Below, piece by piece: positions 1-64,000 of a stretch of DNA of 64,000 bases. The stretch lies in the IMG/VR virus record IMGVR_UViG_3300049215_000223, positions 1-64,000 of that record, one strand, 5' to 3'. The stretch comes from a virus. The notes under the pieces are model-generated. The model made no database searches and was not told the DNA's origin. It was given only the letters and a program-made list of their open reading frames with translations. Position numbers and translations under genes: made by a program. Each line of letters starts with the position of its first letter. Positions within the stretch are counted from its first letter, which is position 1.

Positions 1-5
1 AGACC

Positions 6-75
6 AAATAGTATGGGAATTGAACCCATCTCGATTCTATTACAAGTAGAACTGAAGCACCAGCTTCCACTATTA
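6..75 (-). tRNA. Degenerate tRNA-Thr(TGT)-like gene
   Basis: Minus strand: acceptor AATAGT/ACTATT, shortened D-arm AAGC-TGGT-GCTT, anticodon arm TTCTA-CTTGTAA-TAGAA, T-arm ATGGG-TTCAATT-CCCAT; no encoded CCA; non-canonical spacing. Confidence 0.5.
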
Positions 76-96
76 TATTGCCATCACATCACTCAG

Positions 97-139
97 CGCA
101 TTGACCAGGACTCGAACCTGATTGGTTGCCATACAATGC
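97..139 (-). ncRNA. tRNA minihelix-like element (acceptor stem plus T-arm, no anticodon arm)
   Basis: GCATTG...CAATGC stem enclosing CAGG-TTCGAGT-CCTG T-arm; only about 13 nt replace the D and anticodon arms. Confidence 0.35.
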
Positions 140-227
140 TTTAGATATTATTTGTTATCAATAGGATGACCGCAAGACTGACAGTTCATATGTCGATAAT
201 CAATTTGAGGAATAGAAATTAGTAACA

Positions 228-530
228 TTAGCACACCGCCGAATGTTCCCAGCCATCATAATCTTCTGGTCAAACACTAAGAACATCAGAAACAAATTCT
301 CTGTCTAGATCACCAAACTTCTCTTCAAAAGAAGCTGGCGTGTAAGTTTGACTCAAAGGAGATACTTGGGCATGAAAGGGGATTCCATATTTTTCTGAAA
401 TCTTTACAGCCTCTTTGATTGCCTTCTCTGCAATTTCTAATTGAATTCCAACTTCATCATCAAACTTATCAGCTAGAGCTTTGAACTCGTCTTCAAGTTT
501 CAGTTCTTCCTCAGTCTTGTCGTCATCCAT
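228..530 (-). pseudogene. GWxSSxxC-family small protein interrupted by an in-frame TGA (270-272)
   Basis: Track ORF stops at SDVLSV; the same frame continues PEDYDGWEHSAVC-TAA, matching the family C-terminus. Confidence 0.6.
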
Positions 531-539
531 AATATACTC

Positions 540-1511
540 CTATAGTTGTTTTGCTTTGGCTAGGTACCAGCCACGAGCTTTATCACTCAGCGGTTTCTGG
601 ACTTGCTTCCAATCCAGATTGCTAGCTGCCATTTCGTCTTGGGTTTCTTTTTGAACATCACCAAGAACCCAGGCTACGAATTTACCAGTCAGCTTCATAT
701 CAACACCGCCGACCGCCGTAGCGCCTTGGTCTAGACGAGCCTCAGTCAATACCATCGAAACGAAGGCATCAATGCTGGCAGCGGATGCTGCGTCAACCTG
801 AGCCGGTTTAGCAGTAGCAATGTTCTTATGCTTCTCACCTTTAGCTTTGAAGACTAGATTGGCGAAATTGGTATAACCAAGATGCTCTTGGGTAGTCGGG
901 TAAAAGACTAGACCTTCACCAGTGCCTTTGATGCCGAAAATAGCTTCCACCCAGGGATCGTTTTCTTCAACCGCACTTACCCAACTATTGATGTTATCCA
1001 CATCCTTAGTCAAAGTCTCGCTAGAAGCTGACCATTCCATATCCAAACCTTCATTGTACCAGGGTAGAATGTAGGTGTCAGGAATGCCGCCTACGATATG
1101 CTTTAGGTCGCCTGGCTCAATGACCAGGGATTCAGGATTCTCCATGGAACGAACGGCAAAGACCGCAAAGCACTTCTTGGGAAGTGTAGAGACCGCAACA
1201 CCTTTTTGAATGCCGGGACCGATCCATTCGCCATAGACGATATGGTTGTTCTTAAGATTCCACTTATCTTTGTTCTCTTCAACCCACCTGGCGAAGCCCG
1301 CATTGTCGTTACCAACTGACAGTTCAGCGGTACGACTTTGGGCAATCACCCTACCATCTTGATGACATTGGATGGCAGCGTTGGTACCATGGAGTTTTAC
1401 TTTTGGTCGATAGTGTACCAGGCTCTTACCATTTAGAATCTCTGGATGAGCGGAAGTAAACTTGCGTATATTGTGAAAACTTTCAATCTCTGTCCAAGCT
1501 ACAAATGCCAT
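540..1511 (-). CDS. RNA ligase, Rnl2 family
   Basis: Nucleotidyltransferase motifs: KLHGTN (I), QSR, VYGEWIG (III), FAVF (IIIa), GEGLVF (IV), FKAK (V). Confidence 0.88.
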   Translation of the reverse strand: MAFVAWTEIESFHNIRKFTSAHPEILNGKSLVHYRPKVKLHGTNAAIQCHQDGRVIAQSRTAELSVGNDNAGFARWVEENKDKWNLKNNHIVYGEWIGPGIQKGVAVSTLPKKCFAVFAVRSMENPESLVIEPGDLKHIVGGIPDTYILPWYNEGLDMEWSASSETLTKDVDNINSWVSAVEENDPWVEAIFGIKGTGEGLVFYPTTQEHLGYTNFANLVFKAKGEKHKNIATAKPAQVDAASAASIDAFVSMVLTEARLDQGATAVGGVDMKLTGKFVAWVLGDVQKETQDEMAASNLDWKQVQKPLSDKARGWYLAKAKQL

Positions 1512-1666
1512 TATCTTCCTCTTGATTTAGTACTCAGTCGTGATCTAAATTTTTTCTTCTTTTGTTCCTGAGGAAACTTATAGAAGAATAGATAGATCAT
1601 TAGACAGATATCAAAGATACAAATTATAATATCTACGATACTGAGTATGATATCTAACTTATCCAT
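1511..1666 (-). CDS. 51-aa single-pass membrane protein (not in ORF track)
   Basis: MDKLDIILSIVDIIICIFDICLMIYLFFYKFPQEQKKKKFRSRLSTKSRGR; TAATG overlaps with both neighbours. Confidence 0.55.
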   Translation of the reverse strand: MDKLDIILSIVDIIICIFDICLMIYLFFYKFPQEQKKKKFRSRLSTKSRGR

Positions 1667-2076
1667 TAGCAGTAGCTACTAGAAGTAGACCAGCCAGCAG
1701 AATTGATTTCGGTTTCCAAATCGGAAACATCAATCATCTCTAGCTTTTGAGCCAGATAACAATCACCTTCATCACGTAGCCATTGACTATTGAAAAGAGC
1801 AGGTAAGTTAGCTTCTTCGCGGAGCCGATTAACTTCCCTCAAAGCCTTGGTTGCTTCCCTGATCTTGCGATTAATCTGAGAGGCGGTATCACCAAACTCA
1901 GCTTCCAAGTCTTTGTAAAGGTTAACATCGTTGACGTTGACCTTCCCAAGTCCGCCCTCTTCCCATTCAATCGCAATGATCTCGGGACCATCTTTAAGTT
2001 GATTGCCAATCACGACACCAACATTACCATCCTCATCTTGGATCTTGGTGTTGATTTCCATTTCAATAGCTTTCAT
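1666..2076 (-). CDS. GWxSSxxC-family protein (beta-rich N-terminus, coiled coil)
   Basis: AAGGAG RBS before MKAIEME; ends SAGWSTSSSYC. Confidence 0.75.
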   Translation of the reverse strand: MKAIEMEINTKIQDEDGNVGVVIGNQLKDGPEIIAIEWEEGGLGKVNVNDVNLYKDLEAEFGDTASQINRKIREATKALREVNRLREEANLPALFNSQWLRDEGDCYLAQKLEMIDVSDLETEINSAGWSTSSSYC

Positions 2077-2086
2077 GATATCTCCT

Positions 2087-2491
2087 TTAGCAATGCAACG
2101 AAGATGTAGACCAACCGGCAGCATCCATTGCTCGAAGCAAAGGACCAACAGCCTCATACATTTCGTGCAGGTCTTGACCTCCAGCTTCAGCCATCTTAAC
2201 AGCTTCAGTCAGCTTGTTAGCGGCTTCCTGAACCCTTTCACGACATGCGGTTTGTAGCTTTGAGAACTCTTCAGATAGGCGATCGTATTCAGCCTTCGCA
2301 TCAGCCTCCAACATCAAAGCCGAAGTTTTGACTTTGTTGACCGTATCGCCCGCCCAACGCTTATCCCATTTAACAACTACCACATTAGGATCATCAGTCT
2401 GAGCAATTACTTTGCCAACAGGCGGAGGATTTTCATACCTGGCATTGGTCTTGCTAACCTTTTCCGAGACACGAGTTCCGATGCTAAACAT
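2087..2491 (-). CDS. GWxSSxxC-family protein
   Basis: AAGGA RBS before MFSIGTRV; ends AAGWSTSSLHC. Confidence 0.75.
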   Translation of the reverse strand: MFSIGTRVSEKVSKTNARYENPPPVGKVIAQTDDPNVVVVKWDKRWAGDTVNKVKTSALMLEADAKAEYDRLSEEFSKLQTACRERVQEAANKLTEAVKMAEAGGQDLHEMYEAVGPLLRAMDAAGWSTSSLHC

Positions 2492-2543
2492 TTTGTTTTC
2501 CTTTATTGTTGAGAATTTATCCACTGTTAATTTTTTGTCAAGA

Positions 2544-2711
2544 CTAGTATTTGGAGCCAGTGAAGGGTTTGACCAAACCAGACTGAACGTCCTTCTGAAA
2601 TTTGTCCCAGTAACCCTCTGGATACAATTTAAGAATTTCCAAAGCGTTCTCATAGGCAAACTCTCGGAACCAACCGGAAGTAATGCTAGAACATACCTTG
2701 GAAAGTGCAAA
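2544..2711 (-). pseudogene. Orphan duplicate of the C-terminal 55 aa of the 3016..3933 protein
   Basis: FALSKVCSSITSGWFREFAYENALEILKLYPEGYWDKFQKDVQSGLVKPFTGSKY vs FALSKVCSSITSGWFRAFAYENALDILKLYPIGYWEKFQEDIKKGLVKPFTKSSVSY. Confidence 0.9.
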
Positions 2712-3041
2712 TATAATCTTTCTAAAAAAGAATATCTCAATCAGAAACGACAAGAGCGTCGTCAATCAAGATATCTTTATTTATTGAATTATTTATCAAA
2801 TCATGGGTGCGTGGATTGCGGAGAAACCGATCCTATCGTATTAGATTTTGACCATGTATCAGGTGACAAAATTGACGCTCTTAGTCATATGGCACATGCT
2901 GTTAGACCAATGGATGTTATCCAACAAGAGATTGAAAAATGTCAGATTAGATGTTCAAACTGCCATAGAAGAAAAACTGCCAAGGAGCAGAATTGGTACT
3001 ACTATGTAGATTTTTCTAATATGACACTGAAGACTTCGTAA
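2712..3041 (+). mobile_element. HNH endonuclease ORF, antisense to its neighbours, no nearby start codon
   Basis: CVDCGETDPIVLDFDHV...CQIRCSNCHRRKT; nearest in-frame ATGs (2412, 2481) lie inside antisense host genes. Confidence 0.8.
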
Positions 3042-3933
3042 AGGGTTTTACTAGACCTTTCTTGATATCTTCCTGGAATTTTTCCCAGTATCCAATAGGA
3101 TATAGCTTCAAGATATCAAGAGCGTTTTCGTATGCGAAAGCTCTAAACCAACCACTGGTAATAGAGCTGCACACTTTACTCAAGGCAAACTTCCAGGCGT
3201 ATTCTGGAGTCCATACATTGGGGTGTGGTACGAGAGAACGCTCAATGGCAAGAACGGCAGCCTCTTCGATAACACCATTCATTCGCACTTCCTTGGGAAG
3301 AGCAAAGAATTTGTTCTTGTCGCACTGAACCTGCTCGCCATCCTTCATGTAATAGGTGTAAGCTGGTCGCTCACCACGAGCAACGGATTCATGAATAGTA
3401 TCATGGTCATACACGTACTGAATAGCGTCGTCAGCAAAGAACCCATCCTTGGATTGATTCAGTTTGGGGTGAGAATAGTTGTAGGTCTCTTTCTCACGGA
3501 GCTTGAAGAAGGCTTGGTACTCCGGGCGAATCTCACAACCCACATGTTTCAACACATGGTAGTCAAGTAGAGTCTTCCAGAAGTGTGGGCTGTTCTTCAA
3601 GTACTTATGTGAAGCCTTGATGGTGAACAGCATGTCCAGCGAGGGAACATCACCGAAAGGAGTCTCGATAGATTCCGGATCACCTTCTACGATATCCAAA
3701 AGCATTTCCGTGCTGGTACCAGGAACATTGATTTCGAATTCGCAGTTGGTAGAACCTTCCACGATCATCTTGTTCTTGACAGCATACACCTTGGTCGGAT
3801 TGACCTTGGCGGAATTCTTTTCCATCCAAGTATCAAACTCTTCCTTCGTGCAAACGAAGTCAAAGTCCTTAGGTTGACGCATCAAAAGCTTGGGCGCGCG
3901 AAGTGCCAAAGCACGAGAGCCAATGAGAATCAT
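3016..3933 (-). CDS. Putative nucleotidyltransferase-fold phage protein
   Basis: N-terminal LIGSRAL...KDFDF fits the hGS..DxD NTase signature; C-terminal HDxxHE motif. Confidence 0.55.
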   Translation of the reverse strand: MILIGSRALALRAPKLLMRQPKDFDFVCTKEEFDTWMEKNSAKVNPTKVYAVKNKMIVEGSTNCEFEINVPGTSTEMLLDIVEGDPESIETPFGDVPSLDMLFTIKASHKYLKNSPHFWKTLLDYHVLKHVGCEIRPEYQAFFKLREKETYNYSHPKLNQSKDGFFADDAIQYVYDHDTIHESVARGERPAYTYYMKDGEQVQCDKNKFFALPKEVRMNGVIEEAAVLAIERSLVPHPNVWTPEYAWKFALSKVCSSITSGWFRAFAYENALDILKLYPIGYWEKFQEDIKKGLVKPFTKSSVSY

Positions 3934-3951
3934 TTTCTAGATTTTTCTTTC

Positions 3952-4195
3952 TTAGCATGGTGTTCCCGAAGGAGACCACCCCTCATCATCATAATCGTAT
4001 GCGCCATTGCGATAGCCTAGATTGCACTCATAGGTAGAGCTATTCCAGCCTTCATCTCTAACGCCCCGTCTTTTGGATTAATAGCTGAATCAAAGCGTCC
4101 ACATCTACTGGAGACAGCTCACCTCGCGACTCCTTGTCGCGAATCTGTTGGTAAGTTTCTTGCATCAGCTTTTCAAATTCAGCATTCAAATCCAT
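3952..4195 (-). pseudogene. GWxSSxxC-family protein with a 1-nt frameshift at the G4 run (4064-4067)
   Basis: MDLNAEFEKLMQ...IQKTG then +1 frame VRDEGWNSSTYEC...EGWSPSGTPC-stop. Confidence 0.6.
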
Positions 4196-4209
4196 TTTGA
4201 ATTCCTTAT

Positions 4210-4407
4210 TCAACCACACCAATTAGAACGACGCCAAGCTTCATCGGGCATTGGACCAAGATGGTCCTTCATGCCTAGGCGTTCTTCCAACATTTTCTGA
4301 AGCTTCTCAGCTTCCTCCTTACTATGCTTACGTTCCCTGTAATCATAGCGTAAGTTTTCAAAAACTGACTGCATCAGCTTTTAAAACTCCCATTCTAAAT
4401 CATCCAT
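4210..4407 (-). pseudogene. Paralog of 3952..4195 with in-frame TAA at codon 9
   Basis: MDDLEWEF*KLMQSVF...EAWRRSNWCG aligns with MDLNAEFEKLMQETY. Confidence 0.55.
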
Positions 4408-4562
4408 TAATGCTTCCCTCTACACCAACAGGCGCAATGTGCAATGCACAATGCACAGTTTACGAGAGCAAACTTCATCCGGTTGCCAATTGCAATTGTC
4501 ACCGTCAATTTCGTTTGCCCTGCAATAAATAGATTTTTTTTGCTTGAGGCTTCTTATCTCTC

Positions 4563-4582
4563 AGAGAGAGAGAGAGAGAGAG
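4563..4582. repeat. (AG)10 dinucleotide microsatellite
   Basis: Read directly; lies in a short hydrophobic minus-strand ORF starting at 4628. Confidence 0.95.
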
Positions 4583-4629
4583 CTAGCAATAAGCCGCCCA
4601 CAATACCAATACAAATAGCTGTAATCATA

Positions 4630-5025
4630 TTAACACCAAAGAGAAGAGCTGCTCCAACCACCATGTTCGATGGTTGATTCTAGCTCCTTTACATCAATGA
4701 GTTTCAATCGATGCAAATCGTAATGACTAACCTTAGATTTATTTTCTAGATTGTGAAGCTCTTGTAATGCATGAAAGGCTACTTGAAAGGCGTCTTTGGC
4801 AGCATCTATTTTGGATTGATACTCTACAGCAGTCTTCTTAATCTCTTCTAGATCGTAGAGGTGAAGCTCCTTAATATCAAAACTATCTGCCGCCCCGGAG
4901 GAGTCATTTGCAGGTTTGACTTGTACCAAACCATCCGCATCGGGCTGGGTAGTTACAATGTAACGATACTCGATACCATCACAAGTGAAAACCTCAGCGC
5001 CAACAACACAATCTTTTGCTTTCAT
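4630..5025 (-). CDS. GWxSSxxC-family protein
   Basis: Ends HGGWSSSSLWC. Confidence 0.75.
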   Translation of the reverse strand: MKAKDCVVGAEVFTCDGIEYRYIVTTQPDADGLVQVKPANDSSGAADSFDIKELHLYDLEEIKKTAVEYQSKIDAAKDAFQVAFHALQELHNLENKSKVSHYDLHRLKLIDVKELESTIEHGGWSSSSLWC

Positions 5026-5031
5026 GATTCC

Positions 5032-5403
5032 TCAGTAGCAGTTAGAAGAAGACCAGCCAACGTCCATGGCAATCTCCTTCAATAGGCTAGTGTCAAGGTC
5101 GTAGTCGTAAGACAGGTTGCGAATAGTCGTGCCGCGCTTTTCAGCTATGTCCCTAGCTTCTGATAGAAGCTCTGTAGCTTGTTCAAGCTTTGCTTTAATC
5201 TGTTCAAAGTCCTTCTCAAAGGACTCATCATAGGCTTCTAGACAATCGAATGCTACCCTATCTAGCTCGCCATCTTCCCATTCGACAGCAATCATATCCG
5301 GTTCGGAAACGCTACGACCAATTACCGTAGCCTTACGAGGGGGATCCCAATCGGCATGACGGGCGATTACTTTCATACCAGCTTCAAAGTCTTCAGCTTC
5401 CAT
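5032..5403 (-). CDS. GWxSSxxC-family protein
   Basis: IAVEWEDGEL matches IAIEWEEGGL of 1666..2076; ends VGWSSSNCY. Confidence 0.75.
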   Translation of the reverse strand: MEAEDFEAGMKVIARHADWDPPRKATVIGRSVSEPDMIAVEWEDGELDRVAFDCLEAYDESFEKDFEQIKAKLEQATELLSEARDIAEKRGTTIRNLSYDYDLDTSLLKEIAMDVGWSSSNCY

Positions 5404-5413
5404 TTTATTCTCT

Positions 5414-5818
5414 TTATTGAGTTACTTGTTGTCTCATCCTGGCATAGCGGGCAAATGCTTCTGCCGCAACTACCTTAGCCCCCTCACATAGGAAGCAATT
5501 AACATGAGTTACTGTATATCCAGTAGCCGTTTCTAAACGGTTCTCAAAGTGTCCCGCGCCCGCACATGCAGGACAAGTATTCTTGGTAACATCATCATTA
5601 CCAGCCAAGTCTTCGAGCACTTCCATATCTGAAATATACTCCTGAACAAGCTCAAGTGCCTCTGGACTGAGAGTTACTTCTTTTGCTTTTACGTAAGTTT
5701 GAGAAGCATCTTTTTCTAATTCTACCGAATAGAATGTTACTTGATCATTCTCAATACAGTGTGCTACAACTTTTCCAAATCCTCTAGGTGTGTTTACCCT
5801 AGTGCCTTTATGAAACAT
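5414..5818 (-). CDS. Hypothetical protein with DnaJ-like CxxCxGxG zinc motif
   Basis: CPACAGAG...CFLCEG. Confidence 0.6.
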   Translation of the reverse strand: MFHKGTRVNTPRGFGKVVAHCIENDQVTFYSVELEKDASQTYVKAKEVTLSPEALELVQEYISDMEVLEDLAGNDDVTKNTCPACAGAGHFENRLETATGYTVTHVNCFLCEGAKVVAAEAFARYARMRQQVTQ

Positions 5819-6077
5819 TGCTCTTTACCTTTCCAATTAAATCCTAACTGCGAATATTGAGGATGTAATTATAGGCACGAACATTTCGTTAGGCAAGGGG
5901 TACCATTTAGAAAAAATGATTCCCCTATCGGAAGGTTGGATTAGGCATCCGCAGGAGGATGTTGAAGAACATCTACCGCAGCCATCACCATATGGCTACA
6001 ATTTTCTTCTTGGTCAATCAGCCAGTAATAGGCTGCCAGAACGAACAGAGCCGTGATGTGTTCATTATGAGAACGAA

Positions 6078-6389
6078 TCATTTCTTTTCCCTTTGGGCAA
6101 GAAGAATTTCCCAAGTTTCCGGATCCAAATCAGGAAGAATCTTTCGGAAGCGTTCAATATCTTCCTCACGTTCCAATGACTTGTGGTCCAGGTTCCTGTG
6201 CCGCCAGATACGCAATTCTTCCAGAAGCCTATCTCGAATGAGATTCGTTTCGATTAGAAGCGATTCGGCATCCGTCAAGGCTTTCTTAGCTTGAGAAACC
6301 TTGCTACGAATGCCCTTCTGCTCACGTTCTACTTCTGCAATCTTGAGAAGCAACGCCTCCTCTTGGAGGCGTTGCGCTTCGGTCAACAT
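6078..6389 (-). CDS. Coiled-coil hypothetical protein
   Basis: Heptad-like E/K/R/L-rich sequence from MLTEAQ; start uncertain. Confidence 0.55.
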   Translation of the reverse strand: MLTEAQRLQEEALLLKIAEVEREQKGIRSKVSQAKKALTDAESLLIETNLIRDRLLEELRIWRHRNLDHKSLEREEDIERFRKILPDLDPETWEILLAQREKK

Positions 6390-6412
6390 GCGAATCTCGT
6401 TTGTGAAATTGT

Positions 6413-6685
6413 TTACAGACCCAAGTGAATGCGATCGTTCACATTCATCTTGAGGATTGACTTCTGAGCTTCGGGGCTGAGACCATTCCAAATCTCGACA
6501 CCCTTCTCCGAAGAGCTGATCTCTCGTACGATCTCCCATCCGCGCCCACACTCGACTTCGATCCACTTGTTGGTCTCTTCATCGCGAACCCATTTCGTGT
6601 AAATGCGGTCTCGGCGTTCGACCACGATCTTGTGGCACTTGTCACCCAGATTTGTCATACGACCAGTAACTTGACATTGAAACAT
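6413..6685 (-). CDS. Hypothetical protein
   Basis: AAGGAG RBS; MFQCQVTGR...GRGWEIVREI. Confidence 0.65.
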   Translation of the reverse strand: MFQCQVTGRMTNLGDKCHKIVVERRDRIYTKWVRDEETNKWIEVECGRGWEIVREISSSEKGVEIWNGLSPEAQKSILKMNVNDRIHLGL

Positions 6686-6697
6686 TTGATTTCTCCT

Positions 6698-6913
6698 TTA
6701 CCTCTTTTGAGGCATGTGTTTTTCACAAGAACATTTGGGCATCCAAAACCTTACTGTAACAATCACGCAGACAGCCATGACCAGTAAGGATTTGAATTCA
6801 ACCCTATAGCCTTCACCAACAATCAGGTTGTTGATTGTCCATAAACATGCAAGCGTGATTACACACTTGATGGTATATGGAATAACCCAATTGGTAATGA
6901 AGAATTTAAACAT
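6698..6913 (-). CDS. Small two-TM membrane protein
   Basis: Two hydrophobic segments. Confidence 0.55.
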   Translation of the reverse strand: MFKFFITNWVIPYTIKCVITLACLWTINNLIVGEGYRVEFKSLLVMAVCVIVTVRFWMPKCSCEKHMPQKR

Positions 6914-6924
6914 GACCTACCCTA

Positions 6925-7203
6925 TCACGAATCAGATTCGTCGTCAGCCTGCGTGCGCCGACGATGTTCCGCCTTCGTGTGCTTGTTGCGATCTTCCTTC
7001 TTCTCTCGTGCCTTGAGCGCGGGATTGAAAGGAATCAGATGCTTCCATTCGTCCATGATGTAGCTGTCGCGACCAAAGTCAACGACAACTTCATTCTCGG
7101 AATTGCCCACACGCGCATAGACAACGCCCTTTGCGCCCGCGAGATCCTCCGCGAACTTTGCGCCAACGTACGAAACTTCATCATCCTTCATGAAACGAGC
7201 CAT
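6925..7203 (-). CDS. Hypothetical protein (SH3-like beta N-terminus)
   Basis: AAGGA RBS; GAKGVVYARV...VVVDF. Confidence 0.6.
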   Translation of the reverse strand: MARFMKDDEVSYVGAKFAEDLAGAKGVVYARVGNSENEVVVDFGRDSYIMDEWKHLIPFNPALKAREKKEDRNKHTKAEHRRRTQADDESDS

Positions 7204-7625
7204 GTATTTATTCCTTATTCTTGATTACTTGTGGACGCCACAAAACCTTGAGATGTTTACGGCATCTCAAACATTCCAAATTGCCACCGCCCCAATCGTG
7301 AAATTCATGAGGCTGATGACCTACAATCCAACACCAAGGACGGAGATTTAATTTAGTGATAGTCAGACTAACAATCATTCACAGGTCATCTGATGCTATC
7401 GAGTTGTTGGTTCCTGCTCCGGTTAACGGTGATTGAACCTTTTGCGTCGATTCTAAGTGCCGATCCGCTACACCTGTGTGTCTATCTATTTAATATAAAA
7501 GTCATAACCAACCTACCACACCGAGAGAGGGTTAAGCCTAGCTGTTTCATTTTCACTCATTATCCCGCTAAGCGAACAATGATATGACACGTTTTATCTT
7601 TTAACGGACAAACGTGTAAAACTTT

Positions 7626-7988
7626 TTACTTCTTGGACTTGTGCTTGGCAGCCTTGGTAGCAGCACGCTCCAAAGCAACACGCGCAACATTCGTCTCGCT
7701 GCGCTTTTGATTCAAGCTTCCGTGCTTGTGCGCAAGCCAATCCTTGGCAACCTGCTCGCCTTCGGCGGCAAGCTTGGTTGCAAAGACCTTGAGCGAAGGC
7801 GCTCCCTTGGAAGGCTTCCAGGTCTTGCGATGAGGATGAGCATCGTTGCTCGTATCTTCACGCGTGAAATGTGCTTGATGCCAACGCTGCTTGATCGTAA
7901 GCTGCGTTGTGGCAGTACCGACTTCACCACGCGGTCCACGCGCAGCCTCTTGCGGCACTTCCTCTTGAGTCTCTTTCATGTCTTCCAT
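7626..7988 (-). CDS. Basic hypothetical protein
   Basis: 120-aa ORF in gene-dense strand context. Confidence 0.6.
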   Translation of the reverse strand: MEDMKETQEEVPQEAARGPRGEVGTATTQLTIKQRWHQAHFTREDTSNDAHPHRKTWKPSKGAPSLKVFATKLAAEGEQVAKDWLAHKHGSLNQKRSETNVARVALERAATKAAKHKSKK

Positions 7989-8354
7989 ATCTCTGTTCCT
8001 TTGGCACTCGCTATTGCGATTCAGGGATTGTTGATGCGGCAGAGCAGACTTACCGTATCGATTGTCAATTTCCTCGTCTGTAGGTTTCCCCTATTCATTG
8101 GGGATTCGCCCATGCACGGGAGCTAGTTCTGCGGGGAGAAAAGAGTACATTCTTTTTCCTTGCGTCGGCTTTTCACCGCGAGTGTTTATTAATTTCCCCC
8201 AATACCTGTATCCACACAACTCGTTCTATTGGGTAATTCTTCAAACCTGTTTTATAGACTCCGGTGCCTAAATTACTTAGCATGCCAGCACCATCTATGT
8301 CTCAGGCAAGAAGAAGATTTTTAGAATCTAAGCATGACCAAGTAACTGTCAAGC

Positions 8355-8561
8355 TCAGTTCAGATTTTTATTATCCAATGGCTCGAAGCCCATCATGGCA
8401 CGGATGTAAGCTTCCTCCGTCCACCCACATGCATTGATGAAATCTGCAATGAATTCGCAGTGTTGGCTGATGGAATCGTCATCATCAGGATCGATCTTCT
8501 TATCGTAAAGAAGATCAACTTGTTTGGATACATACTCGTACGGAAGTTTCGGCAGGTTCAA
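8355..8561 (-). CDS. Small hypothetical protein, paralog of 8558..8731
   Basis: Shared ACGWT motif; ATGA overlap. Confidence 0.6.
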   Translation of the reverse strand: MNLPKLPYEYVSKQVDLLYDKKIDPDDDDSISQHCEFIADFINACGWTEEAYIRAMMGFEPLDNKNLN

Positions 8562-8731
8562 TTTGAACTCTCCTTGTAGTTCAGTAGTTCATCCCATGTC
8601 CAACCACAGGCTTGCATATATGCTTCAATTGTAGCAGCGCATTCTTCTGCCTGCTCTATGTTCTCTAGCTTACCACCAAAGAGCAATTGGTCAAGACCCA
8701 GAACCATTTGGCTGTAAGATAAACGTTTCAT
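8558..8731 (-). CDS. Small hypothetical protein, paralog of 8355..8561
   Basis: MKRLSYSQ start overlaps matrixin stop; ACGWT motif. Confidence 0.6.
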   Translation of the reverse strand: MKRLSYSQMVLGLDQLLFGGKLENIEQAEECAATIEAYMQACGWTWDELLNYKESSN

Positions 8732-9267
8732 TTTTGGCACGGAGGAAAACGGCGGGCATCGCACCACCAAATCTCACAAAAGGAATACATATCCCTACAT
8801 GTGAGGTGATCAGATGAATCATCAGTGTGACTCATCATAACTGTTTGTTTTCGATGACTCATATCATCGTCGTGATCTAAACCAATAGCATGACTAATCT
8901 CATGCAAAACGGCTTGGGCAAAGTCTCTTTTAGAAACATCTGTAGCTTCAAAAAGAACATTGTCTTCACCACGATAGTTAGCTCGACCAATCACCTCATG
9001 ACCATATACCTTTTCCAACTCTTTTCGAGTTGAAGGGAAAATGGCGATGAGGGCTTGTGAATGGTCCTCTTGGTTGGCGACTTCACGAAAGGTTACAGTA
9101 TCGTTAGTAGCAGCTTCCCATTCTACCAAAGCAGAGTGGATAGCTTTCTTTTGCTCGTCAGTGAATCCAGTTGGACTAACGTATACGTTGTACTGATGAG
9201 TTGGGCTAAGCATTCGAGGTGGAACGCAGCCAGTTAGTACAACGAAGCCAAGCATTTTGAAATTCAT
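8728..9267 (-). CDS. Matrixin-like zinc metalloprotease lipoprotein
   Basis: HEISHAIGLDH (HExxHxxGxxH), Met-turn VMM, lipobox-like LTGC. Confidence 0.8.
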   Translation of the reverse strand: MNFKMLGFVVLTGCVPPRMLSPTHQYNVYVSPTGFTDEQKKAIHSALVEWEAATNDTVTFREVANQEDHSQALIAIFPSTRKELEKVYGHEVIGRANYRGEDNVLFEATDVSKRDFAQAVLHEISHAIGLDHDDDMSHRKQTVMMSHTDDSSDHLTCRDMYSFCEIWWCDARRFPPCQK

Positions 9268-9294
9268 ACTACAACCGTCTTGGTTACAAGACGC

Positions 9295-9552
9295 CTACTT
9301 TCGATCCTCGAAATCTTTTTGAGCATCTTCTAGCTTGGAGAAGTAATGTCCCCAATAGAATTCAGCATGAGTCCATTCGAAAATACCAGGCTCAATTTCT
9401 TGAACCTTTAGATTCTCACGATGGACAACGTAATGGTTGTGCAGGTTTTCTGGAATGTGACGAATCACAATGCGAGCAGGCATCATGCCCTCATCCACTT
9501 TGATGGAACCAGACTGAATGATATCAGACTCGTTGACAATCTTCATCTTCAT
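9295..9552 (-). CDS. Hypothetical protein
   Basis: RBS; ends FYWGHYFSKLEDAQKDFEDRK. Confidence 0.6.
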   Translation of the reverse strand: MKMKIVNESDIIQSGSIKVDEGMMPARIVIRHIPENLHNHYVVHRENLKVQEIEPGIFEWTHAEFYWGHYFSKLEDAQKDFEDRK

Positions 9553-9555
9553 GAT

Positions 9556-9744
9556 CTATCCCTTTCTTTCCAGAATCATACTGGTCGTTGCGCTGTTGGC
9601 TTCATTGAGAACAACCAGCTGCAAGTCACGTGTATCGACTTCAGGATGCTTCTTCATGATCTCTTCCAGAGCATTGAAGACCTCATCGCCGATATCAAAC
9701 CCTTCACGAGTATAACAAGCTTTATCATCGAACAATCGTTTCAT
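9556..9744 (-). CDS. Hypothetical protein downstream of a 15-bp motif copy
   Basis: Motif at 9782-9796, purine-rich leader, ATG. Confidence 0.6.
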   Translation of the reverse strand: MKRLFDDKACYTREGFDIGDEVFNALEEIMKKHPEVDTRDLQLVVLNEANSATTSMILERKG

Positions 9745-9869
9745 GCTCTTTCGTTCCGTTCCTTATACTCTATGGTTCTAGCCGTTGGGCGATGGGCGCC
9801 GTTCAGCCACACTGTAATTGTTACTGCAACATAGCAATAACTTTTTCTATGTGCTCGTCCTGCAAACCG

Positions 9870-10229
9870 TCATTGAACTTGGTTGCCACCAATCATTTGA
9901 CCCAACCGAAGATGGGGGTGCTGAACCCAAATGCTATACAGCTTCTCTACCATCATTCGTTTTTGTTTGAGACCCAAGGCATGTCCCCATTTAGCTCCAT
10001 TCCACCAAGCTTTACCAGTTGCTTCGCGTTGCTCATACCAGGCATCATTAGCCAGTCGAGCCTTTTCTTCTGCTGCCTTAGCCTTCATAGTAATATGATT
10101 AAGGTCAGTTTCCAACTCTCTGTTTCTTTCACTCAGAGCTTGAACGAGTTTCTCCAGTTCCACTACTCGTGGTGAACAGACGGAGCAAGCACATCGAACT
10201 AACTGGCTTGTATGTTTAAACTCATCCAT
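9870..10229 (-). CDS. Hypothetical coiled-coil protein
   Basis: CACSVC N-terminus; HPHLRLGQMI end. Confidence 0.55.
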   Translation of the reverse strand: MDEFKHTSQLVRCACSVCSPRVVELEKLVQALSERNRELETDLNHITMKAKAAEEKARLANDAWYEQREATGKAWWNGAKWGHALGLKQKRMMVEKLYSIWVQHPHLRLGQMIGGNQVQ

Positions 10230-10377
10230 TGTTATCCCTCACCAATACTTGGCAATGAAATGCCATGCCACGCAAATGGCTGCGATAGTTGCAGCCAAAG
10301 ACAATAGCATTGTCACAATCCACACTACTAGGAAACCACTAACAAAAGTGGCTCCTGAATTGAAACGCGCTTTCATT

Positions 10378-10590
10378 TCAGCGGCGACCGAGAATCGTGG
10401 CTACGATGGCAACCAGAAGGAACAGGAGGAGGATCGAAAGACCAATGCCCGCACTGATCCAAAGCGGCGAAAGAACCCAAAGCCAGCTCCAAGTGATCAC
10501 ATGACCCAGCTTGAGACCGATGAAGAGAAGTGTGAGCAGCCCGGCAAATCCAACACCACTCGACGAAGACGACGATGAACTATCACTCAT
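10378..10590 (-). CDS. Small phage membrane protein
   Basis: GVGFAGLLTLLFIGLKLGHVITWSWLWVLSPLWI, a pattern I recognise from many phages. Confidence 0.75.
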   Translation of the reverse strand: MSDSSSSSSSSGVGFAGLLTLLFIGLKLGHVITWSWLWVLSPLWISAGIGLSILLLFLLVAIVATILGRR

Positions 10591-10938
10591 GATACTTATT
10601 CCTTTTTGTTTTGTTTATGCAGATTCTGCCAGATGATTTTCTGGCGAAAAATTCTTCTTCATAACCATCTAGATGAGGTCGGTCTGTCAACCATTCTTCA
10701 TGGAAGTATTCCGACCTAACATTCAATTCTTGTTCCCACCTGTAACGCTCCTTCAGATGAACCGAAATCTAATTCTTCAAAACCAGAATCGGTTAATTTA
10801 TTGATGAAGCGGGTGTACTTCCTATCCGGGTTATAAACCCGTTCCTTCGGCATGGAGTCCAAAAGATCTTGTGCCGAACCCATCTTCACGTGCTTCATTT
10901 TCATTTCTCCTGGCTTTACGCCAATTGATTGTTTCGTT

Positions 10939-11424
10939 TCACTCGTAATGCGGGCGAGGAGTTGACTCGCCCGGATGCTCTTCAACGCAGATACTCAACT
11001 CGGCACCACCTAGTACCGAATAGATATTACCTTCCTGCACTTCACCGAAGATGTTTTGCAGGTGCTTTTTGAATTGATCAACTTGCTTCTCGTCGGGAAC
11101 CAATTGGAATCCCCACTTGCAAGCTTTGATTGGATTGCCGTCGTCATCCTTAGCGCCTTCTTTGGCGCGGTTACAGGTCCAACAGGATGAGTCGTGATGT
11201 TCGTGCGAAGTGGCTTGAACCGGAATGCTGGCAAGAGGTTCACTATGATTGAACCACCATCCACCTTCTTCGGGTCCACCATAGTGGCGAGTCACCTGAT
11301 AAGCATTGACATACATCAATGTAGATGTGCCTGGGCGAACGTAATCCTCAGGAGGATAATCACATTCATGGCATGCGCCACAGCTATCTATCTCTTGGTC
11401 ACATGTCATACATACTTGACTCAT
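10939..11424 (-). CDS. Hypothetical protein
   Basis: YVNAYQVTRHYGGPEEGGWWF...PHYE. Confidence 0.7.
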   Translation of the reverse strand: MSQVCMTCDQEIDSCGACHECDYPPEDYVRPGTSTLMYVNAYQVTRHYGGPEEGGWWFNHSEPLASIPVQATSHEHHDSSCWTCNRAKEGAKDDDGNPIKACKWGFQLVPDEKQVDQFKKHLQNIFGEVQEGNIYSVLGGAELSICVEEHPGESTPRPHYE

Positions 11425-11426
11425 GA

Positions 11427-11711
11427 TTATTCGTCCTTCATGTCTTTCATTCCATGATGATCAACGACTTCGCCTTGACGCTTGTCCATGTACCTGACGA
11501 CTTCATCCAGAGAAACCGGACGATACTCGTGAGTAATTTCTTTGCAGTCCACTCCAACGTCAACGCTCTTTCCATGAGGAGGAAGCGAGCCGTGAGAATG
11601 TCCATACAAATGAATTGAATCGTGATGTGACTTGTTCCAAACACGCTGCCCGTAATGGAACAGAACGATGAACTTGCCTTCGACTTTCAATTCTTTATAG
11701 TTTTGAAACAC
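11427..11711 (-). pseudogene. C-terminal remnant of a calcineurin-like metallophosphoesterase
   Basis: IVLFHY, HLYGHSHG and VDVGVD present; N-terminal DxH/GD/GNH motifs absent. Confidence 0.75.
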
Positions 11712-11832
11712 GATTGGGTATACATCTGACAATTGCGTGTCCTGTTGCCGCACTTGTAATAGTGCAAAAGGCGAGCTAACTCTAGAAGAGTTTAGAAGTT
11801 GGGCACTTAGACTGGCGGAAAATCTAAGCTAA
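11707..11832 (+). pseudogene. C-terminal remnant of an HNH endonuclease (not in track)
   Basis: NTIGYTSDNCVSCCRTCNSAKGELTLEEFRSWALRLAENLS-stop. Confidence 0.7.
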
Positions 11833-11837
11833 CATTT

Positions 11838-12362
11838 TTACCCGAATACGTGTTTGAACATTTTGCATTGATAGCACAAGTATGTGCCATCACGCTTGTC
11901 TGCGTAAGCGTCTGGATTATACTCGGCGTGAGAGCCACGACAAGTAGCTCCAGGAGTTGTAGCTTGGAAAGGAGAATCATCTTCATCCTCTTCTTCCTCG
12001 ACCTCTTCTACCTCCTCCTCGTCACACAATGCCACGAAGAAGTCGGGAGCCCAAGCAGTGGGAACACAACCTACAGTAGAGATTTGGTGTTCATTTACGT
12101 AGTAGAATTGAACATGTTCTGAATCGCAATTAATATTGCACGTGTTCCAGAACTCCAAAACTTTATCAAGCTGATTTAGAAGCACAAAATTATTCAGAGC
12201 TTGTGCGTCAGTTGCTTGATCCACATCGCTCATGTCCCATTCGTTTTCGATGATGGACATGATTTCCGTACTTGCTTGCGTGAGCGCTTCGTACTCTGTA
12301 TTCCAAAGAGTAATCCTATTCTCGTCGTCATACGGATATGACATTGTGAGTACCCACACCAT
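11838..12362 (-). CDS. Acidic hypothetical protein with C-terminal Cys motif
   Basis: GAAAGGA RBS after motif copy 12395; DGTYLCYQC end. Confidence 0.65.
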   Translation of the reverse strand: MVWVLTMSYPYDDENRITLWNTEYEALTQASTEIMSIIENEWDMSDVDQATDAQALNNFVLLNQLDKVLEFWNTCNINCDSEHVQFYYVNEHQISTVGCVPTAWAPDFFVALCDEEEVEEVEEEEDEDDSPFQATTPGATCRGSHAEYNPDAYADKRDGTYLCYQCKMFKHVFG

Positions 12363-12437
12363 GATACTTCGTCCTTTCAATTACTAGGTTCATACCGTTG
12401 GGCGATGGGCTAGTTACAGCCACAACAGAATATTGCA

Positions 12438-12453
12438 TGCAAAATCTGTGCCA
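12438..12453 (-). promoter_or_regulatory. Single sigma54-type -24/-12 site
   Basis: TGGCACAGATTTTGCA (GG-N10-GC), upstream of motif copy 12395. Confidence 0.55.
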
Positions 12454-12475
12454 ACGATTTCAGAAAAAAGATAAA

Positions 12476-12521
12476 TGGCTGTCCAGCCTGGACTCGAACC
12501 AGGGACCTGAGCTACTGAACA
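12476..12521 (-). ncRNA. Internally deleted tRNA (acceptor stem, T-arm and CCA; no anticodon arm)
   Basis: TGTTCAG-TAGCTCA-GGTC-CCTGG-TTCGAGT-CCAGG-CTGGACA-G-CCA. Confidence 0.7.
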
Positions 12522-12526
12522 ATACT

Positions 12527-12727
12527 TCAAAGGAAAATGCGGCGAAGATATTCGCGCGCAATTACGAATGGAATGAAAGGCAATGCAAAGACTGCTAGCC
12601 CACCATCACCACTATGATCGCTCTTGTGACCAGAAATTGCATACCACGCCCAAACAACAGCGCATAATGCTAACCACAAAAACAGTAAGGCTAGTGGGAC
12701 ACCCACCACCCAATAAATGACATGCAT
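12527..12727 (-). CDS. Membrane protein
   Basis: Two hydrophobic segments. Confidence 0.6.
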   Translation of the reverse strand: MHVIYWVVGVPLALLFLWLALCAVVWAWYAISGHKSDHSGDGGLAVFALPFIPFVIAREYLRRIFL

Positions 12728-12940
12728 TTAGTTTTTCCAATTCTCCCAAAGTCTTAGAGCCCGTTCCTTATTCGGAGTACAACGCTCACGAACGTATACA
12801 TCAAGAGGCTCTTTGAATGTGCGCCCGCATACAAGGCAGTCTGCACTAGACTGCATCCCTAAACGATTAGTGTTTTGATGGTGAGCCAATGCATGACCAA
12901 ACCTATCAAACACAATCTTGGGATCGTATGGGGAACTCAT
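12728..12940 (-). CDS. Hypothetical protein
   Basis: CLVCGR motif; abuts neighbour. Confidence 0.55.
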   Translation of the reverse strand: MSSPYDPKIVFDRFGHALAHHQNTNRLGMQSSADCLVCGRTFKEPLDVYVRERCTPNKERALRLWENWKN

Positions 12941-13486
12941 GGCTTCTTGAGGAAGAGACGTAGTAGTTGATACACTAGACCAACCAGAAAGCCTGTAGCA
13001 AAAATTGCCCAGCTATATTTCCAACCAAACCCAGCCCAGCCCATGCAATGAATCCCACAACTAGCAGGATTGGTTGGAGTAGCCAGCAGATAGCAATAAT
13101 GATATCGCTTTTCATTTCTCCAACTCTGCTTTCAGTTCGGTTGAGTCACTGCTTTCTAGAAGAGCAACGATCCACTGTGTAAGCACATGCTCTATGCCTT
13201 GACGAGGCATTCCGCTACGCTCCATATTCAGATGGAATTGAACTTGCTCCAAAATAGCTTTCTTGCCTTCGGGTCCGATTTTCATATTCGCTCCAAAAAA
13301 TTGTCCGGGTTTGTTTTATGAGAGAAGGTGTCGTCTGTAAGCAGCTTGTCCGACAGACTACCCGGAACCCTGGTCAGCCACACATCCCTATGCCCTGACC
13401 ATTTACTCTTGGATGCTTATGGTTGTTCTTAGATTTAGCCGCCCTTCATAGAGGGTAACCTAAGAGCCATTGGGGATTACATCTTG

Positions 13487-14197
13487 TTACTTTAGAAGTC
13501 CACGTACACCTGAACCCAAACCAGGTTTGGATTGCAAAGTGGATCCAGCTTGGTGACCTGTTCGCCACGCATCGGCATCAATGTTAGACTTGAAGCTAAC
13601 TGATCTAGATGAAGGATACTTGTGCTTCATAAGAGCGGCTGCATCATCCGCATGTTTATCCACAATTGCCAAAGCACTTGAAGATGCTTGCGCACGAACT
13701 TCTTTCTTGGCGGCAGCTAGCGATTCACCAATCGCTTGCACTGCGCCGAGGTAGAAACTGTTGTGCCAATGCTTGCCTTCACCACGATTGAGATCGCGAG
13801 GAGCAAGTAGATTGGCAAGACGAACCAGCTCTACCGCGAAGTAGGCATACTGATATCGCACCGTAGCAATATCAGACGGACGACCAATGCAATAGAATCC
13901 AAGCTTGCGATCCGCATTGTATCTGAGAACACCCTCGCACGCATATGCTTGCGTCAAGTATGTTAGCATTACATTCTGCCAACGCGTTTGCCGTTGATTC
14001 CAATCGGTAACTGCAATGCCATCTTCGATGGTTACTTCATTGCTACCTTCGGTGATTTCCAATTCAGCTTCTGCCAGGCAGTGTTCCTGAATTAGCTTCT
14101 CAGCCAAACGCGCAGCCGTAGCCGCTTCGTTCAGATTGCTGGATGTAGAAAGGTTCCGTAGTTTACGAACCTTATCGATCACAGATTCTCGTTCCAT
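13487..14197 (-). CDS. DUF2786-domain protein
   Basis: VIDKVRKLRNLSTSSNLNEAATAARLAEKLIQEH N-terminus; SFYLGAV and GHQAG motifs. Confidence 0.8.
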   Translation of the reverse strand: MERESVIDKVRKLRNLSTSSNLNEAATAARLAEKLIQEHCLAEAELEITEGSNEVTIEDGIAVTDWNQRQTRWQNVMLTYLTQAYACEGVLRYNADRKLGFYCIGRPSDIATVRYQYAYFAVELVRLANLLAPRDLNRGEGKHWHNSFYLGAVQAIGESLAAAKKEVRAQASSSALAIVDKHADDAAALMKHKYPSSRSVSFKSNIDADAWRTGHQAGSTLQSKPGLGSGVRGLLK

Positions 14198-14206
14198 TGT
14201 TTCCTC

Positions 14207-14923
14207 TTAGGGACAGCAGTATACGTGATTGGTTGAATCTACCAATGTACAAGGTGAACTCATACTTCCACCGAAATGACACTGATATGCAGAGTTTAGT
14301 CCGCTACAATCAGAGTCGAAGCCAGCAGCCTTGCCGCACGCGCAGACTTCTCCGTACACACAAGAACCATAATTGCAATTTCCGCAAGCAATGGTTCCTC
14401 CACACTGATCGCTTTGCGTATCGCAAAGCTCGTAGCCTTCCCAATTGCAGCTGCCCGTATGACCACACACCTGAGTGGTCAAGCAGGATTCACCGCTGCT
14501 GCAAGTGGTACCACATTGGGCGGGCGTTCCGCAATTGATATTGCCACCGCAGTTGTCGGAATGATTTCCACAATAGGGCAGACCACCATCCGCAGGATTG
14601 GTGCACGCTGCACTCTTGGTCAAAGGCACACACGAGTCTTGCCCGGATGAAGAATCCAAGGAAGAGTCATTGACTGGATTGATAGAAACATCTTGGCTCC
14701 CACCATCCAGCCCAACGCTTCCATCCACATCATTGCACTGACATGGATCGTATCCACTCTCATCCTTGGAACAAGTCTGAAAACTGCTGGTCCCATTGGG
14801 ACACACGCATGAGAGTGCTTGTCCAGACGTGCACTTGATATTGGAGACAACAGAATCTCCAACGCAAGCAGCGATGGCGAGACCAGCCATCATACTCATG
14901 ATTATGTAGCTATGACGGGTCAT
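14207..14923 (-). CDS. Cysteine-rich lipoprotein of myxobacterial style
   Basis: Lipobox IAAC, D/S/G linker (DGG, DSS), repeated D.CGG.I.CG modules. Confidence 0.75.
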   Translation of the reverse strand: MTRHSYIIMSMMAGLAIAACVGDSVVSNIKCTSGQALSCVCPNGTSSFQTCSKDESGYDPCQCNDVDGSVGLDGGSQDVSINPVNDSSLDSSSGQDSCVPLTKSAACTNPADGGLPYCGNHSDNCGGNINCGTPAQCGTTCSSGESCLTTQVCGHTGSCNWEGYELCDTQSDQCGGTIACGNCNYGSCVYGEVCACGKAAGFDSDCSGLNSAYQCHFGGSMSSPCTLVDSTNHVYCCP

Positions 14924-15371
14924 GGTTTCTCCTGAAAACAACTGCACTCAGTGGGTCGCCCACCACCATGGTAGCTCGTTCTAACACCGGATTCTGCGTG
15001 CAGGAACTTTTAGGTTAGGATTGACGTGGGCTAGATCCGGCGCTTCATCAGCAAGCTGATCGAATTGCCTGGGGATTGCCTCGTCGCCTTATTAGCCTAA
15101 CCAAAAGAAATGCGGGCGCTAATACGGAGCAGCTATGCCGGAAAGGAGGACTTGTTGCCTATCCATATCGGCGCCCAGCGCAATATAGGGGAGTCGAACC
15201 ACCCACAACAGGTTCCGGTGAACGGATTACCATTGCCCTCTTTCCGGAGGAATTGCAATTGCTCTCAGCCTTTGAGACGAAAGAGCTTAGTAAGAAGATA
15301 CGCTATGAGATATAGCACTAGCAGTGCCATACCAATTACACACAACGTACCAACGATGTCGTATAGAGTTT

Positions 15372-15713
15372 TCATTCGCTTGGGAGCAAGTCCCGAATCT
15401 TGGCGAGACGTGCAATCATGTAATCGACTATCTCACGATTGTGAAAGTCTGATCGTTTTGTGTTGGTGATTGCTTCTGCCGCCTCTAACCAAGCATCACT
15501 CATTTGGCAAATCATATTGCCTGTAGAGTCGCATTGCCTAACTGCGACTGCTAGAAGCTCCTCAGCAGTAACAATGGTGCCTGTATCTGGATTGCGGTAA
15601 GTGGTCATGAGATCCGGATAGAGATTTCGCATGCGCTTGCCTTGCTCGGCATACGCTCGAAGACTCGCGCGAAAAACGGTCCAGTCGTCTTCTGACATGA
15701 GATTTGTAGTCAC
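15372..15713 (-). CDS. Hypothetical protein
   Basis: 113-aa ORF, strand context. Confidence 0.55.
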   Translation of the reverse strand: MTTNLMSEDDWTVFRASLRAYAEQGKRMRNLYPDLMTTYRNPDTGTIVTAEELLAVAVRQCDSTGNMICQMSDAWLEAAEAITNTKRSDFHNREIVDYMIARLAKIRDLLPSE

Positions 15714-15790
15714 GACTCCACCTGCTTATGCCGAGCACGACCTCGTGTTACCTCACACACCCTCGAGCGATTCACTAAAATCGCTTCCCC

Positions 15791-16468
15791 CTATGGGATC
15801 TCGATCGTCCCGCGGTAAATCTCAACGTTGGCACGCACCCCAATCGTCATACGCAGTGCGCGATCTAGAGTGTCCTCATCCACGTCACGCACAGGAATAA
15901 CCTGGAGTCGTGACCCATCACGACGATACGAGCGCACCCAACTCGCGCGTTCCAATATGTCTTCAATCGGCTCAAGAATCTCCGCCGCGAGGATCTTGGC
16001 TACCTCGGCAGCATAGCGACCCTCTTCATATTCAACGGTAGTGTACCCCTGCTCACCGGTTTCCGGATTCTGCGCCCATGAGTCTGTCACGCGCGCGCAA
16101 CCGCAACGCATGCAACACTCTGTCACGATGACGCCGCCGCCGTTCCCATGTACGCCCGGATTCTCTTCGAGACCGCCAAGGATCTCGTACGGGCTCTGCC
16201 AATCGTGACTGCGAGCTGAGCACTCGGGCTCCTCCGCATCGAGTACCACGGTACGCGAGCCTAGCTCCTCGTAGTAGTCCTCATCTTCCGGCGCGCGCAC
16301 CTCGACGTGCACAAACAGCGCGCCCTCGCCGTCGTAGTTTGCGCGATCGACATTCGACTCTGCGATATCGAGCGCGTCATCCACGCTATCAGCCTCACAC
16401 GTGCCGTACTCTTCGCCCTCCTCGTATAGCGTCCACGTCCTCTCAGCGATTAACCGAGTTTTTGTCAT
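15791..16468 (-). CDS. Hypothetical GC-rich protein
   Basis: MTKTRL start; GGLEENPGVHGNGGG, CMRCGC. Confidence 0.65.
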   Translation of the reverse strand: MTKTRLIAERTWTLYEEGEEYGTCEADSVDDALDIAESNVDRANYDGEGALFVHVEVRAPEDEDYYEELGSRTVVLDAEEPECSARSHDWQSPYEILGGLEENPGVHGNGGGVIVTECCMRCGCARVTDSWAQNPETGEQGYTTVEYEEGRYAAEVAKILAAEILEPIEDILERASWVRSYRRDGSRLQVIPVRDVDEDTLDRALRMTIGVRANVEIYRGTIEIP

Positions 16469-16710
16469 GTCTGTATCTGCCCTTGCGCATGGTTGAATGT
16501 AGCCGAATATCAAGCAATCGGATCTTTTTGCCGTTGGTCCCCGCACGATTGACTCGTCGCAATAGACACATGTGCCAACCCACGTGTCACGGATATTTAG
16601 AAGTAGATCATAGTACTAGGCAGCTCTCTTCCTCTTGATCCTTTACTGCTGCTCAACTTCTAGTGCTATGCGATTGATATGTAATCTCACGCACAGCTAT
16701 GAAAAGAATA

Positions 16711-16737
16711 AGGGGATAGGTTTGCACCCTATCCCCT
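16711..16737 (-). terminator. Intrinsic terminator-like hairpin
   Basis: AGGGGATAGG/CCTATCCCCT 10-bp stem just after the 16747 stop, followed by TATTCTTTT on minus. Confidence 0.65.
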
Positions 16738-16746
16738 CAGACTAGT

Positions 16747-17106
16747 TCACTTCGCGGGCTGATCGGCGCGGCGCGTGACGCCGCCCTTCTTGCCCTTCGC
16801 GATCACGAAGAGGCTCGAATCGCCCTTCGCGTTTTCGCGGACGTACTCCATGACGCGCGTTTCGAGCGTCTTGTAGTTTTCCGGCTGAGCATTGAGCTGC
16901 TGAAGCGCAAAGCCAGCGACGGCGGGCATGTTGATCGAAAGACCCTTGTGCGAGTCGAACACGGTGCGGACCGCATCCGCAATCGCCGAAAGCTCCGTCT
17001 CGCGTTCCGCGACGTACTTGACGAGAGCCGCATCGAACGCAAGGCGCGAAGCCTTCTCGTCGATCTTGCCATCCTTCGTAGCGAGTGTAATCGTAAGTGT
17101 ACTCAT
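16747..17106 (-). CDS. Putative DNA-binding protein, paralog of 26131..26487
   Basis: Shared INMPAV/LNVPAL and AKGKKGG/AKGKNGG. Confidence 0.7.
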   Translation of the reverse strand: MSTLTITLATKDGKIDEKASRLAFDAALVKYVAERETELSAIADAVRTVFDSHKGLSINMPAVAGFALQQLNAQPENYKTLETRVMEYVRENAKGDSSLFVIAKGKKGGVTRRADQPAK

Positions 17107-17451
17107 GATTTCGTATCTCCAATTTGATTTTCTGTGTTTGTATTTACTATGCCGATTTCACGAAATTGTGAATAGATCGTTAGCTCATACAACGAAGCAA
17201 AGTAAGTGCTAAGATTGCGCGGCGTGGTGCCACGCTTGGACTTGCGCCCAGCACCTACCGATTCATGCCGTTTGGCGATGGGCACCGTTACAGTGTCCCT
17301 GAAATTAGAAGTACATGTTATTATGCTCGCTCAACACGAGACACATATATAATTTCCTTGGTACATGTACTAAAACCAAGGTTCATATCCTATATGGCGG
17401 CGGGTGCGGGCTGCTTAAAATTTTCTTTTTGGTTCAAAGTTAGAAATTGTT

Positions 17452-17958
17452 TCAAGCGGCGAAGCTGCGAAGCCCCTTGAGAGCATCTTCAGCTGATTCT
17501 TGAGCATTTTGGTGCCCGTAGAAGCCCCAACAGGAGTCTACCTCCGCACCATCGTCATCCAGAATCCGATAACCAAAGACTTCACCAGCCAGGTAGTCGG
17601 AAAACTCTTGAACTTCACTTTGGAGACAGTTCAAGATAGTGGCATGAAGCTTGGGGCTAATGCGTTTGACCTTCCAATCCTCACGAACTTTGTACTTACT
17701 GACGTAGATGATTCCGCACTGCCCACTATCCCATGGACATGTGAACGGTCCCGTGCTAAGCACCACACCCGAATGGATGTAAGCATAAACAGGAAGCGTA
17801 ATCATGGAAGGATCTTTTACAGCCTCTTCGATCTCTGAAGCGGAGACACATTTGTCACCCAAGAGATAACGAGAAGAAGTGTAGAGCATTGTTCCAAGAT
17901 GATCAAACTCTTTTCGAGGATTGATCGGATCAATGTCGTGAACGATTTCGATTTTCAT
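17452..17958 (-). CDS. Conserved hypothetical phage/MGE protein
   Basis: LPVYAYIHSG, PWDSGQCG and SCWGFYG motifs. Confidence 0.75.
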   Translation of the reverse strand: MKIEIVHDIDPINPRKEFDHLGTMLYTSSRYLLGDKCVSASEIEEAVKDPSMITLPVYAYIHSGVVLSTGPFTCPWDSGQCGIIYVSKYKVREDWKVKRISPKLHATILNCLQSEVQEFSDYLAGEVFGYRILDDDGAEVDSCWGFYGHQNAQESAEDALKGLRSFAA

Positions 17959-17964
17959 GAATCC

Positions 17965-18414
17965 TCAGAGAGAGGTGAAGTTTGGTTGCGCCATGAACGG
18001 CGCGAAGAATTGCGGATTGTTGTAAGAGTAAACGCAAAGAACCGAATCCTTCGCAAGCTCTTCCGCTTTACGAATCAGCTTCGCACCAATGCCGCGCCGA
18101 CGATATTTCCATGACACGTAAATCTGAACGCAAGCATGACCGTCCTTGTTCAGGAAGTTGTAGGCATCAGACTCGTAAGTGAATAGAGCCCAACCAACTT
18201 TCAAATCATTGACGCAGGCATAAATGCCTTTGGCTTTGATCGAACGCTCGTGCCGGATTCTTGTATAGAAGTCCAGAGCTTGATTCATTCCGGAGAATCC
18301 ACCCAACGTCAATGAGCGAGTGATCGCCATGAGATCGGGATTGTCAACAATGTCATCCATCTCGATCACTTGGATCGTCATGGTTTCTTGAAGAGATTTT
18401 TTTGAGGTGATCAT
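17965..18414 (-). CDS. GNAT-family acetyltransferase
   Basis: Acetyl-CoA motif A: IYVSWKYRRRGIGAKLI. Confidence 0.75.
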   Translation of the reverse strand: MITSKKSLQETMTIQVIEMDDIVDNPDLMAITRSLTLGGFSGMNQALDFYTRIRHERSIKAKGIYACVNDLKVGWALFTYESDAYNFLNKDGHACVQIYVSWKYRRRGIGAKLIRKAEELAKDSVLCVYSYNNPQFFAPFMAQPNFTSL

Positions 18415-18506
18415 CTTCTTTACTAAACATCAGGTAAAGTATTATGAGACATATTCCACCACAAACACAATAGATGGAGGTTTCATCGCAATACATGGTT
18501 ACTTCT

Positions 18507-18731
18507 TTAGGTCATTTGACCTTTGACAATTTTCAGAATCTCACGCGAAGAAACAAGCGTACACTTAGACATAATCTCAGCGATGCGTCGCTTCGGGATA
18601 TCATAGTGCGCATACGACTCATTGTGAAACCAACAACGCTTTATATTCAGCGTTTGTGCCATTGCATGCAGGTTCTCTATCGAATAGGGAAGGCACACTA
18701 GATGGCATTGATTGTCACAAAAGTATTGCAC
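18507..18731 (-). CDS. DUF4031-like small protein
   Basis: HLV...LHAMA...RCWFH...HYDI pattern. Confidence 0.65.
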   Translation of the reverse strand: MQYFCDNQCHLVCLPYSIENLHAMAQTLNIKRCWFHNESYAHYDIPKRRIAEIMSKCTLVSSREILKIVKGQMT

Positions 18732-18733
18732 GT

Positions 18734-18910
18734 TCAGTAATGCCTGGTATTATCCGGGCACTGGCGAGCCAGACCCTTGATTTCCCACTTGCCACCGCTA
18801 TCTTTGTGATAGCAATACAAGCTGTCTTGGTAGTAGTTGGCAGGCGGCGCATAAGGATCATGCAAGCAACCTGCACACACGAGAATGAAAACGATGAGAG
18901 AGAGTTTCAT
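18734..18910 (-). CDS. Small lipoprotein
   Basis: MKLSLIVFILVCAGC lipobox. Confidence 0.6.
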   Translation of the reverse strand: MKLSLIVFILVCAGCLHDPYAPPANYYQDSLYCYHKDSGGKWEIKGLARQCPDNTRHY

Positions 18911-18929
18911 GTTTTGAACTTTCAACTAA

Positions 18930-19397
18930 AAAGGGAGATGTGGGTGTCTTCAACGAGAACAATCTCGTACTGTTGCGAAGCGCATTGGTCTTGGAATCAA
19001 GAGCAGAAAATGTCCTGCTCATATAGCAACTGCAAAAGTTGTTTGGAAGCGCTATAAAGATGGGTGTTCGTTTGAAAAGTTCTTTGAACTATCTCAAAGC
19101 AATTGTTATTACTGTGATGCTCCACCATCAAATAAAGCTAATGCGTATAACTCTCAAAAGAAAACTACTGAAGAGCGGCGCGCTCAAGCTTGGTTTATTT
19201 ACAATGGATTGGATCGAGTAGATAGCTCAAAACCACATATAGAGGATAATATTGTACCATGTTGTAAGTTTTGTAACGCAGCTAAGATGGCTATGACTCA
19301 AAAAGAGTTTTATGATTGGATCAATCGTGCCCATTCTAATCTAGTTAGTAAGGGCAGGATTAACAATCCAAGTTCCATCGGAACCAACAATCTTTGA
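18930..19397 (+). pseudogene. 5'-truncated HNH endonuclease (one open frame; the track shows only its 3' part)
   Basis: After TAA 18927-18929: CGCLQ...CYYCDAPP...YNGLDRVDSSKPHIEDNIVPCCKFCNAAK; no start codon at the 5' end. Confidence 0.8.
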
Positions 19398-19668
19398 CCA
19401 AGAGCGTAATTCAAGAAACGCATATAACCACGCATCCAGAAAGCAACCAAACTCAATCGCTTTGCTTTGATGGATAACGCGGTACATGTTTTACTCCTCT
19501 GGCTCTAACCAACAGGGATCAGACCAAAACTCTTCTTGAAACTCTTCTTGAAACTTTTGTTTCTTCTCGTTGCGCTTTCGATCGCGAAAGGAATCCTTGG
19601 GAAGCATGTCGCGTGTGCCGAATCGCTTGGGAAGTTTCTGCTGACGGTGTTTGATTTTCTGTCCCATT

Positions 19669-19845
19669 TTACTTTGTCACTTCGATGGTACCAACGGTGT
19701 TGCCATTGGTATCCAGAATCTTGCCAGAAACGTCTAGCCAAGAAAGATGTAGGAATTTGTCGCTCAGCTTTTCCAAAGCTTTCGCCACATCGCCGCGCGT
19801 ACAGAAAGCAGCGTTACCAGTTTCCAGTTTGATGATGATGTTCAT
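19669..19845 (-). CDS. Small hypothetical protein
   Basis: MNIIIKLETGNAAF...DTNGNTVG. Confidence 0.65.
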   Translation of the reverse strand: MNIIIKLETGNAAFCTRGDVAKALEKLSDKFLHLSWLDVSGKILDTNGNTVGTIEVTK

Positions 19846-19849
19846 TGAC

Positions 19850-20065
19850 TCACCTATACAGGTAGAGAAACACAATTACTGACACCGATATGACTCTGAG
19901 TGTCCAGTGCGTTGACATTGCCATATCAGGATCGACGATCTTTCCTTCACCGCCACAATTATCACACAATTCCAACTTGGCAGGGAGCGAATGCTCTACC
20001 TCTTCACCATCATCGTCTTCGAGAGTGAAGGTGAACGGAGTGATAGCTGTTTTATTCTGAGTCAT
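19850..20065 (-). CDS. Hypothetical protein, possibly internally deleted
   Basis: Single CDNCGGEG half of a DnaJ-like pair, then unrelated-looking tail. Confidence 0.4.
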   Translation of the reverse strand: MTQNKTAITPFTFTLEDDDGEEVEHSLPAKLELCDNCGGEGKIVDPDMAMSTHWTLRVISVSVIVFLYLYR

Positions 20066-20289
20066 TTGCTAGCCATTTCTTCGGCAGTGTCTACGATCTT
20101 TTCTTTGACTGCGCTCATGTCGCCATTGTGCGCAATACAGTGTATCACCAACAACACATTGCAGAGGCAAAGACAAAAGACAAAGAAAGACAGACCCACA
20201 AGCATGAATCCGGTCAAGACATCTTTCCAATCAGGAAGAATCGCATCCGGTTCTGGCGGCGGTGGTGTGAAAATGTCTTGTGAATTCAT
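20062..20289 (-). CDS. Single-TM membrane protein
   Basis: Hydrophobic core; ATGA overlap. Confidence 0.55.
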   Translation of the reverse strand: MNSQDIFTPPPPEPDAILPDWKDVLTGFMLVGLSFFVFCLCLCNVLLVIHCIAHNGDMSAVKEKIVDTAEEMASK

Positions 20290-20293
20290 GTAC

Positions 20294-20638
20294 TTATTGA
20301 ACGGTGAGAGTCAACTTGTTGGAGATACTGCCCTTGTTCACAACCACGAGGACGAATACACTCGTAGTGCTAGGAGTATATTCCATGTGACAGGAATCTT
20401 TGGCGTTGATATCTTCGGCAACTGCGTCTGCATCCTTGTACAATACGCAATCGATATTGCCGCCGACATTCGTACCATGCGCATCGATGGTGGTCTTTTC
20501 TCCACCCTTCAATTCCACACTGTACATGACGCCTTGGCGCGGATCCAATTCACGAGAAACGACCAGCGTTCCACGAGTCGGACTGGCAAGCGCAATGCTG
20601 GAAAAGCAAAGCGCGCTAACGATGAGGCTGAGTTTCAT
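20294..20638 (-). CDS. Secreted beta-sandwich (PPC-like) protein
   Basis: Signal peptide MKLSLIVSALCFSSIALA; IDCVLY...VLVVVN pattern. Confidence 0.55.
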   Translation of the reverse strand: MKLSLIVSALCFSSIALASPTRGTLVVSRELDPRQGVMYSVELKGGEKTTIDAHGTNVGGNIDCVLYKDADAVAEDINAKDSCHMEYTPSTTSVFVLVVVNKGSISNKLTLTVQ

Positions 20639-20639
20639 A

Positions 20640-20852
20640 TCAACCGTTGTTGATTTTCTTGTCCAGCTCTTTGCGGACTTCGTGAACGTTCTCGCGAAGC
20701 TTGTTCACCTTTTGGGTCAAGCTCTTGTCTTTCACGTCTATGGAGCATTCCTCTGCCGCAATGAGTTTCTCTTCGGCTTTGCGCAGATAGTATTCCGTAT
20801 CTTGCGCGTTCCTCTTGGTCTCTTCGCTCATGATCTTCTCAATTCTTGTCAA
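20640..20852 (-). CDS. Small coiled-coil protein
   Basis: E/K-rich heptads. Confidence 0.55.
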   Translation of the reverse strand: MTRIEKIMSEETKRNAQDTEYYLRKAEEKLIAAEECSIDVKDKSLTQKVNKLRENVHEVRKELDKKINNG

Positions 20853-21112
20853 TCAGAATGACAGGCTTTTTGCTCAATCTCGAAATCGGACCAGTCATAA
20901 AATGACTCGTCCCATGAATCGAAACATAAGTAAGTGAATCCGTCAGTTGTATCAGTAGAGTCTCTGATCCACTCTTCGAAGAAGGGTCCGAATTTTTGAT
21001 TCGCATCCTCACTCATTTTTCCTAGAAGAGAAGAGGGCATCAGGTTATGATCGTCATCCTCTACATCAAAGCCCCAAAGAAGACAGAACTCTTTCAACTG
21101 ATCTTTAGTCAT
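20849..21112 (-). CDS. Acidic hypothetical protein
   Basis: ATGA overlap. Confidence 0.55.
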   Translation of the reverse strand: MTKDQLKEFCLLWGFDVEDDDHNLMPSSLLGKMSEDANQKFGPFFEEWIRDSTDTTDGFTYLCFDSWDESFYDWSDFEIEQKACHSD

Positions 21113-21119
21113 GGCTCTC

Positions 21120-21491
21120 TCAGTTCTTTCGAATCGTTTGAACGAAAGACACGATTGCGTCTTTCATGTCGCGCCCTTCTGCGCGTGCCTTCTTGGCAAC
21201 ATCGAATACCTTAGAGATATCCATGATATCGATCTGGATGCCAGAACAGTTCTCGCAGTAAAGCTTGTTGATCTCTGCATCCAATTTCTTGGCTGCAATC
21301 TTTTCCGCTCGGGTCATTTGAAATTCTCCCAATCGTATTCCTGATTCTCTTCTTCTGGCTTCTCCAGAAGCTAGGTTGACGTTGACAGTTTGAAGTTTGA
21401 AAAGCAAGACACCAATGGGATCATCTTTGGAATGTTTGCCATAGGCAAGAGCATTACCTACGAATGCCCGCGCTACTTCGAGATTGGTCAT
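21120..21491 (-). CDS. Hypothetical protein (possibly two fused genes)
   Basis: ATGA overlap with the deaminase; second ATG at 21317. Confidence 0.45.
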   Translation of the reverse strand: MTNLEVARAFVGNALAYGKHSKDDPIGVLLFKLQTVNVNLASGEARRRESGIRLGEFQMTRAEKIAAKKLDAEINKLYCENCSGIQIDIMDISKVFDVAKKARAEGRDMKDAIVSFVQTIRKN

Positions 21492-21835
21492 GGTGCAAAG
21501 GCTCCCCATTCATTGTCAGAGATAGTATAGAAAACCATTTCTACACCTTGCGCACGCAGGGAAGCGCGGCAATAATCACAAGGCTTTGCTAATGCAAGCT
21601 GTCCGTTTCGCAACACTCGTGCTACGTAAACCTCAGCGCCATGCCCACACTTGCGAAGCAATCGCCTTTCCGCATGTACACTTGGGATCTTCTCGCTATT
21701 AGCAGCAGTCGAACCGTTACGACTGTAGACCAGAACTCGGTCTCTACGTAATGCTACTGCTCCGACAAAAGCTTTACGTACACGATCCGTATCAGGTCGT
21801 GCTACTTCGGCTGCTGTCAATAACAGTTTGAGCAT
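21488..21835 (-). CDS. Cytidine/dCMP deaminase-fold protein
   Basis: SVHAERRLL and AKPCDYC (HAE...PCxxC). Confidence 0.8.
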   Translation of the reverse strand: MLKLLLTAAEVARPDTDRVRKAFVGAVALRRDRVLVYSRNGSTAANSEKIPSVHAERRLLRKCGHGAEVYVARVLRNGQLALAKPCDYCRASLRAQGVEMVFYTISDNEWGAFAP

Positions 21836-21839
21836 TGTA

Positions 21840-22088
21840 TTACTCGACGATGATCTCGATGCTTGCTAGTTTGCCCTTCACGTACTTCCAAGAAACGTGA
21901 CTGACGATTGCACCATACATATCATCACCACAATCGATGTAAATGAAATCACCCGAACGCGGAAGATCGATGGTGGGAATTTCCAGAGTAGTAAGCTCTT
22001 CTTCGTCGTCAGAATTGACTTGGCTTACTCGAAAGACTTTGACTTTCATTTTGAGAACTCCTTCACGGAAACATCCGCGAACTTCCAA
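21840..22088 (-). CDS. Hypothetical protein
   Basis: LPRSGDFIYI; start uncertain. Confidence 0.5.
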   Translation of the reverse strand: MEVRGCFREGVLKMKVKVFRVSQVNSDDEEELTTLEIPTIDLPRSGDFIYIDCGDDMYGAIVSHVSWKYVKGKLASIEIIVE

Positions 22089-22271
22089 TCGTCATGAGGC
22101 AGATTGATCTTGAGGCAATCGCCAATGGCATTCACCGTCAAGACAACAAAGGTTGGACGAAAGGGAGTTTCTTGAGCCTCCATCCAAGCCGCAATGATGA
22201 TTCTGCGATTGCACTCATCGTCTTCCAGGACGGAGCCACAAAGCTTTTGATGAATGAGCAGTTGATCCATG

Positions 22272-22538
22272 TTAGCTTACCGCCTTCGTGCTGATACGAA
22301 TACCGAACTTCTTCTTGCCGTATTGCACGTGGTACGGATACCAATTGGTATCGCCTTTGCCCCACACACGTCCGAGCGAATCCGTAAAGAGTCCTTCGCC
22401 CAATAGCATCTTCAACCACTTCTTGGTCAAAGCAGGATCGTCATCCACTTCCAGGAAACGCTCCGATCCCAATTCCACCCAGCCGTCAAGCTGAATGGTG
22501 CATTGCGCATCTAGCTCTTTGTGGGTGAGGGTGAGCAT
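22272..22538 (-). CDS. Hypothetical protein
   Basis: 88-aa ORF abutting neighbours. Confidence 0.55.
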   Translation of the reverse strand: MLTLTHKELDAQCTIQLDGWVELGSERFLEVDDDPALTKKWLKMLLGEGLFTDSLGRVWGKGDTNWYPYHVQYGKKKFGIRISTKAVS

Positions 22539-22930
22539 TTACAGCCAGCGATCGATCTTGGGAGAATGCCGAGTCTTGCTCGGATCCGAAGGCTGAGGCG
22601 TACATGCCGTCAGCAAAAGACAGATGAGGAGAATCGTTTTCATTTCATTTTCTGAAGGTGTAATTGGCTTCGTAGCTTTCGCAGTAGCCAGGTTTGTCGT
22701 ACGTAACTTTCCAACAGGCTTTCCGGTAGTGAGACTCCACATCCATCCATTGATGATTGAAGATGTGGTTCCTGGAAACATCTAGCTTTGCAGCAATGAG
22801 TCCAACCGCTTCACTTTGAAGAACGACGGCATACTTACCCGTACAATTCTCTTTGATGAGCTGGTTGAAAACCTCGAAGACTTCGTTGGGAATGCTTCGG
22901 CAGCTTCCAAAAGCCTTTGCTGCTGGATAT

Positions 22931-23119
22931 TCATCGCTTCCGCCTGTTGACTAGAGGGAAAGCATATCCTTGTTGCTCACTTGGTTGCCACTTCTCTTGC
23001 CAGCTAGGACGTAACCAGTCTTCTGACCAGCACTTACCAGTATAAAGAACGAGCCCCATAATGAACACCGCATAGATTCTGCTAAGCAGATCAATGTTGT
23101 CCACGATGAAGTGACTCAT
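22931..23119 (-). CDS. Small membrane protein
   Basis: One TM segment; RBS. Confidence 0.5.
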   Translation of the reverse strand: MSHFIVDNIDLLSRIYAVFIMGLVLYTGKCWSEDWLRPSWQEKWQPSEQQGYAFPLVNRRKR

Positions 23120-23131
23120 GTCTTTATCCCT

Positions 23132-23383
23132 TTAGTCTACGAGAGCTTGTTTCACGAACAAGGCATGATCTTTTTTCTGATCGCCTCTCAGCCCAAGAGA
23201 GAACGCTTCTCCATATAGGACAATCGTTCCATCCATCAGCCGAAAGAATCCGCCTCGAACAGCTTTCCACTGTTTGGGCATTCGTGCGGCGAAGTCTGCA
23301 TGCTTCTCCGTCTCTGGAAAGAGATACAGAGTTTCGATTCCGTTATCCTCGTATTGGAATACCAAGTACTTCATCCCATTCAT
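23132..23383 (-). CDS. Hypothetical protein
   Basis: VRGGF...LYGEAFSLGL. Confidence 0.6.
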   Translation of the reverse strand: MNGMKYLVFQYEDNGIETLYLFPETEKHADFAARMPKQWKAVRGGFFRLMDGTIVLYGEAFSLGLRGDQKKDHALFVKQALVD

Positions 23384-23670
23384 GATTGATCTTTGGGAGC
23401 GTTGTAGAATATCTCTACCGCGAATCCAAACTTCTCACGAGCACGCATCGCCGCGAGAATGGTTTCGTTCCTGGTCTTCTGATTCATTCGACCAAAGGGC
23501 ATGTATCCACCTCCATATCGACCAAACCAAAAGAACGACATTGCACTGTTTGAAATGTCATCGGGCAGAATCCAACAGCGAGATACCCCGCCGTCTTTCT
23601 GTTTCCAGACGTGTAGCTTTGCTTTCTCATTCATGCCGCAACCTCGCATGATTCGGGCATCTTGACCCAT
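23380..23670 (-). CDS. Hypothetical protein
   Basis: ATGA overlap with neighbour. Confidence 0.5.
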   Translation of the reverse strand: MGQDARIMRGCGMNEKAKLHVWKQKDGGVSRCWILPDDISNSAMSFFWFGRYGGGYMPFGRMNQKTRNETILAAMRAREKFGFAVEIFYNAPKDQS

Positions 23671-23789
23671 GCAGGAATTGAATGCCCACTTCGGGCAACC
23701 AAATTGAACTCACACCCGCATGGTTGTGCATGAGCAATCAATCGGGATAGAACCCGCTGCTCGAAACACTCTTGACAGAAGCTTGCACC

Positions 23790-24212
23790 TCAGTTGAAAC
23801 AGTTGCCGTTCAATGCAGGCGGTCCCGCATCAGCTCCCAAGCAAACCGCATTGGGGTGACCAGGATCCACGCAATCGGAATCCTGCAAACACGAATGCGT
23901 GCAAAGCGGAGGAACTCCCGGAATCGGTTGTTCGCATGTGTCCCTTGCCGGAAGAGCACAAGGCTGAACCGGACTGCACGTCCAGTAAAGACAAGGCTCC
24001 AAGTAGCCAGCAGGTTGATCGCATGCCGATGAATCCTCATCCGACGCATCCGAAACCACATCAGCCATGACTACATCGACCGTAACCACATCGGCAACGG
24101 ACGAATCAGAAGCGCCTGCTTCGGTCGGATTGCAATCGGAGGGAATGTAAACGTTCCCCGTTCCGCCGCATGCTAGCAACGCGCTGCATACCAGAAGTGA
24201 AATGACTTTCAT
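23790..24212 (-). CDS. Cysteine-rich lipoprotein of myxobacterial style
   Basis: Lipobox LLACGG, EAG/DV/DA linker, C-terminal CxxDSDC module. Confidence 0.7.
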   Translation of the reverse strand: MKVISLLVCSALLACGGTGNVYIPSDCNPTEAGASDSSVADVVTVDVVMADVVSDASDEDSSACDQPAGYLEPCLYWTCSPVQPCALPARDTCEQPIPGVPPLCTHSCLQDSDCVDPGHPNAVCLGADAGPPALNGNCFN

Positions 24213-24345
24213 ATTACTCTGTACTTTCCTTTGGGTCCAACCAAGTTGTATCCTTCGATACCACAATAGGACATGCCACACCAGAAAGGAATGGCTTCCA
24301 AGTTTGCGGTTGGAATGTCGTACTTACGACCACGCACAAACTTCT

Positions 24346-24816
24346 TCATGTGAATTGATCTTCGGTTCCTTGGTTCCAATCACGAACGATTCGCCCGTAA
24401 TTGTCAATGCGTTCGTTCCAGCTGTATTGGATTCGAGCCTTGGTGCCCTTGCGAATCCACATCTTGCCTTTGACGTCATAGGGCAAGGTCCAAACATCCG
24501 CATGCGTGCGGTATCGGTTCAATGCCTTGTTGACGATGGAATGAAACTTGACCCAATCTTCCCATTCCAAAAGACTGGACACGGGTTTGGGCTTGGAGGA
24601 AATCGGGCATTCGCCAGGATGGTTTCCGCAATACGCCTTCTTCTTGGTCAAGCGAACCTTACGCAACCAAGCGCAGGAAAAACCCTTGGACGTTCGCCCA
24701 ATGGTCAGCTCCGCGCGAAAGCGTCCGTCCTTTTCGATTCGGGCTTTCAGATGGTTGACAATGATGCTAACCTTTTCGTCCGTGTACGCGCTATGAAACT
24801 GAATCGTGTATGCCAT
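24346..24816 (-). CDS. Basic hypothetical protein
   Basis: Motif copy 24834 then GAGG RBS; YCGNHPGEC. Confidence 0.7.
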   Translation of the reverse strand: MAYTIQFHSAYTDEKVSIIVNHLKARIEKDGRFRAELTIGRTSKGFSCAWLRKVRLTKKKAYCGNHPGECPISSKPKPVSSLLEWEDWVKFHSIVNKALNRYRTHADVWTLPYDVKGKMWIRKGTKARIQYSWNERIDNYGRIVRDWNQGTEDQFT

Positions 24817-24874
24817 GATATCCTCGCTTCATGCCGTTGGACGATGGGTTCCTAGGTTTCGCCTTGAAAGAATC

Positions 24875-25192
24875 TTATAAATTGTTACAGTAGACCCACG
24901 CTTGATTCTTATCGTTCACCCCGCACACGTAGTAATACGTATGCACCTGGTCTTGAAAGCAAACGGTTCCAATGTAATTGTACCCCAATGCTTCCACCAC
25001 CATCCATTGACTGTCACCGTCTTTGCAAGTGAAGTGAATCGCATTCCTGCAATCCGTCTCACTCACAATCGGTGTGTAATCCATCTCGCAAGTGTTGAAC
25101 CATTCTTGCGCTTGTGTTCCTGTATCTTCGGGTGCAGACGATCCGCAACCCATGAGAATCATTGCAAGAATTGAAAGCTTGACCATATCCAA
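24875..25192 (-). CDS. Cys-containing lipoprotein
   Basis: GGAG RBS; lipobox LMGC. Confidence 0.65.
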   Translation of the reverse strand: MDMVKLSILAMILMGCGSSAPEDTGTQAQEWFNTCEMDYTPIVSETDCRNAIHFTCKDGDSQWMVVEALGYNYIGTVCFQDQVHTYYYVCGVNDKNQAWVYCNNL

Positions 25193-25568
25193 ACGCTCCT
25201 GTTTACTTGTCTTGGAACTGGCGCACCACTAGGGCGCGGGAGTGGATTATACCAAGCCCGAAGTCAAGCGGTTTATAGATTCCCGTCAAGCTAAAGTAAC
25301 CAGTACATTAGCCATCTTAGGATTGAACCTAGGGAGCGTCATACGCCATGTGCGTTTGGGTATATGGTCACAATCAAAGCACCTTCCACGTTTATCCTAT
25401 GCTTAGATTGCGCTTTCAGTCTTACAGTCAAGACACATGAATAAACGTAGCCATGTGTCGTTTCCGCTTTGATGCCATGTGCCTTTGGCAAGATTCTCGC
25501 CCGCACACTTGCATCCCTCTTGGCTCAATTCCTCTTTGGGATCTTGAGGCTTTCCAAACACTTGCATG

Positions 25569-25805
25569 TCAGTGACTCAGTTTGGGCATGAGCGCGAGAG
25601 AGAACTCTCGCATAATCTCTTTATCCACCTTAGCCTTTAGGACTTCCAGCTTGGATAGAGCTTCGGCATATTCGCCAGGTGCGAATACTTCCTTACACTT
25701 GTCAATGCTCACTAACAAGGATAGCTGAACCGTAATCAGCTCATCCAATGTCAGTGTCATCGTTGGCTCGCTTACAGACGCAAGCAGTTTCTTTTTGCGT
25801 CTCAT
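25569..25805 (-). CDS. Hypothetical protein
   Basis: Motif copy 25821 then GAAGGA RBS 15 nt before ATG. Confidence 0.6.
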   Translation of the reverse strand: MRRKKKLLASVSEPTMTLTLDELITVQLSLLVSIDKCKEVFAPGEYAEALSKLEVLKAKVDKEIMREFSLALMPKLSH

Positions 25806-26130
25806 GCTTATTCCTTCTAGCCGTTTGGCGATGGGAAAAGATTCGTCTCTACACCATTGCAATGGCTACTCATCCCTCATCACCTTGGGTTGCAGCCCGC
25901 TGGTAAGTAGACTTTGGATATTCCCACTAATATGCAGAGACGAACATTCTCGTAAGCACTGTTCTACAGACGTCCCAATAACCGATCTCAGAGGCGATCG
26001 AATCTCTTACTCTCGATTAGAGGTTAGTGGCGATCATCCCACGACTATCTGTAGAACGGTACCTACGAAGATACCGTGTGTTGGGAATTGGGGCATATGT
26101 TTCCACATGCCCCCATGTTCCCTTTGCGGA

Positions 26131-26487
26131 TTACTTGGCGTCCTTCCAACGCCAGATGCCGCCGTTCTTTCCCTTCGCCGTGCCGAGGAGCTTGCCCGAA
26201 GCCTTCTCCGCGTGACGGTTCTCTTCGAGAAACGCCTTGACGCGTTCCGAAAGGCGCGAATACGTCGCGGGAGTCGCCTGCAACGCCTGCATGACGAAAC
26301 CTTCGAGCGCAGGAACGTTCAGACGAGCACCCGGATAGCGATCGAAGATCGCATTCACCGCGTTGCTGATTGCTTCCTGATCCGCCGATTGCTCCGCCAC
26401 GTAGACGTCGAATGCATCCGACGCCGCCTGAAGAAACGCCGCCTTGTCCGAAAGGCTCTTGACCTCGATCTCGATTGACTTGCTCAT
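26131..26487 (-). CDS. Putative DNA-binding protein, paralog of 16747..17106
   Basis: See paralog motifs; downstream of motif copy 26546. Confidence 0.7.
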   Translation of the reverse strand: MSKSIEIEVKSLSDKAAFLQAASDAFDVYVAEQSADQEAISNAVNAIFDRYPGARLNVPALEGFVMQALQATPATYSRLSERVKAFLEENRHAEKASGKLLGTAKGKNGGIWRWKDAK

Positions 26488-26580
26488 GATGTTTTTCCCT
26501 TTTTCCTTTTCCTTGTTTCGTGACCCTTGTACCCTCATCTTCATGCCGTTTGGCGATGGGGCTTAGACTTGACCGAACGG

Positions 26581-26790
26581 TCAGTAATCGTCTTCGATCT
26601 GCTCTTCGACTACATCCTCGTAATTGCCCCGCTCGCCCAATACCTCAGGCGCATAGGTGCTCTTGACTACGTGAATGCATTCGTCGCAAACCCTAGAAAG
26701 CGGAATCCCTCGCGCATCATTCATCCACCAAGAATTCATCTTGTCATGGGTTTGCTTGTGCGCTTGCAGATTGTCTCGATTGACGCTCAT
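26581..26790 (-). CDS. Small hypothetical protein
   Basis: ATG 9 nt after motif copy 26800; DARGIPLSRVCDEC. Confidence 0.65.
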   Translation of the reverse strand: MSVNRDNLQAHKQTHDKMNSWWMNDARGIPLSRVCDECIHVVKSTYAPEVLGERGNYEDVVEEQIEDDY

Positions 26791-26880
26791 GCTCTCTAAC
26801 CGTTGGGCGATGGGAGGTTTTGAGAATTGGTATAGGGACTGCACATAGCAATCCCCATACCAAGTTACGCGAAAGCCCTT

Positions 26881-27300
26881 TCAGGCTTTCAGCACCCGCT
26901 TTGCAGCGCTGATCATTGCGGCAAGCACCGCATCGCTCTTGCTCACCAATTCGGGATACTCTTGACGCAAAGCGTCGTATCCAGCTTTGCCAGGAGCAAT
27001 GCCGTTGTTCTTCTGCACGTAGGTGCGAATCTTGCCCGACATGCTGTTGGGCTGATTGCCACGCCCCTTTTTGCCCTTGCCCTTGTTGACTTCCTTTTCC
27101 AGGGAAGCCAGGGAGATCGCATCTTGGCTCTGCTCGTCGATGCTCTTTTGATCCTTGAGCGTCAAGCATGCCGCCAGCATCTTTCGATGATTGTCGGTCA
27201 TGGGTTCCTTGACGTTCGGCTTCAAACCGAGAAGGTTTGCATGCGTGCCGACGATGGCGACCAGGGATTGAAGCTGCTCGCGACTGTTGATCTGAATCAT
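26881..27300 (-). CDS. Basic hypothetical protein
   Basis: AGGT RBS; K-rich KGKGKKGRG segment. Confidence 0.65.
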   Translation of the reverse strand: MIQINSREQLQSLVAIVGTHANLLGLKPNVKEPMTDNHRKMLAACLTLKDQKSIDEQSQDAISLASLEKEVNKGKGKKGRGNQPNSMSGKIRTYVQKNNGIAPGKAGYDALRQEYPELVSKSDAVLAAMISAAKRVLKA

Positions 27301-27647
27301 CGAACCACCTTACCTTTGAAACCGCACTTCTTGGCGACGTGCGGGAAGTGACGACGAAGCGTCTTCACACGAGACGGATTGACCCTGTAGGACATGCTGC
27401 CTTCGATCTTCATGATGGCACCATGCTCGCATGCACGACTCAGATCGTGCAGGATGTGATTCAGGTTGTAGGTTCGGTCCACCTTGAGAAAGTGAACCAG
27501 GGCTTCACCTGCCGTGAACGTTCCACCCGATTCCAGACGGGTCCAGAAGAGAAGGTGTCGAACGCGCGAAGGCACGTTGTGATGCACCGCATTCCCTTTG
27601 ATCGTGGTGAACTCTGCCGGAAACACACTCGCATTCAAGTAACGCAT
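27297..27647 (-). CDS. Hypothetical protein, possible winged HTH
   Basis: Downstream of motif copy 27668; ILHDLSRACEHGAIMKIEGSMSYRV. Confidence 0.55.
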   Translation of the reverse strand: MRYLNASVFPAEFTTIKGNAVHHNVPSRVRHLLFWTRLESGGTFTAGEALVHFLKVDRTYNLNHILHDLSRACEHGAIMKIEGSMSYRVNPSRVKTLRRHFPHVAKKCGFKGKVVR

Positions 27648-27688
27648 TCTCGTTCTCTTGTTTCTCGCCGTTGGGCGATGGGTTGTGG

Positions 27689-28225
27689 TTACTTCGGAAT
27701 CACTGTCAGACCACGACTCGATTGCATGTACTCCCCCGCATAGAAGCGCTTGAGGAGATCCCACAATGCCGCACGTGGTATCGGAAAGTTTGGAACCTGA
27801 TTGATCTTCTCTTCCCTATTGAACTTGCGTCCAGGGATATTGCGCCAAGCTTGCAAGGTCTCTTCCTTGTAGGGCGCACGAATGTGCAGGTAATCACCAT
27901 GGTCTTCTACCATGACAGTCACCTTGCGATCGATGAGAACGTTTGCGAGCATATCGAAACCGATCTCGCGCAGACGAACGATTGCCGCCATTAGATGCTC
28001 ACCGGGCAATCCACACGCAATGCTGTAGACGATTCGATTGCCTTCCTTGCGGGCGTCTTCTGAAACGTTGGGCGCTTTCTTGCCCATGAAGCCATGCTTG
28101 CTTCGACATGAAGGACCCATGCCATATTCGATAGACTTGGAATCCAGTAAGGCTTCCCCGCAGATTGCGCAGGTTACCTTCAACATCTTGGTTGCGGGCG
28201 CGTCATGATAATCTGTCATGCTCAT
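27689..28225 (-). CDS. DUF6011-like zinc motif plus HARP-like domain protein
   Basis: CAICGEALLDSKSIEYGMGPSC; LHIRAPY...WRNIPGRKFN. Confidence 0.6.
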   Translation of the reverse strand: MSMTDYHDAPATKMLKVTCAICGEALLDSKSIEYGMGPSCRSKHGFMGKKAPNVSEDARKEGNRIVYSIACGLPGEHLMAAIVRLREIGFDMLANVLIDRKVTVMVEDHGDYLHIRAPYKEETLQAWRNIPGRKFNREEKINQVPNFPIPRAALWDLLKRFYAGEYMQSSRGLTVIPK

Positions 28226-28408
28226 ACCCTCACATTCAAACCGTTTGGCGATGGGTTACTTACACCTACGCTTGTAGTCAGAACGATAGGTTCTGGCGCT
28301 TGTGTTGAAGTGTACCATGCCCATTGCCGCAAGCGCAGGCATGCTGATGTACTTAGCATCGCGATACTTTTTGAGTACCGTATCCAATGCTCGCTTCATG
28401 GAAGCCAT

Positions 28409-28630
28409 CTACTTTGGTCCCGTCCAAGTCAGCACATGGTTATCCTCAGACACCATGCCCGTGCGCTTGAGAAGATCGATGACCTTGTTGTAGGATTCCT
28501 GGGATAGCTGTCCCATGAGTTCGGCATACAGTCTGCCGTTGGGAACACTTCCCAAGTCACGGATAGCAGATCCTACTGCCATGACTGCGCTCAATCCCGC
28601 TTTGACTTCTTCCTTGGTGACCGTGTTCAT
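28409..28630 (-). CDS. Small winged-helix-like protein
   Basis: GSVPNGRLYAELMG...LKRTGMVSEDNHVLTW; ATG 15 nt after motif copy 28646. Confidence 0.55.
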   Translation of the reverse strand: MNTVTKEEVKAGLSAVMAVGSAIRDLGSVPNGRLYAELMGQLSQESYNKVIDLLKRTGMVSEDNHVLTWTGPK

Positions 28631-28767
28631 GCATTCACCTTCTAACCGTTATGCGATGGGTAGCACACACTCCCGATTGAGAGGGTATCAGGGAATACAA
28701 GGGATTCTAACCCCGCATGCGTATCCCTGATACCTTGTCGTTTCTCCCGTTATGCGATGGGTTTCTC

Positions 28768-29403
28768 TCAGCCGTGAGAGAAGCTTGCTCGCGTGGTAAC
28801 TGCGGCTTTCATTCCGAAGGTAAGCTTGCCAGTTGATCCGCCTGTCTTACGGCATGCTGGACCCTTGGGCTGAGCTAGAATCCTAGCAATGGCATCTTGG
28901 CGAAGGATGACGGTAGAGATCGGTTGACCGTCCTTGCCAAACATCTTGGTTGACACGACCGTGCCAAACCAATCGGGCGCACCATCGAAGAGACGACGAT
29001 CACACCATCGATCCGCATCCGAACACGAATCGAACCCTTGACGCAAGGTGATATCGTCACCCGCCGCGTTGAAGATACAAGCGATCCACGCCTTTTCCTC
29101 TCGCGGTTCTTTGATCGGTTTGGTCGCAGGTTCACCCTTGGCGCTCGTGTCGGCATTGGCGATGTTTTCCGCCAACATGTGACCCAGCACGACCGCAGAG
29201 ATTGCTTGCAGTGCAGGCGTAGGATACAATTCCTTCGCATCCAATTGCGTGAGAATGGGAGTCACGAATTGCGCCAACGTTCCCGTCAGAAGCCATTCGC
29301 GATGTTGGGCGATGAAACCTTCTGCACTACGTGCGCCCTGCTTGGCAGCCTTATTCAGGAAGCCCTTGGCAGTCATCTTGCGCTCTTTCTTTTCGGTGCT
29401 CAT
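28768..29403 (-). CDS. Hypothetical protein
   Basis: GAAAGG RBS after motif copy 29418. Confidence 0.7.
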   Translation of the reverse strand: MSTEKKERKMTAKGFLNKAAKQGARSAEGFIAQHREWLLTGTLAQFVTPILTQLDAKELYPTPALQAISAVVLGHMLAENIANADTSAKGEPATKPIKEPREEKAWIACIFNAAGDDITLRQGFDSCSDADRWCDRRLFDGAPDWFGTVVSTKMFGKDGQPISTVILRQDAIARILAQPKGPACRKTGGSTGKLTFGMKAAVTTRASFSHG

Positions 29404-29589
29404 GACTTACCTTTCATACCGTTGGGCGATGGGTTGACGTTGCGAATTAGCTAAGAGCATCCCCTTGGGGCATTACGCTTTTATGCTTAGCTATAGAGAG
29501 TAAAGAGCGGAGCACTATAGCATGGTTCAGTAACTAATTACAGCACGCAGCGCGCCTGTATAACACACTATAGTCGGTCTGCTCTTAGT

Positions 29590-29668
29590 TGTGGATTAGG
29601 GAATCGAACCCAATGCGACACCAACCTTGGAAGGCGCAACGTCCCGTTGCCTTTTCAGTGTCATTCAC
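29590..29668 (-). tRNA. Highly degenerate tRNA-Gly(TCC)-like sequence
   Basis: T-loop GGG-TTCGATT-CCC, CTTCCAA loop, GCAAC/GTTGC hairpin; acceptor stem has mismatches. Confidence 0.3.
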
Positions 29669-30350
29669 AATTCATTGATTCACGCCGTTTGGCGATGGGC
29701 TTCACTTCCCAGTCAATCGATGGTAGCCGTAGAAGACGACACCACCGATCAAGAAGTACCACGGCACGCCGTGATCGGAAACATGAAACGCCGTTTGACC
29801 CGTTCCCGGAATCATCGAGATCACGATCGCCATGGTGAAAACCGTGGCGAGAAGAATGACGAACAATCGACCCATTGTCTTGCTCCCTTGCCCTTCGCTT
29901 CATGCCGTTTGGCGATGGGAAAAGCTACGGCAAAGTAAAAACGACCACGCCCTACTTTGCCGTAGCATGTTTTGGTTTTACGCAGCTTGTCTCAGGTACT
30001 TCGCGCCGTTTGGCGATGGGTATGTTTCATTGTTCACATACCTTTGGTTATTAGCCGTTTGGCGATGGGCTAGCTTCCCTTGGCACCATTCTTGCAACGC
30101 GTGCGCGCGTCGCGCGTTATGAGGCGGCGACTTTGGCACGCACCCTGCACATTGCAACGACCATGCCATATCCCGTTTGACATTATGTGAAGGCGTAGCC
30201 CGCTGCGCTGACCATACATTGCCCTATATGACACTACATGTATGGTGGGCAAGTGCGTTCGCTATAAAATTTCAGCCACACTGGAATCCCGCTTGGCATG
30301 TAAACTGCATATAGCAACAAGCATGCCAGCCCGAAAGCGGAAAAAGAAAA

Positions 30351-30387
30351 AGCCCTACCACCTTTCCGCCAAGAAGGTGATAGGGCT
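30351..30387 (-). terminator. Intrinsic terminator-like hairpin
   Basis: GCCCTA-CCACCTT...AAGGTG-ATAGGGC with TTTTTCTTTTT on minus. Confidence 0.55.
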
Positions 30388-30447
30388 AAGAAGTTTAGTA
30401 GCCCGAGCAGGGCATGATGAACAGCTCGACGAGACACTCGATCTTGA

Positions 30448-30717
30448 TCATGACTCCTCCTTCAGAAGAGATCGGTTCGTTCGCTGGGCAGAGCCACACG
30501 CGTGCATTGCGGGTAACTCTGAATCAGACACATCCCCTTGAGGTCGCACCAATCCTCCAAGGACAGATGCGACACCACCGTGCCATACAGCACGTCGCGT
30601 GGATTGTGACGCTTGCAGACCATCACGTGATACTGCATCGCGATAGCTTCCGCTTCGACGACACGGATCTCGAATGTCTTGGACGTGAGAAGACTTTGAA
30701 CGACAGTCATCATACAC
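30448..30717 (-). CDS. Hypothetical protein (true frame and start uncertain)
   Basis: Overlapping GC-rich ORFs; an alternative frame ends at 30462. Confidence 0.3.
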   Translation of the reverse strand: MYDDCRSKSSHVQDIRDPCRRSGSYRDAVSRDGLQASQSTRRAVWHGGVASVLGGLVRPQGDVSDSELPAMHACGSAQRTNRSLLKEES

Positions 30718-30943
30718 CTTCCTTCAAGAGACGGGAGAAGTACACTTCCCATTCGCGGGAAGCGATACCAGCAAAGTCGAGAGGAGAACCCTCCTCGTGG
30801 TCTGACTCTTCGGGCAACATGCCCACGAAGGGACAAGTGCTTTCGCAGTCGTCGTCACACGGACCCTCGCGTCGCTCCGATTCACGAAAGCGATCGATTG
30901 CCGTGTAGTCGTCACCTGCAACGATGTCGAGATAGAAACTCAT
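30710..30943 (-). CDS. Acidic hypothetical protein
   Basis: GGAGG RBS after motif copy 30973. Confidence 0.6.
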   Translation of the reverse strand: MSFYLDIVAGDDYTAIDRFRESERREGPCDDDCESTCPFVGMLPEESDHEEGSPLDFAGIASREWEVYFSRLLKEGV

Positions 30944-31611
30944 GTCATCCTCCGATATGATGGCGGTTCATGCCGTTGGGCGATGGGACTCAGGGGAAGC
31001 ACTTGTTATACTTGTCGCGCCAATCCTGAATTGCTGCGTCAGCGCTCGTACCTTTTCCGATGATAGAGTATCCCGGATGATGAGCCGTCCAATCGAATCG
31101 ACTCCACTTCGTGCAGACGATCTGATAGTCCGGTATGTGTGCAGACTTGGGACGTTCCGGTTTCGCAATCAAAGGGATCTTGCGATCTCCCTCGCGAAAC
31201 TCTAGGGAATCGCTATGGGAATTGGGAAACACACAATCCCCTTGTTTGACGTGTTTGATGATACGGGTTAGAGGTATGGCTTTACCATCCGTATCTAGAC
31301 GTGCTTTGGTTGCTTTAGCCATCGAGCCATTCTCGCTTTCGACGAGCATCGTTGGCACGGCGATCCTGCTTGGATCGCATCTTGCCTGCTTTGCGGTGCA
31401 TGGCTGCAACTGCAACCCCCGAACGCTTGGGACGATGATCCTCTTCTTTGATGTGAATCAAAGTCTTGCTCATGTCTACACCTTCAAGCCGTTTGGCGAT
31501 GGGTTTAGGTACGAATCTCGACGATACACAGATAGGCGAGAATACCCACTACCGCCCAACCTGCAAGTGTCATGCCAATGATGACCATGACACTTGTGAG
31601 AGGGGTGGCTT

Positions 31612-31938
31612 TCAATCCCGCCCCATTGCTTCATTGTAGCCATCGCAACCAAACGCCATGCCAGCTTGCATAGCATTCTCGCGCTTCCAATCGGAATCGT
31701 CGTCGCGAGTTTTGCGGTAGTTCGGATTCTTGCGGTACCTGGAAGAGATCCCGTGCTTTGATAGCTCGGAATCCTCCAATCCGTCAAGCTCGATGTACTT
31801 CACGCTTGAATCCCCAGGATCCGCGTGGAATGCTTCGATCGCTTCTTCGAGTGAATCGAAGTCTTCGCCCGTGAAGCAATCGTCGTTTTCCTCGTCAGGG
31901 TGCGAACCCCAATGCGAGACACTGAACGGCTTACTCAT
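31612..31938 (-). CDS. Hypothetical protein
   Basis: GAGGTG RBS after motif copy 31967; SHWGSHPDEENDDC...GMAFGCDGYNE. Confidence 0.7.
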   Translation of the reverse strand: MSKPFSVSHWGSHPDEENDDCFTGEDFDSLEEAIEAFHADPGDSSVKYIELDGLEDSELSKHGISSRYRKNPNYRKTRDDDSDWKRENAMQAGMAFGCDGYNEAMGRD

Positions 31939-32219
31939 CCGTCACCTCACATCAACCTGTTTCACACCGTTTGGCGATGGGCGTCGCAGTAACGACATTG
32001 TGAGCGAATGCACATGGCATACTTATTGCTCACGTAGTCCGCGCATGAGTACATGCACCTTGGATACCGCAACAATTGCACGACAACCGTTTTACCGTAT
32101 CGCCGCGACTGACAACCTACCTTTCATACCGTTTGGCGATGGGACATTCATCCAGCTGCAATTGACTTGGCTCGAACATTGCACATTGCAAAACCAATGC
32201 CAACCAAAAAGCAGAACGC

Positions 32220-32251
32220 AAAAAAGCCCGACACCCTTTCGGGCATCGGGC
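32220..32251 (-). terminator. Intrinsic terminator
   Basis: GCCCGATGCCC-GAAA-GGGTGTCGGGC-TTTTTT right after the 32273 stop. Confidence 0.75.
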
Positions 32252-32272
32252 TCTTTCTGCTGCGGCTGGAAA

Positions 32273-33055
32273 TCAGCTTTCCAGTGCGGCGCGAATCTCG
32301 GCGAGGCGATCTTCTTCGAGCTTGATCGTCTGCGCGTAGGTCAGCGCTTGCGTCGCACTGAGCACCGCGAAGCACTCCGCTGCTGGCATGGCGAGCGCTT
32401 GATCGAGCAAGCGCATCTCGTTTTCGCTGAGCGCTTCCCTCGCCGCTTCGCGAGTCTCGCAGATCGTATCAGCCGCGAGACGTTCGCGAGCGATCAGATC
32501 GCGCATCCGTCGCGCCTCGTAATCGGGCATTCCTGCGACGTAACCCTTACCCGTGGCGCGACGTTCGACCGTTTGGACGGGGCGAGGGTCGAGCGCACGG
32601 ATCGCTGTCATGTTGGCGCGCAATTCTTGCGCCCCGAACGTGAGGACGTTGTGCTCGTGAACGTTGCCCGAATCATCTACGACGCGCGGACCTTGCGCAT
32701 CGTAGCCAGTGAACGCGGCGATGGCACGGATCTTGTCGTTCAGGATCTCCTTGTCCAGCGTGAACGGAATTCCGTTCTCGGTGTAACGAGTGCCAGCGGC
32801 GCGCATGGCGAGCACGAAACCCTTGGCATCGATCGTGCCTTTCGGCTCGACGGGAAAGGCGAGACGCGGGGCGGCGAGCTCGATGGGTGCGCTCTCTTCT
32901 TTCTTGGCACGGAGCTTGCGCATCGTGGGTTTCACGACGGGCGACGCAGGGCGGTCGATCGCCTCGACGATGGCATGGCTCTTGCTATCGTCCGTGACGG
33001 GCGAGGCGTAGGACGCGGCGAGGGAAGCGAGAAACGTTGCGGTCAGATCAGTCAT
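32273..33055 (-). CDS. First gene of the leftward GC-rich region, Ala-rich hypothetical protein
   Basis: AGGAGG RBS; preceded by motif copy 33085 and sigma54 palindromes. Confidence 0.75.
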   Translation of the reverse strand: MTDLTATFLASLAASYASPVTDDSKSHAIVEAIDRPASPVVKPTMRKLRAKKEESAPIELAAPRLAFPVEPKGTIDAKGFVLAMRAAGTRYTENGIPFTLDKEILNDKIRAIAAFTGYDAQGPRVVDDSGNVHEHNVLTFGAQELRANMTAIRALDPRPVQTVERRATGKGYVAGMPDYEARRMRDLIARERLAADTICETREAAREALSENEMRLLDQALAMPAAECFAVLSATQALTYAQTIKLEEDRLAEIRAALES

Positions 33056-33612
33056 GGCGGGAACCTCCTAACCCTAGGTGCTAGCCGTTTGGCGATGGGG
33101 CGACCGCCCTGTTTTGCCTTGGCTCGGGCTTTGCATAGTGCAAAAGGTATGCCAAAGTAGGGAAAACTCCCACCATGTAGGCAAAACTCTTATCCTTCGT
33201 GGTACCGACCTTGCTTATTGCAAAAACAATACCAATGATCAATAAGAAAAGAAAAAACTATTATGTTATCATTGTAAAAGAATAATTACTATCTAATTGT
33301 AATTGATCGATGGTATGATCATTGCTTAGAGCAATAACAGTGCCACCCCCAATTCCACAGCCAGAGTAAACCTGGGGGATGACCGGCATTGGCACGCTTC
33401 TTGCCTCCCAAACGGGGGTCTAACTGCCAATTGAACCACCAAACTAGATACAAACAGATACAAACTAACCCCAAACAAACATAATTACCATATCTGTATC
33501 GCCATTACCATATAAAACCATACAAATATCGTCACATATGGTCATTTTACAATTCCATATTCCTTAAAGCATCTTATCACATTATAAACAATATAATATC
33601 AACCATACATGA

Positions 33613-33667
33613 ACATATATGACCATATGTTGCCATACATATATGACCATATGTTGCCATACATATA
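33613..33667. repeat. 24-bp tandem repeat (2.3 copies) in AT-rich intergenic hub
   Basis: ACATATATGACCATATGTTGCCAT twice plus ACATATA. Confidence 0.9.
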
Positions 33668-33966
33668 GTATCACATATAGTCATTCAATAGATTAGGGTA
33701 GCCAGTCAACACCAGGCGAGGATAACCTACCTGACACCCAATTGCTGGCACGAGAATCAATTTAAAACTATCTTCCCACCCCAAACAACCCCATGACGCC
33801 AGAAGAGAGACCAAGAGTCTTATAAATAGATTTAAGGGCAAAGCTCATCCATAAATATTAATGAGTAAAATGCAAATAGATCAAAAGGTTCTGGGGTTAA
33901 TAAGGCATTTTTCTTTTAACCTTCTCACACGCAAGCCACCTGCAGGGTTAGAAGATCGGAATTTAC

Positions 33967-34743
33967 ATGAAGAACGCTTCAAGATTGCTCGCTCTTTTCA
34001 CATTGGCATTAGTAATAACCTCATGCGGAGGGATGATAACCAACAGGCAACCCAGTTCATTAGTAAGGCACATGGGAAGTAGTACGGTAGCATTAGTATT
34101 CCAGGTAGAGGGAGAATACAGACCATTTTGCACAGGTGTATGGGTAGAAGACAAGAAGATACTAACAGCCAATCACTGTATTAATGCGGTAGCCAAGGCG
34201 ATAGCTCAGAAGGAATCAGGCGATGAGGAAGCGCTTGTACCAGACGATACGGTAGGCACACCAATTCATTATATTTTAGAGAACGAAGTCCAAGCGGTAG
34301 GACAAGAGCCATATGCCATTCACTTAGGCAAAGCGGTCAAGGTAGATGAGGATCATGACTTAGCATTAGTGGAAGCATTAGGACCGGTACCATCGCATGA
34401 CGTAGCGAAGTTAGTAAGTACCTCACCAGCGATTGGAGAGAAGCTACATTTTGTGGGACATGTTAGAGGTTTGTATTGGACATATGTTGATGGAATAGTT
34501 GCAGCATATCGTGAGGATTTGGTACATAAGGGACCAATCATGCAAGTATCAGCACCAGTTTACTTTGGTAATTCTGGAGGCGGAGCCTTTACAGAAAGTG
34601 GCGAGTTATGTGGCATTGCATCTTATTTGATGCCAGCACCAATTACAGCGGGATACATTCACGCAGAGAGCATTCGCAAGTTTTTAATGCCATCGGACGA
34701 TGTTAAGGCACCATTCCGTGGCAAGATCATCAACAAGGAGTGA
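33967..34743 (+). CDS. Trypsin-like serine protease lipoprotein
   Basis: TANHC (His), DLALV (Asp), GNSGG (Ser); lipobox ITSC. Confidence 0.88.
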   Translation: MKNASRLLALFTLALVITSCGGMITNRQPSSLVRHMGSSTVALVFQVEGEYRPFCTGVWVEDKKILTANHCINAVAKAIAQKESGDEEALVPDDTVGTPIHYILENEVQAVGQEPYAIHLGKAVKVDEDHDLALVEALGPVPSHDVAKLVSTSPAIGEKLHFVGHVRGLYWTYVDGIVAAYREDLVHKGPIMQVSAPVYFGNSGGGAFTESGELCGIASYLMPAPITAGYIHAESIRKFLMPSDDVKAPFRGKIINKE

Positions 34744-34747
34744 AAGT

Positions 34748-35383
34748 ATGTTTAAACGCTTTTGCTTATTCGTTATGGTTATCATTCTTAGTTTAGTTGG
34801 AGTAGATTGTGGACCGCCACCGGTTCGCCCATTTGCTTATACGCATCACGGACATGCAGCTTATGCACCCATTAAGATCATTCCAATATGGATTGACAAG
34901 GAATTTAGTGAGGGAGATAAGCTAGCGATAGACGATGCGATTAACCAATGGAATTTTGCATTGAACAACTACATAGTGTTGAGGGTAGTGAACGACAACT
35001 TTGATATGGAGCCGAGTGTAATTAATCGGGTTATGTTAAAGGGCGAGGGATGGTTGATACTCAAGATTAACAGTGGCAGTGAGTTTGTGCATGATGAAGG
35101 GTGTATGTTGACACTTGCCTTTGTGAACGAGATAGGTGGAAACAGGGCATACTTTATTAGGGACAGGCTTGGGAGTGATCAGATGATAGGGGTAGCGATG
35201 CATGAGATTGGGCATTTGCTAGGTGCAAAGCATGATCATGCTCATTTGATGAGACCTGTATTTAATTGGGCGACTTATCGATGTGTAGATGAGGAAGCTA
35301 TCAAGAAGGTAGCGGCATATCAGCATTTAGAGTTCAAGTACATGAATTACTGTGAATATGGACCAGAGCTTCAGGACAAGTGA
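34748..35383 (+). CDS. Matrixin-like zinc metalloprotease
   Basis: HEIGHLLGAKH, LM Met-turn; N-terminal signal ending in Cys. Confidence 0.82.
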   Translation: MFKRFCLFVMVIILSLVGVDCGPPPVRPFAYTHHGHAAYAPIKIIPIWIDKEFSEGDKLAIDDAINQWNFALNNYIVLRVVNDNFDMEPSVINRVMLKGEGWLILKINSGSEFVHDEGCMLTLAFVNEIGGNRAYFIRDRLGSDQMIGVAMHEIGHLLGAKHDHAHLMRPVFNWATYRCVDEEAIKKVAAYQHLEFKYMNYCEYGPELQDK

Positions 35384-35384
35384 T

Positions 35385-35634
35385 TTAGGAGAACAAAGAA
35401 TAGGAGAGGAACTTATCTTTGACGTTCATTGGATTGATATTATTAGGACTCATCGGCTTCGATGAGAGTTTTATTTTCCACTGTATCTAGGGCGATGGCA
35501 TAGCTATTTTCAAGGAAGATATCTCGCCATCTAGAATAGATTTGAACTCTAGTAACGCCTGGATGTTTGGCATTGGAGCAGGTAGAACAATAGCCAATGT
35601 TTACTAGGGTATTTTGGCAGAATGGGCAGATCAT
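35385..35634 (-). pseudogene. CxxC/xFS array member 1, frameshifted
   Basis: MICPFC...; tail NINPMNVKDKFLSYSLFS lies in another frame. Confidence 0.7.
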
Positions 35635-35984
35635 GAGAAGGTTAGGATGGTTGCTAGTTTTTGCTCGGCATTTTGGGGAGTGACATTTTGGATGAGATAA
35701 GGGATGTCAAGGATTTTTTTAGCGAAGAACCAGGTTAGTTTTGAGTTATTAGTTTCTGGATTTTTGGTACGAAAGATGATGGTACGATTGCCAGTGAGCC
35801 GCAGATTGAGTTCATACTCGAAGTCTTCCTTTTGGATTTTGAATACAATCTCTTGGAGGTCTTTGTCATGGTAGAATCTAGCTTTGCAAGGTTCGCAATT
35901 CCACCAAGGGGACATGACAGTAGAACAGGCTCCATGGCAGAAGGGACAATAGAATTGGGGCGTTTTGAAGATATTGGGGTCCAT
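35631..35984 (-). CDS. Array member 2
   Basis: CPFC...NVTPQNAEQKLATILTFS. Confidence 0.85.
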   Translation of the reverse strand: MDPNIFKTPQFYCPFCHGACSTVMSPWWNCEPCKARFYHDKDLQEIVFKIQKEDFEYELNLRLTGNRTIIFRTKNPETNNSKLTWFFAKKILDIPYLIQNVTPQNAEQKLATILTFS

Positions 35985-36030
35985 GAGGGAGGGTCCGGGC
36001 GAGATCGGAAATTTATGTCGCGTAAATTTA

Positions 36031-36369
36031 TTAAATAAAGGTTCTTAGTTTATAGAATCTATCTGCCCAATCCTTGGCGTTATTTGGATTGATATTTGGA
36101 AGATAGTCTAAGGAGATGAGATGGTCATCTTTGGATCTAGATTTGTTGAGGATGTAAGAAGCGAAGGTATGTTCTTGGATAGCGAGGCAGAGAAGGATAT
36201 TATATTCTGGAGTTTGGACTTCGAATTGAATTAGCCAAGGTTCGATGCCTTCATTTTCGGATGGATCCTTTTTGAACATATACATTATTCTTGAGACAGG
36301 GCAGGCATCACAGACCCAAATGAGTCTGGTAAGTCTATCTGCTTCACACTGACAATATCTGCATTTCAT
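36031..36369 (-). CDS. Array member 3
   Basis: MKCRYC...PNINPNN...YKLRTFI. Confidence 0.8.
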   Translation of the reverse strand: MKCRYCQCEADRLTRLIWVCDACPVSRIMYMFKKDPSENEGIEPWLIQFEVQTPEYNILLCLAIQEHTFASYILNKSRSKDDHLISLDYLPNINPNNAKDWADRFYKLRTFI

Positions 36370-36692
36370 GAGAATACTGCCAGCTTGAGGAGTTTCAATG
36401 CCAATGCTTCAACTTGTTTAAGATTAATTTCGGCTGGCATTTTGTTAACATTCATTATATGACTTCCAGAATTGGAGTATCTTCCGTCATGAAGAGGTCT
36501 GAAATTATCTTTCAATCCACTTAAACTAGTTGTATTCTTTGCTAGATCGATATCAATTTCATATTATTTATCTTTAAGAATCATATAAAAAGTAATACGA
36601 TTAGGTCTAAACCAAACGCGACATGGGGTGCAGTATTGCGTATCGTGGGTACCAGAGGTAATTTTAGAACAGAATTTGCAAAAAGATATCAT
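36366..36692 (-). pseudogene. Array member 4, in-frame TAA at 36564-36566 (not in track)
   Basis: MISFCKFC...KDK*YEID...KLLKLAVFS. Confidence 0.75.
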
Positions 36693-36958
36693 GAGAATAA
36701 CACGTAGGTTTTAACTTTTTCAATCATATTTTCGGGCGTGAAGTTTGGCAAGGAATCCATCTGGAACAGCAGCTCTCCATTTGTATATATTTCGCACTTT
36801 TGATCTTCAAAGTTAAGATAAACTTCATATTTGCCTGTAGCTAAAACAACGCCATTGAGTTTGTCTTTTTTACCAAACTGATGGACGACCACGACAGAAT
36901 GGTAATCGCAACAATTACTTACTGGAATGGGAGACTGGCAGTAGTAACATTTTTTCAT
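36689..36958 (-). CDS. Array member 5
   Basis: MKKCYYC...PNFTPENMIEKVKTYVLFS. Confidence 0.85.
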   Translation of the reverse strand: MKKCYYCQSPIPVSNCCDYHSVVVVHQFGKKDKLNGVVLATGKYEVYLNFEDQKCEIYTNGELLFQMDSLPNFTPENMIEKVKTYVLFS

Positions 36959-37269
36959 GAAAAGGTAACAATAGTTTTAAGTTTGGCGTACAATTTTTCT
37001 GGGGAGTCTAGTTTGAGTTCTTCATTAAGAACTATTGGCATATCTCCAAAATTTTTGGTTTCTTTATTATAATAAAATATATAAGACTTACCATTGTACA
37101 AGTGTAATCTAAAGGGAGGGATGCTACATACTTGTAATTGATTGGTAGTATGTAGAGAATAATGAGATTGCTTGATGAAGGTGTCAGCATCAAAACTAAT
37201 ATGAGTAGGACAGATAAAATCCTCAAGGGCGGCAGGAGTTAGTTCACGTTGGCATAATGGACATTTCAT
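36955..37269 (-). CDS. Array member 6
   Basis: MKCPLC...KLKTIVTFS. Confidence 0.85.
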   Translation of the reverse strand: MKCPLCQRELTPAALEDFICPTHISFDADTFIKQSHYSLHTTNQLQVCSIPPFRLHLYNGKSYIFYYNKETKNFGDMPIVLNEELKLDSPEKLYAKLKTIVTFS

Positions 37270-37637
37270 AGGAAGATTAGATAGGTTTTGAGTTTGTGCT
37301 TAGCATTCTCGGGAGTGATTGGAAGGATTTCGTTAGCAATCATTAGAACGTCTACCAGTTTAGCACGGACACGTTGACGTTCAGGAGTATATGGAACTTT
37401 ATAAATCAATAGAGTTTGAGTCGTTTCGAAATCAAATTGAAAATGATAAGTTCCATCCTTAGTAGGATCATTTGTATGAAGGGTGAATTCCACATAAACC
37501 AATTTACCATTATTGTATCTTATAAGCGTGGTACAATGTTTAGTACAAGTTTCACAATACCAAGACTCTGGCTGACGATCCTTAAACATAGGTAAAGGAA
37601 CTGTATGATCAGGGGTTTGGCAGAATGGACAATTCAT
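37266..37637 (-). CDS. Array member 7
   Basis: MNCPFC...ITPENAKHKLKTYLIFL. Confidence 0.85.
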   Translation of the reverse strand: MNCPFCQTPDHTVPLPMFKDRQPESWYCETCTKHCTTLIRYNNGKLVYVEFTLHTNDPTKDGTYHFQFDFETTQTLLIYKVPYTPERQRVRAKLVDVLMIANEILPITPENAKHKLKTYLIFL

Positions 37638-37935
37638 GAAAAAGTTAGTAGAGTTGGAAGTTTCTTTTCAAAGTTTTGGGGTGATACTCTAGCTCTAAAA
37701 TGATATTATTAATTTTGACATCAGTACTATTGGTAGTTAGTCTAAAGAAAGGCTGATCAAAATAGAAGAAAGAAGCAGTATAGTTCTTATAGTAAAATGA
37801 ATAAGAAGCTATATCATTCATCACTATAGAGAACCAATAGTTAACATTATACTTGGAACAGTGATATCGTATGTATGCTCCATCATTGGTACTGAACATT
37901 TCAGTAATCATTCTTACACAGAAATAGCACTTCAT
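37634..37935 (-). pseudogene. Array member 8, frameshifted near the C-terminus
   Basis: MKCYFC...EYHP then alternate frame PQNFEKKLPTLLTFS. Confidence 0.75.
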
Positions 37936-38270
37936 GCGAATGTTAACAAGGTTTGGAGTTTTTCTTTTACATTTTGCGGATTGACTCCCTGGATTAGTTC
38001 TGAGATTTCCAAGATAGGAGGCTTATACATGTCGAGCCCATTGAAGAGTCCAGTCTCACTATGTAATGCTCTGACTCTAGTTTTATTTTGGGTAAACAGT
38101 AGTTCTATAATATACATGGTGTTGGGTTTTCTGACAGAGAACGACATAGCCTCTAGTGATTCGGGACCTTCTTTAAACTCGACGCAGCATACGGCACATC
38201 TCCACCAATCACCAGGTTGGATGGTTATTTTAATACAGCGCCCGGAGCAGAAATAGCAATAGTAGTTCAT
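37932..38270 (-). CDS. Array member 9
   Basis: CYFC...VNPQNVKEKLQTLLTFA. Confidence 0.85.
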   Translation of the reverse strand: MNYYCYFCSGRCIKITIQPGDWWRCAVCCVEFKEGPESLEAMSFSVRKPNTMYIIELLFTQNKTRVRALHSETGLFNGLDMYKPPILEISELIQGVNPQNVKEKLQTLLTFA

Positions 38271-38629
38271 GAAAATGTAATTATTGTTTTGATTCTTTTA
38301 GGAGAGATTAATGTGGAAGTAAGATTATCAAACTGTTGCAGTGGCATATCATAAATCTTGCTATACCCCGAGGCGTCTCGTCTTTCCAACCAAACAGCTG
38401 TATAGTCCATTTCGAAAAAAGAAGTTAACGAAATTATTCTATCATCATAGAAATATGCAACTTCAGCATAAGACATTCCTGTTTTAGGACGAAACTCAAA
38501 CCAAGACTCAGGAATTGAATGTTCTCTAAGTTTACTAACTATTTCTTTATTACAGTAGTATATTTGTTTCTGAGCATCTGAATGATGAAGTTGTAATATA
38601 CTTTGACAGATGGGGCACTTATAACTCAT
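38267..38629 (-). CDS. Array member 10
   Basis: CPIC...RIKTIITFS. Confidence 0.85.
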   Translation of the reverse strand: MSYKCPICQSILQLHHSDAQKQIYYCNKEIVSKLREHSIPESWFEFRPKTGMSYAEVAYFYDDRIISLTSFFEMDYTAVWLERRDASGYSKIYDMPLQQFDNLTSTLISPKRIKTIITFS

Positions 38630-38943
38630 AGGAATGTTAGGATAGTTGTGATTTTAGATTCAATATTTTTAGGATTAATATTGGGGGCTGGATTAAAATG
38701 ATGGATGTTCTGACCCTTTTCATCTATCAAATCAGCTTTATCAGCTTCGGGGAAAATATGAAGTATATATTTTTTACCTCTAATAAGAGTCCACAGTTCA
38801 ATAGTATATGCTGTAATTTGTCTATTAACACGAAATGTAGATCGGCAAGACGTACAACCCCAATATATATTATTACCTGACATTTTACCTATTTGGCATC
38901 GGCGCTTACAAAAATAACAAATATAAAATAATGATTCGCTCAT
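38626..38943 (-). CDS. Array member 11
   Basis: CYFC...NINPKNIESKITTILTFL. Confidence 0.85.
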   Translation of the reverse strand: MSESLFYICYFCKRRCQIGKMSGNNIYWGCTSCRSTFRVNRQITAYTIELWTLIRGKKYILHIFPEADKADLIDEKGQNIHHFNPAPNINPKNIESKITTILTFL

Positions 38944-39251
38944 AGGAAAGTTAAGTACAGTTTAATTTTTTCTTCTACATTGCTTGGAGTAATATTGGGT
39001 GGAATAAATGGAAGACGAACAACCGAATCATGAATATATCCGGGACCACATATTTCAGAGCATTTATACTCTAAGTCTATAACAAAAGAATATCCAGGCT
39101 GATTGCCTTTCTTACCAAGTTTACAATCCATGAATACCCATTTAATAACATCCTGTTCAAGTTGGTATTCTACATTGCAATCGAAGCATTTACGACGAAT
39201 AGCGGAGCCGTAAAACTGTGGGAGCATGTTATTGCAATATAAGCAGTTCAT
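38940..39251 (-). CDS. Array member 12
   Basis: MNCLYC...NITPSNVEEKIKLYLTFL. Confidence 0.85.
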   Translation of the reverse strand: MNCLYCNNMLPQFYGSAIRRKCFDCNVEYQLEQDVIKWVFMDCKLGKKGNQPGYSFVIDLEYKCSEICGPGYIHDSVVRLPFIPPNITPSNVEEKIKLYLTFL

Positions 39252-39607
39252 AGGAAATAAGCTAGTGTTTGTAGCTTCCTATCTAAATCTTCTAAATTAA
39301 AAATATCTATTTTCTTAGTTGGCAGTTTAATGAGTGTGGAAGCAACGCCGCCATAGCGCTTTAATATTTGTCTGGAATAGATATGAGCTTCGTTAGGGAA
39401 CGAGGAATTTTGGAAGTAAGTGTATACATTAAAATTTTTAGTAGAGAACCGCAAATAACTTAATTCTGGCTCATCAAAAGCATCCTTGAAATACTGCGAG
39501 TATTCAGTTGCACAATACCCACTACAATATTCATAATACAATCTGCCCTGCAAAGGTGGACGATGGATAGCTCCATTACAATAGGGGCAATGAATAAATG
39601 GTTTCAT
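39248..39607 (-). CDS. Array member 13
   Basis: CPYC...RKLQTLAYFL. Confidence 0.85.
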   Translation of the reverse strand: MKPFIHCPYCNGAIHRPPLQGRLYYEYCSGYCATEYSQYFKDAFDEPELSYLRFSTKNFNVYTYFQNSSFPNEAHIYSRQILKRYGGVASTLIKLPTKKIDIFNLEDLDRKLQTLAYFL

Positions 39608-39972
39608 GAGAACGTTAGATAGACAGGTAATTTAGACTCTACATTTTCTGGTGTAATATCGGGGTGAAAGTCTAAGGTAAAAATAGTTTCGCTGGGTTTC
39701 CTATTATCGAATGGAATCTTAGCGATGGAAAATTTGGGGTGAGTTGGATCTAACTTGCCGTGGTAGAAGTTGACACGGTAATTTGTTTCTTTGAAGCGGC
39801 AGATCAAAGATGTCCATGTATAGCTAGTAACATCGCCAAGAGCCATCGCAATAAATTGTACCCTTACTGAACCATGATAATCGCACTGATAGGCAGGAAA
39901 ATTCATTCTTCCCCCAGGTCTATCGTTGGTTGCAGTTTTACGACACTCAGTTTGGCAATATGTACATTTCAT
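39604..39972 (-). CDS. Array member 14
   Basis: MKCTYC...DITPENVESKLPVYLTFS. Confidence 0.85.
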   Translation of the reverse strand: MKCTYCQTECRKTATNDRPGGRMNFPAYQCDYHGSVRVQFIAMALGDVTSYTWTSLICRFKETNYRVNFYHGKLDPTHPKFSIAKIPFDNRKPSETIFTLDFHPDITPENVESKLPVYLTFS

Positions 39973-39973
39973 G

Positions 39974-40303
39974 TTAGCTAAATATTAGATAGGTTTTAAT
40001 TTTGTTTTCTATATTTTGAGGAGTGATATGATCTGGTATAAAATTTAGTGAGAAGATTAAATCTCCAAACCACATAGACATAAAATCATCTCTTATCCAT
40101 TCTAGGATTTCAAACTTATTACTTACAATATGTAATCTGGCATCGTAATCTTTATTATTAATAGTTCTTCTAAATAGAATTAAATCATAAACATTATCTT
40201 TCTTTCGAAAGTAACAATTACAAGATTGGCACGTCCAATGTTCTTCCTGAGAAATATTCCACTCATACTGTGTACAAGATGTATTACAATAACTACAGAT
40301 CAT
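39974..40303 (-). CDS. Array member 15
   Basis: MICSYC...ITPQNIENKIKTYLIFS. Confidence 0.85.
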   Translation of the reverse strand: MICSYCNTSCTQYEWNISQEEHWTCQSCNCYFRKKDNVYDLILFRRTINNKDYDARLHIVSNKFEILEWIRDDFMSMWFGDLIFSLNFIPDHITPQNIENKIKTYLIFS

Positions 40304-40632
40304 GAGAAGTTGATATACGTTCTTATTTTATCGGCAACATTTTGTGGAGTAACACCAATTAAAATATATGGGAATGACACTACAATAATAAGGGTTCCCT
40401 CGGGATCTTCTGGGTAAGCAACTATTCTAGATTCACCACTATCGTACATTAGTTGTAGACTATAAAGATGATTCTTTACCCGTGCATCTAAACAAACAAC
40501 ATTCACGTCGCCATTATAGTGAATTTGATAATGAGCCATACAATCTTCACAATACCACCAATCATCAACTAAATCAGCCTCATCTCTGTCCATGCAGTTT
40601 TTATTGCAAAAACTGCAAATTGGTGTAGTCAT
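40300..40632 (-). CDS. Array member 16
   Basis: CSFC...VTPQNVADKIRTYINFS. Confidence 0.85.
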   Translation of the reverse strand: MTTPICSFCNKNCMDRDEADLVDDWWYCEDCMAHYQIHYNGDVNVVCLDARVKNHLYSLQLMYDSGESRIVAYPEDPEGTLIIVVSFPYILIGVTPQNVADKIRTYINFS

Positions 40633-41069
40633 GTGAACACCGTCAGATTCATAAGACGGTTGAATAGTTTCTGCGCTTCTGTGTGCATATCATTGTCAGT
40701 TGAGATTGGTATAAATTTGACGCTAATAATAGGGGATACGAGATTTTTAGCCGTCCAGCTTGAAGGGATCATGTACCCATCCATCGTACTGAACGAAGGG
40801 CTAGCTTTCCCTGTAAGTTGATGTATTCTAGTACATTGTTTGCCTTCCATAGCAAACCAATTATTTTTAACTTTGAAAGGCAGATGGTAATTCCAGCACT
40901 GCCACCTTTCACTCTCACGGACCAAGACTCCCATATGAGGAGTGTACGCTACTTTACGGGCTGGGCAATCAATGTTCCAGCAATGCAAGTCCATGCGTTT
41001 AGTTGTTTCATTAAACTTATTTATCTCACTGCGATTATACATTACTGAGAAACAAGATGGACAGTTCAT
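40629..41069 (-). CDS. Array member 17
   Basis: MNCPSC...RLMNLTVFT. Confidence 0.8.
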   Translation of the reverse strand: MNCPSCFSVMYNRSEINKFNETTKRMDLHCWNIDCPARKVAYTPHMGVLVRESERWQCWNYHLPFKVKNNWFAMEGKQCTRIHQLTGKASPSFSTMDGYMIPSSWTAKNLVSPIISVKFIPISTDNDMHTEAQKLFNRLMNLTVFT

Positions 41070-41434
41070 AGGAAGACCTTTAGATTCAAAATTCTTCTAA
41101 CCAAATTCTCATAGAAAGAAATGTCATCGGCAACTGGGTAAAATTGATTATCAAGTGTTATGCATTGATTTGCGCTCTGCCCTGGTTGCCATATTTCTGA
41201 ATAAGACCAACCATCATTATAACTAGTGAAATCATAGCTTTTGCCATCTACTACAATATTAATTTCATAGTCATTAATACGCTGGCTAGGATATTCTGCA
41301 AATCCCCAGAATCTAGTATTCTCTCCATCATCTAGACAGTAAGGGTTTTGACATTCCACTTCATAATACCTAGGACCTCCCTTAGGCTCTCGTTCTTTGA
41401 ATGTAAGTGGAGTTAGGCAGACGGGGCAGTTCAT
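41066..41434 (-). CDS. Array member 18
   Basis: MNCPVC...RILNLKVFL. Confidence 0.8.
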   Translation of the reverse strand: MNCPVCLTPLTFKEREPKGGPRYYEVECQNPYCLDDGENTRFWGFAEYPSQRINDYEINIVVDGKSYDFTSYNDGWSYSEIWQPGQSANQCITLDNQFYPVADDISFYENLVRRILNLKVFL

Positions 41435-41775
41435 AGGAAAGTTAGTATAGTTGATAGTTTATGTACGACGTTGGATGGAGTGACGTTGGGAATGGTAGGC
41501 AACTCAAGCACGACTCTTTGAGTAAATTGTGCATCATCTGCTTGTAAAATTTCAGTGATACGACATTCCTGACCAGGATATAACAATTGAACTGAATATC
41601 TATTGTTACTTATTGATACTGCCAAACAAATCATACTTAGTTCTTGAGTCTTAACATCTACAGTATGACGAACCATAACTGGACATTTATGACATTTCCA
41701 AACCTCAAGAAATTGGGACAGATTGTCTTCTAGTTGTGCCAGCTCGCATGGTTGTTGGCAGAAGTGACAGTTCAC
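41431..41775 (-). CDS. Array member 19
   Basis: MNCHFC...NVTPSNVVHKLSTILTFL. Confidence 0.85.
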   Translation of the reverse strand: MNCHFCQQPCELAQLEDNLSQFLEVWKCHKCPVMVRHTVDVKTQELSMICLAVSISNNRYSVQLLYPGQECRITEILQADDAQFTQRVVLELPTIPNVTPSNVVHKLSTILTFL

Positions 41776-42173
41776 GAGAACACCAGTAGCATTCTTATTT
41801 TAGCCTCAACATTCTGTGGCGTCATCTCAGGAAAGATATCTCCCTTGTCAGCATCAAACTGCCTAATGCACTGTAAGTCCTTATTGACTTTCTCACCAGG
41901 AATACCGGGATCTCCGATATACCAGAGCGAAGCAATCTTCCTATCAGGAGTGCAGCTCCATCGATACGTCTCTCCATTAATTTTGGTATAGAGATTGATT
42001 CCGCTTATATTTCCGCTTTGATAATGTAGATATTCAGATTGACAATGATGACAAAAATAAACGCTCATACCATATCTACTTACTTCTTCTAATGGAGCAT
42101 ATGGCGCGGGGCGTCCGCAGAACTTACATGGTTTAGGTAAATGATGCTTTTGAAACTGATTATCATCACTCAT
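41772..42173 (-). CDS. Array member 20
   Basis: CKFC...MTPQNVEAKIRMLLVFS. Confidence 0.85.
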   Translation of the reverse strand: MSDDNQFQKHHLPKPCKFCGRPAPYAPLEEVSRYGMSVYFCHHCQSEYLHYQSGNISGINLYTKINGETYRWSCTPDRKIASLWYIGDPGIPGEKVNKDLQCIRQFDADKGDIFPEMTPQNVEAKIRMLLVFS

Positions 42174-42556
42174 AGGAATATCATTAATTTTTGAAGTCTG
42201 TCCAATAGATTTTCAGAAGTATCAGCTTTAATCCGAGAGGTTTGTATCACAAACTTCCAGGCATTCATCATGGTCTTGTTTGCATATTGGTCATGAATTT
42301 TATAAACTCTAGATTTTGATTCATTTCCAAAATTATCTATTGCATATGGAAGGACATACATATGCTGGATAGCCGCGCGATTATCCGACTCCACTTCATA
42401 GTGATTGATTTCGTGAACGTTGGTAGCCCCTTGCAACTCAACTTTGGTAGGACAAAAGTATACGTTGACTTTTGCCACCTGACGGTACTGTAATACTTTA
42501 CCGCACAGTGGACAGGTCCTAATTTCAAAATTAATCATAGCTGGGGAGGGCTCCAT
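42170..42556 (-). CDS. Array member 21
   Basis: CPLC...RLQKLMIFL. Confidence 0.8.
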   Translation of the reverse strand: MEPSPAMINFEIRTCPLCGKVLQYRQVAKVNVYFCPTKVELQGATNVHEINHYEVESDNRAAIQHMYVLPYAIDNFGNESKSRVYKIHDQYANKTMMNAWKFVIQTSRIKADTSENLLDRLQKLMIFL

Positions 42557-42593
42557 CCTATATTGTATGTCTTTTGAGGCGCAGAGTCAAGGA

Positions 42594-42965
42594 TCACGAG
42601 AACACTAAGTACATCTTTATGCGGTTAACAACCTCTTGTGTATCGTGCCAAGGCAAATAGAGTGCCTTCTCCAACGTTATAAGATGTTTTTCAAATTGAT
42701 TGGGTCCTTCTAACCCATCTCTCCAGTCTGTAGTGCAAATTCTTGTTTTCTTGGCATCTTCAGTATCCCACATGGTTATGTCATATGGTCCAACTTCTAG
42801 AGAGAATATCTCTGGATTATTATTATATGGATTAACCCAAACAGAAGCATGACTAATGTTAACCATAATTTCCAAATCTTCTATCCAAGTTTGTTTTTTA
42901 GGGCATTGGAGAATTTCTTTATTGAAAGTAACTTCCATTAAATTATTACAAATAGGACAATTCAT
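42594..42965 (-). CDS. Array member 22
   Basis: MNCPIC...RIKMYLVFS. Confidence 0.85.
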   Translation of the reverse strand: MNCPICNNLMEVTFNKEILQCPKKQTWIEDLEIMVNISHASVWVNPYNNNPEIFSLEVGPYDITMWDTEDAKKTRICTTDWRDGLEGPNQFEKHLITLEKALYLPWHDTQEVVNRIKMYLVFS

Positions 42966-43291
42966 GAGAACAACATTAGGGTATCTAGTTTATCTTCCAT
43001 CAAATCAAGATTCTTAAAATCAGTTTTAAGAACTCTGTCAATTTTAACTGCATCGTATAACAAACAATAATCTAATTTATAAACAATAGTGTGTAAATCA
43101 TCATAGTTTATTCTAACGTAATACTTACCCAACATAAATTCTTGTCTAGATATTGTGGTTGGATAGTTATTATAGATTGCTATAAAGCGAGCCATATCAC
43201 TCACAGCACAGCCTGATGCCGTACACCAATACGCAGTGTCATTTAGGGCTTGATGAGACATCAGCTTTGCAGCGCAGAAGGGACAATTCAT
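42962..43291 (-). CDS. Array member 23
   Basis: MNCPFC (ATG overlaps GIY-YIG stop)...KLDTLMLFS. Confidence 0.85.
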   Translation of the reverse strand: MNCPFCAAKLMSHQALNDTAYWCTASGCAVSDMARFIAIYNNYPTTISRQEFMLGKYYVRINYDDLHTIVYKLDYCLLYDAVKIDRVLKTDFKNLDLMEDKLDTLMLFS

Positions 43292-43914
43292 TTCCAAATT
43301 TTGCCAGCGACAATAAGACCAATTGTTCTGTGAGATACTCCGTATTTCTCTCCCAATAATCTGTGAGATTGACCACCATTTTTATAATCTAATCTTATGA
43401 AGTTAACAATTTCATAAGTAAGCTTTGCATTTGGGTTATTTTCACCCTGAACTTTTAGAGCAACTGATTTAGATATCTTTTTGGAAGTTTCGATAGATAT
43501 TGTTTTCCCAAAATTTGCATTATTAGCACCAGAATGTGCGAGAGACATTTTTAATTTAGTATCTTTAGATGCGCATTTGCCACGCTTTATCACAGACATT
43601 TTCTTTTTACTTTCTTCTGAATGTTTGCCGTGTGAACCGCCTTCTTTGATATTATAACCAAATTTATTATTTCTGGTTTCTAAAAGATTTATCCAAAAAA
43701 TCTCAGCAATGTCTACCTCCTCCTGAGTTGTAAAATTTTCGATGGGCACAAACTGAAATTTATCTATTCCATATTTTTGCATTGCTAGATAAATGGGATA
43801 TTTGTATCTAGTTGAATTATACTTGTGCCTGCTCCATCTACCAAATGGATTATCTGTCTGACCGACATATAATTTACCGTTTATAATATTTTTGATTATA
43901 TAAATAAAGTGCAT
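43288..43914 (-). mobile_element. GIY-YIG homing endonuclease with NUMOD3-type repeats
   Basis: FIYIIKNIINGKLYVGQT, GYN, HSEESKKKMS repeats, C-terminal HTH. Confidence 0.88.
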
Positions 43915-44279
43915 TAGCTAAAAATTATATAAAGAGATACTACTTCTTTTAATTTGGTTAAATCAGGGAAATCTGGAATTAGCATTTTTGGTATGTCAAT
44001 ATACGATGACTTGCCTTCTTTCATACAATTAATTCTACATTTCTGTAGAACAAAATCTATCTCTAAAAATCTTGAATATTTTGGATTCAAAGATAGCTTC
44101 ATAAAATCTACTTTACCAGTTTCTTCATTAACTTTTAGTTGTAGAGTATGATTCATTCCCCTATTACAGGTACGCTCTTTACAATAGGTTAAAGTTGCTG
44201 AATTTGGTGCTACGGGCTCTAATTTTCTTAAATTACGAAGCTTATTGCCACAGATTGGGCAGGTCAGAGTATCGTCCAT
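43914..44279 (-). CDS. Array member 24
   Basis: CPIC...PDFPDLTKLKEVVSLYIIFS. Confidence 0.85.
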   Translation of the reverse strand: MDDTLTCPICGNKLRNLRKLEPVAPNSATLTYCKERTCNRGMNHTLQLKVNEETGKVDFMKLSLNPKYSRFLEIDFVLQKCRINCMKEGKSSYIDIPKMLIPDFPDLTKLKEVVSLYIIFS

Positions 44280-44351
44280 GTATCAGTATATAACCCACGA
44301 AATCGAGTAATAATGTCGCATCCTTACAATAAAAGAAAAGATAAGGAAAAT

Positions 44352-44747
44352 ATGAAATTATTTGACAGAGTTGAATGGTACTACAAACTGGCACAAGAAA
44401 CCACTTCACCACATCAAATACTTAAATCTGTTATTCAGAATATTATTAAAACCGTCGAGTCACGCCCACATGCTTCTGCAGAAGAGAAGGGCGACCTACT
44501 TAAAGTACTTAAAGAAGCTACCAGTAATGGAGAACCTGATGGTAATGTTGATGCTACCTGGTCTGCAAAATTAGCCAAACTAATGGATCAAGTTAATTCA
44601 TTAAGAGGGGATGAAGATCAAAAGGATCAAGATAAAGTGGGACACGATGTGTTTCATACTTTAGAATACGCCTGGAAACATATAGAGAGTTGTGGGCACA
44701 AAGCACACGTGCAAAAGCCAGTAGGAACCAGTAAGTTAGGAAAATAA
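44352..44747 (+). CDS. Helical hypothetical protein with LxxAxxFxxLA-like N-terminus
   Basis: AAGGA RBS; MKLFDRVEWYYKLAQ. Confidence 0.65.
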   Translation: MKLFDRVEWYYKLAQETTSPHQILKSVIQNIIKTVESRPHASAEEKGDLLKVLKEATSNGEPDGNVDATWSAKLAKLMDQVNSLRGDEDQKDQDKVGHDVFHTLEYAWKHIESCGHKAHVQKPVGTSKLGK

Positions 44748-45125
44748 CGTATAGGTATCTAATTTCTTTTTAAGCAATTCAAGATCATAGAATGGAAGTT
44801 CCAGCAGACTATCTATCTCACATACTGGTTTAGATAATGACATTGGTTCCATATCTGGAGAGTTCTCAAAAATTCCAATCACGTTCTTAAAAATCATTGT
44901 ATAATTACACTTACTACTTATCAAGCTTCTGCGATAGAACAAATTAATATAGTACTCATCAATCCTAAAAGAGTCAGCCAACATATTATTAGAAGCATCA
45001 TACAATCTTCTGTGTAGGGTATTATATTTTGGAAACTGACAGTTTCTACATTCCCTTAATGTGAGCAAATCAGAATTGGTATGACTAGCCCAAACTAATG
45101 GTTGATGGCAAAAAGAGCAGTTCAT
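44736..45125 (-). CDS. Array member 25
   Basis: MNCSFC...KKLDTYTLFS. Confidence 0.85.
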   Translation of the reverse strand: MNCSFCHQPLVWASHTNSDLLTLRECRNCQFPKYNTLHRRLYDASNNMLADSFRIDEYYINLFYRRSLISSKCNYTMIFKNVIGIFENSPDMEPMSLSKPVCEIDSLLELPFYDLELLKKKLDTYTLFS

Positions 45126-45454
45126 GAAAATGTTATGTAAGTTTTTAACTTTTTAATCAAATGTTTATAATCAGAGAAATCAGGTTCAAAATATGGCAAG
45201 TGCTGACCTTCTGTCTTACTAGTATTTCTAATCTCTAGATCTTTAATAAGCGGAGACCATATTACTATTACTCCATGTGTTAATGGAATTGATACCAATG
45301 ATAATTCATCATATGAGTCCATCAGAGAAATATAGTATATTTTGTGATCTAATTTATTGGTACATTCTTTCTGTAAGCAATTACTTTTTTCGGAACCTAA
45401 AAATGAATTGCACAATGGTTCTTTACAGATTGGACAGTTGATTGGCATTTTCAT
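45122..45454 (-). CDS. Array member 26
   Basis: CPIC...PDFSDYKHLIKKLKTYITFS. Confidence 0.85.
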   Translation of the reverse strand: MKMPINCPICKEPLCNSFLGSEKSNCLQKECTNKLDHKIYYISLMDSYDELSLVSIPLTHGVIVIWSPLIKDLEIRNTSKTEGQHLPYFEPDFSDYKHLIKKLKTYITFS

Positions 45455-45517
45455 GATGAATGGATTCCGTATATTTTTTATACATAAGCATGTATAGATT
45501 CAAGAGAAGTTAAGAAG

Positions 45518-45943
45518 ATGAGTGTAGTTAGAAGTAAATTAGAACATAGAACGATACTAGATTTTAGCAAGGGCAAGTTATCCAAGAATTTAGTTAAGAA
45601 CTCGCTGCGACAAGTGGATGTACTAGATTGTGTGTCAGCTCCTGGAGTTCATAAACTGATTGTCAACAGAATAAAAGTTGGCATGTATATGATTCAATTA
45701 TGGTTTTCAGATAGAGACACTTCTAGAAATAGAAGAAAATTAAAAGAGTATGGGAAGTTCAATATTCATATTTATGAAGAATGCGCTTCTGGAGATTACA
45801 GATTGATTAGATTAAACCGTGATGTTAGATTTAATAACCAGTACTGGGCATCACTTAATAAAAAGTCAGGCTTAATGGCTAACTCTCTCACTGATGCAAT
45901 TGTTCATTGTAATAGACTCAGTCGTTTAAAAGCATTCTTATGA
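45518..45943 (+). CDS. Hypothetical protein, paralog of 50199..50741
   Basis: IKVG..IQL, D.RF...W, ends RLSRLKAFL. Confidence 0.7.
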   Translation: MSVVRSKLEHRTILDFSKGKLSKNLVKNSLRQVDVLDCVSAPGVHKLIVNRIKVGMYMIQLWFSDRDTSRNRRKLKEYGKFNIHIYEECASGDYRLIRLNRDVRFNNQYWASLNKKSGLMANSLTDAIVHCNRLSRLKAFL

Positions 45944-46591
45944 AAACATATTGTATATTTTTATCTTATTGATTAGCTGCTCTTTATTGTGAGTATTGGT
46001 TAGATTAACGGCAGGAACACTCAAGTCCATGAGGTCCTCTAGTTTCTGTGTAAAATCAGCGCGGAATATTCTAGATGTGCCAGTGGTAAAGTCCGTGTTA
46101 ATATGGAAGAAAGAGTTATCTAAGCTGAACCCAGCAAACTCACGAAACATCCAACAATTGTAAGTACCATCATCATTAATATTCAGTGCAAATGAATAGA
46201 AGCAAATCTTCTTCTTCAAATTATCAATAGAAGAAAAAACAGATGGCGTATGACTCGTTGCTGCCATAGTCATATTGCTGCTACTGAGACTAGGAGCTGG
46301 AGTACTTGGTTTTATAAGTCGAGTGTCTATATCGTAATTGCAAACGGGACAAGTTTTGCACACAATAAATGGTTTGGCATAAATAGACCAAAATCGGTCA
46401 CCAAGTTCATAGGTGCCATCAAACTTGAAGTTAGCATATACTCTACCCTTAGGTTTGTCTTTGAGGCGGATGCGTAGTTCGTCTGGACTAACGGACAAGC
46501 TCATTCCCACTAACTCTGCACTACCAACAATCATTGGTCGTTGACAGATCAGACACTTATTACGATAGTTTAATAGCTCTTGTAAATTCAT
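45938..46591 (-). CDS. Array member 27 (long class)
   Basis: LLNYRNKCLIC...KIKIYNMFS. Confidence 0.85.
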   Translation of the reverse strand: MNLQELLNYRNKCLICQRPMIVGSAELVGMSLSVSPDELRIRLKDKPKGRVYANFKFDGTYELGDRFWSIYAKPFIVCKTCPVCNYDIDTRLIKPSTPAPSLSSSNMTMAATSHTPSVFSSIDNLKKKICFYSFALNINDDGTYNCWMFREFAGFSLDNSFFHINTDFTTGTSRIFRADFTQKLEDLMDLSVPAVNLTNTHNKEQLINKIKIYNMFS

Positions 46592-47202
46592 GAAAATATC
46601 AAGTAAGTTTTCATCTTGGTGAGAAAATGTTCCTTGTTCCTAAACCTATATCGTGGTAGCAACGGAAGTACGATTGAACCAATAGAATCAGCTCCCCAAT
46701 TATTTTCTAGACTATAATCTTTTTTACCATATGTCAAGGCGCTTTTATTTTCTTTAAAACTAGATGCCATCACATACCAATTGATATTATCACTACAAGA
46801 TAATACTTCATTCTCAATAGGGAATGAGTAAATAAATTCTTTAGTTAAATCAAATCGTAAACACTCACTTTTAATATAAGTAAGACAGCTGCAAAAAGAT
46901 TCTATCCAAATATCATTCTCTGTTAAAAATTTTAATAATCTGGGCTCATCATTTGTTTTAAACTTATTGGTCTTATGAAATATTTTAAGTTTGAGAGTCT
47001 TTTTGTAAGTAATTCTTAAATTCATTTCTACATACTCTGGTGTTACCAGAGGAGTTATCTCTACATTTTTTTCTTCATCAGATTTAGATCCTCTTCCTGT
47101 AGTAATTGATTTTCTAGTTACTATTTTAATAGTAACCGCTTCGCCACAACTGAAACAGGGATTATTATAAGTAATAAAATCTTTAACAGTAAATTTTTTC
47201 AT
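46588..47202 (-). CDS. Array member 28 (long class)
   Basis: FITYNNPCFSC...KMKTYLIFS. Confidence 0.85.
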   Translation of the reverse strand: MKKFTVKDFITYNNPCFSCGEAVTIKIVTRKSITTGRGSKSDEEKNVEITPLVTPEYVEMNLRITYKKTLKLKIFHKTNKFKTNDEPRLLKFLTENDIWIESFCSCLTYIKSECLRFDLTKEFIYSFPIENEVLSCSDNINWYVMASSFKENKSALTYGKKDYSLENNWGADSIGSIVLPLLPRYRFRNKEHFLTKMKTYLIFS

Positions 47203-48296
47203 TATTCTAATTTACTCTTTGTATGAAGAAACGAAACAATGAACCCATGTAAGTTCCCATTAAGCACATCATCGGCATCCCTAATCTCATGTTCAGTACG
47301 ATGATCTTTAACAAGTTGATAAGGAGAAAGCGTGTATGTACGCATTTGATTACCAAAAGCATTTTCTGATTGTGATAAGAAGTATTTTTCTTTTTCGGAC
47401 ATTTGCTTCTTCAGTTCTATGTCATACAACTTAGCTTTAAGCATTTTTAGAGCCGTTCGTTTGTTAGCGTGAAAGTCTCTTTCCGTTCTAACGAAGATAT
47501 GTATACCACTAGGAAAATGCTTTAATCTAACTGCCGAACTTACCTTGTTCTGGTTTTGACCTCCAGGTCCACCAGAAGTTTGAGCTGTTATTTCCATATC
47601 TTTATCATTTATCTTTATGTCAATTGTGTCTTCAATGTCAGGCACAACAGCCACAGCGGCAAAAGAGGTATGTCGAGCGTCGCCAGAGTTAAAAGGAGAG
47701 TTACGGATCAGTCTATGAACTCCAGCTTCTCCCTTAAAGAAACCATATGCATAAGGACCATCTATCCTTAGAGATACAGAATCGGTACAGATGCCGCCAT
47801 GCTCTTCAGATGGCTTCATGTCTAATATCTCTAGTTTGAATTTATAACTATCTGCATAGCGAGAATACATACGGAGCAGCATAGTAACCCAATTGGCTGC
47901 CTCCAAGCCTCCTGCGCCTGCGCTGATGGTCAAAATGGCAGGGTTGTTATCTGTAGGATCATTCATCATTTCTTGAAACTCAATTCTGGACAGAATCTCT
48001 TCTACCAAACTGATTTCAGGAATCATAGCCTCTGTTTCTTTAGGCATGGTATTCAGGCACTCTTGAAAGAAAGATACCTGCTCTTTGAGGTATGCCAACT
48101 GCTCTAACAAATCGGATAGCTTCTGCCTTTCCTTCATAAGATCGGCAGCTTCTTTAGGATTGTCCCAAAAGTTAGGGTTGTTGACGAGACTATCTATTTG
48201 TTCCAATCGCAATGTGTGCTGATTGACTGGAACCATTTTTTCCAGGGATTTTATTTTGCCCTGGCAGGATTCAATTAATTGTATTATAGTTTTCAT
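47202..48296 (-). CDS. prfB: Peptide chain release factor 2
   Basis: GVHRLIRNSPF (SPF = RF2 specificity), GGPGGQ, RHTSF, QMRTY; no internal frameshift. Confidence 0.92.
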   Translation of the reverse strand: MKTIIQLIESCQGKIKSLEKMVPVNQHTLRLEQIDSLVNNPNFWDNPKEAADLMKERQKLSDLLEQLAYLKEQVSFFQECLNTMPKETEAMIPEISLVEEILSRIEFQEMMNDPTDNNPAILTISAGAGGLEAANWVTMLLRMYSRYADSYKFKLEILDMKPSEEHGGICTDSVSLRIDGPYAYGFFKGEAGVHRLIRNSPFNSGDARHTSFAAVAVVPDIEDTIDIKINDKDMEITAQTSGGPGGQNQNKVSSAVRLKHFPSGIHIFVRTERDFHANKRTALKMLKAKLYDIELKKQMSEKEKYFLSQSENAFGNQMRTYTLSPYQLVKDHRTEHEIRDADDVLNGNLHGFIVSFLHTKSKLE

Positions 48297-48916
48297 GAGA
48301 AGGTAACCAAAGTTTTTATGCGTGTAATTATCTTATCTCTACCCATACCCTCTAGATTCATAATCTTTGTTCTAAGGGGTTCGGTGTTCGCATTATCGCG
48401 GAGGTAAATGTTGGTAGAGTTAAAGATCCAGTCATTCTGAACCCAGAGATTGTCTACCACAAAACTCTCCATATATAGTCGAACACTTCTAATTTTCCAA
48501 ACTGAAGGTTCGTTCGGTACTGAGTCACATCTAAAGTTATCGCTAGAGATACAGTAATTTAAACCACATGATCTACTGGGGCAGTATAGCTCAATGTGTG
48601 GTCCCAAATTTTCGAATGTCTCTTGTACCAAAAAGCAATCTAGTATTTCAGTACTGCGATCTTCTTTATTTAAAAGATCGAACTTAACGAGATTAGTTCT
48701 AATGTCTATTTCTACATTAGCCTCTAACTCAAAGCCCGGCGTCGTATGCTTCATGTGAAATTGGAATTTACCATCTTTTTCCTTGGACTTTATAATAGGA
48801 ACATCATTGGAAGAACGGCTGAAATTGATGAATATTATTTCCAATTTGCCACCACAGAAGACGCAACTTTCTTTTATCTTAAAGAAGTCTTCTATGCTGT
48901 CAAAATAACATTTCAT
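48293..48916 (-). CDS. Array member 29 (long class)
   Basis: FFKIKESCVFC...RIKTLVTFS. Confidence 0.85.
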   Translation of the reverse strand: MKCYFDSIEDFFKIKESCVFCGGKLEIIFINFSRSSNDVPIIKSKEKDGKFQFHMKHTTPGFELEANVEIDIRTNLVKFDLLNKEDRSTEILDCFLVQETFENLGPHIELYCPSRSCGLNYCISSDNFRCDSVPNEPSVWKIRSVRLYMESFVVDNLWVQNDWIFNSTNIYLRDNANTEPLRTKIMNLEGMGRDKIITRIKTLVTFS

Positions 48917-49518
48917 ACAAAAACTAATAGCCTCTTTATCCTACTCAATGCTTCTTGTGGATTTTTGAGATCCATAGGAATCAATGGAATATATTCGTCA
49001 TTAATGGATCCGTCAACTAAGTGTGCAGTGTAATGAGTTTGTTTGGTTGAATAAATACTAGTGATTTCATACAAGATTCCGTTTTCTTCTAAACTAACTC
49101 TTTCTGAGTTTAATAAAACTTTAGTTAATTTCTTATCAGTTAAATCAATACATATTTGCCAAGTACATGAAAATAAGAAACACTGTTCACATTCTGCTCT
49201 TAGACCCTGATATAAAGTCCCAGAGCGGGGAAGAGGGTTAGGATTAGATGCTATAATTCCCTTAACCCTCCCGCCTGTATACATATGCCGTGTAACTTCC
49301 CTACCGTAAACCTCTATTTTAATTTCGTTGGTATGTGGGTCGATAGTTAAAATATCCTCATTGTTTCCGCCAGACAAGTAAAAAGATATTTTTTGTTTGC
49401 CTCCCTGCCACACAAAATCTTCTACCATAAACTCATTGTTAAAAGTAAGCGTGGAGTCACAGAATGGGCAGTATTTGTGATATTCTAGCGCTTGCTTGAT
49501 GTCAGTGAAAGATATCAT
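48913..49518 (-). CDS. Array member 30 (long class)
   Basis: ALEYHKYCPFC...RIKRLLVFV. Confidence 0.85.
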   Translation of the reverse strand: MISFTDIKQALEYHKYCPFCDSTLTFNNEFMVEDFVWQGGKQKISFYLSGGNNEDILTIDPHTNEIKIEVYGREVTRHMYTGGRVKGIIASNPNPLPRSGTLYQGLRAECEQCFLFSCTWQICIDLTDKKLTKVLLNSERVSLEENGILYEITSIYSTKQTHYTAHLVDGSINDEYIPLIPMDLKNPQEALSRIKRLLVFV

Positions 49519-50156
49519 GAGGATGACGAGTCGTAATATTCATCGAACACTTCTTCGGTAAGTCCTGCGTCAATCAAAATAGGACGACCATCTTTGGTTC
49601 CCCAGGAAGATATCCTAGCAATGTCTCCTGCCAGTAAATCAAATTTTTCGCCTAGACGTTTCATTTCTTTATAAACCTCTGAGTCGGCAACCTTATCAAA
49701 TCCTTTAGGCTTTTCTGAGGTGGACTTCAAACCATATCTAAGAGCCTCACCAAAATCATCAAAATCTAGCCCAGTCATCTCTTTGAAATCTTTGGTAGTT
49801 ATCTTGTCTAAATAGTGTGTTTCTAGCCAGGAGTGATTCTTTGCGCAACTGATGATTTCATTGATGAACTTGGACTTCATCTTAGGGTTGCATTCCACTT
49901 CGTTTTGAGCAATTCCTTTGTCATTCTTAGCCATTTTAACAACTGTCTTATCAGGTGTCAAATACACAATTCTGGAGGAGCCAGAGGATAAGTGCTCTAA
50001 GTTTTTCTCAGCATATTCCTTGCGGGCGGTATACGTTTCCAGCCCTTCCAAGTTCTTTAGGATTGTCTTTAGATCCTTAGAATCGGCAGGCAGCTCTTCG
50101 CTTTCGGCTAGCGATTGGAAGAAATGGGCTAATTTGAGCAACTTATTGATATCCAT
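49515..50156 (-). CDS. Atypical protein kinase-like protein
   Basis: LSSGSSRIVY (Gly loop), VVKMAK, QNEVE, DIARISSWG (catalytic loop-like), ILIDAG. Confidence 0.6.
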   Translation of the reverse strand: MDINKLLKLAHFFQSLAESEELPADSKDLKTILKNLEGLETYTARKEYAEKNLEHLSSGSSRIVYLTPDKTVVKMAKNDKGIAQNEVECNPKMKSKFINEIISCAKNHSWLETHYLDKITTKDFKEMTGLDFDDFGEALRYGLKSTSEKPKGFDKVADSEVYKEMKRLGEKFDLLAGDIARISSWGTKDGRPILIDAGLTEEVFDEYYDSSSS

Positions 50157-50198
50157 ACGATAATGCAAACTTAGTAATATTACGTTATATTTTAGAAT

Positions 50199-50741
50199 AT
50201 GAACAATGTATCTAAGGAAGAATACCTAAGACTTATTGAAGAATATGTCAATGACCAATATGGTGATAATGATGGCGATGAAACAACCTTAGACGTTGGA
50301 GCATTTGAAGGGGGATGGATCCCCGCCGATCCACCTGCCAAAGAAAGAATGAAAAATGCTCTAGGTGGGGGCAGTAGCTGCATTGATTTAACCACCGCTA
50401 AGAAAGATAAGATTTCAGACGCACTTTACAAATATCACAATATAAAGGTTGGGGAATTCATTATTAGAATTGAAGAATATCACGGCAGACCTGGTAAAAC
50501 TGGTAAGACTGTTAACCTAACAATGGACGTTTCAGTATGGGAAGAAGTATACAGGACCCCATCTGGTACCCCTTGTAAAATGACATATCGTAAGAATTTC
50601 CACCAAGATAATAAATTTGACAAACGACCTTGGCTAAACTACTTTAGTAATAGTGGAGATGCTCATAACATCCCAGCAGATACAGTAGTTGATGTTATTA
50701 GATGGATGCAAGCTCTTAAGAGAATGACTGCGTTTCTTTAA
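50199..50741 (+). CDS. Hypothetical protein, paralog of 45518..45943
   Basis: IKVGEFII, VWEE, ends LKRMTAFL. Confidence 0.7.
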   Translation: MNNVSKEEYLRLIEEYVNDQYGDNDGDETTLDVGAFEGGWIPADPPAKERMKNALGGGSSCIDLTTAKKDKISDALYKYHNIKVGEFIIRIEEYHGRPGKTGKTVNLTMDVSVWEEVYRTPSGTPCKMTYRKNFHQDNKFDKRPWLNYFSNSGDAHNIPADTVVDVIRWMQALKRMTAFL

Positions 50742-51379
50742 GAGAACAATATTAATTTTTCTAATCTTTTCAAAGTCTCATCATGAGATGTAAATGGAAT
50801 TAAACCTGTATGCAAATGATTAGTTAATTCATCAGTTATATATTTATTTTCTCTCAAAGATTTAACTTTACCATAATTAATAAAAGTTTCCTTGGATTTA
50901 TAGTATGTTACCATGCTGTATACTTTATAGCCACCTAACATTGCTGGCTTAATTAGCCAACATTGTTCAGTGTGAACTGATAATTCTCCAATAGAGCAAT
51001 TTTTATAATCAAAATTCAAAGGGTTAGTTGCATAATTATATCTTTCACAACTATTACAGTGTTTGTAAATCTTATAACCAGCCAAATTTTCATCTAAACT
51101 TTTGAATCGATCCATTAGAAATCGTGGAGATACATCCTCATATCTAATTTCATCGTGAGTAAAAAATTCTATTCTAAGAGAGTTGTCATCGAATCCAAAA
51201 GAATAACCAACCTTGTAGTGCTTCTGCTTTTTGGTCAAACCATCTAACGGAAACAGAATCAACATACGATTATCTTCAAACCTAATTTTTTGTCTTCTGT
51301 TAGAGTGAAATGCAATGTTCAATGGGTTTTGACAGATAGGGCACTCTTTTTTATAATCAAGGAATTCGCGTAGTTTCAT
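50738..51379 (-). CDS. Array member 31 (long class)
   Basis: FLDYKKECPIC...RLEKLILFS. Confidence 0.85.
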   Translation of the reverse strand: MKLREFLDYKKECPICQNPLNIAFHSNRRQKIRFEDNRMLILFPLDGLTKKQKHYKVGYSFGFDDNSLRIEFFTHDEIRYEDVSPRFLMDRFKSLDENLAGYKIYKHCNSCERYNYATNPLNFDYKNCSIGELSVHTEQCWLIKPAMLGGYKVYSMVTYYKSKETFINYGKVKSLRENKYITDELTNHLHTGLIPFTSHDETLKRLEKLILFS

Positions 51380-52206
51380 GGGATAGTCTTACAGCATCTA
51401 AAACCGGTATCATAATAGGAAAATGTGGGTCCATGACCATCTGTTCGGGGGCTGCAACGATTTCTAACGCCATGTGGGTGTCCACCCTTAAATACAGATA
51501 CATAAGGTGTGCCGCCTGATGAAACTGCCCACTCATCGGCATTCCCCGTCATATCATATACTCCATATGGTGAGATACAGTTTGGCATTGAACCGGAAGG
51601 AACAGTTTTATCTAGTTGCTCAAAGGTATGTGTTGCTGGGTCTTGCCAAGGTAAATCTATACGGCAAGCATTGGTATCACGAACATACCCATAAGGGTAT
51701 GGAAGATCACTTGGACCTCGACAAGCTTGCGTCCATTCTGTATCTACACAGAGACGTTTACCTTCTGATTCACAAGTCGCTTTAGCTTGATTCCAAGTAG
51801 TTTGCAATTGAGGTTTACTTCCTAATTTATTTGGATATTCGTATTTATCAATACAAAAATTCATGTGTCTAGTCTGACCTTTACAGACCGTTGGCTTCTG
51901 GAACTCCCCGCACCTCATCGGAGAACTCCACTCTTCACAAGTACCAGCATCGTCTTTCTTTACACAAAGAGGAGCATCTAGCCATTTGAGGCAAATCTCT
52001 TCTAGATTTATGCAATATTCTCCGGTTATTTGAACCATATCAGATGGGCAGGTAGATACTGGTTGCACCACAACATCATCTAATGTCAGATCTATAGGGC
52101 TAGAATCTTTTGTTATTGTCTGTGCTCCAATCCGAGATGAAAATTTCTCCGTAGCACAACTCGTTAAAACCAACAAAACTAAAATACAAATACTACTGCG
52201 TCTCAT
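51376..52206 (-). CDS. FGE/SUMF1 (formylglycine-generating enzyme fold) lipoprotein
   Basis: CPSDMV, FCIDKYEYPN, CESEGKRLC...EWTQACRG, YGVYDMTGNADEW, GFRCC; lipobox LTSC. Confidence 0.88.
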   Translation of the reverse strand: MRRSSICILVLLVLTSCATEKFSSRIGAQTITKDSSPIDLTLDDVVVQPVSTCPSDMVQITGEYCINLEEICLKWLDAPLCVKKDDAGTCEEWSSPMRCGEFQKPTVCKGQTRHMNFCIDKYEYPNKLGSKPQLQTTWNQAKATCESEGKRLCVDTEWTQACRGPSDLPYPYGYVRDTNACRIDLPWQDPATHTFEQLDKTVPSGSMPNCISPYGVYDMTGNADEWAVSSGGTPYVSVFKGGHPHGVRNRCSPRTDGHGPTFSYYDTGFRCCKTIP

Positions 52207-52252
52207 GCAACCTCGCACCCATATAATATAGCCACAGTGGGGCGAAGTGCAA

Positions 52253-52951
52253 CTAAGAAAACAATAACAGCGTCTTGAGTTTATTCAGTAAAAATTCATG
52301 CTCCAGAGGATACCTTAAAAATTTCTCCGAATTCATTTGTATAACTTGCTGCGTCCCCAAGATGTAGGGTGGCATTGGCATATTGTAAGTAATGCTAGTA
52401 GTCTCTGTTGCAAAATCAGTTTTGAAATAATACTTCATTCTCATACCATTGAGAATGAAGTATTCCGATATAAGAGTAATTGGTTTTAGCTGCATCATGT
52501 CCATGTCAAAAATAATAGGTCCTGTAGATAATTGGTATCTGTACTGACAGCTGGAATGATGGGAGCACTGCAATCTTAGATTGATATTGAATCCAGTTTG
52601 TAACTGTTGAGTAAAGTGTCTCTTAACAAAATCATCCGGTGATGTACTGTATTCCGTGACTGTAGAGACTCCACCCGTTTCATAATATTCAGACTTAATA
52701 CTACAGGACGGATCTTTTAAGTTAGCAAGTATAAGAAAATATACCTGTCCTGATGGAGAAAGACGAGATTCCAAACAGCATGGGAAGGCTACCTGATCTC
52801 CCCCTTTAACTAACTTATAAGCACTCATTGGCTTGATAACAGTATAATCATCATCCATATGAATACCATGATTGAATACGATGGATAAAGGATTACCGCA
52901 TAGACAATTAGTCCTGAAGTTGAAGAGCTGCTCAAATGTCGCAAGTTGCAT
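52253..52951 (-). CDS. Array member 32 (long class, first transcribed)
   Basis: LFNFRTNCLCG...KLKTLLLFS. Confidence 0.85.
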   Translation of the reverse strand: MQLATFEQLFNFRTNCLCGNPLSIVFNHGIHMDDDYTVIKPMSAYKLVKGGDQVAFPCCLESRLSPSGQVYFLILANLKDPSCSIKSEYYETGGVSTVTEYSTSPDDFVKRHFTQQLQTGFNINLRLQCSHHSSCQYRYQLSTGPIIFDMDMMQLKPITLISEYFILNGMRMKYYFKTDFATETTSITYNMPMPPYILGTQQVIQMNSEKFLRYPLEHEFLLNKLKTLLLFS

Positions 52952-53015
52952 GATCGTCTATATAACTCCCTCCCCCTATAAGATCCCCCATGCGAATGTC
53001 GAGATCGGGTTGGGC

Positions 53016-53060
53016 AAAAAGAAAAAATAAAGAGCGGCAAACTTTGACATTTGCCGCTCT
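53016..53060 (-). terminator. Intrinsic terminator
   Basis: AGAGCGGCAAA/TTTGCCGCTCT stem followed by TTATTTTTTCTTTTT on minus. Confidence 0.7.
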
Positions 53061-53143
53061 AAGATTAAGCTATGGGTTGTGTACGCTACCGAACTAACAG
53101 ACCTGGTAGTGGGTCATTACATAACTACCCGACACTCGGATTA

Positions 53144-53656
53144 TTAAAATGGTGCTTTGGTTACTAAGCCTGGATTTTTAACTTGTAGGTAAACTTCTTT
53201 AATAGCGTCGGCAGTTCCTGGTTTGCTATAAGTCTTTTTGAACTCACTAATGGCTTTTTGGGTCTCTGGACCTAATATGCCGTCTACTTTTATTGGAAGT
53301 ATTTTACCGTATGGTACTAATATTTGGTTTAATTGATCTTGAGTTTCTTTTGAAACAGATGGTGCGGTCGGAGCAACAGTTGCGGGAGGAGCAGGTGCAT
53401 CCTCTTTGGTTACCATATCTTTCCAGCTTTTTAATGGCTTATCTTCTACTCCGGACAATTGCTCACGCAAAGTAAGCTTCCTACCACCAGGCGTTCCTGG
53501 TGAACCTGGAGTTTTAACGGTTGGTCCAGTCAATGTTGCTTGTGGTACTGGTATTTGTCCTTGTGCTATTGCTTGTAAGAATGTAGCGCGGTCGCCATAA
53601 ACGGCAAGTTTCTCAAATTCTTCAGCTCTTTTTAACAATGAATCATATTTCTTCAT
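53144..53656 (-). CDS. Protein with C-terminal peptidoglycan-binding-like domain
   Basis: IKVDGILGPETQKAISEFKK; Pro-rich linker; N-terminal LLKRAEEFEKLA. Confidence 0.65.
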   Translation of the reverse strand: MKKYDSLLKRAEEFEKLAVYGDRATFLQAIAQGQIPVPQATLTGPTVKTPGSPGTPGGRKLTLREQLSGVEDKPLKSWKDMVTKEDAPAPPATVAPTAPSVSKETQDQLNQILVPYGKILPIKVDGILGPETQKAISEFKKTYSKPGTADAIKEVYLQVKNPGLVTKAPF

Positions 53657-53707
53657 ATTTAAGCACCTTCTGAAAATACTACAAAATATATGTTGTTATG
53701 CCTAGCA

Positions 53708-54400
53708 TTATTCATCATCATCGTCATCTTCTTCTTCATTTTCAGGGAGAGGGTAACAATGATCATCGTCATGGTTAATGGGTATTTCTTCTAATAATTC
53801 TCCCAATCCCTCTGATTCGGGTCTGAGTTTATCCCCAAATACACCTTCATCAATACCATTTCCCTCTAGATTTTCTACTCCAAATAGTTCTAATGCACCT
53901 AATCCTTCAGGGCGCCTTGGACTCAAATGGAAATGTGGCTTTGGATTCTCTGGGGTCTGAGTTTGAGGCGGGGCAAGAGGGTGTGGGAATGGTGAACAGG
54001 CTGAATTGGAGCCTTTGATGCCATTTATCAAATTCCAAATATTGAGTCGCATAACTGGCAAAGTTAGTCCAGGAGGACCGAAGTTATTTTTTTCTACACT
54101 GGCAAGACCCGCCTTGGCAAAAATAACAATATCAGCCAGGTTTCGGTTGGTATAATCCCTGAAGTCAGGTAGCACCACCAAAATTCTCAGACGCTGGAGG
54201 TGCACATTACTTGGATAATTTGGATCTGCCGCCACTCTAGCATTGAATTCAATTAGACTCATAGCCTCATTGATTTCTAATTGCTTTGCTAAAGTAGATT
54301 CAATACTTTGGTTTTGGCTGGTATCAGTTTGCAACAAACCCAAAACACTTGAGTTAATGGTGTCGTTGACAAAGATGATAATTCCTGGCATTTGACTCAT
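53708..54400 (-). CDS. Hypothetical protein with acidic tail
   Basis: 230-aa ORF. Confidence 0.6.
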   Translation of the reverse strand: MSQMPGIIIFVNDTINSSVLGLLQTDTSQNQSIESTLAKQLEINEAMSLIEFNARVAADPNYPSNVHLQRLRILVVLPDFRDYTNRNLADIVIFAKAGLASVEKNNFGPPGLTLPVMRLNIWNLINGIKGSNSACSPFPHPLAPPQTQTPENPKPHFHLSPRRPEGLGALELFGVENLEGNGIDEGVFGDKLRPESEGLGELLEEIPINHDDDHCYPLPENEEEDDDDDE

Positions 54401-54475
54401 AATTGTATGATATTTTATCCCATTGACAATTTAAAGGATCGTGATTAAGTTGTCATGACATATTTTGGAGAAACC

Positions 54476-54976
54476 ATGATTGATAATCCTACTTTTCGTT
54501 TTGCTATTAGAGAAGACTTATCAGACCAAGAAGATAAGTTTGTACCGTCACGTGGCACTGAACGTGCGACTGGCTGGGATGTGCGAGCCGCAATGAAAGA
54601 CCATCAAAATCTAGTAATACGTGCAGGTTTCTATTACAAAATTCCGCTGGGGTTTCGCGTTTTTGCGCCTGAAGGCTGGTGGTTAGAACTACGTCCCCGT
54701 TCCTCAACCTTTGGCAAAAAGCAATTACATTCTTTATATGGTGTTATAGATGAGGACTACGAAGGCGAGTGCCTATTTGCCTGCCAATATCTACCGGATA
54801 TTAGAAGCATGGGCGCGGACCTCACAATTGAATTTGGAGAAGCCATTGGTCAGATTCTTCCCGTCAAAAGACAAGAAATGCAAGTCGAGAAAATCTCGAA
54901 CGAAGATTACCAACGTGCATGTCAGGCAAGAAATGCCAAAAGAGGAGCTGGGGGCTTTGGCTCAACAGGAAAGTAA
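54476..54976 (+). CDS. dut: dUTPase (trimeric type)
   Basis: ATGWDV (I), RPRSS (II), GVIDEDYEG (III), GQIL (IV), RGAGGFGSTG (V). Confidence 0.92.
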   Translation: MIDNPTFRFAIREDLSDQEDKFVPSRGTERATGWDVRAAMKDHQNLVIRAGFYYKIPLGFRVFAPEGWWLELRPRSSTFGKKQLHSLYGVIDEDYEGECLFACQYLPDIRSMGADLTIEFGEAIGQILPVKRQEMQVEKISNEDYQRACQARNAKRGAGGFGSTGK

Positions 54977-54977
54977 T

Positions 54978-55904
54978 ATGATAGATTTATTTGATAACAG
55001 CAAACATTACGAATTGGATCCAGAGAGCTTGAAAAAGAAAGATAATCCAACCGCTCACAAAGAACACGCCCGCACACTATTGGGAGCTAGTGGAAGCACT
55101 GGTCCTATGGGAGCGACAGGGTATATGCCACCCACGGTGGTGGGAGTTACTGGACCCACAGGATCTGCAGGGCATACATTCAGACCCATCGTAACTCCAG
55201 AGGAAGAGGATGTTATTAAAAAGTTCTTTGATGCGAACCCTCAACTCAAGGCTGACAAAGAAAGTATAGATAATTCACGCTATGTAACTAGCGTTTTTGT
55301 TGAAGGAAATGATAGAACTTATAAATATGATCCAGATGTTGAGTGGATTCAAACCTATTCGGGCAGACGTTTTTGTCCAACCAATCCTAATCCAGACGCT
55401 ATTGTCATTCAAGATATTGCTCACTCACTAGCCATGCAGTGCCGCTTTAGCGGGCATGTAAAGAAGTTTTATTCAGTAGCTCAGCATAGCGTATTAGTTA
55501 GTTACATCTGTGACTCTGCTGATGCTCTATGGGGATTGATGCATGACGCTTCAGAAGCTTACCTAGTAGATGTGCCGCGACCGCTAAAGCGCTCCGGTAA
55601 GTTTGATGCTTATTTAAGGTTTGAGGCAGAAATGCAAAGAGCCGTTTGTACCAGATTTGGATTGCCAGAAAAAGAACCGCCTTCAGTCAAGAGGGCTGAT
55701 ACCATATTACTAGCCACAGAAGCTAGAGACTTAATGTCGCCACTACATCCAGATTGGACTCAGGCATGTGATCCATTACCATTCAAGATTGATCCATTGC
55801 CACCAGATAAGGCTAAAGATCTATTCATGAAGAGATTCTTTGAATTGACTGGAATGCCTGGAGCCTATGAACATTATCTGGATTATGAATACAATAACTC
55901 TTGA
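54978..55904 (+). CDS. HD-domain phosphohydrolase (YfbR/YfdR-like) with Gly-X-Y N-terminal segment
   Basis: DIAHSLA..CRFSGH, YSVAQHSVLV, LMHDASEAY, ADTILLATE. Confidence 0.85.
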   Translation: MIDLFDNSKHYELDPESLKKKDNPTAHKEHARTLLGASGSTGPMGATGYMPPTVVGVTGPTGSAGHTFRPIVTPEEEDVIKKFFDANPQLKADKESIDNSRYVTSVFVEGNDRTYKYDPDVEWIQTYSGRRFCPTNPNPDAIVIQDIAHSLAMQCRFSGHVKKFYSVAQHSVLVSYICDSADALWGLMHDASEAYLVDVPRPLKRSGKFDAYLRFEAEMQRAVCTRFGLPEKEPPSVKRADTILLATEARDLMSPLHPDWTQACDPLPFKIDPLPPDKAKDLFMKRFFELTGMPGAYEHYLDYEYNNS

Positions 55905-55917
55905 TATAGATATATTT

Positions 55918-56307
55918 ATGAAAAATCCTCAATTTGATAAAGCTAAAGCTCAGATAGAAGCTCTCTTTAAAGTAAAGATGGCTGAAGCTGAAACAAAAGA
56001 GCAAGAGACAGAAAAGAAAAATTTAGTTGCCAAGGCAAAAGCTGAGCGTACCCACGCACTTAAAGAATTGACAGCAGCTTTACCTAAACCCAAATACTAC
56101 TACGATGTTAAAGTAGAGTGTATGTTGCCTGCCACTTTGACCTATAGAGTTCTAGCTGAAGATGCTCAGCAAGCGGCTGAACTGATTAAAGGCAAAAGTC
56201 CAAACTCTGTCCAACATAAGTTGATTGGTAGGAAAGAGATGGTTCTTAGAGTTTACGATGCTAGTAGTACGATGATGAGATTTATGAAAAAGCTATTGGG
56301 GGGCTAA
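55918..56307 (+). CDS. Hypothetical protein
   Basis: Operon context; start uncertain. Confidence 0.6.
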   Translation: MKNPQFDKAKAQIEALFKVKMAEAETKEQETEKKNLVAKAKAERTHALKELTAALPKPKYYYDVKVECMLPATLTYRVLAEDAQQAAELIKGKSPNSVQHKLIGRKEMVLRVYDASSTMMRFMKKLLGG

Positions 56308-56799
56308 ATGTATAAGGATTATCTTAGAAGACTTCCTACAGCAAAAGGTTTTGGAGTTTTCACAACAGTAGTTATTCCTGCCAAAGTACCTATTGTAGAA
56401 TTTAAAGGTGATTTGTTTTTAACAGATCAAGTTAAACATGATAGTGAATATATTCTTCAGATTGGTATCAATACCTTTTTAGGTCCATCCGGAGAAATAG
56501 ACGACTATATTAATCATAGCTGTAATCCGAATTGCTTAGTTCATATTGTTGGTAATAGAGCTATACTTTATTCCATGTATCTCATTCCAGCTAATATAGA
56601 ATTAACCTTTGATTATTCAACAACTGCTACCGACACTCCAGAAGAGTGGAGCATGTCTTGTCAGTGTGGATCTTCCAATTGCCGAAGAACAATTAGCGGA
56701 TATAATACATTAGATCGGCAGGCAAAGGATAGTTATAAGAATGCTAATGCGCTTCCGTTGTACATAACTAATCCAAGTATGGTTCAAAAGAAATTCTAA
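56308..56799 (+). CDS. SET-domain methyltransferase with post-SET Cys cluster
   Basis: GFGVF, YINHSCNPNC, ELTFDY, CQCGSSNCR. Confidence 0.92.
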   Translation: MYKDYLRRLPTAKGFGVFTTVVIPAKVPIVEFKGDLFLTDQVKHDSEYILQIGINTFLGPSGEIDDYINHSCNPNCLVHIVGNRAILYSMYLIPANIELTFDYSTTATDTPEEWSMSCQCGSSNCRRTISGYNTLDRQAKDSYKNANALPLYITNPSMVQKKF

Positions 56800-56814
56800 T
56801 ATTTAAGAGGAAAG

Positions 56815-57468
56815 ATGAGTTTATTATATTATGTAATCGATACAGAAACTACTGGATTAAAAGCTGGCTATAATGAAATGACCGAAATAGGTATCATACG
56901 TTGTACAGATCGTGTGCAACTATGGCGACAAATCAGATGTGAATATCCTGAAAGAGCAAACTTCGATGCTCTTGCCATTACCAAAAAGACTATGGCAGAT
57001 TTGGATAAAGGGTTTAACAAAGAAGCAGTAGTTGGAGAGTGTAATAAGTTCTTTGCAGAAGATGGGGCAACTTCGGCTCATCGATGCATCGTCGCACACA
57101 ATGCACCCTTTGATAGGCGCTTTTTGCATGCTCTTTGGGAATCATGTGGTTTAGAATTTCCAGCCAACTTATGGCTAGATACCATCGCCCTAACTAAGGA
57201 CTACGCCAAGAAAGTAGGGCTGGTTGCACCAAATGTCAAGCAATCTTTTGCCTTACACCCAGCTTGTGACTTGGTGGGAATCAAAAAAATCTCTGAAGCT
57301 CACAATGCTAAAGTCGATAGTAGAAACACTTTCTTACTGCATCGCCATCTTGTGGAAGAGAAGAAATGGGATTACCTTCCTTTCGTCAAGACAGCTGTTC
57401 ATACTGTAACGACACAGCCAGTTGCAGATGATGATGAGGGATTAGATCCATCATTACTTGATTTATGA
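56815..57468 (+). CDS. DEDDh 3'-5' exonuclease (DnaQ/Pol III epsilon-like)
   Basis: IDTETTG, VAHNAPFD, HNAKVD. Confidence 0.9.
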   Translation: MSLLYYVIDTETTGLKAGYNEMTEIGIIRCTDRVQLWRQIRCEYPERANFDALAITKKTMADLDKGFNKEAVVGECNKFFAEDGATSAHRCIVAHNAPFDRRFLHALWESCGLEFPANLWLDTIALTKDYAKKVGLVAPNVKQSFALHPACDLVGIKKISEAHNAKVDSRNTFLLHRHLVEEKKWDYLPFVKTAVHTVTTQPVADDDEGLDPSLLDL

Positions 57469-58115
57469 AAAGCCCTAGCCTCGATAAACTGTACGCCATA
57501 TTAAATAAGCATATATTATTAGCTCAGTCTTATACTGAGATTGATGGATTAGAGTTTATCATTAAGTCTTGCAGATTAAAACCATATTCATACTTCTTTG
57601 AAGATAGAGATGAGAGAATAATTCTACATCGTCATTGGTTTGATGAGTTCGGAAATTCTATCAAAATAGATAAGAACAAAAGAGTTAGAATAGTCTATGG
57701 AGATCTTTCCTTGGATCAAAATAAGGCTGTGTGTACAGATTTGTACCATGGTCTGTCTATGGAGAAGGTTGCTAAGATGAGCAAGCTGGCTTATCTATTG
57801 GCGGGTAAAGATGAGGATTTGTACGAGGACTGTTTCTTTTTAACTTTCCTAGGGATTGACAATTATCTCAGGTGCTACACCTATCTGTATAATGAATGGC
57901 ATCAGGTTTCGCCATTGATACTAGGAATGAAGCATTTAAAAAACATCAGTAAAAACGCGGATATCAAGCATTTTCTGGAATTAAAAAACAAAGATAATAT
58001 GCCGGTACCTTGCATTTCGGTAAATGAATGGATAACATTGATGCCACCCAATGCCGAATTCACGGCAATTATCGAGAAGCAGCATGAAGTTGTCTCTCAA
58101 TTTTTTAGAAAGTAA
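57465..58115 (+). CDS. Hypothetical protein
   Basis: ATGA overlap; 216 aa. Confidence 0.65.
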   Translation: MKSPSLDKLYAILNKHILLAQSYTEIDGLEFIIKSCRLKPYSYFFEDRDERIILHRHWFDEFGNSIKIDKNKRVRIVYGDLSLDQNKAVCTDLYHGLSMEKVAKMSKLAYLLAGKDEDLYEDCFFLTFLGIDNYLRCYTYLYNEWHQVSPLILGMKHLKNISKNADIKHFLELKNKDNMPVPCISVNEWITLMPPNAEFTAIIEKQHEVVSQFFRK

Positions 58116-58118
58116 CGT

Positions 58119-58337
58119 ATGAATAACAGAGATAGACTGGAATTTGAAGGTGAAGTGCTCGATGCGAACAAAGGAAAATTTAAGGTCAAGGTTCATGAGA
58201 ACATGATCGTCCTTTGTACTTTGAGCGGAAAAATCCGCATGAACTCCGTTAAGATTTTAATCGGAGACAAAGTTAAAATTGAAGTTTCAGAGTATGATAC
58301 TACGCAGGGTAGAATAATTTACCGCATCAAAGCCTAA
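58119..58337 (+). CDS. infA: Translation initiation factor IF-1
   Basis: EGEV...FKVK...LCTLSGKIRMNSVKILIGDKVKIEVSEYDTTQGRIIYR. Confidence 0.92.
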   Translation: MNNRDRLEFEGEVLDANKGKFKVKVHENMIVLCTLSGKIRMNSVKILIGDKVKIEVSEYDTTQGRIIYRIKA

Positions 58338-58461
58338 GCTTCTTTTCTAGGCGCGACAAAAAGCTAACCAACCTTTGCAAAAGCGAAGGGGCGGCGGCTG
58401 TCTGTGCAGAAACATGGGATGGCTCAACTAGAATACTATGTATATCTATACTCATGTGCTC

Positions 58462-58734
58462 TCAGGCGTCATCAAATTCTAATTTCTCTAAAGTTACCTT
58501 GATGTTAGGCAACTCCTTCAAAAGGTCCATATTTTCTTTTAGATCCTTAAGAAGGTAAGAGTCGTAGTCCTGTATCGAAAATAGATCAGGAAAGACTATT
58601 TCAACTTGTGGTAACAGGTAATCGACACTGGCGTGAAACCTAATGTCTTGAATTAAACCAATTTGGCGATCACCTACGAAAACTTTGGTGGTCCCAGTAG
58701 TTGGTCCTACAATTATCTTTAATTCTTTATCCAT
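58462..58734 (-). CDS. Hypothetical protein
   Basis: AGGAG RBS before MDKELKII. Confidence 0.6.
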   Translation of the reverse strand: MDKELKIIVGPTTGTTKVFVGDRQIGLIQDIRFHASVDYLLPQVEIVFPDLFSIQDYDSYLLKDLKENMDLLKELPNIKVTLEKLEFDDA

Positions 58735-58831
58735 CTTAAAACTCCTGATAGGTGGCAAAATAAACCACCATATATATACGATAATATGAGGGATGATATA
58801 GGTTGCGCGGTGCTCAAATTGCGGAGGCAAA

Positions 58832-59875
58832 ATGATTCGTGAAGGCTTAACATTTGATGATGTGCTACTTGTTCCTCAACACTCCACCGTAGAAAGTCGC
58901 TCCAAAGTAGACCTTTCTGTTACTTGGGGAGATTTACACTATAATCATCCCATTATTCCTGCCAATATGAAAACCGTAACTGGTTTAGAAATGGCAACAA
59001 AAGTAATTGAGAGTACTGGTCTAGCCATACTACACCGCTTCATGCCTATTGAAGAGCAAATACAGGCAGCAAAATTTTTAAACGATAAGTTCAAAAATAA
59101 GCATTTCGCAATGTCTGTAGGTGTAAAATCATCTGACCGTGAAGCAGTCAAACGCTTCATGGAAGTGGGTGTTAGGATGTTTTGCATCGATATTGCCCAT
59201 GGCGATTCCAAACATTGCCTGGATATGATTTCCTGGATTAAAAATAACAGCATGATGGGCGCCTTTGTAATTGCTGGAAACGTGGCTACAGGTCATGGAG
59301 CTAGACTATTGTGGGAAGCTGGCGCTGATGTAGTTAAAGTAGGCGTTGGTCCAGGCAGTTTGTGCACCACTAGGATTGAGACAGGTAATGGTGTTCCTCA
59401 GCTAACCGCCCTAATGGATGTAGCAGAGACTCAAAGACAATTACGAGAGCGTGAACGAGCTTCTAAATATCCAAATGAAAAACAGCGTACATTTCCATTC
59501 ATTGCTGATGGTGGCATCAAGAGTCCTGGCGATGTAGTCAAGGCTCTTTGCTTTGCTGATATGGTTATGGTGGGTAACATGTTCGCTGGTTGTGCAGAAA
59601 CACCAGGTCAAGTATTGTCAATAGATGGGCGCTCTTTCAAAGAATATGTTGGAAGCTCTACTCATAAAACAAACCGAGTGGAAGGTGTAGCTGCTATCGT
59701 TCCTATCAAAGGAACATTCCAAAGCGTCTTGAACAAGCTTATAGAAGGATTACAATCAGGCTGCTCATATCAAGGTGCCCATAATTTGGCTGAACTTAGG
59801 GATAATCCCGAATTTATTAGAATCACTGTAGCGGGATTAAAAGAATCCCACCCACATGATGTAATTTTAAAATGA
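58832..59875 (+). CDS. IMP dehydrogenase / GMP reductase family, no CBS domains
   Basis: LTFDDVLLVP, IDIAHG, AGNVAT, KVGVGPGSLCTTR, IADGGI. Confidence 0.9.
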   Translation: MIREGLTFDDVLLVPQHSTVESRSKVDLSVTWGDLHYNHPIIPANMKTVTGLEMATKVIESTGLAILHRFMPIEEQIQAAKFLNDKFKNKHFAMSVGVKSSDREAVKRFMEVGVRMFCIDIAHGDSKHCLDMISWIKNNSMMGAFVIAGNVATGHGARLLWEAGADVVKVGVGPGSLCTTRIETGNGVPQLTALMDVAETQRQLRERERASKYPNEKQRTFPFIADGGIKSPGDVVKALCFADMVMVGNMFAGCAETPGQVLSIDGRSFKEYVGSSTHKTNRVEGVAAIVPIKGTFQSVLNKLIEGLQSGCSYQGAHNLAELRDNPEFIRITVAGLKESHPHDVILK

Positions 59876-59882
59876 GGATAAC

Positions 59883-60098
59883 ATGCCAATCGCACTTAGA
59901 ATTGTATTAGCTATCGCCACTTTGCTTACTACTTTATTCCTATTGGGATTAGGTGTGTATGGATTAGTTACAGGATCAATAGGGCTAGCTATCACCTGCC
60001 TGTTTATGGGAGCAGGTTTCGGTTATTTTGATTACATAGATTACAGATTCTTTTTCATGAAAAAGACTGTTGCAACGACACCTCCACCTAAAGAGTAA
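59883..60098 (+). CDS. Small two-TM membrane protein
   Basis: Two hydrophobic helices; GAGG RBS. Confidence 0.65.
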   Translation: MPIALRIVLAIATLLTTLFLLGLGVYGLVTGSIGLAITCLFMGAGFGYFDYIDYRFFFMKKTVATTPPPKE

Positions 60099-60103
60099 GT
60101 AAT

Positions 60104-61000
60104 ATGAATGGGGAAGAATTAAGTTATTTACAACTACTGGGAGAGATCTTACATAAAGGCTCTCAGCGCGAGGATAGAACTGGTGTTGGTACCATTGGAT
60201 TATTTGGAACTCAGCTAAGATTCTCTTTGGAGAATAGTAAAGTTCCCATGCTAACTACCAAAAAGATGTTTACCAAAGGTGTAATTGAAGAATTGTTATT
60301 CTTCCTACGCGGTGAGACAGACACAAAGAAACTAGAAGCCAAAGGTGTTAACATTTGGAAAGGTAATACGAGCCGAGAATTCCTTGACAAAAGAGGACTT
60401 CAGCATCTACCCGAAGGTAGCATGGGTAAAGGTTATGGCTTTCAGTGGAGAAACTTTGGCGGATATGTCGATCAGGTAAGTGATGGCGGCATTGGATATG
60501 AACTATATGATATTCCAGGTATCGATCAATTAAAGAGTGTTATTAATACCTTAAAGTATAATCCAACCGATAGGCGCATAATCATGTCAGCCTGGAATCC
60601 ACAACAGCTACCAGAAATGGCACTGCCACCATGCCACATGATGGTTCAATTCTATGCTGATGCTGGTAAGTTGTCAGCCCAATTCTACATGCGCTCCGTA
60701 GATACCTTCCTAGGGCTCCCATTCAATTTATTAAGTTATGCCATCCTGACCCACATCATTGCCCATACCGTGGGCATGGAAGCGAAGGAGCTGGTGTTTG
60801 TGGGCGGCGATACCCATATTTATCAGAACCACATCCAGCAGGTAGTTCAGCAGATTAGCCGAGAGCCTTATCCATTCCCAACTATGAAAATAAATAAGAG
60901 CTTGACTTGCGTTGAAGACATAGAAGCCTTACAATTATCAGACTTTGAATTTATTGATTATCAATGCCACCCTGCAATTAAAGCAGAAATGGCAGTATGA
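60104..61000 (+). CDS. thyA: Thymidylate synthase
   Basis: DRTGVGT, EELLFFLRG, YGFQWR, RRIIMSAWNP, LPPCH, RSVDTFLGLPFN, DTHIY. Confidence 0.97.
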   Translation: MNGEELSYLQLLGEILHKGSQREDRTGVGTIGLFGTQLRFSLENSKVPMLTTKKMFTKGVIEELLFFLRGETDTKKLEAKGVNIWKGNTSREFLDKRGLQHLPEGSMGKGYGFQWRNFGGYVDQVSDGGIGYELYDIPGIDQLKSVINTLKYNPTDRRIIMSAWNPQQLPEMALPPCHMMVQFYADAGKLSAQFYMRSVDTFLGLPFNLLSYAILTHIIAHTVGMEAKELVFVGGDTHIYQNHIQQVVQQISREPYPFPTMKINKSLTCVEDIEALQLSDFEFIDYQCHPAIKAEMAV

Positions 61001-61332
61001 TTACTAGAAAATTGAAATCTATGTCTAATACTCCTATGATTGTTACCAGCGGATTTACCAGCACTCACTTGTTCTTCTATCATGAAGGTGCTGCTGTGAA
61101 GATTTATCGTAATAGATTAGTAGTCACTGGAAGCCTTAAGAATGCCGCATTTGCACTTGCTAGAGATGTGTTGAATGATAAAGCAGTTTCCACAAGCTGG
61201 AATAACATACTTGAAGCTAATCGTAGTTCTGGCAAATATGTATTGAAATATTTAAAAAATAATAAACCAGATTTTTTTGATGAGCTTAATCAACATTTTC
61301 AAAGAATTTGTAACATGAAAGCATTTTGGTGA
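60997..61332 (+). CDS. Hypothetical protein ending RICNMKAFW
   Basis: ATGA overlap; tail resembles the RLxxLxAF family. Confidence 0.6.
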   Translation: MITRKLKSMSNTPMIVTSGFTSTHLFFYHEGAAVKIYRNRLVVTGSLKNAAFALARDVLNDKAVSTSWNNILEANRSSGKYVLKYLKNNKPDFFDELNQHFQRICNMKAFW

Positions 61333-61336
61333 AACT

Positions 61337-61774
61337 ATGCGTGTTAATGGAAGTTTTACAGATAATTATAATAGACTGTTAGAGATGAATAAGCAATTGG
61401 GTGATGATGTTGAAGAGCATCTATTAGTATGGGCGCGCGATGTAGTGGACACTTTAAAAGCGCTTAATAAAAAAGCTACCTATAAAGTAGTTATTACTTT
61501 AGAGCCCAACCCTTCTGATGAAAAGGGTACCGATAATGCTAAAATAGAAGTATGGCAAACTGATCAAAGTGAAATGGAAGTTACTCTCCAGGACCACTAT
61601 TGGGTTGGCGCTCAACACAAACCATTCATTAAAGTAATGTCTGGCAGGCGCGATAATTTAGCGACTTGTATTAAAGAAGTTAATGAACGCATGGACAATA
61701 TTGCTAAAAGATTAGCAAGCTCCGACATCATTGAAAAAGATGGCAAGAAATATAGATTGGTGGAAATCAAATGA
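61337..61774 (+). CDS. Hypothetical protein
   Basis: ATGA overlap with DHFR. Confidence 0.6.
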   Translation: MRVNGSFTDNYNRLLEMNKQLGDDVEEHLLVWARDVVDTLKALNKKATYKVVITLEPNPSDEKGTDNAKIEVWQTDQSEMEVTLQDHYWVGAQHKPFIKVMSGRRDNLATCIKEVNERMDNIAKRLASSDIIEKDGKKYRLVEIK

Positions 61775-62307
61775 TTGGAATTATAGCTGCAGTAACACAA
61801 AATGGCGTAATCGGTGTCGAAAACAAATTGCCCTTCGACTATCCTGAAGACATGAAACACTTTAGAACTACGACAGCAAACTCTACTATTATCATGGGAC
61901 GTAAGACTTTTGAAGGTATCGGAAAGCCATTACCAAAGAGACGCAATATTGTCATCAGCCGAACAAAAGTAGATGTGCCGGGTGTTGAAACTTTTCCAAG
62001 TATTTCTGCTGCCGGGGATGCTGGTGCATTCCATGCTTTAGAAGTACAATTTACAAATGAAAAAACTGGTGAGGTAAAGATTATCCCTCAACCCAATACT
62101 TGGTTTATTGGTGGAGCCTCAATATATGAAGAGGGCATGCAACATGCTCACAAGATTGTTCTCACCCTAACGCCTGATGTAGAGCTACGTACCCCTGCCA
62201 TTAAGTTTCCCTGGATCAATCCAATGAAGTTTTCGCTCGACAGCGTGATGCCACTTTCCGAAGGTAGTGTTTTACGACTAGCCACTTATACGGCAGTTAG
62301 TGTGTAA
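61771..62307 (+). CDS. folA: Dihydrofolate reductase
   Basis: IIAAVTQNGVIG..NKLPF.YPEDMKHFR, IIMGRKTF, PLPKRRNIVIS, FIGGASIY. Confidence 0.93.
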   Translation: MIGIIAAVTQNGVIGVENKLPFDYPEDMKHFRTTTANSTIIMGRKTFEGIGKPLPKRRNIVISRTKVDVPGVETFPSISAAGDAGAFHALEVQFTNEKTGEVKIIPQPNTWFIGGASIYEEGMQHAHKIVLTLTPDVELRTPAIKFPWINPMKFSLDSVMPLSEGSVLRLATYTAVSV

Positions 62308-62785
62308 AAGTAGAAACAACTGTAATATTAATCAGAGTGTGACCACTTGGAGGATTGGTATTTGGTGATCCGATCCCAACCCAAGTTTCATAAACAGCGC
62401 CCGCAACATAGTAGCCTTGCATCTTGTAGTAAGTAATCTCTACTATTCCAGTAATGGAACCAATACTCGCTATACGACCAGAGATAACAGCTCCTTCTGG
62501 CACATCAGCTGCACTTTGCGTCGTACTAAACTCAGCATATACCTGACCTTGGCTAGTTCCAATGTTATTATTAATACGTCCAGCTGGTGTCAGTTTAGAT
62601 GTTAAACCAACTTGAGCATCTGATTGCAGATTGGGCTGTAGCTGTCCAATAAGTATTTGATCATTATAAGAATCACCTTGCGCTCCAGAAGAGGATAGTG
62701 CTGGAAAGGCAGTGCCAGACCTTCCCAAAGGTGAAATTGGGCTGCTTAATCCAGTATGTGCTATATTCCAATCAGTTGATGCCAT
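62297..62785 (-). CDS. Probable virion structural protein
   Basis: G/S/T-rich; ends YYKMQGYYVAGAVYETW...PPSGHTL. Confidence 0.45.
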   Translation of the reverse strand: MASTDWNIAHTGLSSPISPLGRSGTAFPALSSSGAQGDSYNDQILIGQLQPNLQSDAQVGLTSKLTPAGRINNNIGTSQGQVYAEFSTTQSAADVPEGAVISGRIASIGSITGIVEITYYKMQGYYVAGAVYETWVGIGSPNTNPPSGHTLINITVVSTFTH

Positions 62786-62789
62786 TTAT

Positions 62790-64000
62790 TTATGCCTGTA
62801 CTTGTACTGATACTCCGTCCCAAGGACCGATTACGAAAGCATAGGTTTGTGTGGTGTTAGCATTAGCTAGCTGTAACCAAAGTTTACCACCATATAGATC
62901 GCCACCAACTCCACCCTGAACAGCTTTCAGCCAACGACAACTTCCCTTACGAATTTTGCCTACAGGTGTAGCTCCAGTTAAAAGTGCTTGGTACGAAATA
63001 CACCATACATCTTCTAAAACGTAAGTATCATTATATGTATTTGCCAGTTTTTCTCTATCATAGTTATTTTGTGAGATAACTACAGTAGCCGAGGCTTGAG
63101 CAGTCATTAGACCAAATGTTCCATTTTGAAACGAATCATTGACTCCACCCCAACCACGCCTTCTCCAGAATCTAAAGTAATTATTTCCAATTGAAACATT
63201 TTGTGGTTGCCACAAATCTTGGCTTGCTGTTGTAAAGGTTGTAGTTTGAGCGGTTCTACTTGGGGTGAATATCGCATCAGCAGTTGGGCAATACCAAACA
63301 TATGGATCCACGTCGCCATCTTCTTGGTTATCAACTCGTGTAAATGCAAATCCCATGTACGAGCCAGCATTCACAAATGGCGTTCCAATTGCCAGAGTAA
63401 AAGAGCCGTCAGCTGATACTCCAGTACCATAAACATTGTTTACTGCAACAATAGCAGCTTTTCCTATATTATTAATGCTAGTTGAGTTACCAAACCAGTT
63501 AGAGGGCGTGTTTACACCACCGGTACCTTCAATTACAAATGTTCCGGCAGTTGGAAATCCATTATTAGTACCTCCGCCCGCAGGTGCGATGATTCCCGTA
63601 CATCCGGTACTTGTAGATAAACTAGAGAATCTAGAAGTAGATTCTGCATAACCATCTACGCACTGATAATATACTGTGCCCGATGTGGTAGTATTTTGTT
63701 TCCAGATAACAATTTCCCTGAAAAATTCAATTGCTGTTGCACTTGGCGTCACTGAAGCGCCCGATAAATCTCCAGTGATAACGTGAGTGTGATCCCAGCC
63801 ATGAGGGTCTGCTCCATATCCATCTACACGAGGTTGTACTACCAAATAACCTTGTCCTTGCGCAACTGAACCGCCTGTGGACATAGTTCCTGTACCACCA
63901 GAACATCCAGTAAAGCTGATTCCATTTGTTCCAGTATAGGTAACGGTCTGAACTCCAGCATTTGTAGTTACTAAAATAGTTCCTGAAGAGTAAAATCCAG
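62790..64000 (-). CDS. Probable virion/tail-associated protein, 5' end outside the window
   Basis: Frame stays open past the track start at 63884 to the window edge (...QTVTYTGTNGISFTGCSGGTGTMSTGG); G/T/S-rich beta composition. Confidence 0.55.
   Translation of the reverse strand, partial: GFYSSGTILVTTNAGVQTVTYTGTNGISFTGCSGGTGTMSTGGSVAQGQGYLVVQPRVDGYGADPHGWDHTHVITGDLSGASVTPSATAIEFFREIVIWKQNTTTSGTVYYQCVDGYAESTSRFSSLSTSTGCTGIIAPAGGGTNNGFPTAGTFVIEGTGGVNTPSNWFGNSTSINNIGKAAIVAVNNVYGTGVSADGSFTLAIGTPFVNAGSYMGFAFTRVDNQEDGDVDPYVWYCPTADAIFTPSRTAQTTTFTTASQDLWQPQNVSIGNNYFRFWRRRGWGGVNDSFQNGTFGLMTAQASATVVISQNNYDREKLANTYNDTYVLEDVWCISYQALLTGATPVGKIRKGSCRWLKAVQGGVGGDLYGGKLWLQLANANTTQTYAFVIGPWDGVSVQVQA

Follow-up and report, generated by a model that had tools for sequence, protein, structure and literature searches.

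We propose, with about as much belief as doubt, that a 21-nt word repeated 21 times in this viral DNA serves as a promoter specific to the phage, or as the core of such a promoter, which would mark the starts of transcription units in a probably early arm of the genome. We regard as evenly balanced the further proposition that the word represents, in this phage, a strand-polar cis-element found across its clade and based on a CCCAT(C/T) core. The window, that is, the whole 64,000-nt stretch analysed, comprises bases 1-64000 of a 178,722-bp virus record (G000).

The word and the arm that carries it

A word search of the window places all 21 copies on the minus strand between 9776 and 33099, with 17 of them within 25.8-33.1 kb, and neither a word search nor a PWM scan of the whole 178,722-bp record adds another. 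The initial annotation, which had described 21 co-oriented intergenic copies with this same clustering and with none to the right of 33.1 kb, is therefore borne out on these points, the intergenic location holding for the 21-nt form. The consensus, CCCATCGCC[A/C]AACGG[C/T]WWGAA, is contiguous and sharp-edged, without a two-box structure. Eighteen copies are exact and three are variants, while the chance expectation is 0-0.14; in the 178.7-kb record the 21 sites score 21.5-36 bits and the next best position 9.4 bits. The YWWGAA said to follow the 15-mer was correctly recognized and forms part of the conserved block, which extends to 21 nt as [C/T]WWGAA. Instead of the five variable central nucleotides first reported, only three positions vary in the 15-mer (8-10: CCA, CCC, CAT or TCC). 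The suggested UCG/CGG mini-stem is not borne out by covariation: G7 is invariant, whereas position 16, its supposed partner, varies without constraint. The word lacks dyad symmetry and an attC-like fold, a sequence search found no complementary partner anywhere in the sense transcripts, and the word is GC-rich at the place where a melting region would be expected.

The orientation of the word matches that of all genes of the arm. This arm (1..33100, minus strand) is GC-richer (43-53% vs ~38%) and carries small, co-oriented, mostly unannotatable genes. It runs leftward from a hub (~33.1-33.9 kb), is probably early, and is probably what the IMG/VR label 'provirus' reflects. Both the arm and the array are truncated at window base 1, where the contig ends, and the equivalent arm spans ~100 kb in relatives. 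The hub (33100..33960) is a gene-poor, AT-rich divergent region where GC content and GC skew shift, and it contains direct repeats at 33603-33660 as well as three sigma54-like face-to-face palindromes. The arm shows no enrichment of sigma70-like promoters (16 found vs 21.6 expected).

Genes and structured units downstream of the copies

Fourteen of the 21 copies sit 15-37 nt upstream of an SD-led start codon, several start 0-6 nt past the previous stop codon, and in many the purine-rich tail runs into the SD, the intercistronic spacers being nearly filled by the word (stop, 0-8 nt, word, SD, ATG). Over all copies, the start codon lies anywhere from 15 to >150 nt away. The earlier description of the word as preceding the next gene holds for these fourteen and fails for some copies that have no ORF; the three cases of an ATG exactly 15 nt past the 15-mer stand, within a total of five (31489, 29419, 28646, 28241 and 25821).

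Beginning beside the hub, and with all features on the minus strand, copy 1 (33079..33099, CCCATCGCCAAACGGCTAGCA) is followed, 29 nt past the 15-mer, by the ATG (33055) of a 260-aa gene whose homologue in G006 (7513) is likewise preceded by the motif. Copy 2 (32123..32143) lies downstream of a strong terminator (32244-32226) and a sigma54-like palindrome, and no convincing ORF follows it, the nearest being a 30-aa ORF 74 nt on. Copy 3 (31961..31981) is 28 nt ahead of the ATG (31938) of a 108-aa gene. Copies 4 (31483..31503) and 5 (30967..30987) start 1 nt and 2 nt past a stop codon and lead to the ATGs of a 52-aa and a 77-aa gene, 15 nt and 29 nt on, respectively. Three copies then stand in tandem. 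The first of them, copy 6 (30049..30069), ends in CTAATA, has an orthologous copy at position 231 of the contig L449, and is separated by a 28-nt gap from copy 7 (30000..30020). The latter is followed by an 83-nt non-coding unit (29920..30002), a candidate small RNA with an A-rich leader, a 17-bp hairpin and a U-tract (z = -3.2); L449 carries a different hairpin at the equivalent place (z = -4.0). This unit abuts copy 8 (29899..29919), which stands directly past the hairpin and TTTT and 29 nt ahead of the ATG (29875) of a 57-aa membrane-like gene.

Copy 9 (29679..29699), 2 nt past a stop codon, is followed by ~250 nt of non-coding DNA; a conserved structured non-coding RNA with the T-arm-like GGGUUCGAUUCCC occupies 29585..29681 and is ~95% identical in L449, exceeding the flanking coding DNA. 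Copy 10 (29413..29433) lies 15 nt ahead of the ATG (29403) of a 211-aa gene. Copies 11 (28741..28761) and 12 (28640..28660) are both CAT variants. The former, the weakest site at 21.5 bits, starts 6 nt past a stop codon and precedes a structured non-coding unit, the candidate small RNA 28661..28743, whose long hairpin with a T-arm-like core is kept in L449 (z = -3.2 and -3.8); the latter has the ATG of a 73-aa gene 15 nt on. Copy 13 (28235..28255) directly follows a TAA, with a first ATG 15 nt on and the SD-led ATG of a 176-aa DUF6011 gene 21 nt on, and copy 14 (27662..27682) starts 6 nt past a stop codon, 20 nt ahead of the ATG of a 116-aa gene. Copy 15 (26794..26814) ends in GAG, and an ATG without a clear SD lies 6 nt past the 21-mer. 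Copy 16 (26540..26560) is ahead of a 118-137-aa gene whose homologue in G006 (14531) is also motif-preceded. Copies 17 (25815..25835) and 18 (24828..24848, a TCC variant) have the ATGs of a 78-aa and a 156-aa gene 15 nt and 17 nt on, respectively. Copy 19 (17262..17282), with TGTAAC 4 nt upstream of it, lies 161 nt ahead of a 119-aa gene, the homologues of which in G006 (50896) and G003 (38510) retain a long motif upstream. Copy 20 (12389..12409), near a single sigma54-like box at 12438-12453, and copy 21 (9776..9796) have the ATGs of a 174-aa and a 62-aa gene 32 nt and 37 nt on.

After the copies at 30069, 30020, 28761 and 29699, structured non-coding sequence follows and no ORF. For at least three of them (30020, 29699 and 28761) the structured RNAs downstream are conserved or structurally replaced in L449, and because these copies precede structured RNAs in place of an ORF, the signal is not translational. 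Strong intrinsic terminators (32244-32226, 30385-30345 and 29966-29924) precede motif copies, at positions where a new start is needed.

Versions of the word in relatives

The motif is shared beyond this contig. Relatives carry CCCATCGCCTAACGG, in up to 10 copies per 2.5 kb. Phage B (G004 and G006) has 29 copies of TT-CCCATCGCCTAACGG over ~100 kb, sparser away from the hub and not AT-rich at positions 16-18, and the Logan contigs L449, L450 and L452 have 10, 20 and 14 copies, none of them antisense. Four homologous gene families retain the upstream motif at ~30-35% protein identity. Homologues of the 211-aa gene in G006, G004, L449 and L450 retain the long motif upstream, while the homologue in G008 is preceded by that genome's own word, CTCCCATTCAC, which is found in other lineages of the same ~450-kb megaphage clade (56:1 sense:antisense in G008). 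In G008, gCTCCCATTCAC stands at 56:1 and 20-30 nt ahead of ATGs. The 21-nt and 11-nt words are linked by the shared CCCAT core, by the 211-aa gene, which bears each lineage's own word, and by the polar hexamer that stands bare in G003 and G009.

G003 and G009 have the bare core CCCATC, at sense:antisense ratios of 352:4 and 246:4. In the arm its enrichment is 12-21-fold; it peaks 20-29 nt ahead of start codons, and genes contain many copies, in each of the three codon phases. Antisense copies are depleted genome-wide (4 observed vs ~70 expected per genome), and in a late-gene zone the sense copies are lost as well (0-1 vs 6-10 expected).

All seven copies that were aligned to copies in L449 differ from the T-form at positions 8-10 and are invariant elsewhere in the word, a pattern to be expected if a single trans-acting factor reads the sites. 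Seven consecutive copies are conserved in position between G000 and L449, and therefore most copies are not breakpoints; one synteny break between G000 and this close relative coincides exactly with a copy. Between lineages the gene order of the arm is scrambled, and motif-gene pairs stay joined.

Proposed promoter function, rival readings and known systems

If the word is a promoter, an RNA polymerase (the host enzyme redirected by a phage factor, or an unrecognized phage enzyme) would bind it as duplex, and transcription would start within it or a few bases past it, either at positions 19-21, the conserved G/A-A-A, or ~7 nt past the CCCATC hexamer if this has the role of a -10-like element. 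Many short early transcripts would then issue from the array, with promoter density highest beside the hub, which may be the leading genome end, and the repeated words may secondarily act as homology patches for gene shuffling. The contiguity and co-orientation of the word, its proximity to SD/ATG and to RNAs, its place after terminators and its retention in relatives argue for a promoter, which was among the functions suggested initially. Against it, intragenic promoters numbering in the hundreds, as implied for G003 and G009, would be unusual, and the scan for a phage RNA polymerase or sigma factor yielded no polymerase and one sigma, which is invariant across motif types. A profile search gave no PF00940 hit in G000, G003, G004, G006, G008 and G009 (T7 control 1e-109), phmmer with T7 RNA polymerase gave no match, and the multisubunit RNA polymerase profiles PF00562 and PF00623 are absent as well. 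Nor did an RNA polymerase emerge when ~55 large ORFs, among them almost every ORF of at least 450 aa in the complete relative G003, were scanned with PHROGs, which include phiKZ proteins, and with Pfam. Neither a recognizable RNA polymerase or sigma-54 nor a tyrosine or serine recombinase is encoded by the complete relatives. Their one ECF-like sigma (r2 + r4) is located in the AT-rich replication module, and the sequence of its region 2 is the same in G000 and G003/G009 (100% identity), though the motifs differ.

Could the word act at another level than transcription initiation? It is possible, though rather unlikely, that it is an intercistronic signal in RNA: long precursors would arise from a few hub promoters, and a sequence-specific protein would bind or cleave the word, setting 5' ends, stabilizing downstream units or freeing the ribosome-binding site. 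Parallels are PPR-protein footprints in organelles and RNase III/RegB processing in T7/T4. The copies all lie on the sense strand, in spacers that they almost fill, ahead of both mRNAs and small structured RNAs, and the tail of many of them blends into the SD; the hairpins immediately before copies could be 3' protectors, and no polymerase or sigma need be assumed. However, copies right past the U-tract terminators 32244-32226 and 30385-30345 would lack a transcript, the distance to the start codon varies from 15 to >150 nt, the word has neither a covariation-supported structure nor a complementary partner in sense transcripts, and the genome-wide loss of antisense CCCATC in G003/G009 (4 vs ~70 expected) is left unexplained. 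We consider improbable a stoperator-type roadblock or operator, where a monomeric phage DNA-binding protein would halt or modulate the host RNA polymerase depending on orientation. By sequence the anatomy is the same, with >20 asymmetric sites in short intergenic spaces and an orientation tied to transcription (PMC9283540), but there is no sign of a temperate lifestyle, tyrosine and serine recombinases being absent from the complete relatives. Moreover, the sites are restricted to one arm instead of being genome-wide, and they stand after terminators and ahead of small RNA units. It is not plausible that a repressor would use a 6-nt site present in 250-350 intragenic copies, and antisense purging is not predicted.

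Still more improbable is a polar DNA signal apart from gene expression, such as a nicking site, a Chi-like or translocase-orienting sequence, or an escape from type III or type ISP restriction. Strand-specific nicking occurs in T5 or phiKMV-like phages, and opposed nicks or head-to-head restriction sites select against the opposite orientation (T7/EcoP15I, T5 nicks). The near loss of that orientation in G003 and G009 (352:4, 246:4), the rise in density toward a hub that could be a genome end, and the many copies within genes in all codon phases are consistent with such a signal, which does not predict the peak 20-29 nt ahead of start codons in every lineage, the retention upstream of homologous genes, the strictly intergenic 15-21-nt forms, or the 12-21-fold enrichment with sense loss in the late-gene zone. 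The recombination module considered in the initial annotation, with att-like or PeSL-like sites mobilizing gene cassettes, is very improbable as a primary function. The shuffled gene order with kept motif-gene pairs and the synteny break exactly at a copy fit it, and PeSLs are a precedent for shuffling driven by repeated promoter cassettes (PMC2839356), yet the complete relatives have no site-specific recombinase, the word is neither dyad-symmetric nor attC-like in its folding, its 15-21 nt offer little length for homologous exchange, and seven consecutive copies keep their positions in L449. PeSL-like shuffling as a by-product is possible.

The phage-specific promoter that we favour shares traits with several known systems. 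T7/SP6-type promoters are one contiguous ~20-bp block, co-oriented with the genes, with a purine start (SP6 starts GAA); they sit directly past terminators and between tightly packed genes, and promoter and polymerase co-evolve. Contiguity, co-orientation, conserved purines, post-terminator placement and lineage-specific versions are found here too, whereas PF00940 is absent from the complete relatives (the control, T7 record NC_001604, matches), the word is GC-rich, and phage B has no TATA-like melting box. In phiKZ-like jumbo phages, whose genomes encode split beta/beta' subunits, the early promoters have AT-rich words and are recognized by a multisubunit RNA polymerase of the virion, which is injected. 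Dozens of copies of a short phage-specific word ahead of small early genes of a jumbo phage are common to both, but PF00562, PF00623 and PHROGs give no RNA polymerase here.

In cluster A mycobacteriophages, which are temperate and have an immunity repressor and an integrase, the L5-type repressor acts at 13-mer stoperator sites spread over both arms (PMC9283540). The >20 asymmetric short-spacer sites with an orientation tied to the direction of transcription are alike, while here there is no integrase, only one arm is occupied, small RNAs follow some copies, and the word is reduced to 6 nt or 11 nt in some relatives. PeSLs of T4-type phages combine sigma70-like -35/-10 promoters with a G/C stem-loop terminator and, like our word, are repeated regulatory words in shuffling-prone hyperplastic regions of small orphan genes (PMC2839356, PMC4122927). 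Both stand just past a stop codon and just ahead of the next gene, although our word has neither a -35/-10 box nor an obligatory stem-loop. Finally, the Bacillus thuringiensis phage 0305phi8-36 carries ~14 copies of a self-similar 21-bp word that is absent from the host genome and was proposed, without transcript mapping, as the middle promoter of a phage-directed polymerase; orf99 of that phage is a candidate for a novel polymerase, and a sigma factor is absent (PMC2147016). Our phage has one sigma and no polymerase candidate, the sequences are unrelated, and the variants in our clade shrink to a 6-nt core, but both systems have a 21-nt word in many copies in the non-coding spacers of a large phage.

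A strictly polar word in a GC-richer arm

Scanning with the pattern CCCATCG-NNN-AACGG returned 21 matches in the window, every one of them on the minus strand and within 9782-33099; shuffled sequence yields 0.14. A weight matrix applied to both strands scored these sites at 21.5-36 bits and everything else at 9.4 bits or less. Both analyses confirm the array of 21 co-oriented copies described in the initial annotation, and its statement that no copy lies right of 33.1 kb holds for the entire 178,722-bp record (rated 42% complete; the window is its bases 1-64000), the remainder of which contains no additional copies. When aligned, the copies are conserved over one uninterrupted stretch of 21 nt, CCCATCGCC[A/C]AACGG[C/T]WWGAA, which has sharp edges, lies on the coding strand in all 21 cases and is preceded by no conservation 5' of its first base. 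Variation had been assigned to five central nucleotides; within the first 15 nt of the word (the 15-mer) only positions 8-10 differ. The reported spacing of exactly 15 nt between the 15-mer and an ATG is real, and it is found at five copies rather than three.

The copies occupy an arm (bases 1-33,100) of small, closely packed genes led by Shine-Dalgarno sequences, all on the minus strand, with a GC content of 43-53% compared to about 38% for the remainder of the record. Most arm proteins belong to no family and a few carry phage DUFs. The arm begins at a hub (33.1-33.96 kb) that is AT-rich and holds few genes, and at which the GC skew flips; on its far side the arm is cut by the contig end. 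Within the hub, direct repeats of ACATATATGACCATATGTTGCCAT (33603-33660; two exact copies and one partial) may represent iterons, terminal-repeat sequence or a site used in packaging. The remainder of the contig is that of a myovirus with a tail sheath, a baseplate wedge and collagen-like fibres, and also encodes ribonucleotide reductase, a DnaB-like helicase, PhoH and a PhuZ-like tubulin. It has no close cultured relative, the best sheath matches being 30-34% over 16-18% (Eggerthella phage LE2-3, Bacillus phage G), and a search of a phage collection returned no close DNA relatives. The high GC content at the right end of the contig is due to the gene of a 2258-aa collagen-repeat fibre protein with 21 Pfam Collagen stretches (171711-178487, minus strand; L009:11711-18487), which adjoins a gene whose 1134-aa product unites glycosyltransferase and methyltransferase domains in a fusion.

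Fourteen of the 21 copies are followed, 15-37 nt downstream, by a start codon with a ribosome-binding site. Several start 0-6 nt past the preceding stop codon, so that the word almost fills the spacer. Behind at least three copies (30020, 29699 and 28761) there is no ORF, downstream of copy 32143 there is no convincing one, and copy 30069 is followed by just a 28-nt spacer and then the next copy. Behind the three ORF-less copies lie either 80-100-nt segments with better folding than shuffled sequences (z = -3.2 to -4.0) or a tRNA-like structured element, about 95% identical in one relative. The candidate non-coding units led by the word (29585-29681, 28661-28743 and 29920-30002, minus strand) fold well; in the related Logan contig L449 they are either conserved or replaced by a different structure, and two of the three contain T-arm-like cores (GGGUUCGAUUCCC/GGGGUUAGAAUCCC). 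Rfam and ARAGORN made no call on these three units, and Rfam over 1-36 kb found no known RNA family except the tRNA. Strong intrinsic terminators at 32244-32226 and 30385-30345, and a hairpin-plus-TTTT at 29966-29924, directly precede copies of the word. The arm shows no enrichment of sigma70-like promoters, with 16 detected and 21.6 expected. Only the three hub-distal copies carry TGTAAC or TGAAC 3-4 nt upstream (17286-17291, 12413-12418 and 9801-9805), which resembles the -35 hexamer of ECF sigma factors; the distal copies of a related phage (phage B) have AGGGGC-N3-4-TT in front of the word instead.

Long and short forms of the word among related megaphages

Relatives were found with the tail sheath as query, on contigs of up to 446 kb. 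One contig of phage B (G004) starts within a cluster of 14 copies of CCCATCGCCTAACGG, and G006/G007, from the same or a sister sample, hold 15 further copies across 97 kb; the phage B copies become sparser with distance and are all oriented with the genes. Three Logan contigs, reached through homologues of a 211-aa gene (ATG at 29403 in the window), contain 10 copies in 2.5 kb (L449), 20 in 12 kb (L450) and 14 in 11 kb (L452), with none in antisense. The word is retained upstream of four homologous gene families whose proteins are about 30-35% identical and whose gene order is scrambled. In the only close alignment, that with L449, the region 30.1-28.4 kb is syntenic; seven copies keep their position, and one break in synteny coincides exactly with a copy. 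All seven aligned copies differ from their L449 counterparts at positions 8-10 only, where L449 has CCT and the window CCA, CCC or CAT. CCT occupies these positions in every copy of L449, L450, L452 and phage B and in no window copy. As judged from these comparisons, the word is conserved before homologous genes and evolves in concert across the copies of each genome.

Outside this group, exact-word scans of IMG/VR with A or C at position 10 gave single chance matches only, a metagenome scan mostly single matches plus two short contigs with two copies each, and a genome-collection scan single matches only. None of 80 bacterial matches inspected lies within a tRNA gene, and the word therefore represents neither a repeat of the host, the match that the initial annotation would have taken as a refutation, nor part of a host tRNA.

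Shorter forms are found in further relatives. G008 has 56 copies of gCTCCCATTCAC on one strand against a single copy on the opposite one, and most of them precede a start codon by 20-30 nt. In G003 (IMGVR_UViG_3300036715_004471, 100% complete) and G009 (IMGVR_UViG_3300010403_000705, 97% complete) the long word is missing but for a few instances, one of which is CCCATCGACCAACGG in front of the homologue of the 17106 gene, and the most strand-skewed hexamer is CCCATC, with which the word begins. Its sense to antisense ratio over the whole genome is 352:4 in G003 (skew z = 18.4) and 246:4 in G009, and these four antisense copies per genome compare with about 70 expected under a Markov model. CCCATC is enriched 12-21-fold in the GC-rich arm and drops in density away from the hub, next to which there are 81 (G003) and 53 (G009) copies per 10 kb. 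It occurs in all three codon phases and intergenically, and its frequency peaks 20-29 nt ahead of start codons. The zone of 140-155 kb upstream of the hub, which carries replication and structural genes, is free of CCCATC on both strands in both genomes. The seeming CCATC-N5-GATGG repeat of the contig G010 turned out to be the coding sequence of a repeated 23-aa protein unit (HREDGPA) and is unrelated.

The arm exceeds the remaining genome in GC content by 5-25 points in every lineage (window 1-34 kb; G003 20-130 kb; G009 250-330 kb; G008 140-210 kb; G004 1-5 kb), and GC falls with distance from the hub in parallel to motif density. G003, G008, G009 and G011 are labelled "provirus" in IMG/VR, probably on account of this arm; the word can serve as a warning of such mislabelling by pipelines. 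The relatives also hold an arm tmRNA gene and several tRNAs with CUA anticodons, which are amber suppressors (G006 23279-23637 and 224399-224553; G003 15230-15303 and 320811-320884); G003 has 56 tRNA genes in all. The 21-nt word itself resembles tRNA positions 4-24, that is, the end of the acceptor strand, U8 and the D-arm. The suppressor tRNA-CUA at 15230-15303 of G003 reads GGT-TCCATCGTCCAACGGCTAGGG, and the best matches of the word to many phage tRNAs all begin at tRNA position 4. Since the D-stem cannot form in the word, the likeness is retained solely as a possible origin.

The search for a reader

Which polymerase or specificity factor could recognise the word? The initial annotation had suggested scanning for a phage RNA polymerase or sigma factor. 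No polymerase was recognised with PF00940, PF00562, PF00623 or PHROGs; the phages do encode one ECF-like sigma factor, with a region 2 that is invariant across words. The T7-family profile PF00940 had no match in this record (G000), G003, G004, G006, G008 or G009 (positive control T7, E = 1e-109), and phmmer with T7 RNA polymerase as query gave nothing below E = 0.9. The multisubunit profiles PF00562 and PF00623 were without match in the phage genomes searched. PHROGs and Pfam assigned no RNA polymerase among about 55 large ORFs of G000, G006 and G003, PDB sequence searches with six giant or unannotated proteins found no match, and regular-expression scans for Motif-B and DxDxD together with one ESM Atlas look-up found no polymerase. 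The conserved sequence ADVDGD of a 1179-aa protein was considered as a beta' catalytic motif and rejected; because the family carries a dockerin match (PF00404), it is probably a dockerin-type calcium loop.

The sole ECF-like sigma, of 209 aa (G000 89600-90229, minus strand), has an identical region 2 in G000, G003 and G009 although their words differ, and so the CCCATC core that these words share is the most it could read. No late-promoter word assignable to this sigma emerged when the sequences upstream of late genes were searched crudely for k-mers. In G003, TAGGTGACACTA (47980-48010, minus strand), upstream of the homologue of the 211-aa gene and 20 nt after a CCCATC, shares 12 identical nucleotides with the SP6 promoter core; it was rejected as a candidate and its likeness is probably due to chance, since G003 has no T7-family polymerase.

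Sigma54-like boxes (TGGCAY-N5-TTGCW) were found 31 times compared to 5.9 expected. They form face-to-face palindromes with a 3-bp gap at 30134-30168, 30294-30328, 32168-32202, 33120-33154, 33200-33234 and 33311-33345, and there is a single box at 12438-12453. Three of these elements are located upstream of motif copies, at a distance of 20-64 nt, and one is kept in L449. Genes for sigma-54 and bEBPs were sought in these phages and are absent. The palindromes could instead be operators of a dimeric regulator.

A candidate promoter family and its place among known systems

The element is sequence-specific, strictly polar and located 5' of expression units, both coding and non-coding. Its polarity, 5' placement, conservation and concerted evolution would be best explained by a transcription start signal, and we give the reading as a phage-specific promoter roughly even credence, held at that level because a reader was not found. 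Purging of antisense copies of the 6-nt form would follow if such copies started antisense or head-on transcription. A start signal would also account for the loss of this form from late genes. The high GC content of the arm would be in keeping with early genes that have to be translated ahead of the appearance of tRNAs made by the phage itself. If the word were instead a site at which RNA is processed or stabilised, the anatomy of the spacers would fit and no polymerase would be needed, but copies directly after terminators and the antisense purging are hard to reconcile with such a role. In sequence anatomy the word matches a stoperator-like roadblock (PMC9283540); integration functions are absent from these phages, and a 6-nt form is implausible as a repressor site. 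Polarity alone could be explained by a nicking, Chi-like or restriction-avoidance signal, which leaves the placement before start codons, the gene-specific conservation and the enrichment unexplained. A primary role in recombination is at odds with the lack of a recombinase and of dyad symmetry in the word; shuffling of the kind attributed to PeSLs (PMC2839356) may, by analogy, be a side effect.

A broader proposal, which we advance only tentatively and consider rather doubtful, is that megaphages of about 450 kb possess a novel transcription system, or a transcription-coupled genome-entry system. It would use a family of promoters with a CCCAT core, whose recognition length evolved from 6 to 11 to 15-21 nt, and a phage-encoded polymerase or specificity factor without detectable similarity to known RNA polymerases or to the phage's own sigma. 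The 6-nt form is present in 250-350 copies and the 15-21-nt forms in 20-30 or more. If the words are promoters, the early programme of a widespread uncultured giant-phage clade (hundreds of related contigs, reaching about 500 kb) would run through a system with no identifiable reader, which would point to a new polymerase or a factor that hijacks the host polymerase. The clade forms a natural series, along which a single cis-element contracts from 21 to 6 nt and its copy number increases more than tenfold, and the 6-nt lineages, purged genome-wide of the opposite orientation, would show with rare clarity the effect of promoter specificity on genome composition. The word also serves as a simple marker by which the early arm, and the direction in which it runs, can be recognised in fragmentary contigs of megaphages.

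With T7-like promoters the word shares a contiguous, co-oriented block of about 17-23 bp, and its geometry is similar to that of T7 and SP6, but those promoters require a cognate PF00940 polymerase, for which these phages have no match. Early promoters of the phiKZ type need a phage beta/beta'-like RNA polymerase, of which PF00562, PF00623 and PHROGs show none. Sigma70 and ECF promoters consist of -35 and -10 boxes with a 16-18 nt spacer, whereas the word lacks two boxes, and region 2 of the sigma does not co-vary with it as the specificity regions should. Nor does it contain, on either strand, the TGGCAC-N5-TTGC of sigma-54 promoters (GG-N10-GC at -24/-12). Integron arrays have an integrase and an imperfect-palindrome attC at every cassette end; here the word is not palindromic and the relatives have no tyrosine recombinase. 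The start-associated sequence of cluster K mycobacteriophages lies 3-8 nt upstream of start codons and includes the Shine-Dalgarno sequence, in contrast to 15-37 nt, and sometimes more than 100 nt, in the present case, where non-coding units are preceded as well.

The stoperators of cluster A mycobacteriophages are asymmetric 13-17-mers with many intergenic copies, oriented according to transcription (PMC9283540). The word shares all these traits, but stoperator phages are temperate, with an immunity repressor and integration functions, while PF00589 and PF00239 are absent from G000, G003, G004, G006 and G009. Each PeSL of T4-type phages combines a sigma70-like -35/-10 promoter with an adjacent stem-loop terminator (PMC2839356), whereas the word has neither box and hairpins precede some copies only. 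The word thus fails membership of the T7/SP6, phiKZ-type and two-box sigma promoters, the PeSLs and the attC sites. By analogy, the closest published case is the 21-bp candidate phage-specific promoter of 0305phi8-36, which is unmapped and has no proven reader (PMC2147016). What is new here is the absence of a recognisable reader, the genome-wide purging of one orientation and the clade-wide series that leads from a 21-nt to a 6-nt word.

Follow-up and report, generated by a model that had tools for sequence, protein, structure and literature searches.

Mirror-paired sigma-54-type boxes at gene-cassette borders of a giant phage, an arrangement almost confined to viruses

Introduction

Transcription by the sigma-54 (RpoN) polymerase is regarded as a tightly gated bacterial system that serves nitrogen use, flagella, pili, envelope stress and RNA repair. 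Its promoters, exemplified by glnAp2 and pspA, follow the -24/-12 consensus YTGGCACGR-N3-TTGCW, and RNA starts about 12 bp beyond the GC. These promoters are single and directional, and they are accompanied by an upstream activator site. To our knowledge, phages scarcely figure in the sigma-54 literature.

Several described systems share features with the locus considered here. Bidirectional sigma-70 promoters arise from the symmetry of the -10 element, and their divergent starts most often lie 18 bp apart (Warman et al., bioRxiv 10.1101/2020.01.31.928960; PMC12825309). That symmetry is a by-product of the near-palindromic TATAAT, and sigma-54 is mentioned in neither paper. A second relative is the promoter-early stem-loop (PeSL) cassette of the T4-type phages RB49 and phi1, for which cassette shuffling has been documented (Arbiol et al. 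2010, PMC2839356). PeSLs are near-identical, recombining repeats with strong sigma-70-like early promoters. Finally, Htm (Gp204) of Mosigvirus AV110 is a phage AAA+ protein structurally similar to enhancer-binding proteins; it has no GAFTGA loop, and any connection with sigma-54 is hypothetical (bioRxiv 10.64898/2026.10.06.757011). Htm shows that phages can carry divergent activator-like proteins devoid of a DNA-binding domain, possibly acting on sigma-54 polymerase from solution, which is the type of factor that would be needed here.

The single sigma-54 box is thus familiar. What appears new is its pairing in mirror image, for which no description was found in the literature, and the near confinement of such pairs to viruses.

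Seven mirrored elements in a giant phage

The window analysed is a stretch of 64,000 nt, positions 1-64,000 of IMGVR_UViG_3300049215_000223, a 178,722-bp contig of a giant uncultured phage. Seven 35-bp elements lie at the borders of its cassettes of small genes, each composed of two opposed sigma-54-type boxes in the pattern TGGYWY-N5-YTGCW, 3 bp, mirror image. They are listed here with their counterparts in a related locus, L564:

26828..26862, double box 1: rightward TGGTATAGGGACTGCA, gap CAT, leftward TGGTATGGGGATTGCT; 13 nt from the motif at 26800-26814, past the stop of gene 26881-27300 (-)
30134..30168, double box 2: syntenic double box in L564 at 5426
30294..30328, double box 3: directly after the strong terminator 30340-30387 in the leftward sense; syntenic double box in L564 at 5621
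32168..32202, double box 4: between terminator 32216-32244 (-) and the motif at 32129-32143
33120..33154, double box 5 (hub): the motif at 33085-33099 is 20 nt away and gene 32273-33055 (-) lies downstream; weaker syntenic double box in L564 at 9220
33200..33234, double box 6 (hub): lowest-scoring pair, without a counterpart in L564
33311..33345, double box 7 (hub): syntenic double box in L564 at 9388

All seven had been located at these positions by an initial annotation, whose description of them largely stands. The degenerate pattern matches the window seven times, against 0.00 in 100 dinucleotide-preserving shuffles, and a scan of all 178,722 bp returned no further face-to-face pair on the contig; among gap lengths of 0-11, 3 bp is the only one occurring. 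GG-N10-GC is present in every half (14/14) and TTGC in 7/7 minus-strand halves, with CTGC in three of the plus-strand halves, and the spacer reads Y-A-K throughout (CAT, CAT, TAT, CAT, TAG, TAT and TAG in order along the window). Three copies are packed into 226 bp at 33120-33345, close to the 230 bp initially given, and four lie 13, 64, 24 and 20 nt from a copy of a 15-nt motif, as the annotated range of 13-64 nt had it. Over 42 nt the copies are 62-79% alike, with the likeness confined to box positions; 22/35 positions are shared and the flanks differ.

The term palindrome, under which the elements had been introduced, fits the box positions and fails for the N5 stretches, which are not complementary. 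In the viral set as a whole, N5 complementarity is 0.29 versus 0.34 for shuffled partners, and it is complete in 0/428 pairs. This lack of complementarity marks the elements as probable protein-recognition sites rather than hairpins. A structural role, as DNA cruciform or as RNA hairpin or terminator, would draw on the self-complementary box positions and on the copy at 26828, which folds at -8.9 kcal/mol (z = -3.9). Yet single-strand folding of the 35-mers is weak overall (-3.7 to -8.9 kcal/mol, with large internal loops), z ranges from -0.8 to -2.1 in the other six copies, the stems keep their sequence with no sign of covariation, and both solo boxes and separate intrinsic terminators adjoining the elements exist. 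Such a role is highly improbable.

Resemblance to sigma-54 promoters

Sequence comparison supports identifying the halves as sigma-54-type -24/-12 boxes that abut at their -12 ends. Across viral loci, 797 distinct halves follow the sigma-54 consensus at the very positions left free by the search pattern, with T at -27 in 56-65%, a purine at -20 in 96-98% and T at -15 in 89-97%. With the retrieval pairs left out, the N5 spacing accounts for 991 boxes in 3.6 Mb of viral loci, versus 17-52 for each of the other spacings within N2-N9. Nor are the outer and inner elements interchangeable: their real order occurs 2033 times versus 29-172 for other orders. The strict spacing, the fixed element order and the extended consensus bear out the initial designation as sigma-54 boxes. 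With bacterial sigma-54 promoters the phage boxes share the bipartite box, the rigid GG-N10-GC spacing, the extended consensus, the intergenic position and the T-tract before the GC that marks strong binders. They differ in being fused -12 end to -12 end, with no activator, activator site or rpoN gene found.

About half of all boxes in the viral loci are solo, which bears on the suggestion that the element is an operator for a dimeric or tetrameric DNA-binding protein, of phage or host, with a half-site that resembles a sigma-54 promoter by chance. The inverted-repeat layout, the four TKGCA-like elements one helical turn apart, and the arrays and hubs reminiscent of operator clusters would suit such a protein. 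Solo boxes, a gap varying over 2-5 bp, non-equivalent outer and inner elements and free positions that follow the sigma-54 consensus do not, and no protein family is common to the site neighbourhoods across lineages. Moreover, viral contigs that range from 27-66% GC and differ entirely in gene content carry one and the same 16-bp half-site, as would be expected of a universal reader and not of an operator. The operator is therefore unlikely, and less likely than the mutual-occlusion switch and the sigma-54 sponge that the initial annotation proposed beside it.

Placement at cassette borders

The double boxes of the window are all intergenic. At cassette borders the order is stop codon, terminator hairpin, double box, a leader with a lineage-specific 15-nt motif, Shine-Dalgarno sequence and ATG. 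The accompanying features are:

12438..12453 (-), solo sigma-54-type box TGGCACAGATTTTGCA: faces leftward genes; highest scorer of the window (23.1); the motif at 12395-12409 lies 28 nt downstream
30081..30096 (+), solo box: faces away from leftward genes; the motif at 30055-30069 is 11 nt away
31562..31577 (-), solo box: same direction as leftward genes; the motif at 31489-31503 lies 58 nt downstream
32015..32030 (+), solo box: faces away from leftward genes; the motif at 31967-31981 is 33 nt away
33390..33405 (+), solo box TGGCACGCTTCTTGCC, rightward: at the hub's right margin, oriented towards the protease genes
26871..26890 (-), weak 7-bp hairpin without a T-run, read from the sequence: between the stop of gene 26881-27300 (-) and double box 1
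30340..30387 (-), putative intrinsic terminator, likewise recognised by its sequence: 14-nt arms then a T-run; closes the unit that precedes double box 3
32216..32244 (-), intrinsic terminator of gene 32273-33055 (-): double box 4 comes next
33085..33099 (-), 15-nt leader motif CCCATCGCCMAACGG: one of four copies following a double box, the others at 26800-26814, 30055-30069 and 32129-32143
33056..33966, non-coding hub: separates leftward gene 32273-33055 from rightward genes 33967-35383 and contains three double boxes, a solo box and 24-bp tandem repeats
32273..33055 (-), first leftward gene at the hub: 260 aa, without a family match; homologues adjoin sigma-54 boxes in five other phage loci
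33967..35383 (+), genes for a trypsin-like protease and a metalloprotease that face the hub: in locus L069 the hub is flanked by homologues of 41-42% identity

The 15-nt motif has 21 copies in the window, in a single orientation throughout. The three hub copies of the double box lie between divergent genes; the remaining four do not. In the wider viral set, 1/87 sites falls inside a gene versus 26% of random positions, and 34% lie between divergent genes versus 12% of random positions.

These placements, together with the match to sigma-54 boxes, make it roughly an even bet (probability about 0.5) that the elements are activator-gated two-way promoters or docking sites for the host sigma-54 holoenzyme, used in one orientation at a time. 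Transcription of the cassette would begin from the leftward half after an activator had opened the closed complex, the activator being a host enhancer-binding protein or a phage factor acting from solution. The rightward half might give a short divergent or antisense RNA, or provide a second way to hold the enzyme. On a matrix built from viral halves, window halves score 11.3-21.5 and leftward halves 15.4-21.5; the leftward half outscores the rightward in 7/7 pairs, and leftward halves face genes. Sigma-70-like promoters are scarce at 26-34.5 kb (4 versus 8.1 expected). Counting against a promoter reading, there is no gene for the rightward halves of boxes 1-4 to transcribe.

Relatives of the locus show how far the arrangement is kept. 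L564, whose proteins are 30-46% identical to those of the window, carries 16 copies of the same 15-nt motif and double boxes at four places syntenic with the window, with flanks and N5 diverged to ~35% identity. In L069 and L025 a multi-box hub lies between the same protease genes and a homologue of the 260-aa gene, and a comparable hub is also present in L564. Even an unrelated 335-kb phage, G017, has terminator, double box, a leader motif of its own and ATG in that order.

The PeSL parallel is close in layout. In both systems a terminator stem-loop and a promoter, or here a promoter-like part, make up a small regulatory module that recurs beside small non-essential genes within a single plastic region of a large phage genome, and here a terminator adjoins a promoter-like box at boxes 1, 3 and 4 (at box 1 a weak hairpin without a T-run). 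It could be imagined that the border modules are mainly recombination junctions for cassette shuffling, as with PeSLs (PMC2839356), and that promoter activity is secondary: the terminator and promoter-like module recurs at borders of small genes without recognised function, and gene content between the conserved modules differs among the window, L564, L069 and L025. However, whereas PeSLs are near-identical repeats, the phage element is a mirrored sigma-54 pair whose copies are alike at box positions only, and 22/35 common positions with differing flanks offer too little identity for homologous exchange. Junctions would also leave the exact sigma-54 consensus and the mirror symmetry unexplained, and this explanation is quite improbable.

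Geometry of the opposed boxes

By the -24/-12 convention, the predicted starts of the two halves lie 18 bp apart and point outwards, with 16-19 bp in the wider class; starts placed by this geometry fall within the 7-25 bp expected of bidirectional promoters. Each predicted start is inside the opposite box, in keeping with the initial remark that the opposing box would cover a start site, so two polymerases could not share one element, and a holoenzyme bound in one orientation would exclude the other. The mutual exclusion of the initial picture thus stands on geometric grounds. The predicted transcripts diverge instead of colliding, and the element appears laid out as a two-way promoter.

The element has in common with bidirectional sigma-70 promoters a pseudo-symmetric site, either polymerase orientation and mutually exclusive binding, with a predicted spacing of 18 bp matching their most frequent one. 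In contrast to TATAAT, the sigma-54 box has no internal symmetry, and 32 specified base pairs must be built and maintained.

Distribution and direction in other viruses

Mirror pairs with gaps of 2-5 bp occur in several hundred viral contigs, several giant phages among them: at least 119 contigs with a gap of 3 bp, at least 120 with 2 bp and 111 with 4 bp. The reversed control pattern gave 0 matches. The fixed 3-bp spacer reported initially is a property of this lineage; across the class as a whole the gap is 2-5 bp. In 596 Gb of bacterial genomes, mirror pairs are near chance level.

Direction is less clear-cut outside the window. By crude gene calls, halves with and against gene direction are equally good in the wider viral set (p = 0.34), and 49 solo boxes point with genes and 40 against; such a lack of direction bias, as far as crude calls go, fits a binding site better than a classical promoter. 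Tentatively, the element may be a virus-specific, mirror-symmetric docking element for host sigma-54 polymerase, common to many unrelated phage lineages and selected for either-orientation binding, not for classical promoter activity. It would capture, poise or titrate holoenzyme at early-gene cassette borders, possibly to be fired by a phage factor replacing the enhancer-binding activator.

A rival reading holds that docking is non-productive: the closed complexes would be stable and never meant to fire, serving as a decoy that titrates scarce sigma-54, or as roadblocks or insulators at cassette borders, and mirror symmetry would let the site work from either side. Halves kept equally well whatever the gene direction, solo boxes without direction bias and a nearly virus-specific element suit it, as do the tandem arrays at 43-57-bp pitch in other phages and the confinement of boxes to one region in complete giant genomes. 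It also agrees with the search for partner proteins, whose outcome weighs against activator-gated promoters. No sigma-54 DNA-binding domain was found on the contig (42% of the genome) or in any of 49 viral records with boxes, of which 24 are complete. The enhancer-binding AAA+ domains PF00158 and PF14532 were absent from the contig (again, 42% of the genome), and the same 49 records yielded no enhancer-binding AAA+ domain and 2 weak generic AAA+ matches. No Htm-like gene was found on the 179 kb contig, and no shared upstream activator site or motif was seen in the flanks of the window boxes. Against permanent silence stand the better gene-ward half in 7/7 window pairs and sites whose setting, behind terminators and ahead of leaders in a sigma-70-poor region, calls for a promoter. 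Besides, 19 boxes per genome copy make a small sponge early in infection, and a decoy does not require positional conservation at syntenic gene borders. Overall, non-productive docking is less probable than activator-gated promoters.

As for the host, there is no evidence for the Myxococcota host first suggested; the sole hint, a phage RF2 gene, points weakly to Bacteroidota.

Implications

At conserved places, hundreds of viral contigs of very different composition maintain 32 specified, mirrored base pairs that bacterial chromosomes do not, which points to a common, little-studied interaction between phages and the sigma-54 polymerase. Firing at these sites would require phages to open sigma-54 complexes in the absence of any recognisable activator, whereas silent sites would mean that phages sequester or park the sigma-54 enzyme. 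The sites may also serve as an annotation marker for early-cassette regions in uncultured giant phages. Should the docking reading be true, phages would be exploiting or disarming the sigma-54 system in a way that has not been described before.

Seven pairs of opposed boxes in a giant phage contig

The 35-bp elements listed below, each composed of two sigma-54-type halves that face one another across 3 bp, are all present where the initial annotation placed them, and its account of their make-up holds as well: the gap reads Y-A-K, every minus-strand half contains TTGC, and a 15-nt motif is found 13-64 nt away from four of the copies. The geometry also exceeds the expectation from base composition, the pattern TGGYWY-N5-YTGCW-N3-WGCAR-N5-RWRCCA having seven matches in the window versus 0.00 in shuffles. 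With the reversed, non-complemented pattern returning 0 matches across all viral contigs, chance or composition was rejected as the origin. No further face-to-face pair occurs elsewhere on the contig at gaps from 0 to 11, so that 3 bp is the sole gap. Single boxes number 21 in the window versus 1.5 expected and are concentrated within 26.8-33.4 kb; those without an opposed partner are termed solo boxes.

Sigma-54-type boxes (start positions) and flanks of the hub in the window
26828, opposed halves on both strands: double box 1
30134, opposed halves on both strands: double box 2
30294, opposed halves on both strands: double box 3
32168, opposed halves on both strands: double box 4
33120, opposed halves on both strands: double box 5
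33200, opposed halves on both strands: double box 6
33311, opposed halves on both strands: double box 7
12438, minus strand: solo box
30081, plus strand: solo box
31562, minus strand: solo box
32015, plus strand: solo box
33390, plus strand: solo box
32273-33055, leftward: gene flanking the hub
Other flank of the hub, rightward: trypsin-like and metalloprotease genes

The source record measures 178,722 bp (the window being its first 64 kb) at a CheckV completeness of 42%, and the source is therefore a giant uncultured phage. Among 50,697 phage records, no relatives of the region were found at either the nucleotide or the protein level. The GC content of the window is ~50% across 14-34 kb and drops to 33-37% from 36 kb on; relatives with both the motif and double boxes all have 50-60% GC. 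This drop may reflect acquisition of the 50%-GC segment from a 50-60%-GC phage or a chimeric contig.

Sigma-54 character of the halves

At positions left free by the search, 797 distinct halves gathered from viral loci match the published sigma-54 consensus, with T at -27 and R at -19; a purine occupies -20 in 96-98% of them and T occupies -15 in 89-97%. An N5 spacer is present in 991 boxes, and every other spacer from N2 to N9 in 17-52 (retrieval pairs excluded). TGGYAY, the outer element, and YTGCW, the inner, do not substitute for one another, which argues against four identical helix-turn-helix contacts; that the element is the operator of a putative dimeric regulator seems unlikely. Complementarity between the N5 tracts of paired halves is 0.29, below the 0.34 of shuffled partners, and none of 428 N5 pairs is fully complementary. 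Single-strand folding of the window 35-mers is weak, and this, together with the avoidance of complementarity in N5, led to the rejection of a hairpin or cruciform; a structural element of any kind is the least credible reading. Taken together, the consensus, the N5 spacing, the asymmetry of the elements, the non-complementary N5 tracts and the weak folds show two protein-recognition boxes and no hairpin. Host sigma-54 holoenzyme probably recognises them.

Predicted starts and local layout

By the -24/-12 naming convention, RNA would start near position 27 of the 35-mer, rightward, from the plus-strand box and near position 9, leftward, from the minus-strand box, so that the transcripts would diverge from starts 18 bp apart. 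The earlier proposal that the opposing box covers the leftward start agrees with this predicted geometry, in which each start falls within the other box, and one element would be too small for two holoenzymes at once. Predicted start-to-start distances span 16-19 bp in the wider class. In symmetric sigma-70 promoters 18 bp is likewise the commonest distance; there, however, symmetry comes free with TATAAT, whereas in sigma-54 double boxes it must be built.

Read leftward, boxes 1, 3 and 4 are placed after the preceding gene's stop codon and a hairpin, those adjoining boxes 3 and 4 being clear intrinsic terminators. Boxes 1, 2, 4 and 5 and the solo boxes at 12438 and 31562 are followed 13-64 nt on by the motif CCCATCGCCMAACGG, then by a Shine-Dalgarno sequence and ATG. 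The gene-ward (leftward) half outscores its partner in 7/7 window pairs, and sigma-70-type promoters are scarce in the box region (4 versus 8.1 expected). The hub is a non-coding stretch of ~900 bp, filled by boxes 5-7 together with the solo box at 33390, which points rightward.

Copies of the leader motif CCCATCGCCMAACGG are spread over 9782-33099 of the window. The motif lies 10-29 nt upstream of start codons with or without a sigma-54 box, and its reader is therefore probably phage-specific. Multi-copy use is confined to this lineage (seven metagenome contigs); the viral collection holds single chance matches only, and relatives were found solely among metagenome contigs. Amid three close copies (29905, 30006, 30055), after which come only tiny ORFs, lies a perfect inverted repeat (29924-29966) with 14-nt arms and flanking A-runs and T-runs, resembling a two-way terminator. 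A tRNA-like T-arm (GGGTTCGATTCCC) on the minus strand at about 29590-29630, within a 240-bp non-coding stretch, has no ARAGORN call and no Rfam match; Rfam gave no match across 9-36 kb of the window. The 134-nt stretch separating boxes 2 and 3 folds no better than shuffles (z = +0.68), and a small RNA there was rejected.

Within the hub, four tandem 24-bp repeats (ACATATATGACCATATGTTGCCAT) occupy AT-rich DNA at 33603-33684. They are iteron-like and may indicate where replication starts, or else form a regulator array; at the equivalent place, the box-bearing viral locus L025 has two GTCACTTGAT repeats. A short GC-rich element, reading GTTAGACCCC(N)TTTGGGAGGC on the minus strand, lies beside the sigma-54 hubs of three distantly related phages, and in the window begins directly after solo box 33390.

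Positions of the GC-rich element
33407-33428, minus-strand reading: window
About 4510-4535: viral locus L069
About 585-610: viral locus L025

Recurrence in related phages

Scanning metagenomes for the motif, 10-30 nt and a box yielded seven contigs of GC 0.50-0.60. Among these, L564 (11 kb) carries 16 motif copies in a single orientation and homologues of the window 211-aa (46% identity) and 260-aa (30%) proteins in the same order. Its double boxes, with a 3-bp gap throughout, occupy four positions that correspond by synteny to window boxes 2, 3, 5 and 7, in non-coding DNA that is scarcely alignable with the window. Identity is 87.5% at box positions, 35% in N5 plus gap and 36% in the flanks; as 3/4 of the L564 sites were retrieved by the same pattern, the first figure is partly built in, and the independent evidence is recurrence at syntenic places. 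L069 and L025 encode both proteases (41-42% identity) and a homologue of the 260-aa gene, and retain multi-box hubs with a diverged leader motif, GCTCCCATTCAC(G/T)G. Back-translated patterns of the 260-aa protein found no relatives. Two paralogous small proteins of the window (16747-17106 and 26131-26544, both minus strand) match Gmx_para_CXXCG weakly and have homologues in the box-bearing L110, L044 and the giant phage G003 (two copies in the last).

A wider class in viruses

Exact scans of the viral collection found the 3-bp gap in at least 119 contigs, 2 bp in at least 120 and 4 bp in 111, on contigs of 27% to 66% GC. Counts over the 3.5 Mb of loci fetched are 148, 157, 129 and 68 for gaps of 2, 3, 4 and 5 bp, 11 and 3 for gaps of 1 and 6 bp, and zero for gaps of 0 and 7 bp. 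Bacterial and archaeal genomes (596 Gb), scanned with a similar pattern, gave 49 loci versus ~9 by chance; several of the 49 are genuine perfect hairpins from Actinomycetota, and others sit on small contigs with multiple boxes within metagenome bins. Box sites are hardly ever intragenic and are over-represented between divergent genes. A mainly recombinational role is very improbable. In complete giant phages the boxes are grouped in one region.

Boxes in complete giant phages
G017 (335 kb): 258.8-279.8 kb, about 14 pairs
G003 (447 kb): around the contig ends
G007: 39-43 kb

The order in G017 is that of the window: a terminator comes first, then the double box, a leader motif of ~30 nt peculiar to this phage, and ATG, with genes running rightward. 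In this complete, unrelated phage (G017 = L555 2700-19000) the conserved leader following each double box is AACTCTAAAAAGATATCTTCCGAAGTAATAAA, which includes the palindrome AAGATATCTT; several gene-ward halves are degenerate (ATGC) and backward halves near-perfect. A cultured carrier of the element was sought without success; cobaviruses are without boxes, as are Brevundimonas and Caulobacter giant phages.

The largest family of ORFs near sites comes from a marine group encoding terminase, portal and a putative small terminase. In this marine lineage (L353, L341, L345, L126 and ~100 other viral loci), 1-3 tandem double boxes at a 46-57-bp pitch always lie upstream of an operon of putative small terminase, (M15 peptidase), large terminase and portal, divergent from a GP88-like gene. 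These boxes may act as the promoter of a late operon, or they may be connected with the packaging site.

Candidate activators and the nature of the element

A phage-encoded sigma-54 reader or activator was rejected, the 178,722-bp contig (42% complete) having none of PF04552, PF00158, PF14532 and PF07728, and 49 box-bearing viral records, 24 of them complete, having neither PF04552 nor PF00158. The 260-aa hub protein was rejected as activator; it is without a Walker motif, sequence searches of Pfam, PHROG and PDB gave no match, and its AlphaFold model (pLDDT 67, pTM 0.33) is too weak for searching. Clustering of 5,194 site-near ORFs gave lineage-specific families only, and a conserved neighbouring regulator gene was likewise discarded.

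The missing sigma-54 and enhancer-binding genes count against a plain promoter, and no upstream activator site common to the flanks was seen. In the wider set, gene-ward halves are neither better nor worse than backward ones, and solo boxes run 49 with genes and 40 against (both by crude gene calls); two window solo boxes face away from genes, 11 and 33 nt from the leader motif. The main rival is non-productive docking, in which the boxes would act as decoy or roadblock; we regard it as possible but doubtful.

No account of phages with mirrored sigma-54 boxes emerged from full-text literature searches, the nearest published ideas being symmetric sigma-70 promoters, PeSL cassettes and a phage AAA+ protein that resembles activators. 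We favor, at a probability of roughly 0.5, double boxes at cassette borders that would serve these phages as activator-gated two-way promoters able to work in only one direction at a time.

Follow-up and report, generated by a model that had tools for sequence, protein, structure and literature searches.

The window analysed here, the first 64,000 nucleotides of IMG/VR virus record IMGVR_UViG_3300049215_000223, carries between positions 35385 and 52951 an array of 31 co-oriented open reading frames (ORFs) on the minus strand, 25 of them short (63-146 aa) and six long (201-232 aa), together with a relic that retains only the tail (Table 1). The 31 ORFs and the 29-codon relic at 36366-36455 agree with the first-pass annotation, which had counted about 32 paralogs. 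The ORFs extend from 35443 to 52951 and are joined into long runs by 22 four-base ATGA stop/start overlaps. The array, a low-GC block, occupies ~17 kb, or roughly 4% of a genome estimated at 0.45 Mb. Its copies have been gained and lost and are decaying at one array end. The window is the first part of a 178.7-kb fragment, a 42%-complete record of a phage of roughly 0.45-0.5 Mb. Nucleotide-metabolism genes adjoin the array and genes for secreted-type proteases lie on its flanks, while the large structural genes are distant, at 108-178 kb.

Table 1. Members of the paralog array and neighbouring features (positions in the window).
Feature	Positions	Strand	Evidence or remark
m01, decayed	35385..35634	-	63-aa ORF 35443-35634, CxxC at residues 3-6; canonical tail 35385-35441 in other frame
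m02, short, 117 aa	35631..35984	-	ORF; profile E 1e-26
m03, short, 112 aa, variant tail end TFI	36031..36369	-	ORF; iterated profile
Tail-only relic, 29-codon mini-ORF, C-terminal helix alone	36366..36455	-	ATGA overlap with m03 start
m04, short, 89 aa	36689..36958	-	ORF; iterated profile
m05, short, 104 aa, second zinc pair C..H	36955..37269	-	ORF; iterated profile
m06, short, 123 aa	37266..37637	-	ORF; iterated profile
m07, frameshifted	37634..37935	-	ORF 37645-37935 stops early; profile match holds 1 TAA
m08, short, 112 aa	37932..38270	-	ORF; BLAST; iterated profile
m09, short, 120 aa	38267..38629	-	ORF; iterated profile
m10, short, 105 aa	38626..38943	-	ORF; iterated profile
m11, short, 103 aa	38940..39251	-	ORF; iterated profile
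m12, short, 119 aa	39248..39607	-	ORF; iterated profile
m13, short, 122 aa, second zinc pair C..H	39604..39972	-	ORF; iterated profile
m14, short, 109 aa	39974..40303	-	ORF; iterated profile E 4e-29
m15, short, 110 aa	40300..40632	-	ORF; iterated profile
m16, short, 146 aa, variant tail end VFT	40629..41069	-	profile A1 E 6e-16
m17, short, 122 aa, tail end KVFL	41066..41434	-	relative in L002 ends KAFL
m18, short, 114 aa	41431..41775	-	modelled: zinc ribbon, 7 strands, helix 103-113
m19, short, 133 aa	41772..42173	-	ORF; iterated profile
m20, short, 128 aa	42170..42556	-	ORF; iterated profile
m21, short, 123 aa	42594..42965	-	ORF; iterated profile
m22, short, 111 aa	42962..43297	-	ORF; iterated profile
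GIY-YIG/NUMOD3 homing endonuclease, context	43288..43914	-	inserted into array
m23, short, 121 aa	43914..44279	-	ORF
m24, short, 129 aa	44736..45125	-	ORF; iterated profile
m25, short, 110 aa	45122..45454	-	ORF
Non-family protein, no zinc ribbon, end ..LKAFL	45518..45943	+	synteny kept in relatives
m26, long two-module, 217 aa	45938..46591	-	ORF; HMM-HMM
m27, long, 204 aa	46588..47202	-	residues 137-204 vs short family: hhalign probability 93%
Phage release factor 2 gene, context, not family member	47202..48296	-	inside array in all relatives seen
m28, long, 207 aa	48293..48916	-	ORF; HMM-HMM
m29, long, 201 aa	48913..49518	-	ORF; HMM-HMM
217-aa conserved protein, phrog_4301, context	49515..50168	-	inside array
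Non-family protein, no zinc ribbon, end ..MTAFL	50199..50741	+	weak paralog of 45518-45943 protein
m30, long, 213 aa	50738..51379	-	modelled: two zinc-knuckle/beta/helix modules
m31, long, 232 aa, array's first gene	52253..52951	-	ORF; HMM-HMM; strong terminator hairpin 53031-53060 precedes

The same array, always around the phage release factor 2 gene, is present in at least five related contigs, and its gene block was found on contigs of 17.7 kb, 28.9 kb, 36-51 kb, 204 kb and 480 kb. Three arrays were counted and hold about 26-31 genes each, copy number and membership varying among related phages. A profile of the family matches 1277 metagenome sequence clusters at E<=1e-3. The carriers are a clade of uncultured megaphages with contigs of up to 480 kb, and nothing links the phage to Myxococcota, whose proteomes the first-pass annotation had named for a search.

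All array members but one have a CxxC within the first 25 residues, the exception being the protein of 52253-52951 with CxC. Hence the N-terminal CxxC of the first-pass annotation stands for nearly all members, while the strict start M-x(1-3)-CxxC applies to only about half, the others being extended N-terminally by up to 15-24 residues. The second Cys motif reported there was recovered as a Cys pair in most members and as C..H in a few, and alignment rows carry C3, C6, C28 and C31 in 86-99% of cases. The two CxxC (or C..H) knuckles lie ~20-25 residues apart with strands flanking both in the m18 model, which places the members in the structural class of zinc ribbons, with metal binding predicted. 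At the other end, 29 of the 31 ORFs finish in F-x with a basic-hydrophobic pattern ahead of it; the penultimate Phe ascribed to every member fails only in m01 and m07, decayed copies that keep the canonical tail in another frame (in m07, SPQN...TFS, ending in the ATGA overlap). Among 147 representatives, the motif K..T...F-x-COOH has K(-8) in 140 and F(-1) in 143, and the end always lies one residue past the Phe. The conserved residues are encoded by mixed synonymous codons (Phe by TTC 18 times and TTT 11 times, Thr by four codons), which indicates that selection acts on the protein. The pattern is not due to chance, as within the whole 178.7-kb record the tail motif is confined to the array, except for four KAF[LW]-type endings on proteins without a zinc ribbon and without detectable family similarity. 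In the protein of 50199-50741, which ends ..MTAFL, the last 15 residues are identical in the relative L002. The variant also ends true members, namely the m17 group and L002 10518-10865.

The middles of the proteins had been called hypervariable and barely alignable by eye, yet BLAST and profiles align them: BLAST among members gives full-length pairs with 23-34% identity and E-values down to 8e-18, an iterated profile joins 20 short members, and HMM-HMM links tie the long forms to the short family. The first-pass view of a single large family, its ends conserved and its middles specific to each paralog, is upheld. The array of L002 is syntenic, and its reciprocal-best orthologs are 44-73% identical to the array members, compared with 62-80% for named flanking genes. 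In these ortholog pairs pN is 0.16-0.38 and pS 0.59-0.91, with pN well below pS in 20 of 20, so that the proposed synonymous/non-synonymous comparison yields purifying selection instead of a variable core. Columns that vary within the family are identical in 5% of cases between paralogs and in 46% between orthologs, hence each copy is an old, constrained gene. A diversity-generating or hypervariable cassette was considered and rejected on the same two grounds, the 46% identity of variable columns in orthologs and the low pN in the 20 pairs. The array arose by an old expansion, specific to its lineage, of a single undescribed family of small proteins.

AlphaFold2 models, built on shallow alignments (24 rows for m18 and 20 for m30), predict for m18 one compact module (pLDDT 90, pTM 0.81) with a zinc ribbon, a 7-strand beta-meander and a C-terminal helix at residues 103-113 (helix pLDDT 94-96), and for m30 two modules with helices at 86-98 and 199-212 (pLDDT 88, pTM 0.81). 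The two proteins share one module type in these models, rather than the unrelated folds that the first-pass annotation had named as a refuting outcome. The predicted family unit has a C4 (sometimes C3H) zinc ribbon at its N-terminus, followed by an antiparallel beta-meander of 6-7 strands and closed by the C-terminal alpha-helix that bears the tail motif; the six long genes are tandem two-module versions of the short unit. The helix is amphipathic in pattern, with hydrophobic residues at -11, -7, -4, -3 and 0, and, judging from this pattern, pLDDT and pTM, it probably packs on the sheet; the tail, proposed earlier to dock on one common partner, is confidently modelled as the helix that closes a compact fold and not as a free peptide. 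Along the strands, conserved positions take turns with variable ones, and we infer from this that the sheet has a conserved hydrophobic face and another that changes from paralog to paralog. Member surfaces are diverse, with pI 4.4-9.2 and net charge -9 to +8 (median 0).

The reading proposed here, for which the chances seem about even, is that an old expansion of zinc-ribbon/beta-meander/helix modules acts as a battery of specific binders, with the helix as keel and probable common contact. Each member's variable sheet face would bind a different host or phage target, in takeover or counter-defence. The C-terminal helix would serve primarily as a structural keel for the fold, and its near-invariant K, T, F stripe would probably also give a contact common to all members. 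Expression of the binders would be early, driven by promoters that are sigma-70-like and possibly leaderless: the array is low in GC, TTATAT-N8-ATG and TTGACT-17-TACAAT stand directly before the first genes, and a sigma-70-like TTGACT-17-TACAAT lies 5 nt upstream of the m20 ATG. Early expression is only a guess, however, because shuffled sequence yields a comparable number of promoter matches (72 +/- 9 against 84 observed). The runs of ATGA overlaps probably lead to co-production by translational coupling. Coupled equal output, which would also suit subunits of one assembly, was counted against the binder reading, as was the combination of tail conservation with the tail on proteins of other fold, which suits a docking tag better than a purely structural helix.

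The C-terminal motif seems conserved far beyond what the fold needs, and its absence from the helix that takes the same structural place inside the long forms, together with the variant on four non-zinc proteins, makes a shared docking role possible. It is conceivable, although we hold it doubtful, that the array is an adaptor library, as the first-pass annotation had proposed. The motif would then attach all members, along with the KAF[LW] proteins, to a single hub, for instance a host protease, a clamp-like ring or RNA polymerase, and the variable face would bring in different targets. The fixed end one residue past the Phe and the presence of K(-8) and F(-1) in 95-97% of the representatives fit such docking, as do the unconserved internal helix and the KAF[LW] endings on unrelated proteins and true members alike; the pattern hydrophobic(-7), hydrophobic(-4), Phe(-1) is one that we take to resemble C-terminal clamp-binding or PIP-like peptides. 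However, the tail is modelled as an integral helix and not as a flexible peptide, the KAF[LW] endings are only modest outliers on the family-tail position matrix (p 1e-3 to 2e-2), and the 42%-complete record yielded no clamp gene. Moreover, the ATGA overlap alone penalises a change in the position of the stop, and hence could by itself fix the C-terminus. With similar reserve we put forward, as a tentative and rather unlikely reading, that the helix motif K-[IL]-x-T-x-L-x-F-x-COOH and its KAF[LW] variant are a portable address tag, which would bring >30 different binder modules, along with several unrelated proteins, to a single machine of the host or phage that acts as hub.

Specific nucleic-acid-binding regulators or structural DNA-binding proteins, as proposed for the expansion in phage G (PMC7824862), appear improbable here: zinc ribbons are frequent in transcription factors, and there are weak matches to the Ogr_Delta, Elf1 and RPB9 ribbons and a PUR repeat as best Foldseek PDB row (E 0.16), but the ribbon matches all fall under curated cut-offs and cover zinc knuckles only. 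Furthermore, the members are not uniformly basic, as their net charges attest, and no helix-turn-helix or other DNA-reading element was found in them. Still less probable is virion cargo, where the tail helix would direct the proteins to the capsid, and they would be packaged into the head and later injected along with the DNA. Giant phages have paralogous internal head proteins, encapsulin and microcompartment cargo is addressed by a shared terminal amphipathic helix, and the secreted-type proteases beside the array would fit; yet the array lies near nucleotide-metabolism genes and far from the structural genes, its putative promoters resemble the host sigma-70 type, and zinc-stabilised folded domains would be ill suited to passage through a phage tail. 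It is very improbable that the members form a single hetero-oligomer whose subunits are joined through their conserved ends, since copy number and membership differ among related phages and only the zinc ribbon is conserved enough as a surface to receive the tail, even though translational coupling should yield near-equal amounts and both protein ends are conserved.

Giant phages give large shares of their genomes to expanded uncharacterised families, of which this array is a clean, large example. As each paralog is old and has kept its own surface, the array resembles a natural collection of small and stable binders held by zinc; their targets would reveal host processes that a megaphage must control, and the zinc-ribbon scaffold could also serve engineered binders. 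A near-invariant C-terminal motif that recurs on unrelated proteins offers a concrete test of phage terminal address tags, and, if the address tag is true, this megaphage clade runs a programmable zinc-ribbon adaptor system of a kind undescribed in bacterial viruses.

The fold of the family is confidently predicted, and no solved relative of it emerged from the comparisons below; the family itself is absent from Pfam and PHROGs and merits a database entry. No member reaches a Pfam gathering score (best Ogr_Delta, 16.3 bits against a cut-off of 26.3, and PH_met_RdRP, 16.6 against 27), and no significant PHROG match was found (E-values 0.01 or worse). Comparison with known beta-sheet-plus-helix folds (LolA/nitrobindin half-barrels, PUR repeat, KA1 or polo-box-like, helix-grip) and the PDB gave no clear fold match; the PUR repeat is the best Foldseek row, and the best VIA-align Z of 5.4 for the short and 4.9 for the long form is within the range that the tool calls common. 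Ogr/Delta (PF04606), one of the phage regulators with an N-terminal zinc ribbon, is likewise a small phage protein with a CxxC almost at its start and a second Cys pair ~22 residues on, but it has neither the beta-meander nor the C-terminal helix motif, and only one member matches it, below threshold (E 0.009, 16 bits against a cut-off of 26). Poxvirus ankyrin/PRANC proteins are viral adaptor paralogs with a variable binding part and a constant C-terminal docking element; the array, in a bacterial virus, is alike in design principle only, without relation in sequence or fold. The same predicted fold at the same size occurs in BFVD proteins of "uncultured Caudovirales phage" (A0A6J5RGY3, A0A6J5RSG2 and ~15 neighbouring accessions), with TM up to 0.85, rmsd 2.5 over 119 columns and probability 1.00. 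They carry no annotation, description or Pfam assignment; sharing fold and size, many per source, they are almost certainly family members from a related phage. The first-pass annotation knew of no described family of this size and design, but a precedent exists in Bacillus phage G, where gp447-gp474 form a lineage-specific zinc-ribbon expansion of ~35 copies, for which nucleic-acid-binding regulators or structural DNA-binding proteins were proposed (Iyer et al., 2021, PMC7824862). Every one of these phage G proteins measures ~180-220 aa and has a central ribbon (Cys at ~110-150), in contrast to the N-terminal one of the array family, and their C-terminal motif (a WKEND.YL helix) differs and is not at the exact end. 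Whole-protein homology was not found with the family profile (best E 0.018, range 0.018-0.06, positions 2-79 only), and hhalign aligns 13-27 columns around the CPxC...C zinc knuckles, hence homology past the ribbon is not established. Nevertheless, both phages are giants of ~0.5 Mb, phage G with ~28-35 co-oriented tandem paralogs, and both families combine a zinc ribbon with a conserved C-terminal helical region, so that the phage G expansion is, by analogy, the nearest described precedent.

The tandem array of paralogs claimed in the first-pass annotation is real and comprises 31 ORFs of one family, namely 25 short members of one module (63-146 aa) and six long members of two (201-232 aa), numbered from m01 at the low-coordinate end to m31, the first gene of the array, plus a relic of the tail (the C-terminal motif K..T...F-x-COOH). 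Its expression units are built for coupled translation, and 22 junctions are four-base ATGA stop/start overlaps. The homing endonuclease gene between two family genes is missing at that place in L002, a 17.7-kb Logan contig with a syntenic array, and similar endonucleases lie at other points of the array in related contigs (L003, 13097-13810 and 15111-15965). The array is further interrupted by the genes for release factor 2 (RF2), a 217-aa protein and an FGE-sulfatase-domain lipoprotein, and by three plus-strand genes; the secreted-type enzymes (two peptidases and the FGE lipoprotein) flank it in all relatives. Motif and profile searches found the zinc-ribbon family nowhere else in the 178.7-kb record.

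Coordinates of the array, its embedded and neighboring features, and promoter-like sites
Feature	Coordinates	Strand	Remark
Array family, 31 ORFs	35385-52951	-	m01-m31
m01, decayed	35385-35634		early stop, canonical tail kept in another frame
Relic	36366-36455		tail helix alone, 29 codons
m07, decayed	37634-37935		early stop, canonical tail kept in another frame
GIY-YIG/NUMOD3 homing endonuclease	43288-43914	-	between two family genes
RF2	47202-48296	-	interrupts array
217-aa gene	49515-50168	-	phrog_4301; interrupts array
Trypsin-like peptidase, HExxH zinc metallopeptidase-like protein, FGE-sulfatase-domain lipoprotein	33967-35383 and 51376-52218	+ and -	secreted-type enzymes
Protein without zinc ribbon	45518-45943	+	ends [LM][KT]AF[LW]; array-embedded
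Protein without zinc ribbon	50199-50741	+	ends [LM][KT]AF[LW]; array-embedded
Protein without zinc ribbon	60997-61332	+	ends [LM][KT]AF[LW]
Protein without zinc ribbon	83268-83750 (genome)	-	ends [LM][KT]AF[LW]
Strong terminator-like hairpin	53031-53060	-	12 bp, GC-rich, then T run; just upstream of first array gene
TTATAT	52952-52965		exactly 8 nt before ATG of m31
TTATAT	44280-44293		exactly 8 nt before ATG of m23
TTATAT	50185-50198		exactly 8 nt before ATG of plus-strand gene 50199
TTGACT-17-TACAAT	42557-42593		near-consensus; ends 5 nt before m20 ATG
TTGCAC-16-TATATT	52219-52252		ends 6 nt before FGE GTG

The middles of the proteins had been described as barely alignable by eye; in fact, member pairs align over their full length by BLAST (23-34% identity, E down to 8e-18), an iterated profile unites 20 of the short members, and profile A1 recovers 24/24 of its members at E<=1e-10. 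The AlphaFold2 model of m18, built from a 24-row alignment, is a single domain (pLDDT 90, pTM 0.81) with an N-terminal zinc ribbon (C3, C6, C28, C31) followed by seven antiparallel strands, and in this model the tail is the helix at residues 103-113 (pLDDT 94-96) and hence part of the fold rather than a free end. The six long genes represent six ortholog groups whose mutual relationship spans the whole protein (hhalign probability 89-97%), and the short family matches their C-terminal halves (hhalign probability 93%, m27 group). The model of m30 (pLDDT 88, pTM 0.81) has one zinc-knuckle/beta/helix module after the other, their helices lying at 86-98 and 199-212, and the long forms are therefore read as the module duplicated in tandem. 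A search for still longer fusions that could hint at function found none. No clear match to a solved structure was obtained (best Foldseek E 0.16), the best VIA-align Z scores (5.4, short; 4.9, long) are within the stated background of the tool, and look-alikes and a fold search in the ESM Atlas gave nothing above background. About 17 unannotated "uncultured Caudovirales phage" proteins in BFVD share the predicted fold (TM up to 0.85) and evidently belong to the array's own family. Neither Pfam nor PHROGs contains a model for the family.

A profile search against 1.84 billion representatives yielded 1277 clusters at E<=1e-3, almost all of them covering the full length at 100-130 aa; this number implies 40 or more lineages. 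Every contig examined has the same phage context. The family reaches further than could be seen from the window: it is a large, undescribed and phage-specific family with a new predicted fold. In the cultured-phage collection, no family member had a tblastn match. The block recurs in the IMG/VR contigs L003-L005, the 204-kb contig L006, a JGI contig and a 480-kb ENA contig (assembly ERZ1758400). L002 carries the same genes in the same order, which in its own orientation (the reverse of the minus-strand array of the window) reads FGE, a long member, a KAFL protein (one without zinc ribbon that ends in a KAF[LW]-type variant of the tail) on the other strand, the 217-aa gene, two long members, RF2, a long member, a second KAFL protein, about 25 short members, the metallopeptidase and the trypsin-like peptidase. 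Orthologs in the window and L002 are 44-73% identical (20 pairs), compared with 62-80% for the named flanking genes, and their pS is saturated (0.59-0.91) with a lower pN (0.16-0.38). Columns that vary across the family are 46% identical between orthologs and 5% between paralogs, therefore each paralog is an old gene that has retained its own surface, a pattern opposite to ongoing hypervariation. The array evolves by birth-and-death, with turnover concentrated at the distal end (m01-m09), where some members have been replaced or are missing and others carry a frameshift or survive as a mere relic.

When 138 representatives are aligned to m18, most information lies in the columns of the four zinc ligands, of Tyr60 and of the last 17 residues, among them T99 (74%), P100 (93%), N102 (96%), K106 (95%) and F113 (98%), and also L107, T109 and L111. 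Along the strands, variable positions alternate with conserved hydrophobic ones, hence one face of the sheet would be the conserved core and the other would be free to vary; the conserved face presumably packs against the C-terminal helix. On a helical wheel, positions -11, -7, -4, -3 and 0 would form the hydrophobic face of this helix, flanked by a conserved stripe of K(-8), T(-5) and F(-1). Synonymous codons vary at the conserved tail residues, which places the constraint at the protein level, and a nucleotide coupling signal with the tail as its by-product is rejected as the main cause. The last codons contain no Shine-Dalgarno-like run, and the motif is kept in members and KAFL proteins without overlap; the ATGA overlap does fix A as the third base of the last codon.

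The earlier reading of a hypervariable core plus a free docking tail holds only in part: the cores differ between paralogs and the tail may be more than a structural helix, but the variation is old and the tail is modeled within the fold. A further role is suggested because K(-8) and F(-1) show roughly the invariance of the zinc ligands, the chain in every case stops one residue past the Phe, the terminal helix of the long forms keeps the motif whereas their equivalent internal helix is unconserved, and four proteins of this genome without zinc ribbon have endings similar to the KVFL or KAFL of true family members in the m17 group. In L002, the counterpart of the 50199 gene product has the same final 15 residues. 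The four proteins have no detectable similarity to the zinc family, also by HMM-HMM comparison, and their endings rate just p 1e-3 to 2e-2 by the family-tail position matrix; the two array-embedded ones, whose synteny is conserved, are weak paralogs (hhalign E 0.007, 85 columns), hence the four cases are not all independent. The ATGA overlap by itself also penalizes shifting the stop. A true address-tag adaptor system, as first proposed, is judged unlikely.

The reading to which we give about even weight is that of a structural helix carried by independent specific binders, possibly with a shared contact. The modeled scaffold is compact and zinc-held, with strand positions that are alternately conserved and paralog-specific, and in this reading the proteins would be a battery of specific binders. 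Nucleic-acid regulators, virion cargo or one assembly jointly take up the probability that is left, and a uniform DNA-binding or DNA-mimic role is at odds with isoelectric points that span 4.4-9.2. The proteins are probably made early, as the block is low in GC, its genes are small and promoter-like sites lie at starts. The TTATAT, TTGACT and TTGCAC sites, the first of which precede three first-in-run genes, suggest promoters of leaderless transcripts; such sites show no overall enrichment, and their support for early expression is therefore weak.

The record (178,722 bp) is rated 42% complete by CheckV, which implies a phage of about 0.4-0.5 Mb, and its remainder contains typical jumbo-phage genes (ribonucleotide reductase, PhoH, DnaB-like and UvsW-like helicases) and very large structural-type ORFs; no sliding-clamp genes were found in this partial record. 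GC is 33-38% in the array versus 43-53% across the window's left half (1-34000), where many ORFs are short and TGA readthrough opens many overlapping frames, which appears to reflect base composition rather than recoding. An alternative genetic code was rejected, as readthrough of TGA, TAG or TAA lengthens frames there no more specifically than GC predicts, and as the large structural genes run uninterrupted under the standard code.

The RF2 gene lies inside the array in all related contigs seen and encodes PCRF and RF-1 domains in one ORF that lacks the programmed frameshift usual for this factor; TGA, the codon read by RF2, is the stop of 22 of the 31 family genes. The GTDB matches nearest to this RF2, from unrelated MAGs, reach just 39% identity, and no host could be named from them. 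Within the block, the 217-aa gene is the best conserved (80% identity with its L002 counterpart), and its product shows, by eye, kinase-like glycine-loop, VxK and DxG motifs, with no sequence match in Pfam or PDB. Homologs occur in the Xanthomonas phages XacN1 (ORF170) and Xoo-sp13 and in Alishewanella phages, and since XacN1 has no array-family member, the gene is not a dedicated partner of the family.

The closest described case is the zinc-ribbon expansion of about 35 copies in Bacillus phage G (Iyer et al., 2021; PMC7824862). At 354-371 kb of this phage, gp447-gp474 form a tandem run of 28 genes, all unannotated in the record, for proteins of about 200 aa in which the ribbon is central (CxxC...CxxxC) and a conserved C-terminal helix carries W-K-E-N-D-R-Y-L, a motif different from that of the array family. 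As the zinc knuckles alone align between the two, homology is not demonstrated and the phage G expansion is regarded as an analogue of the array family.
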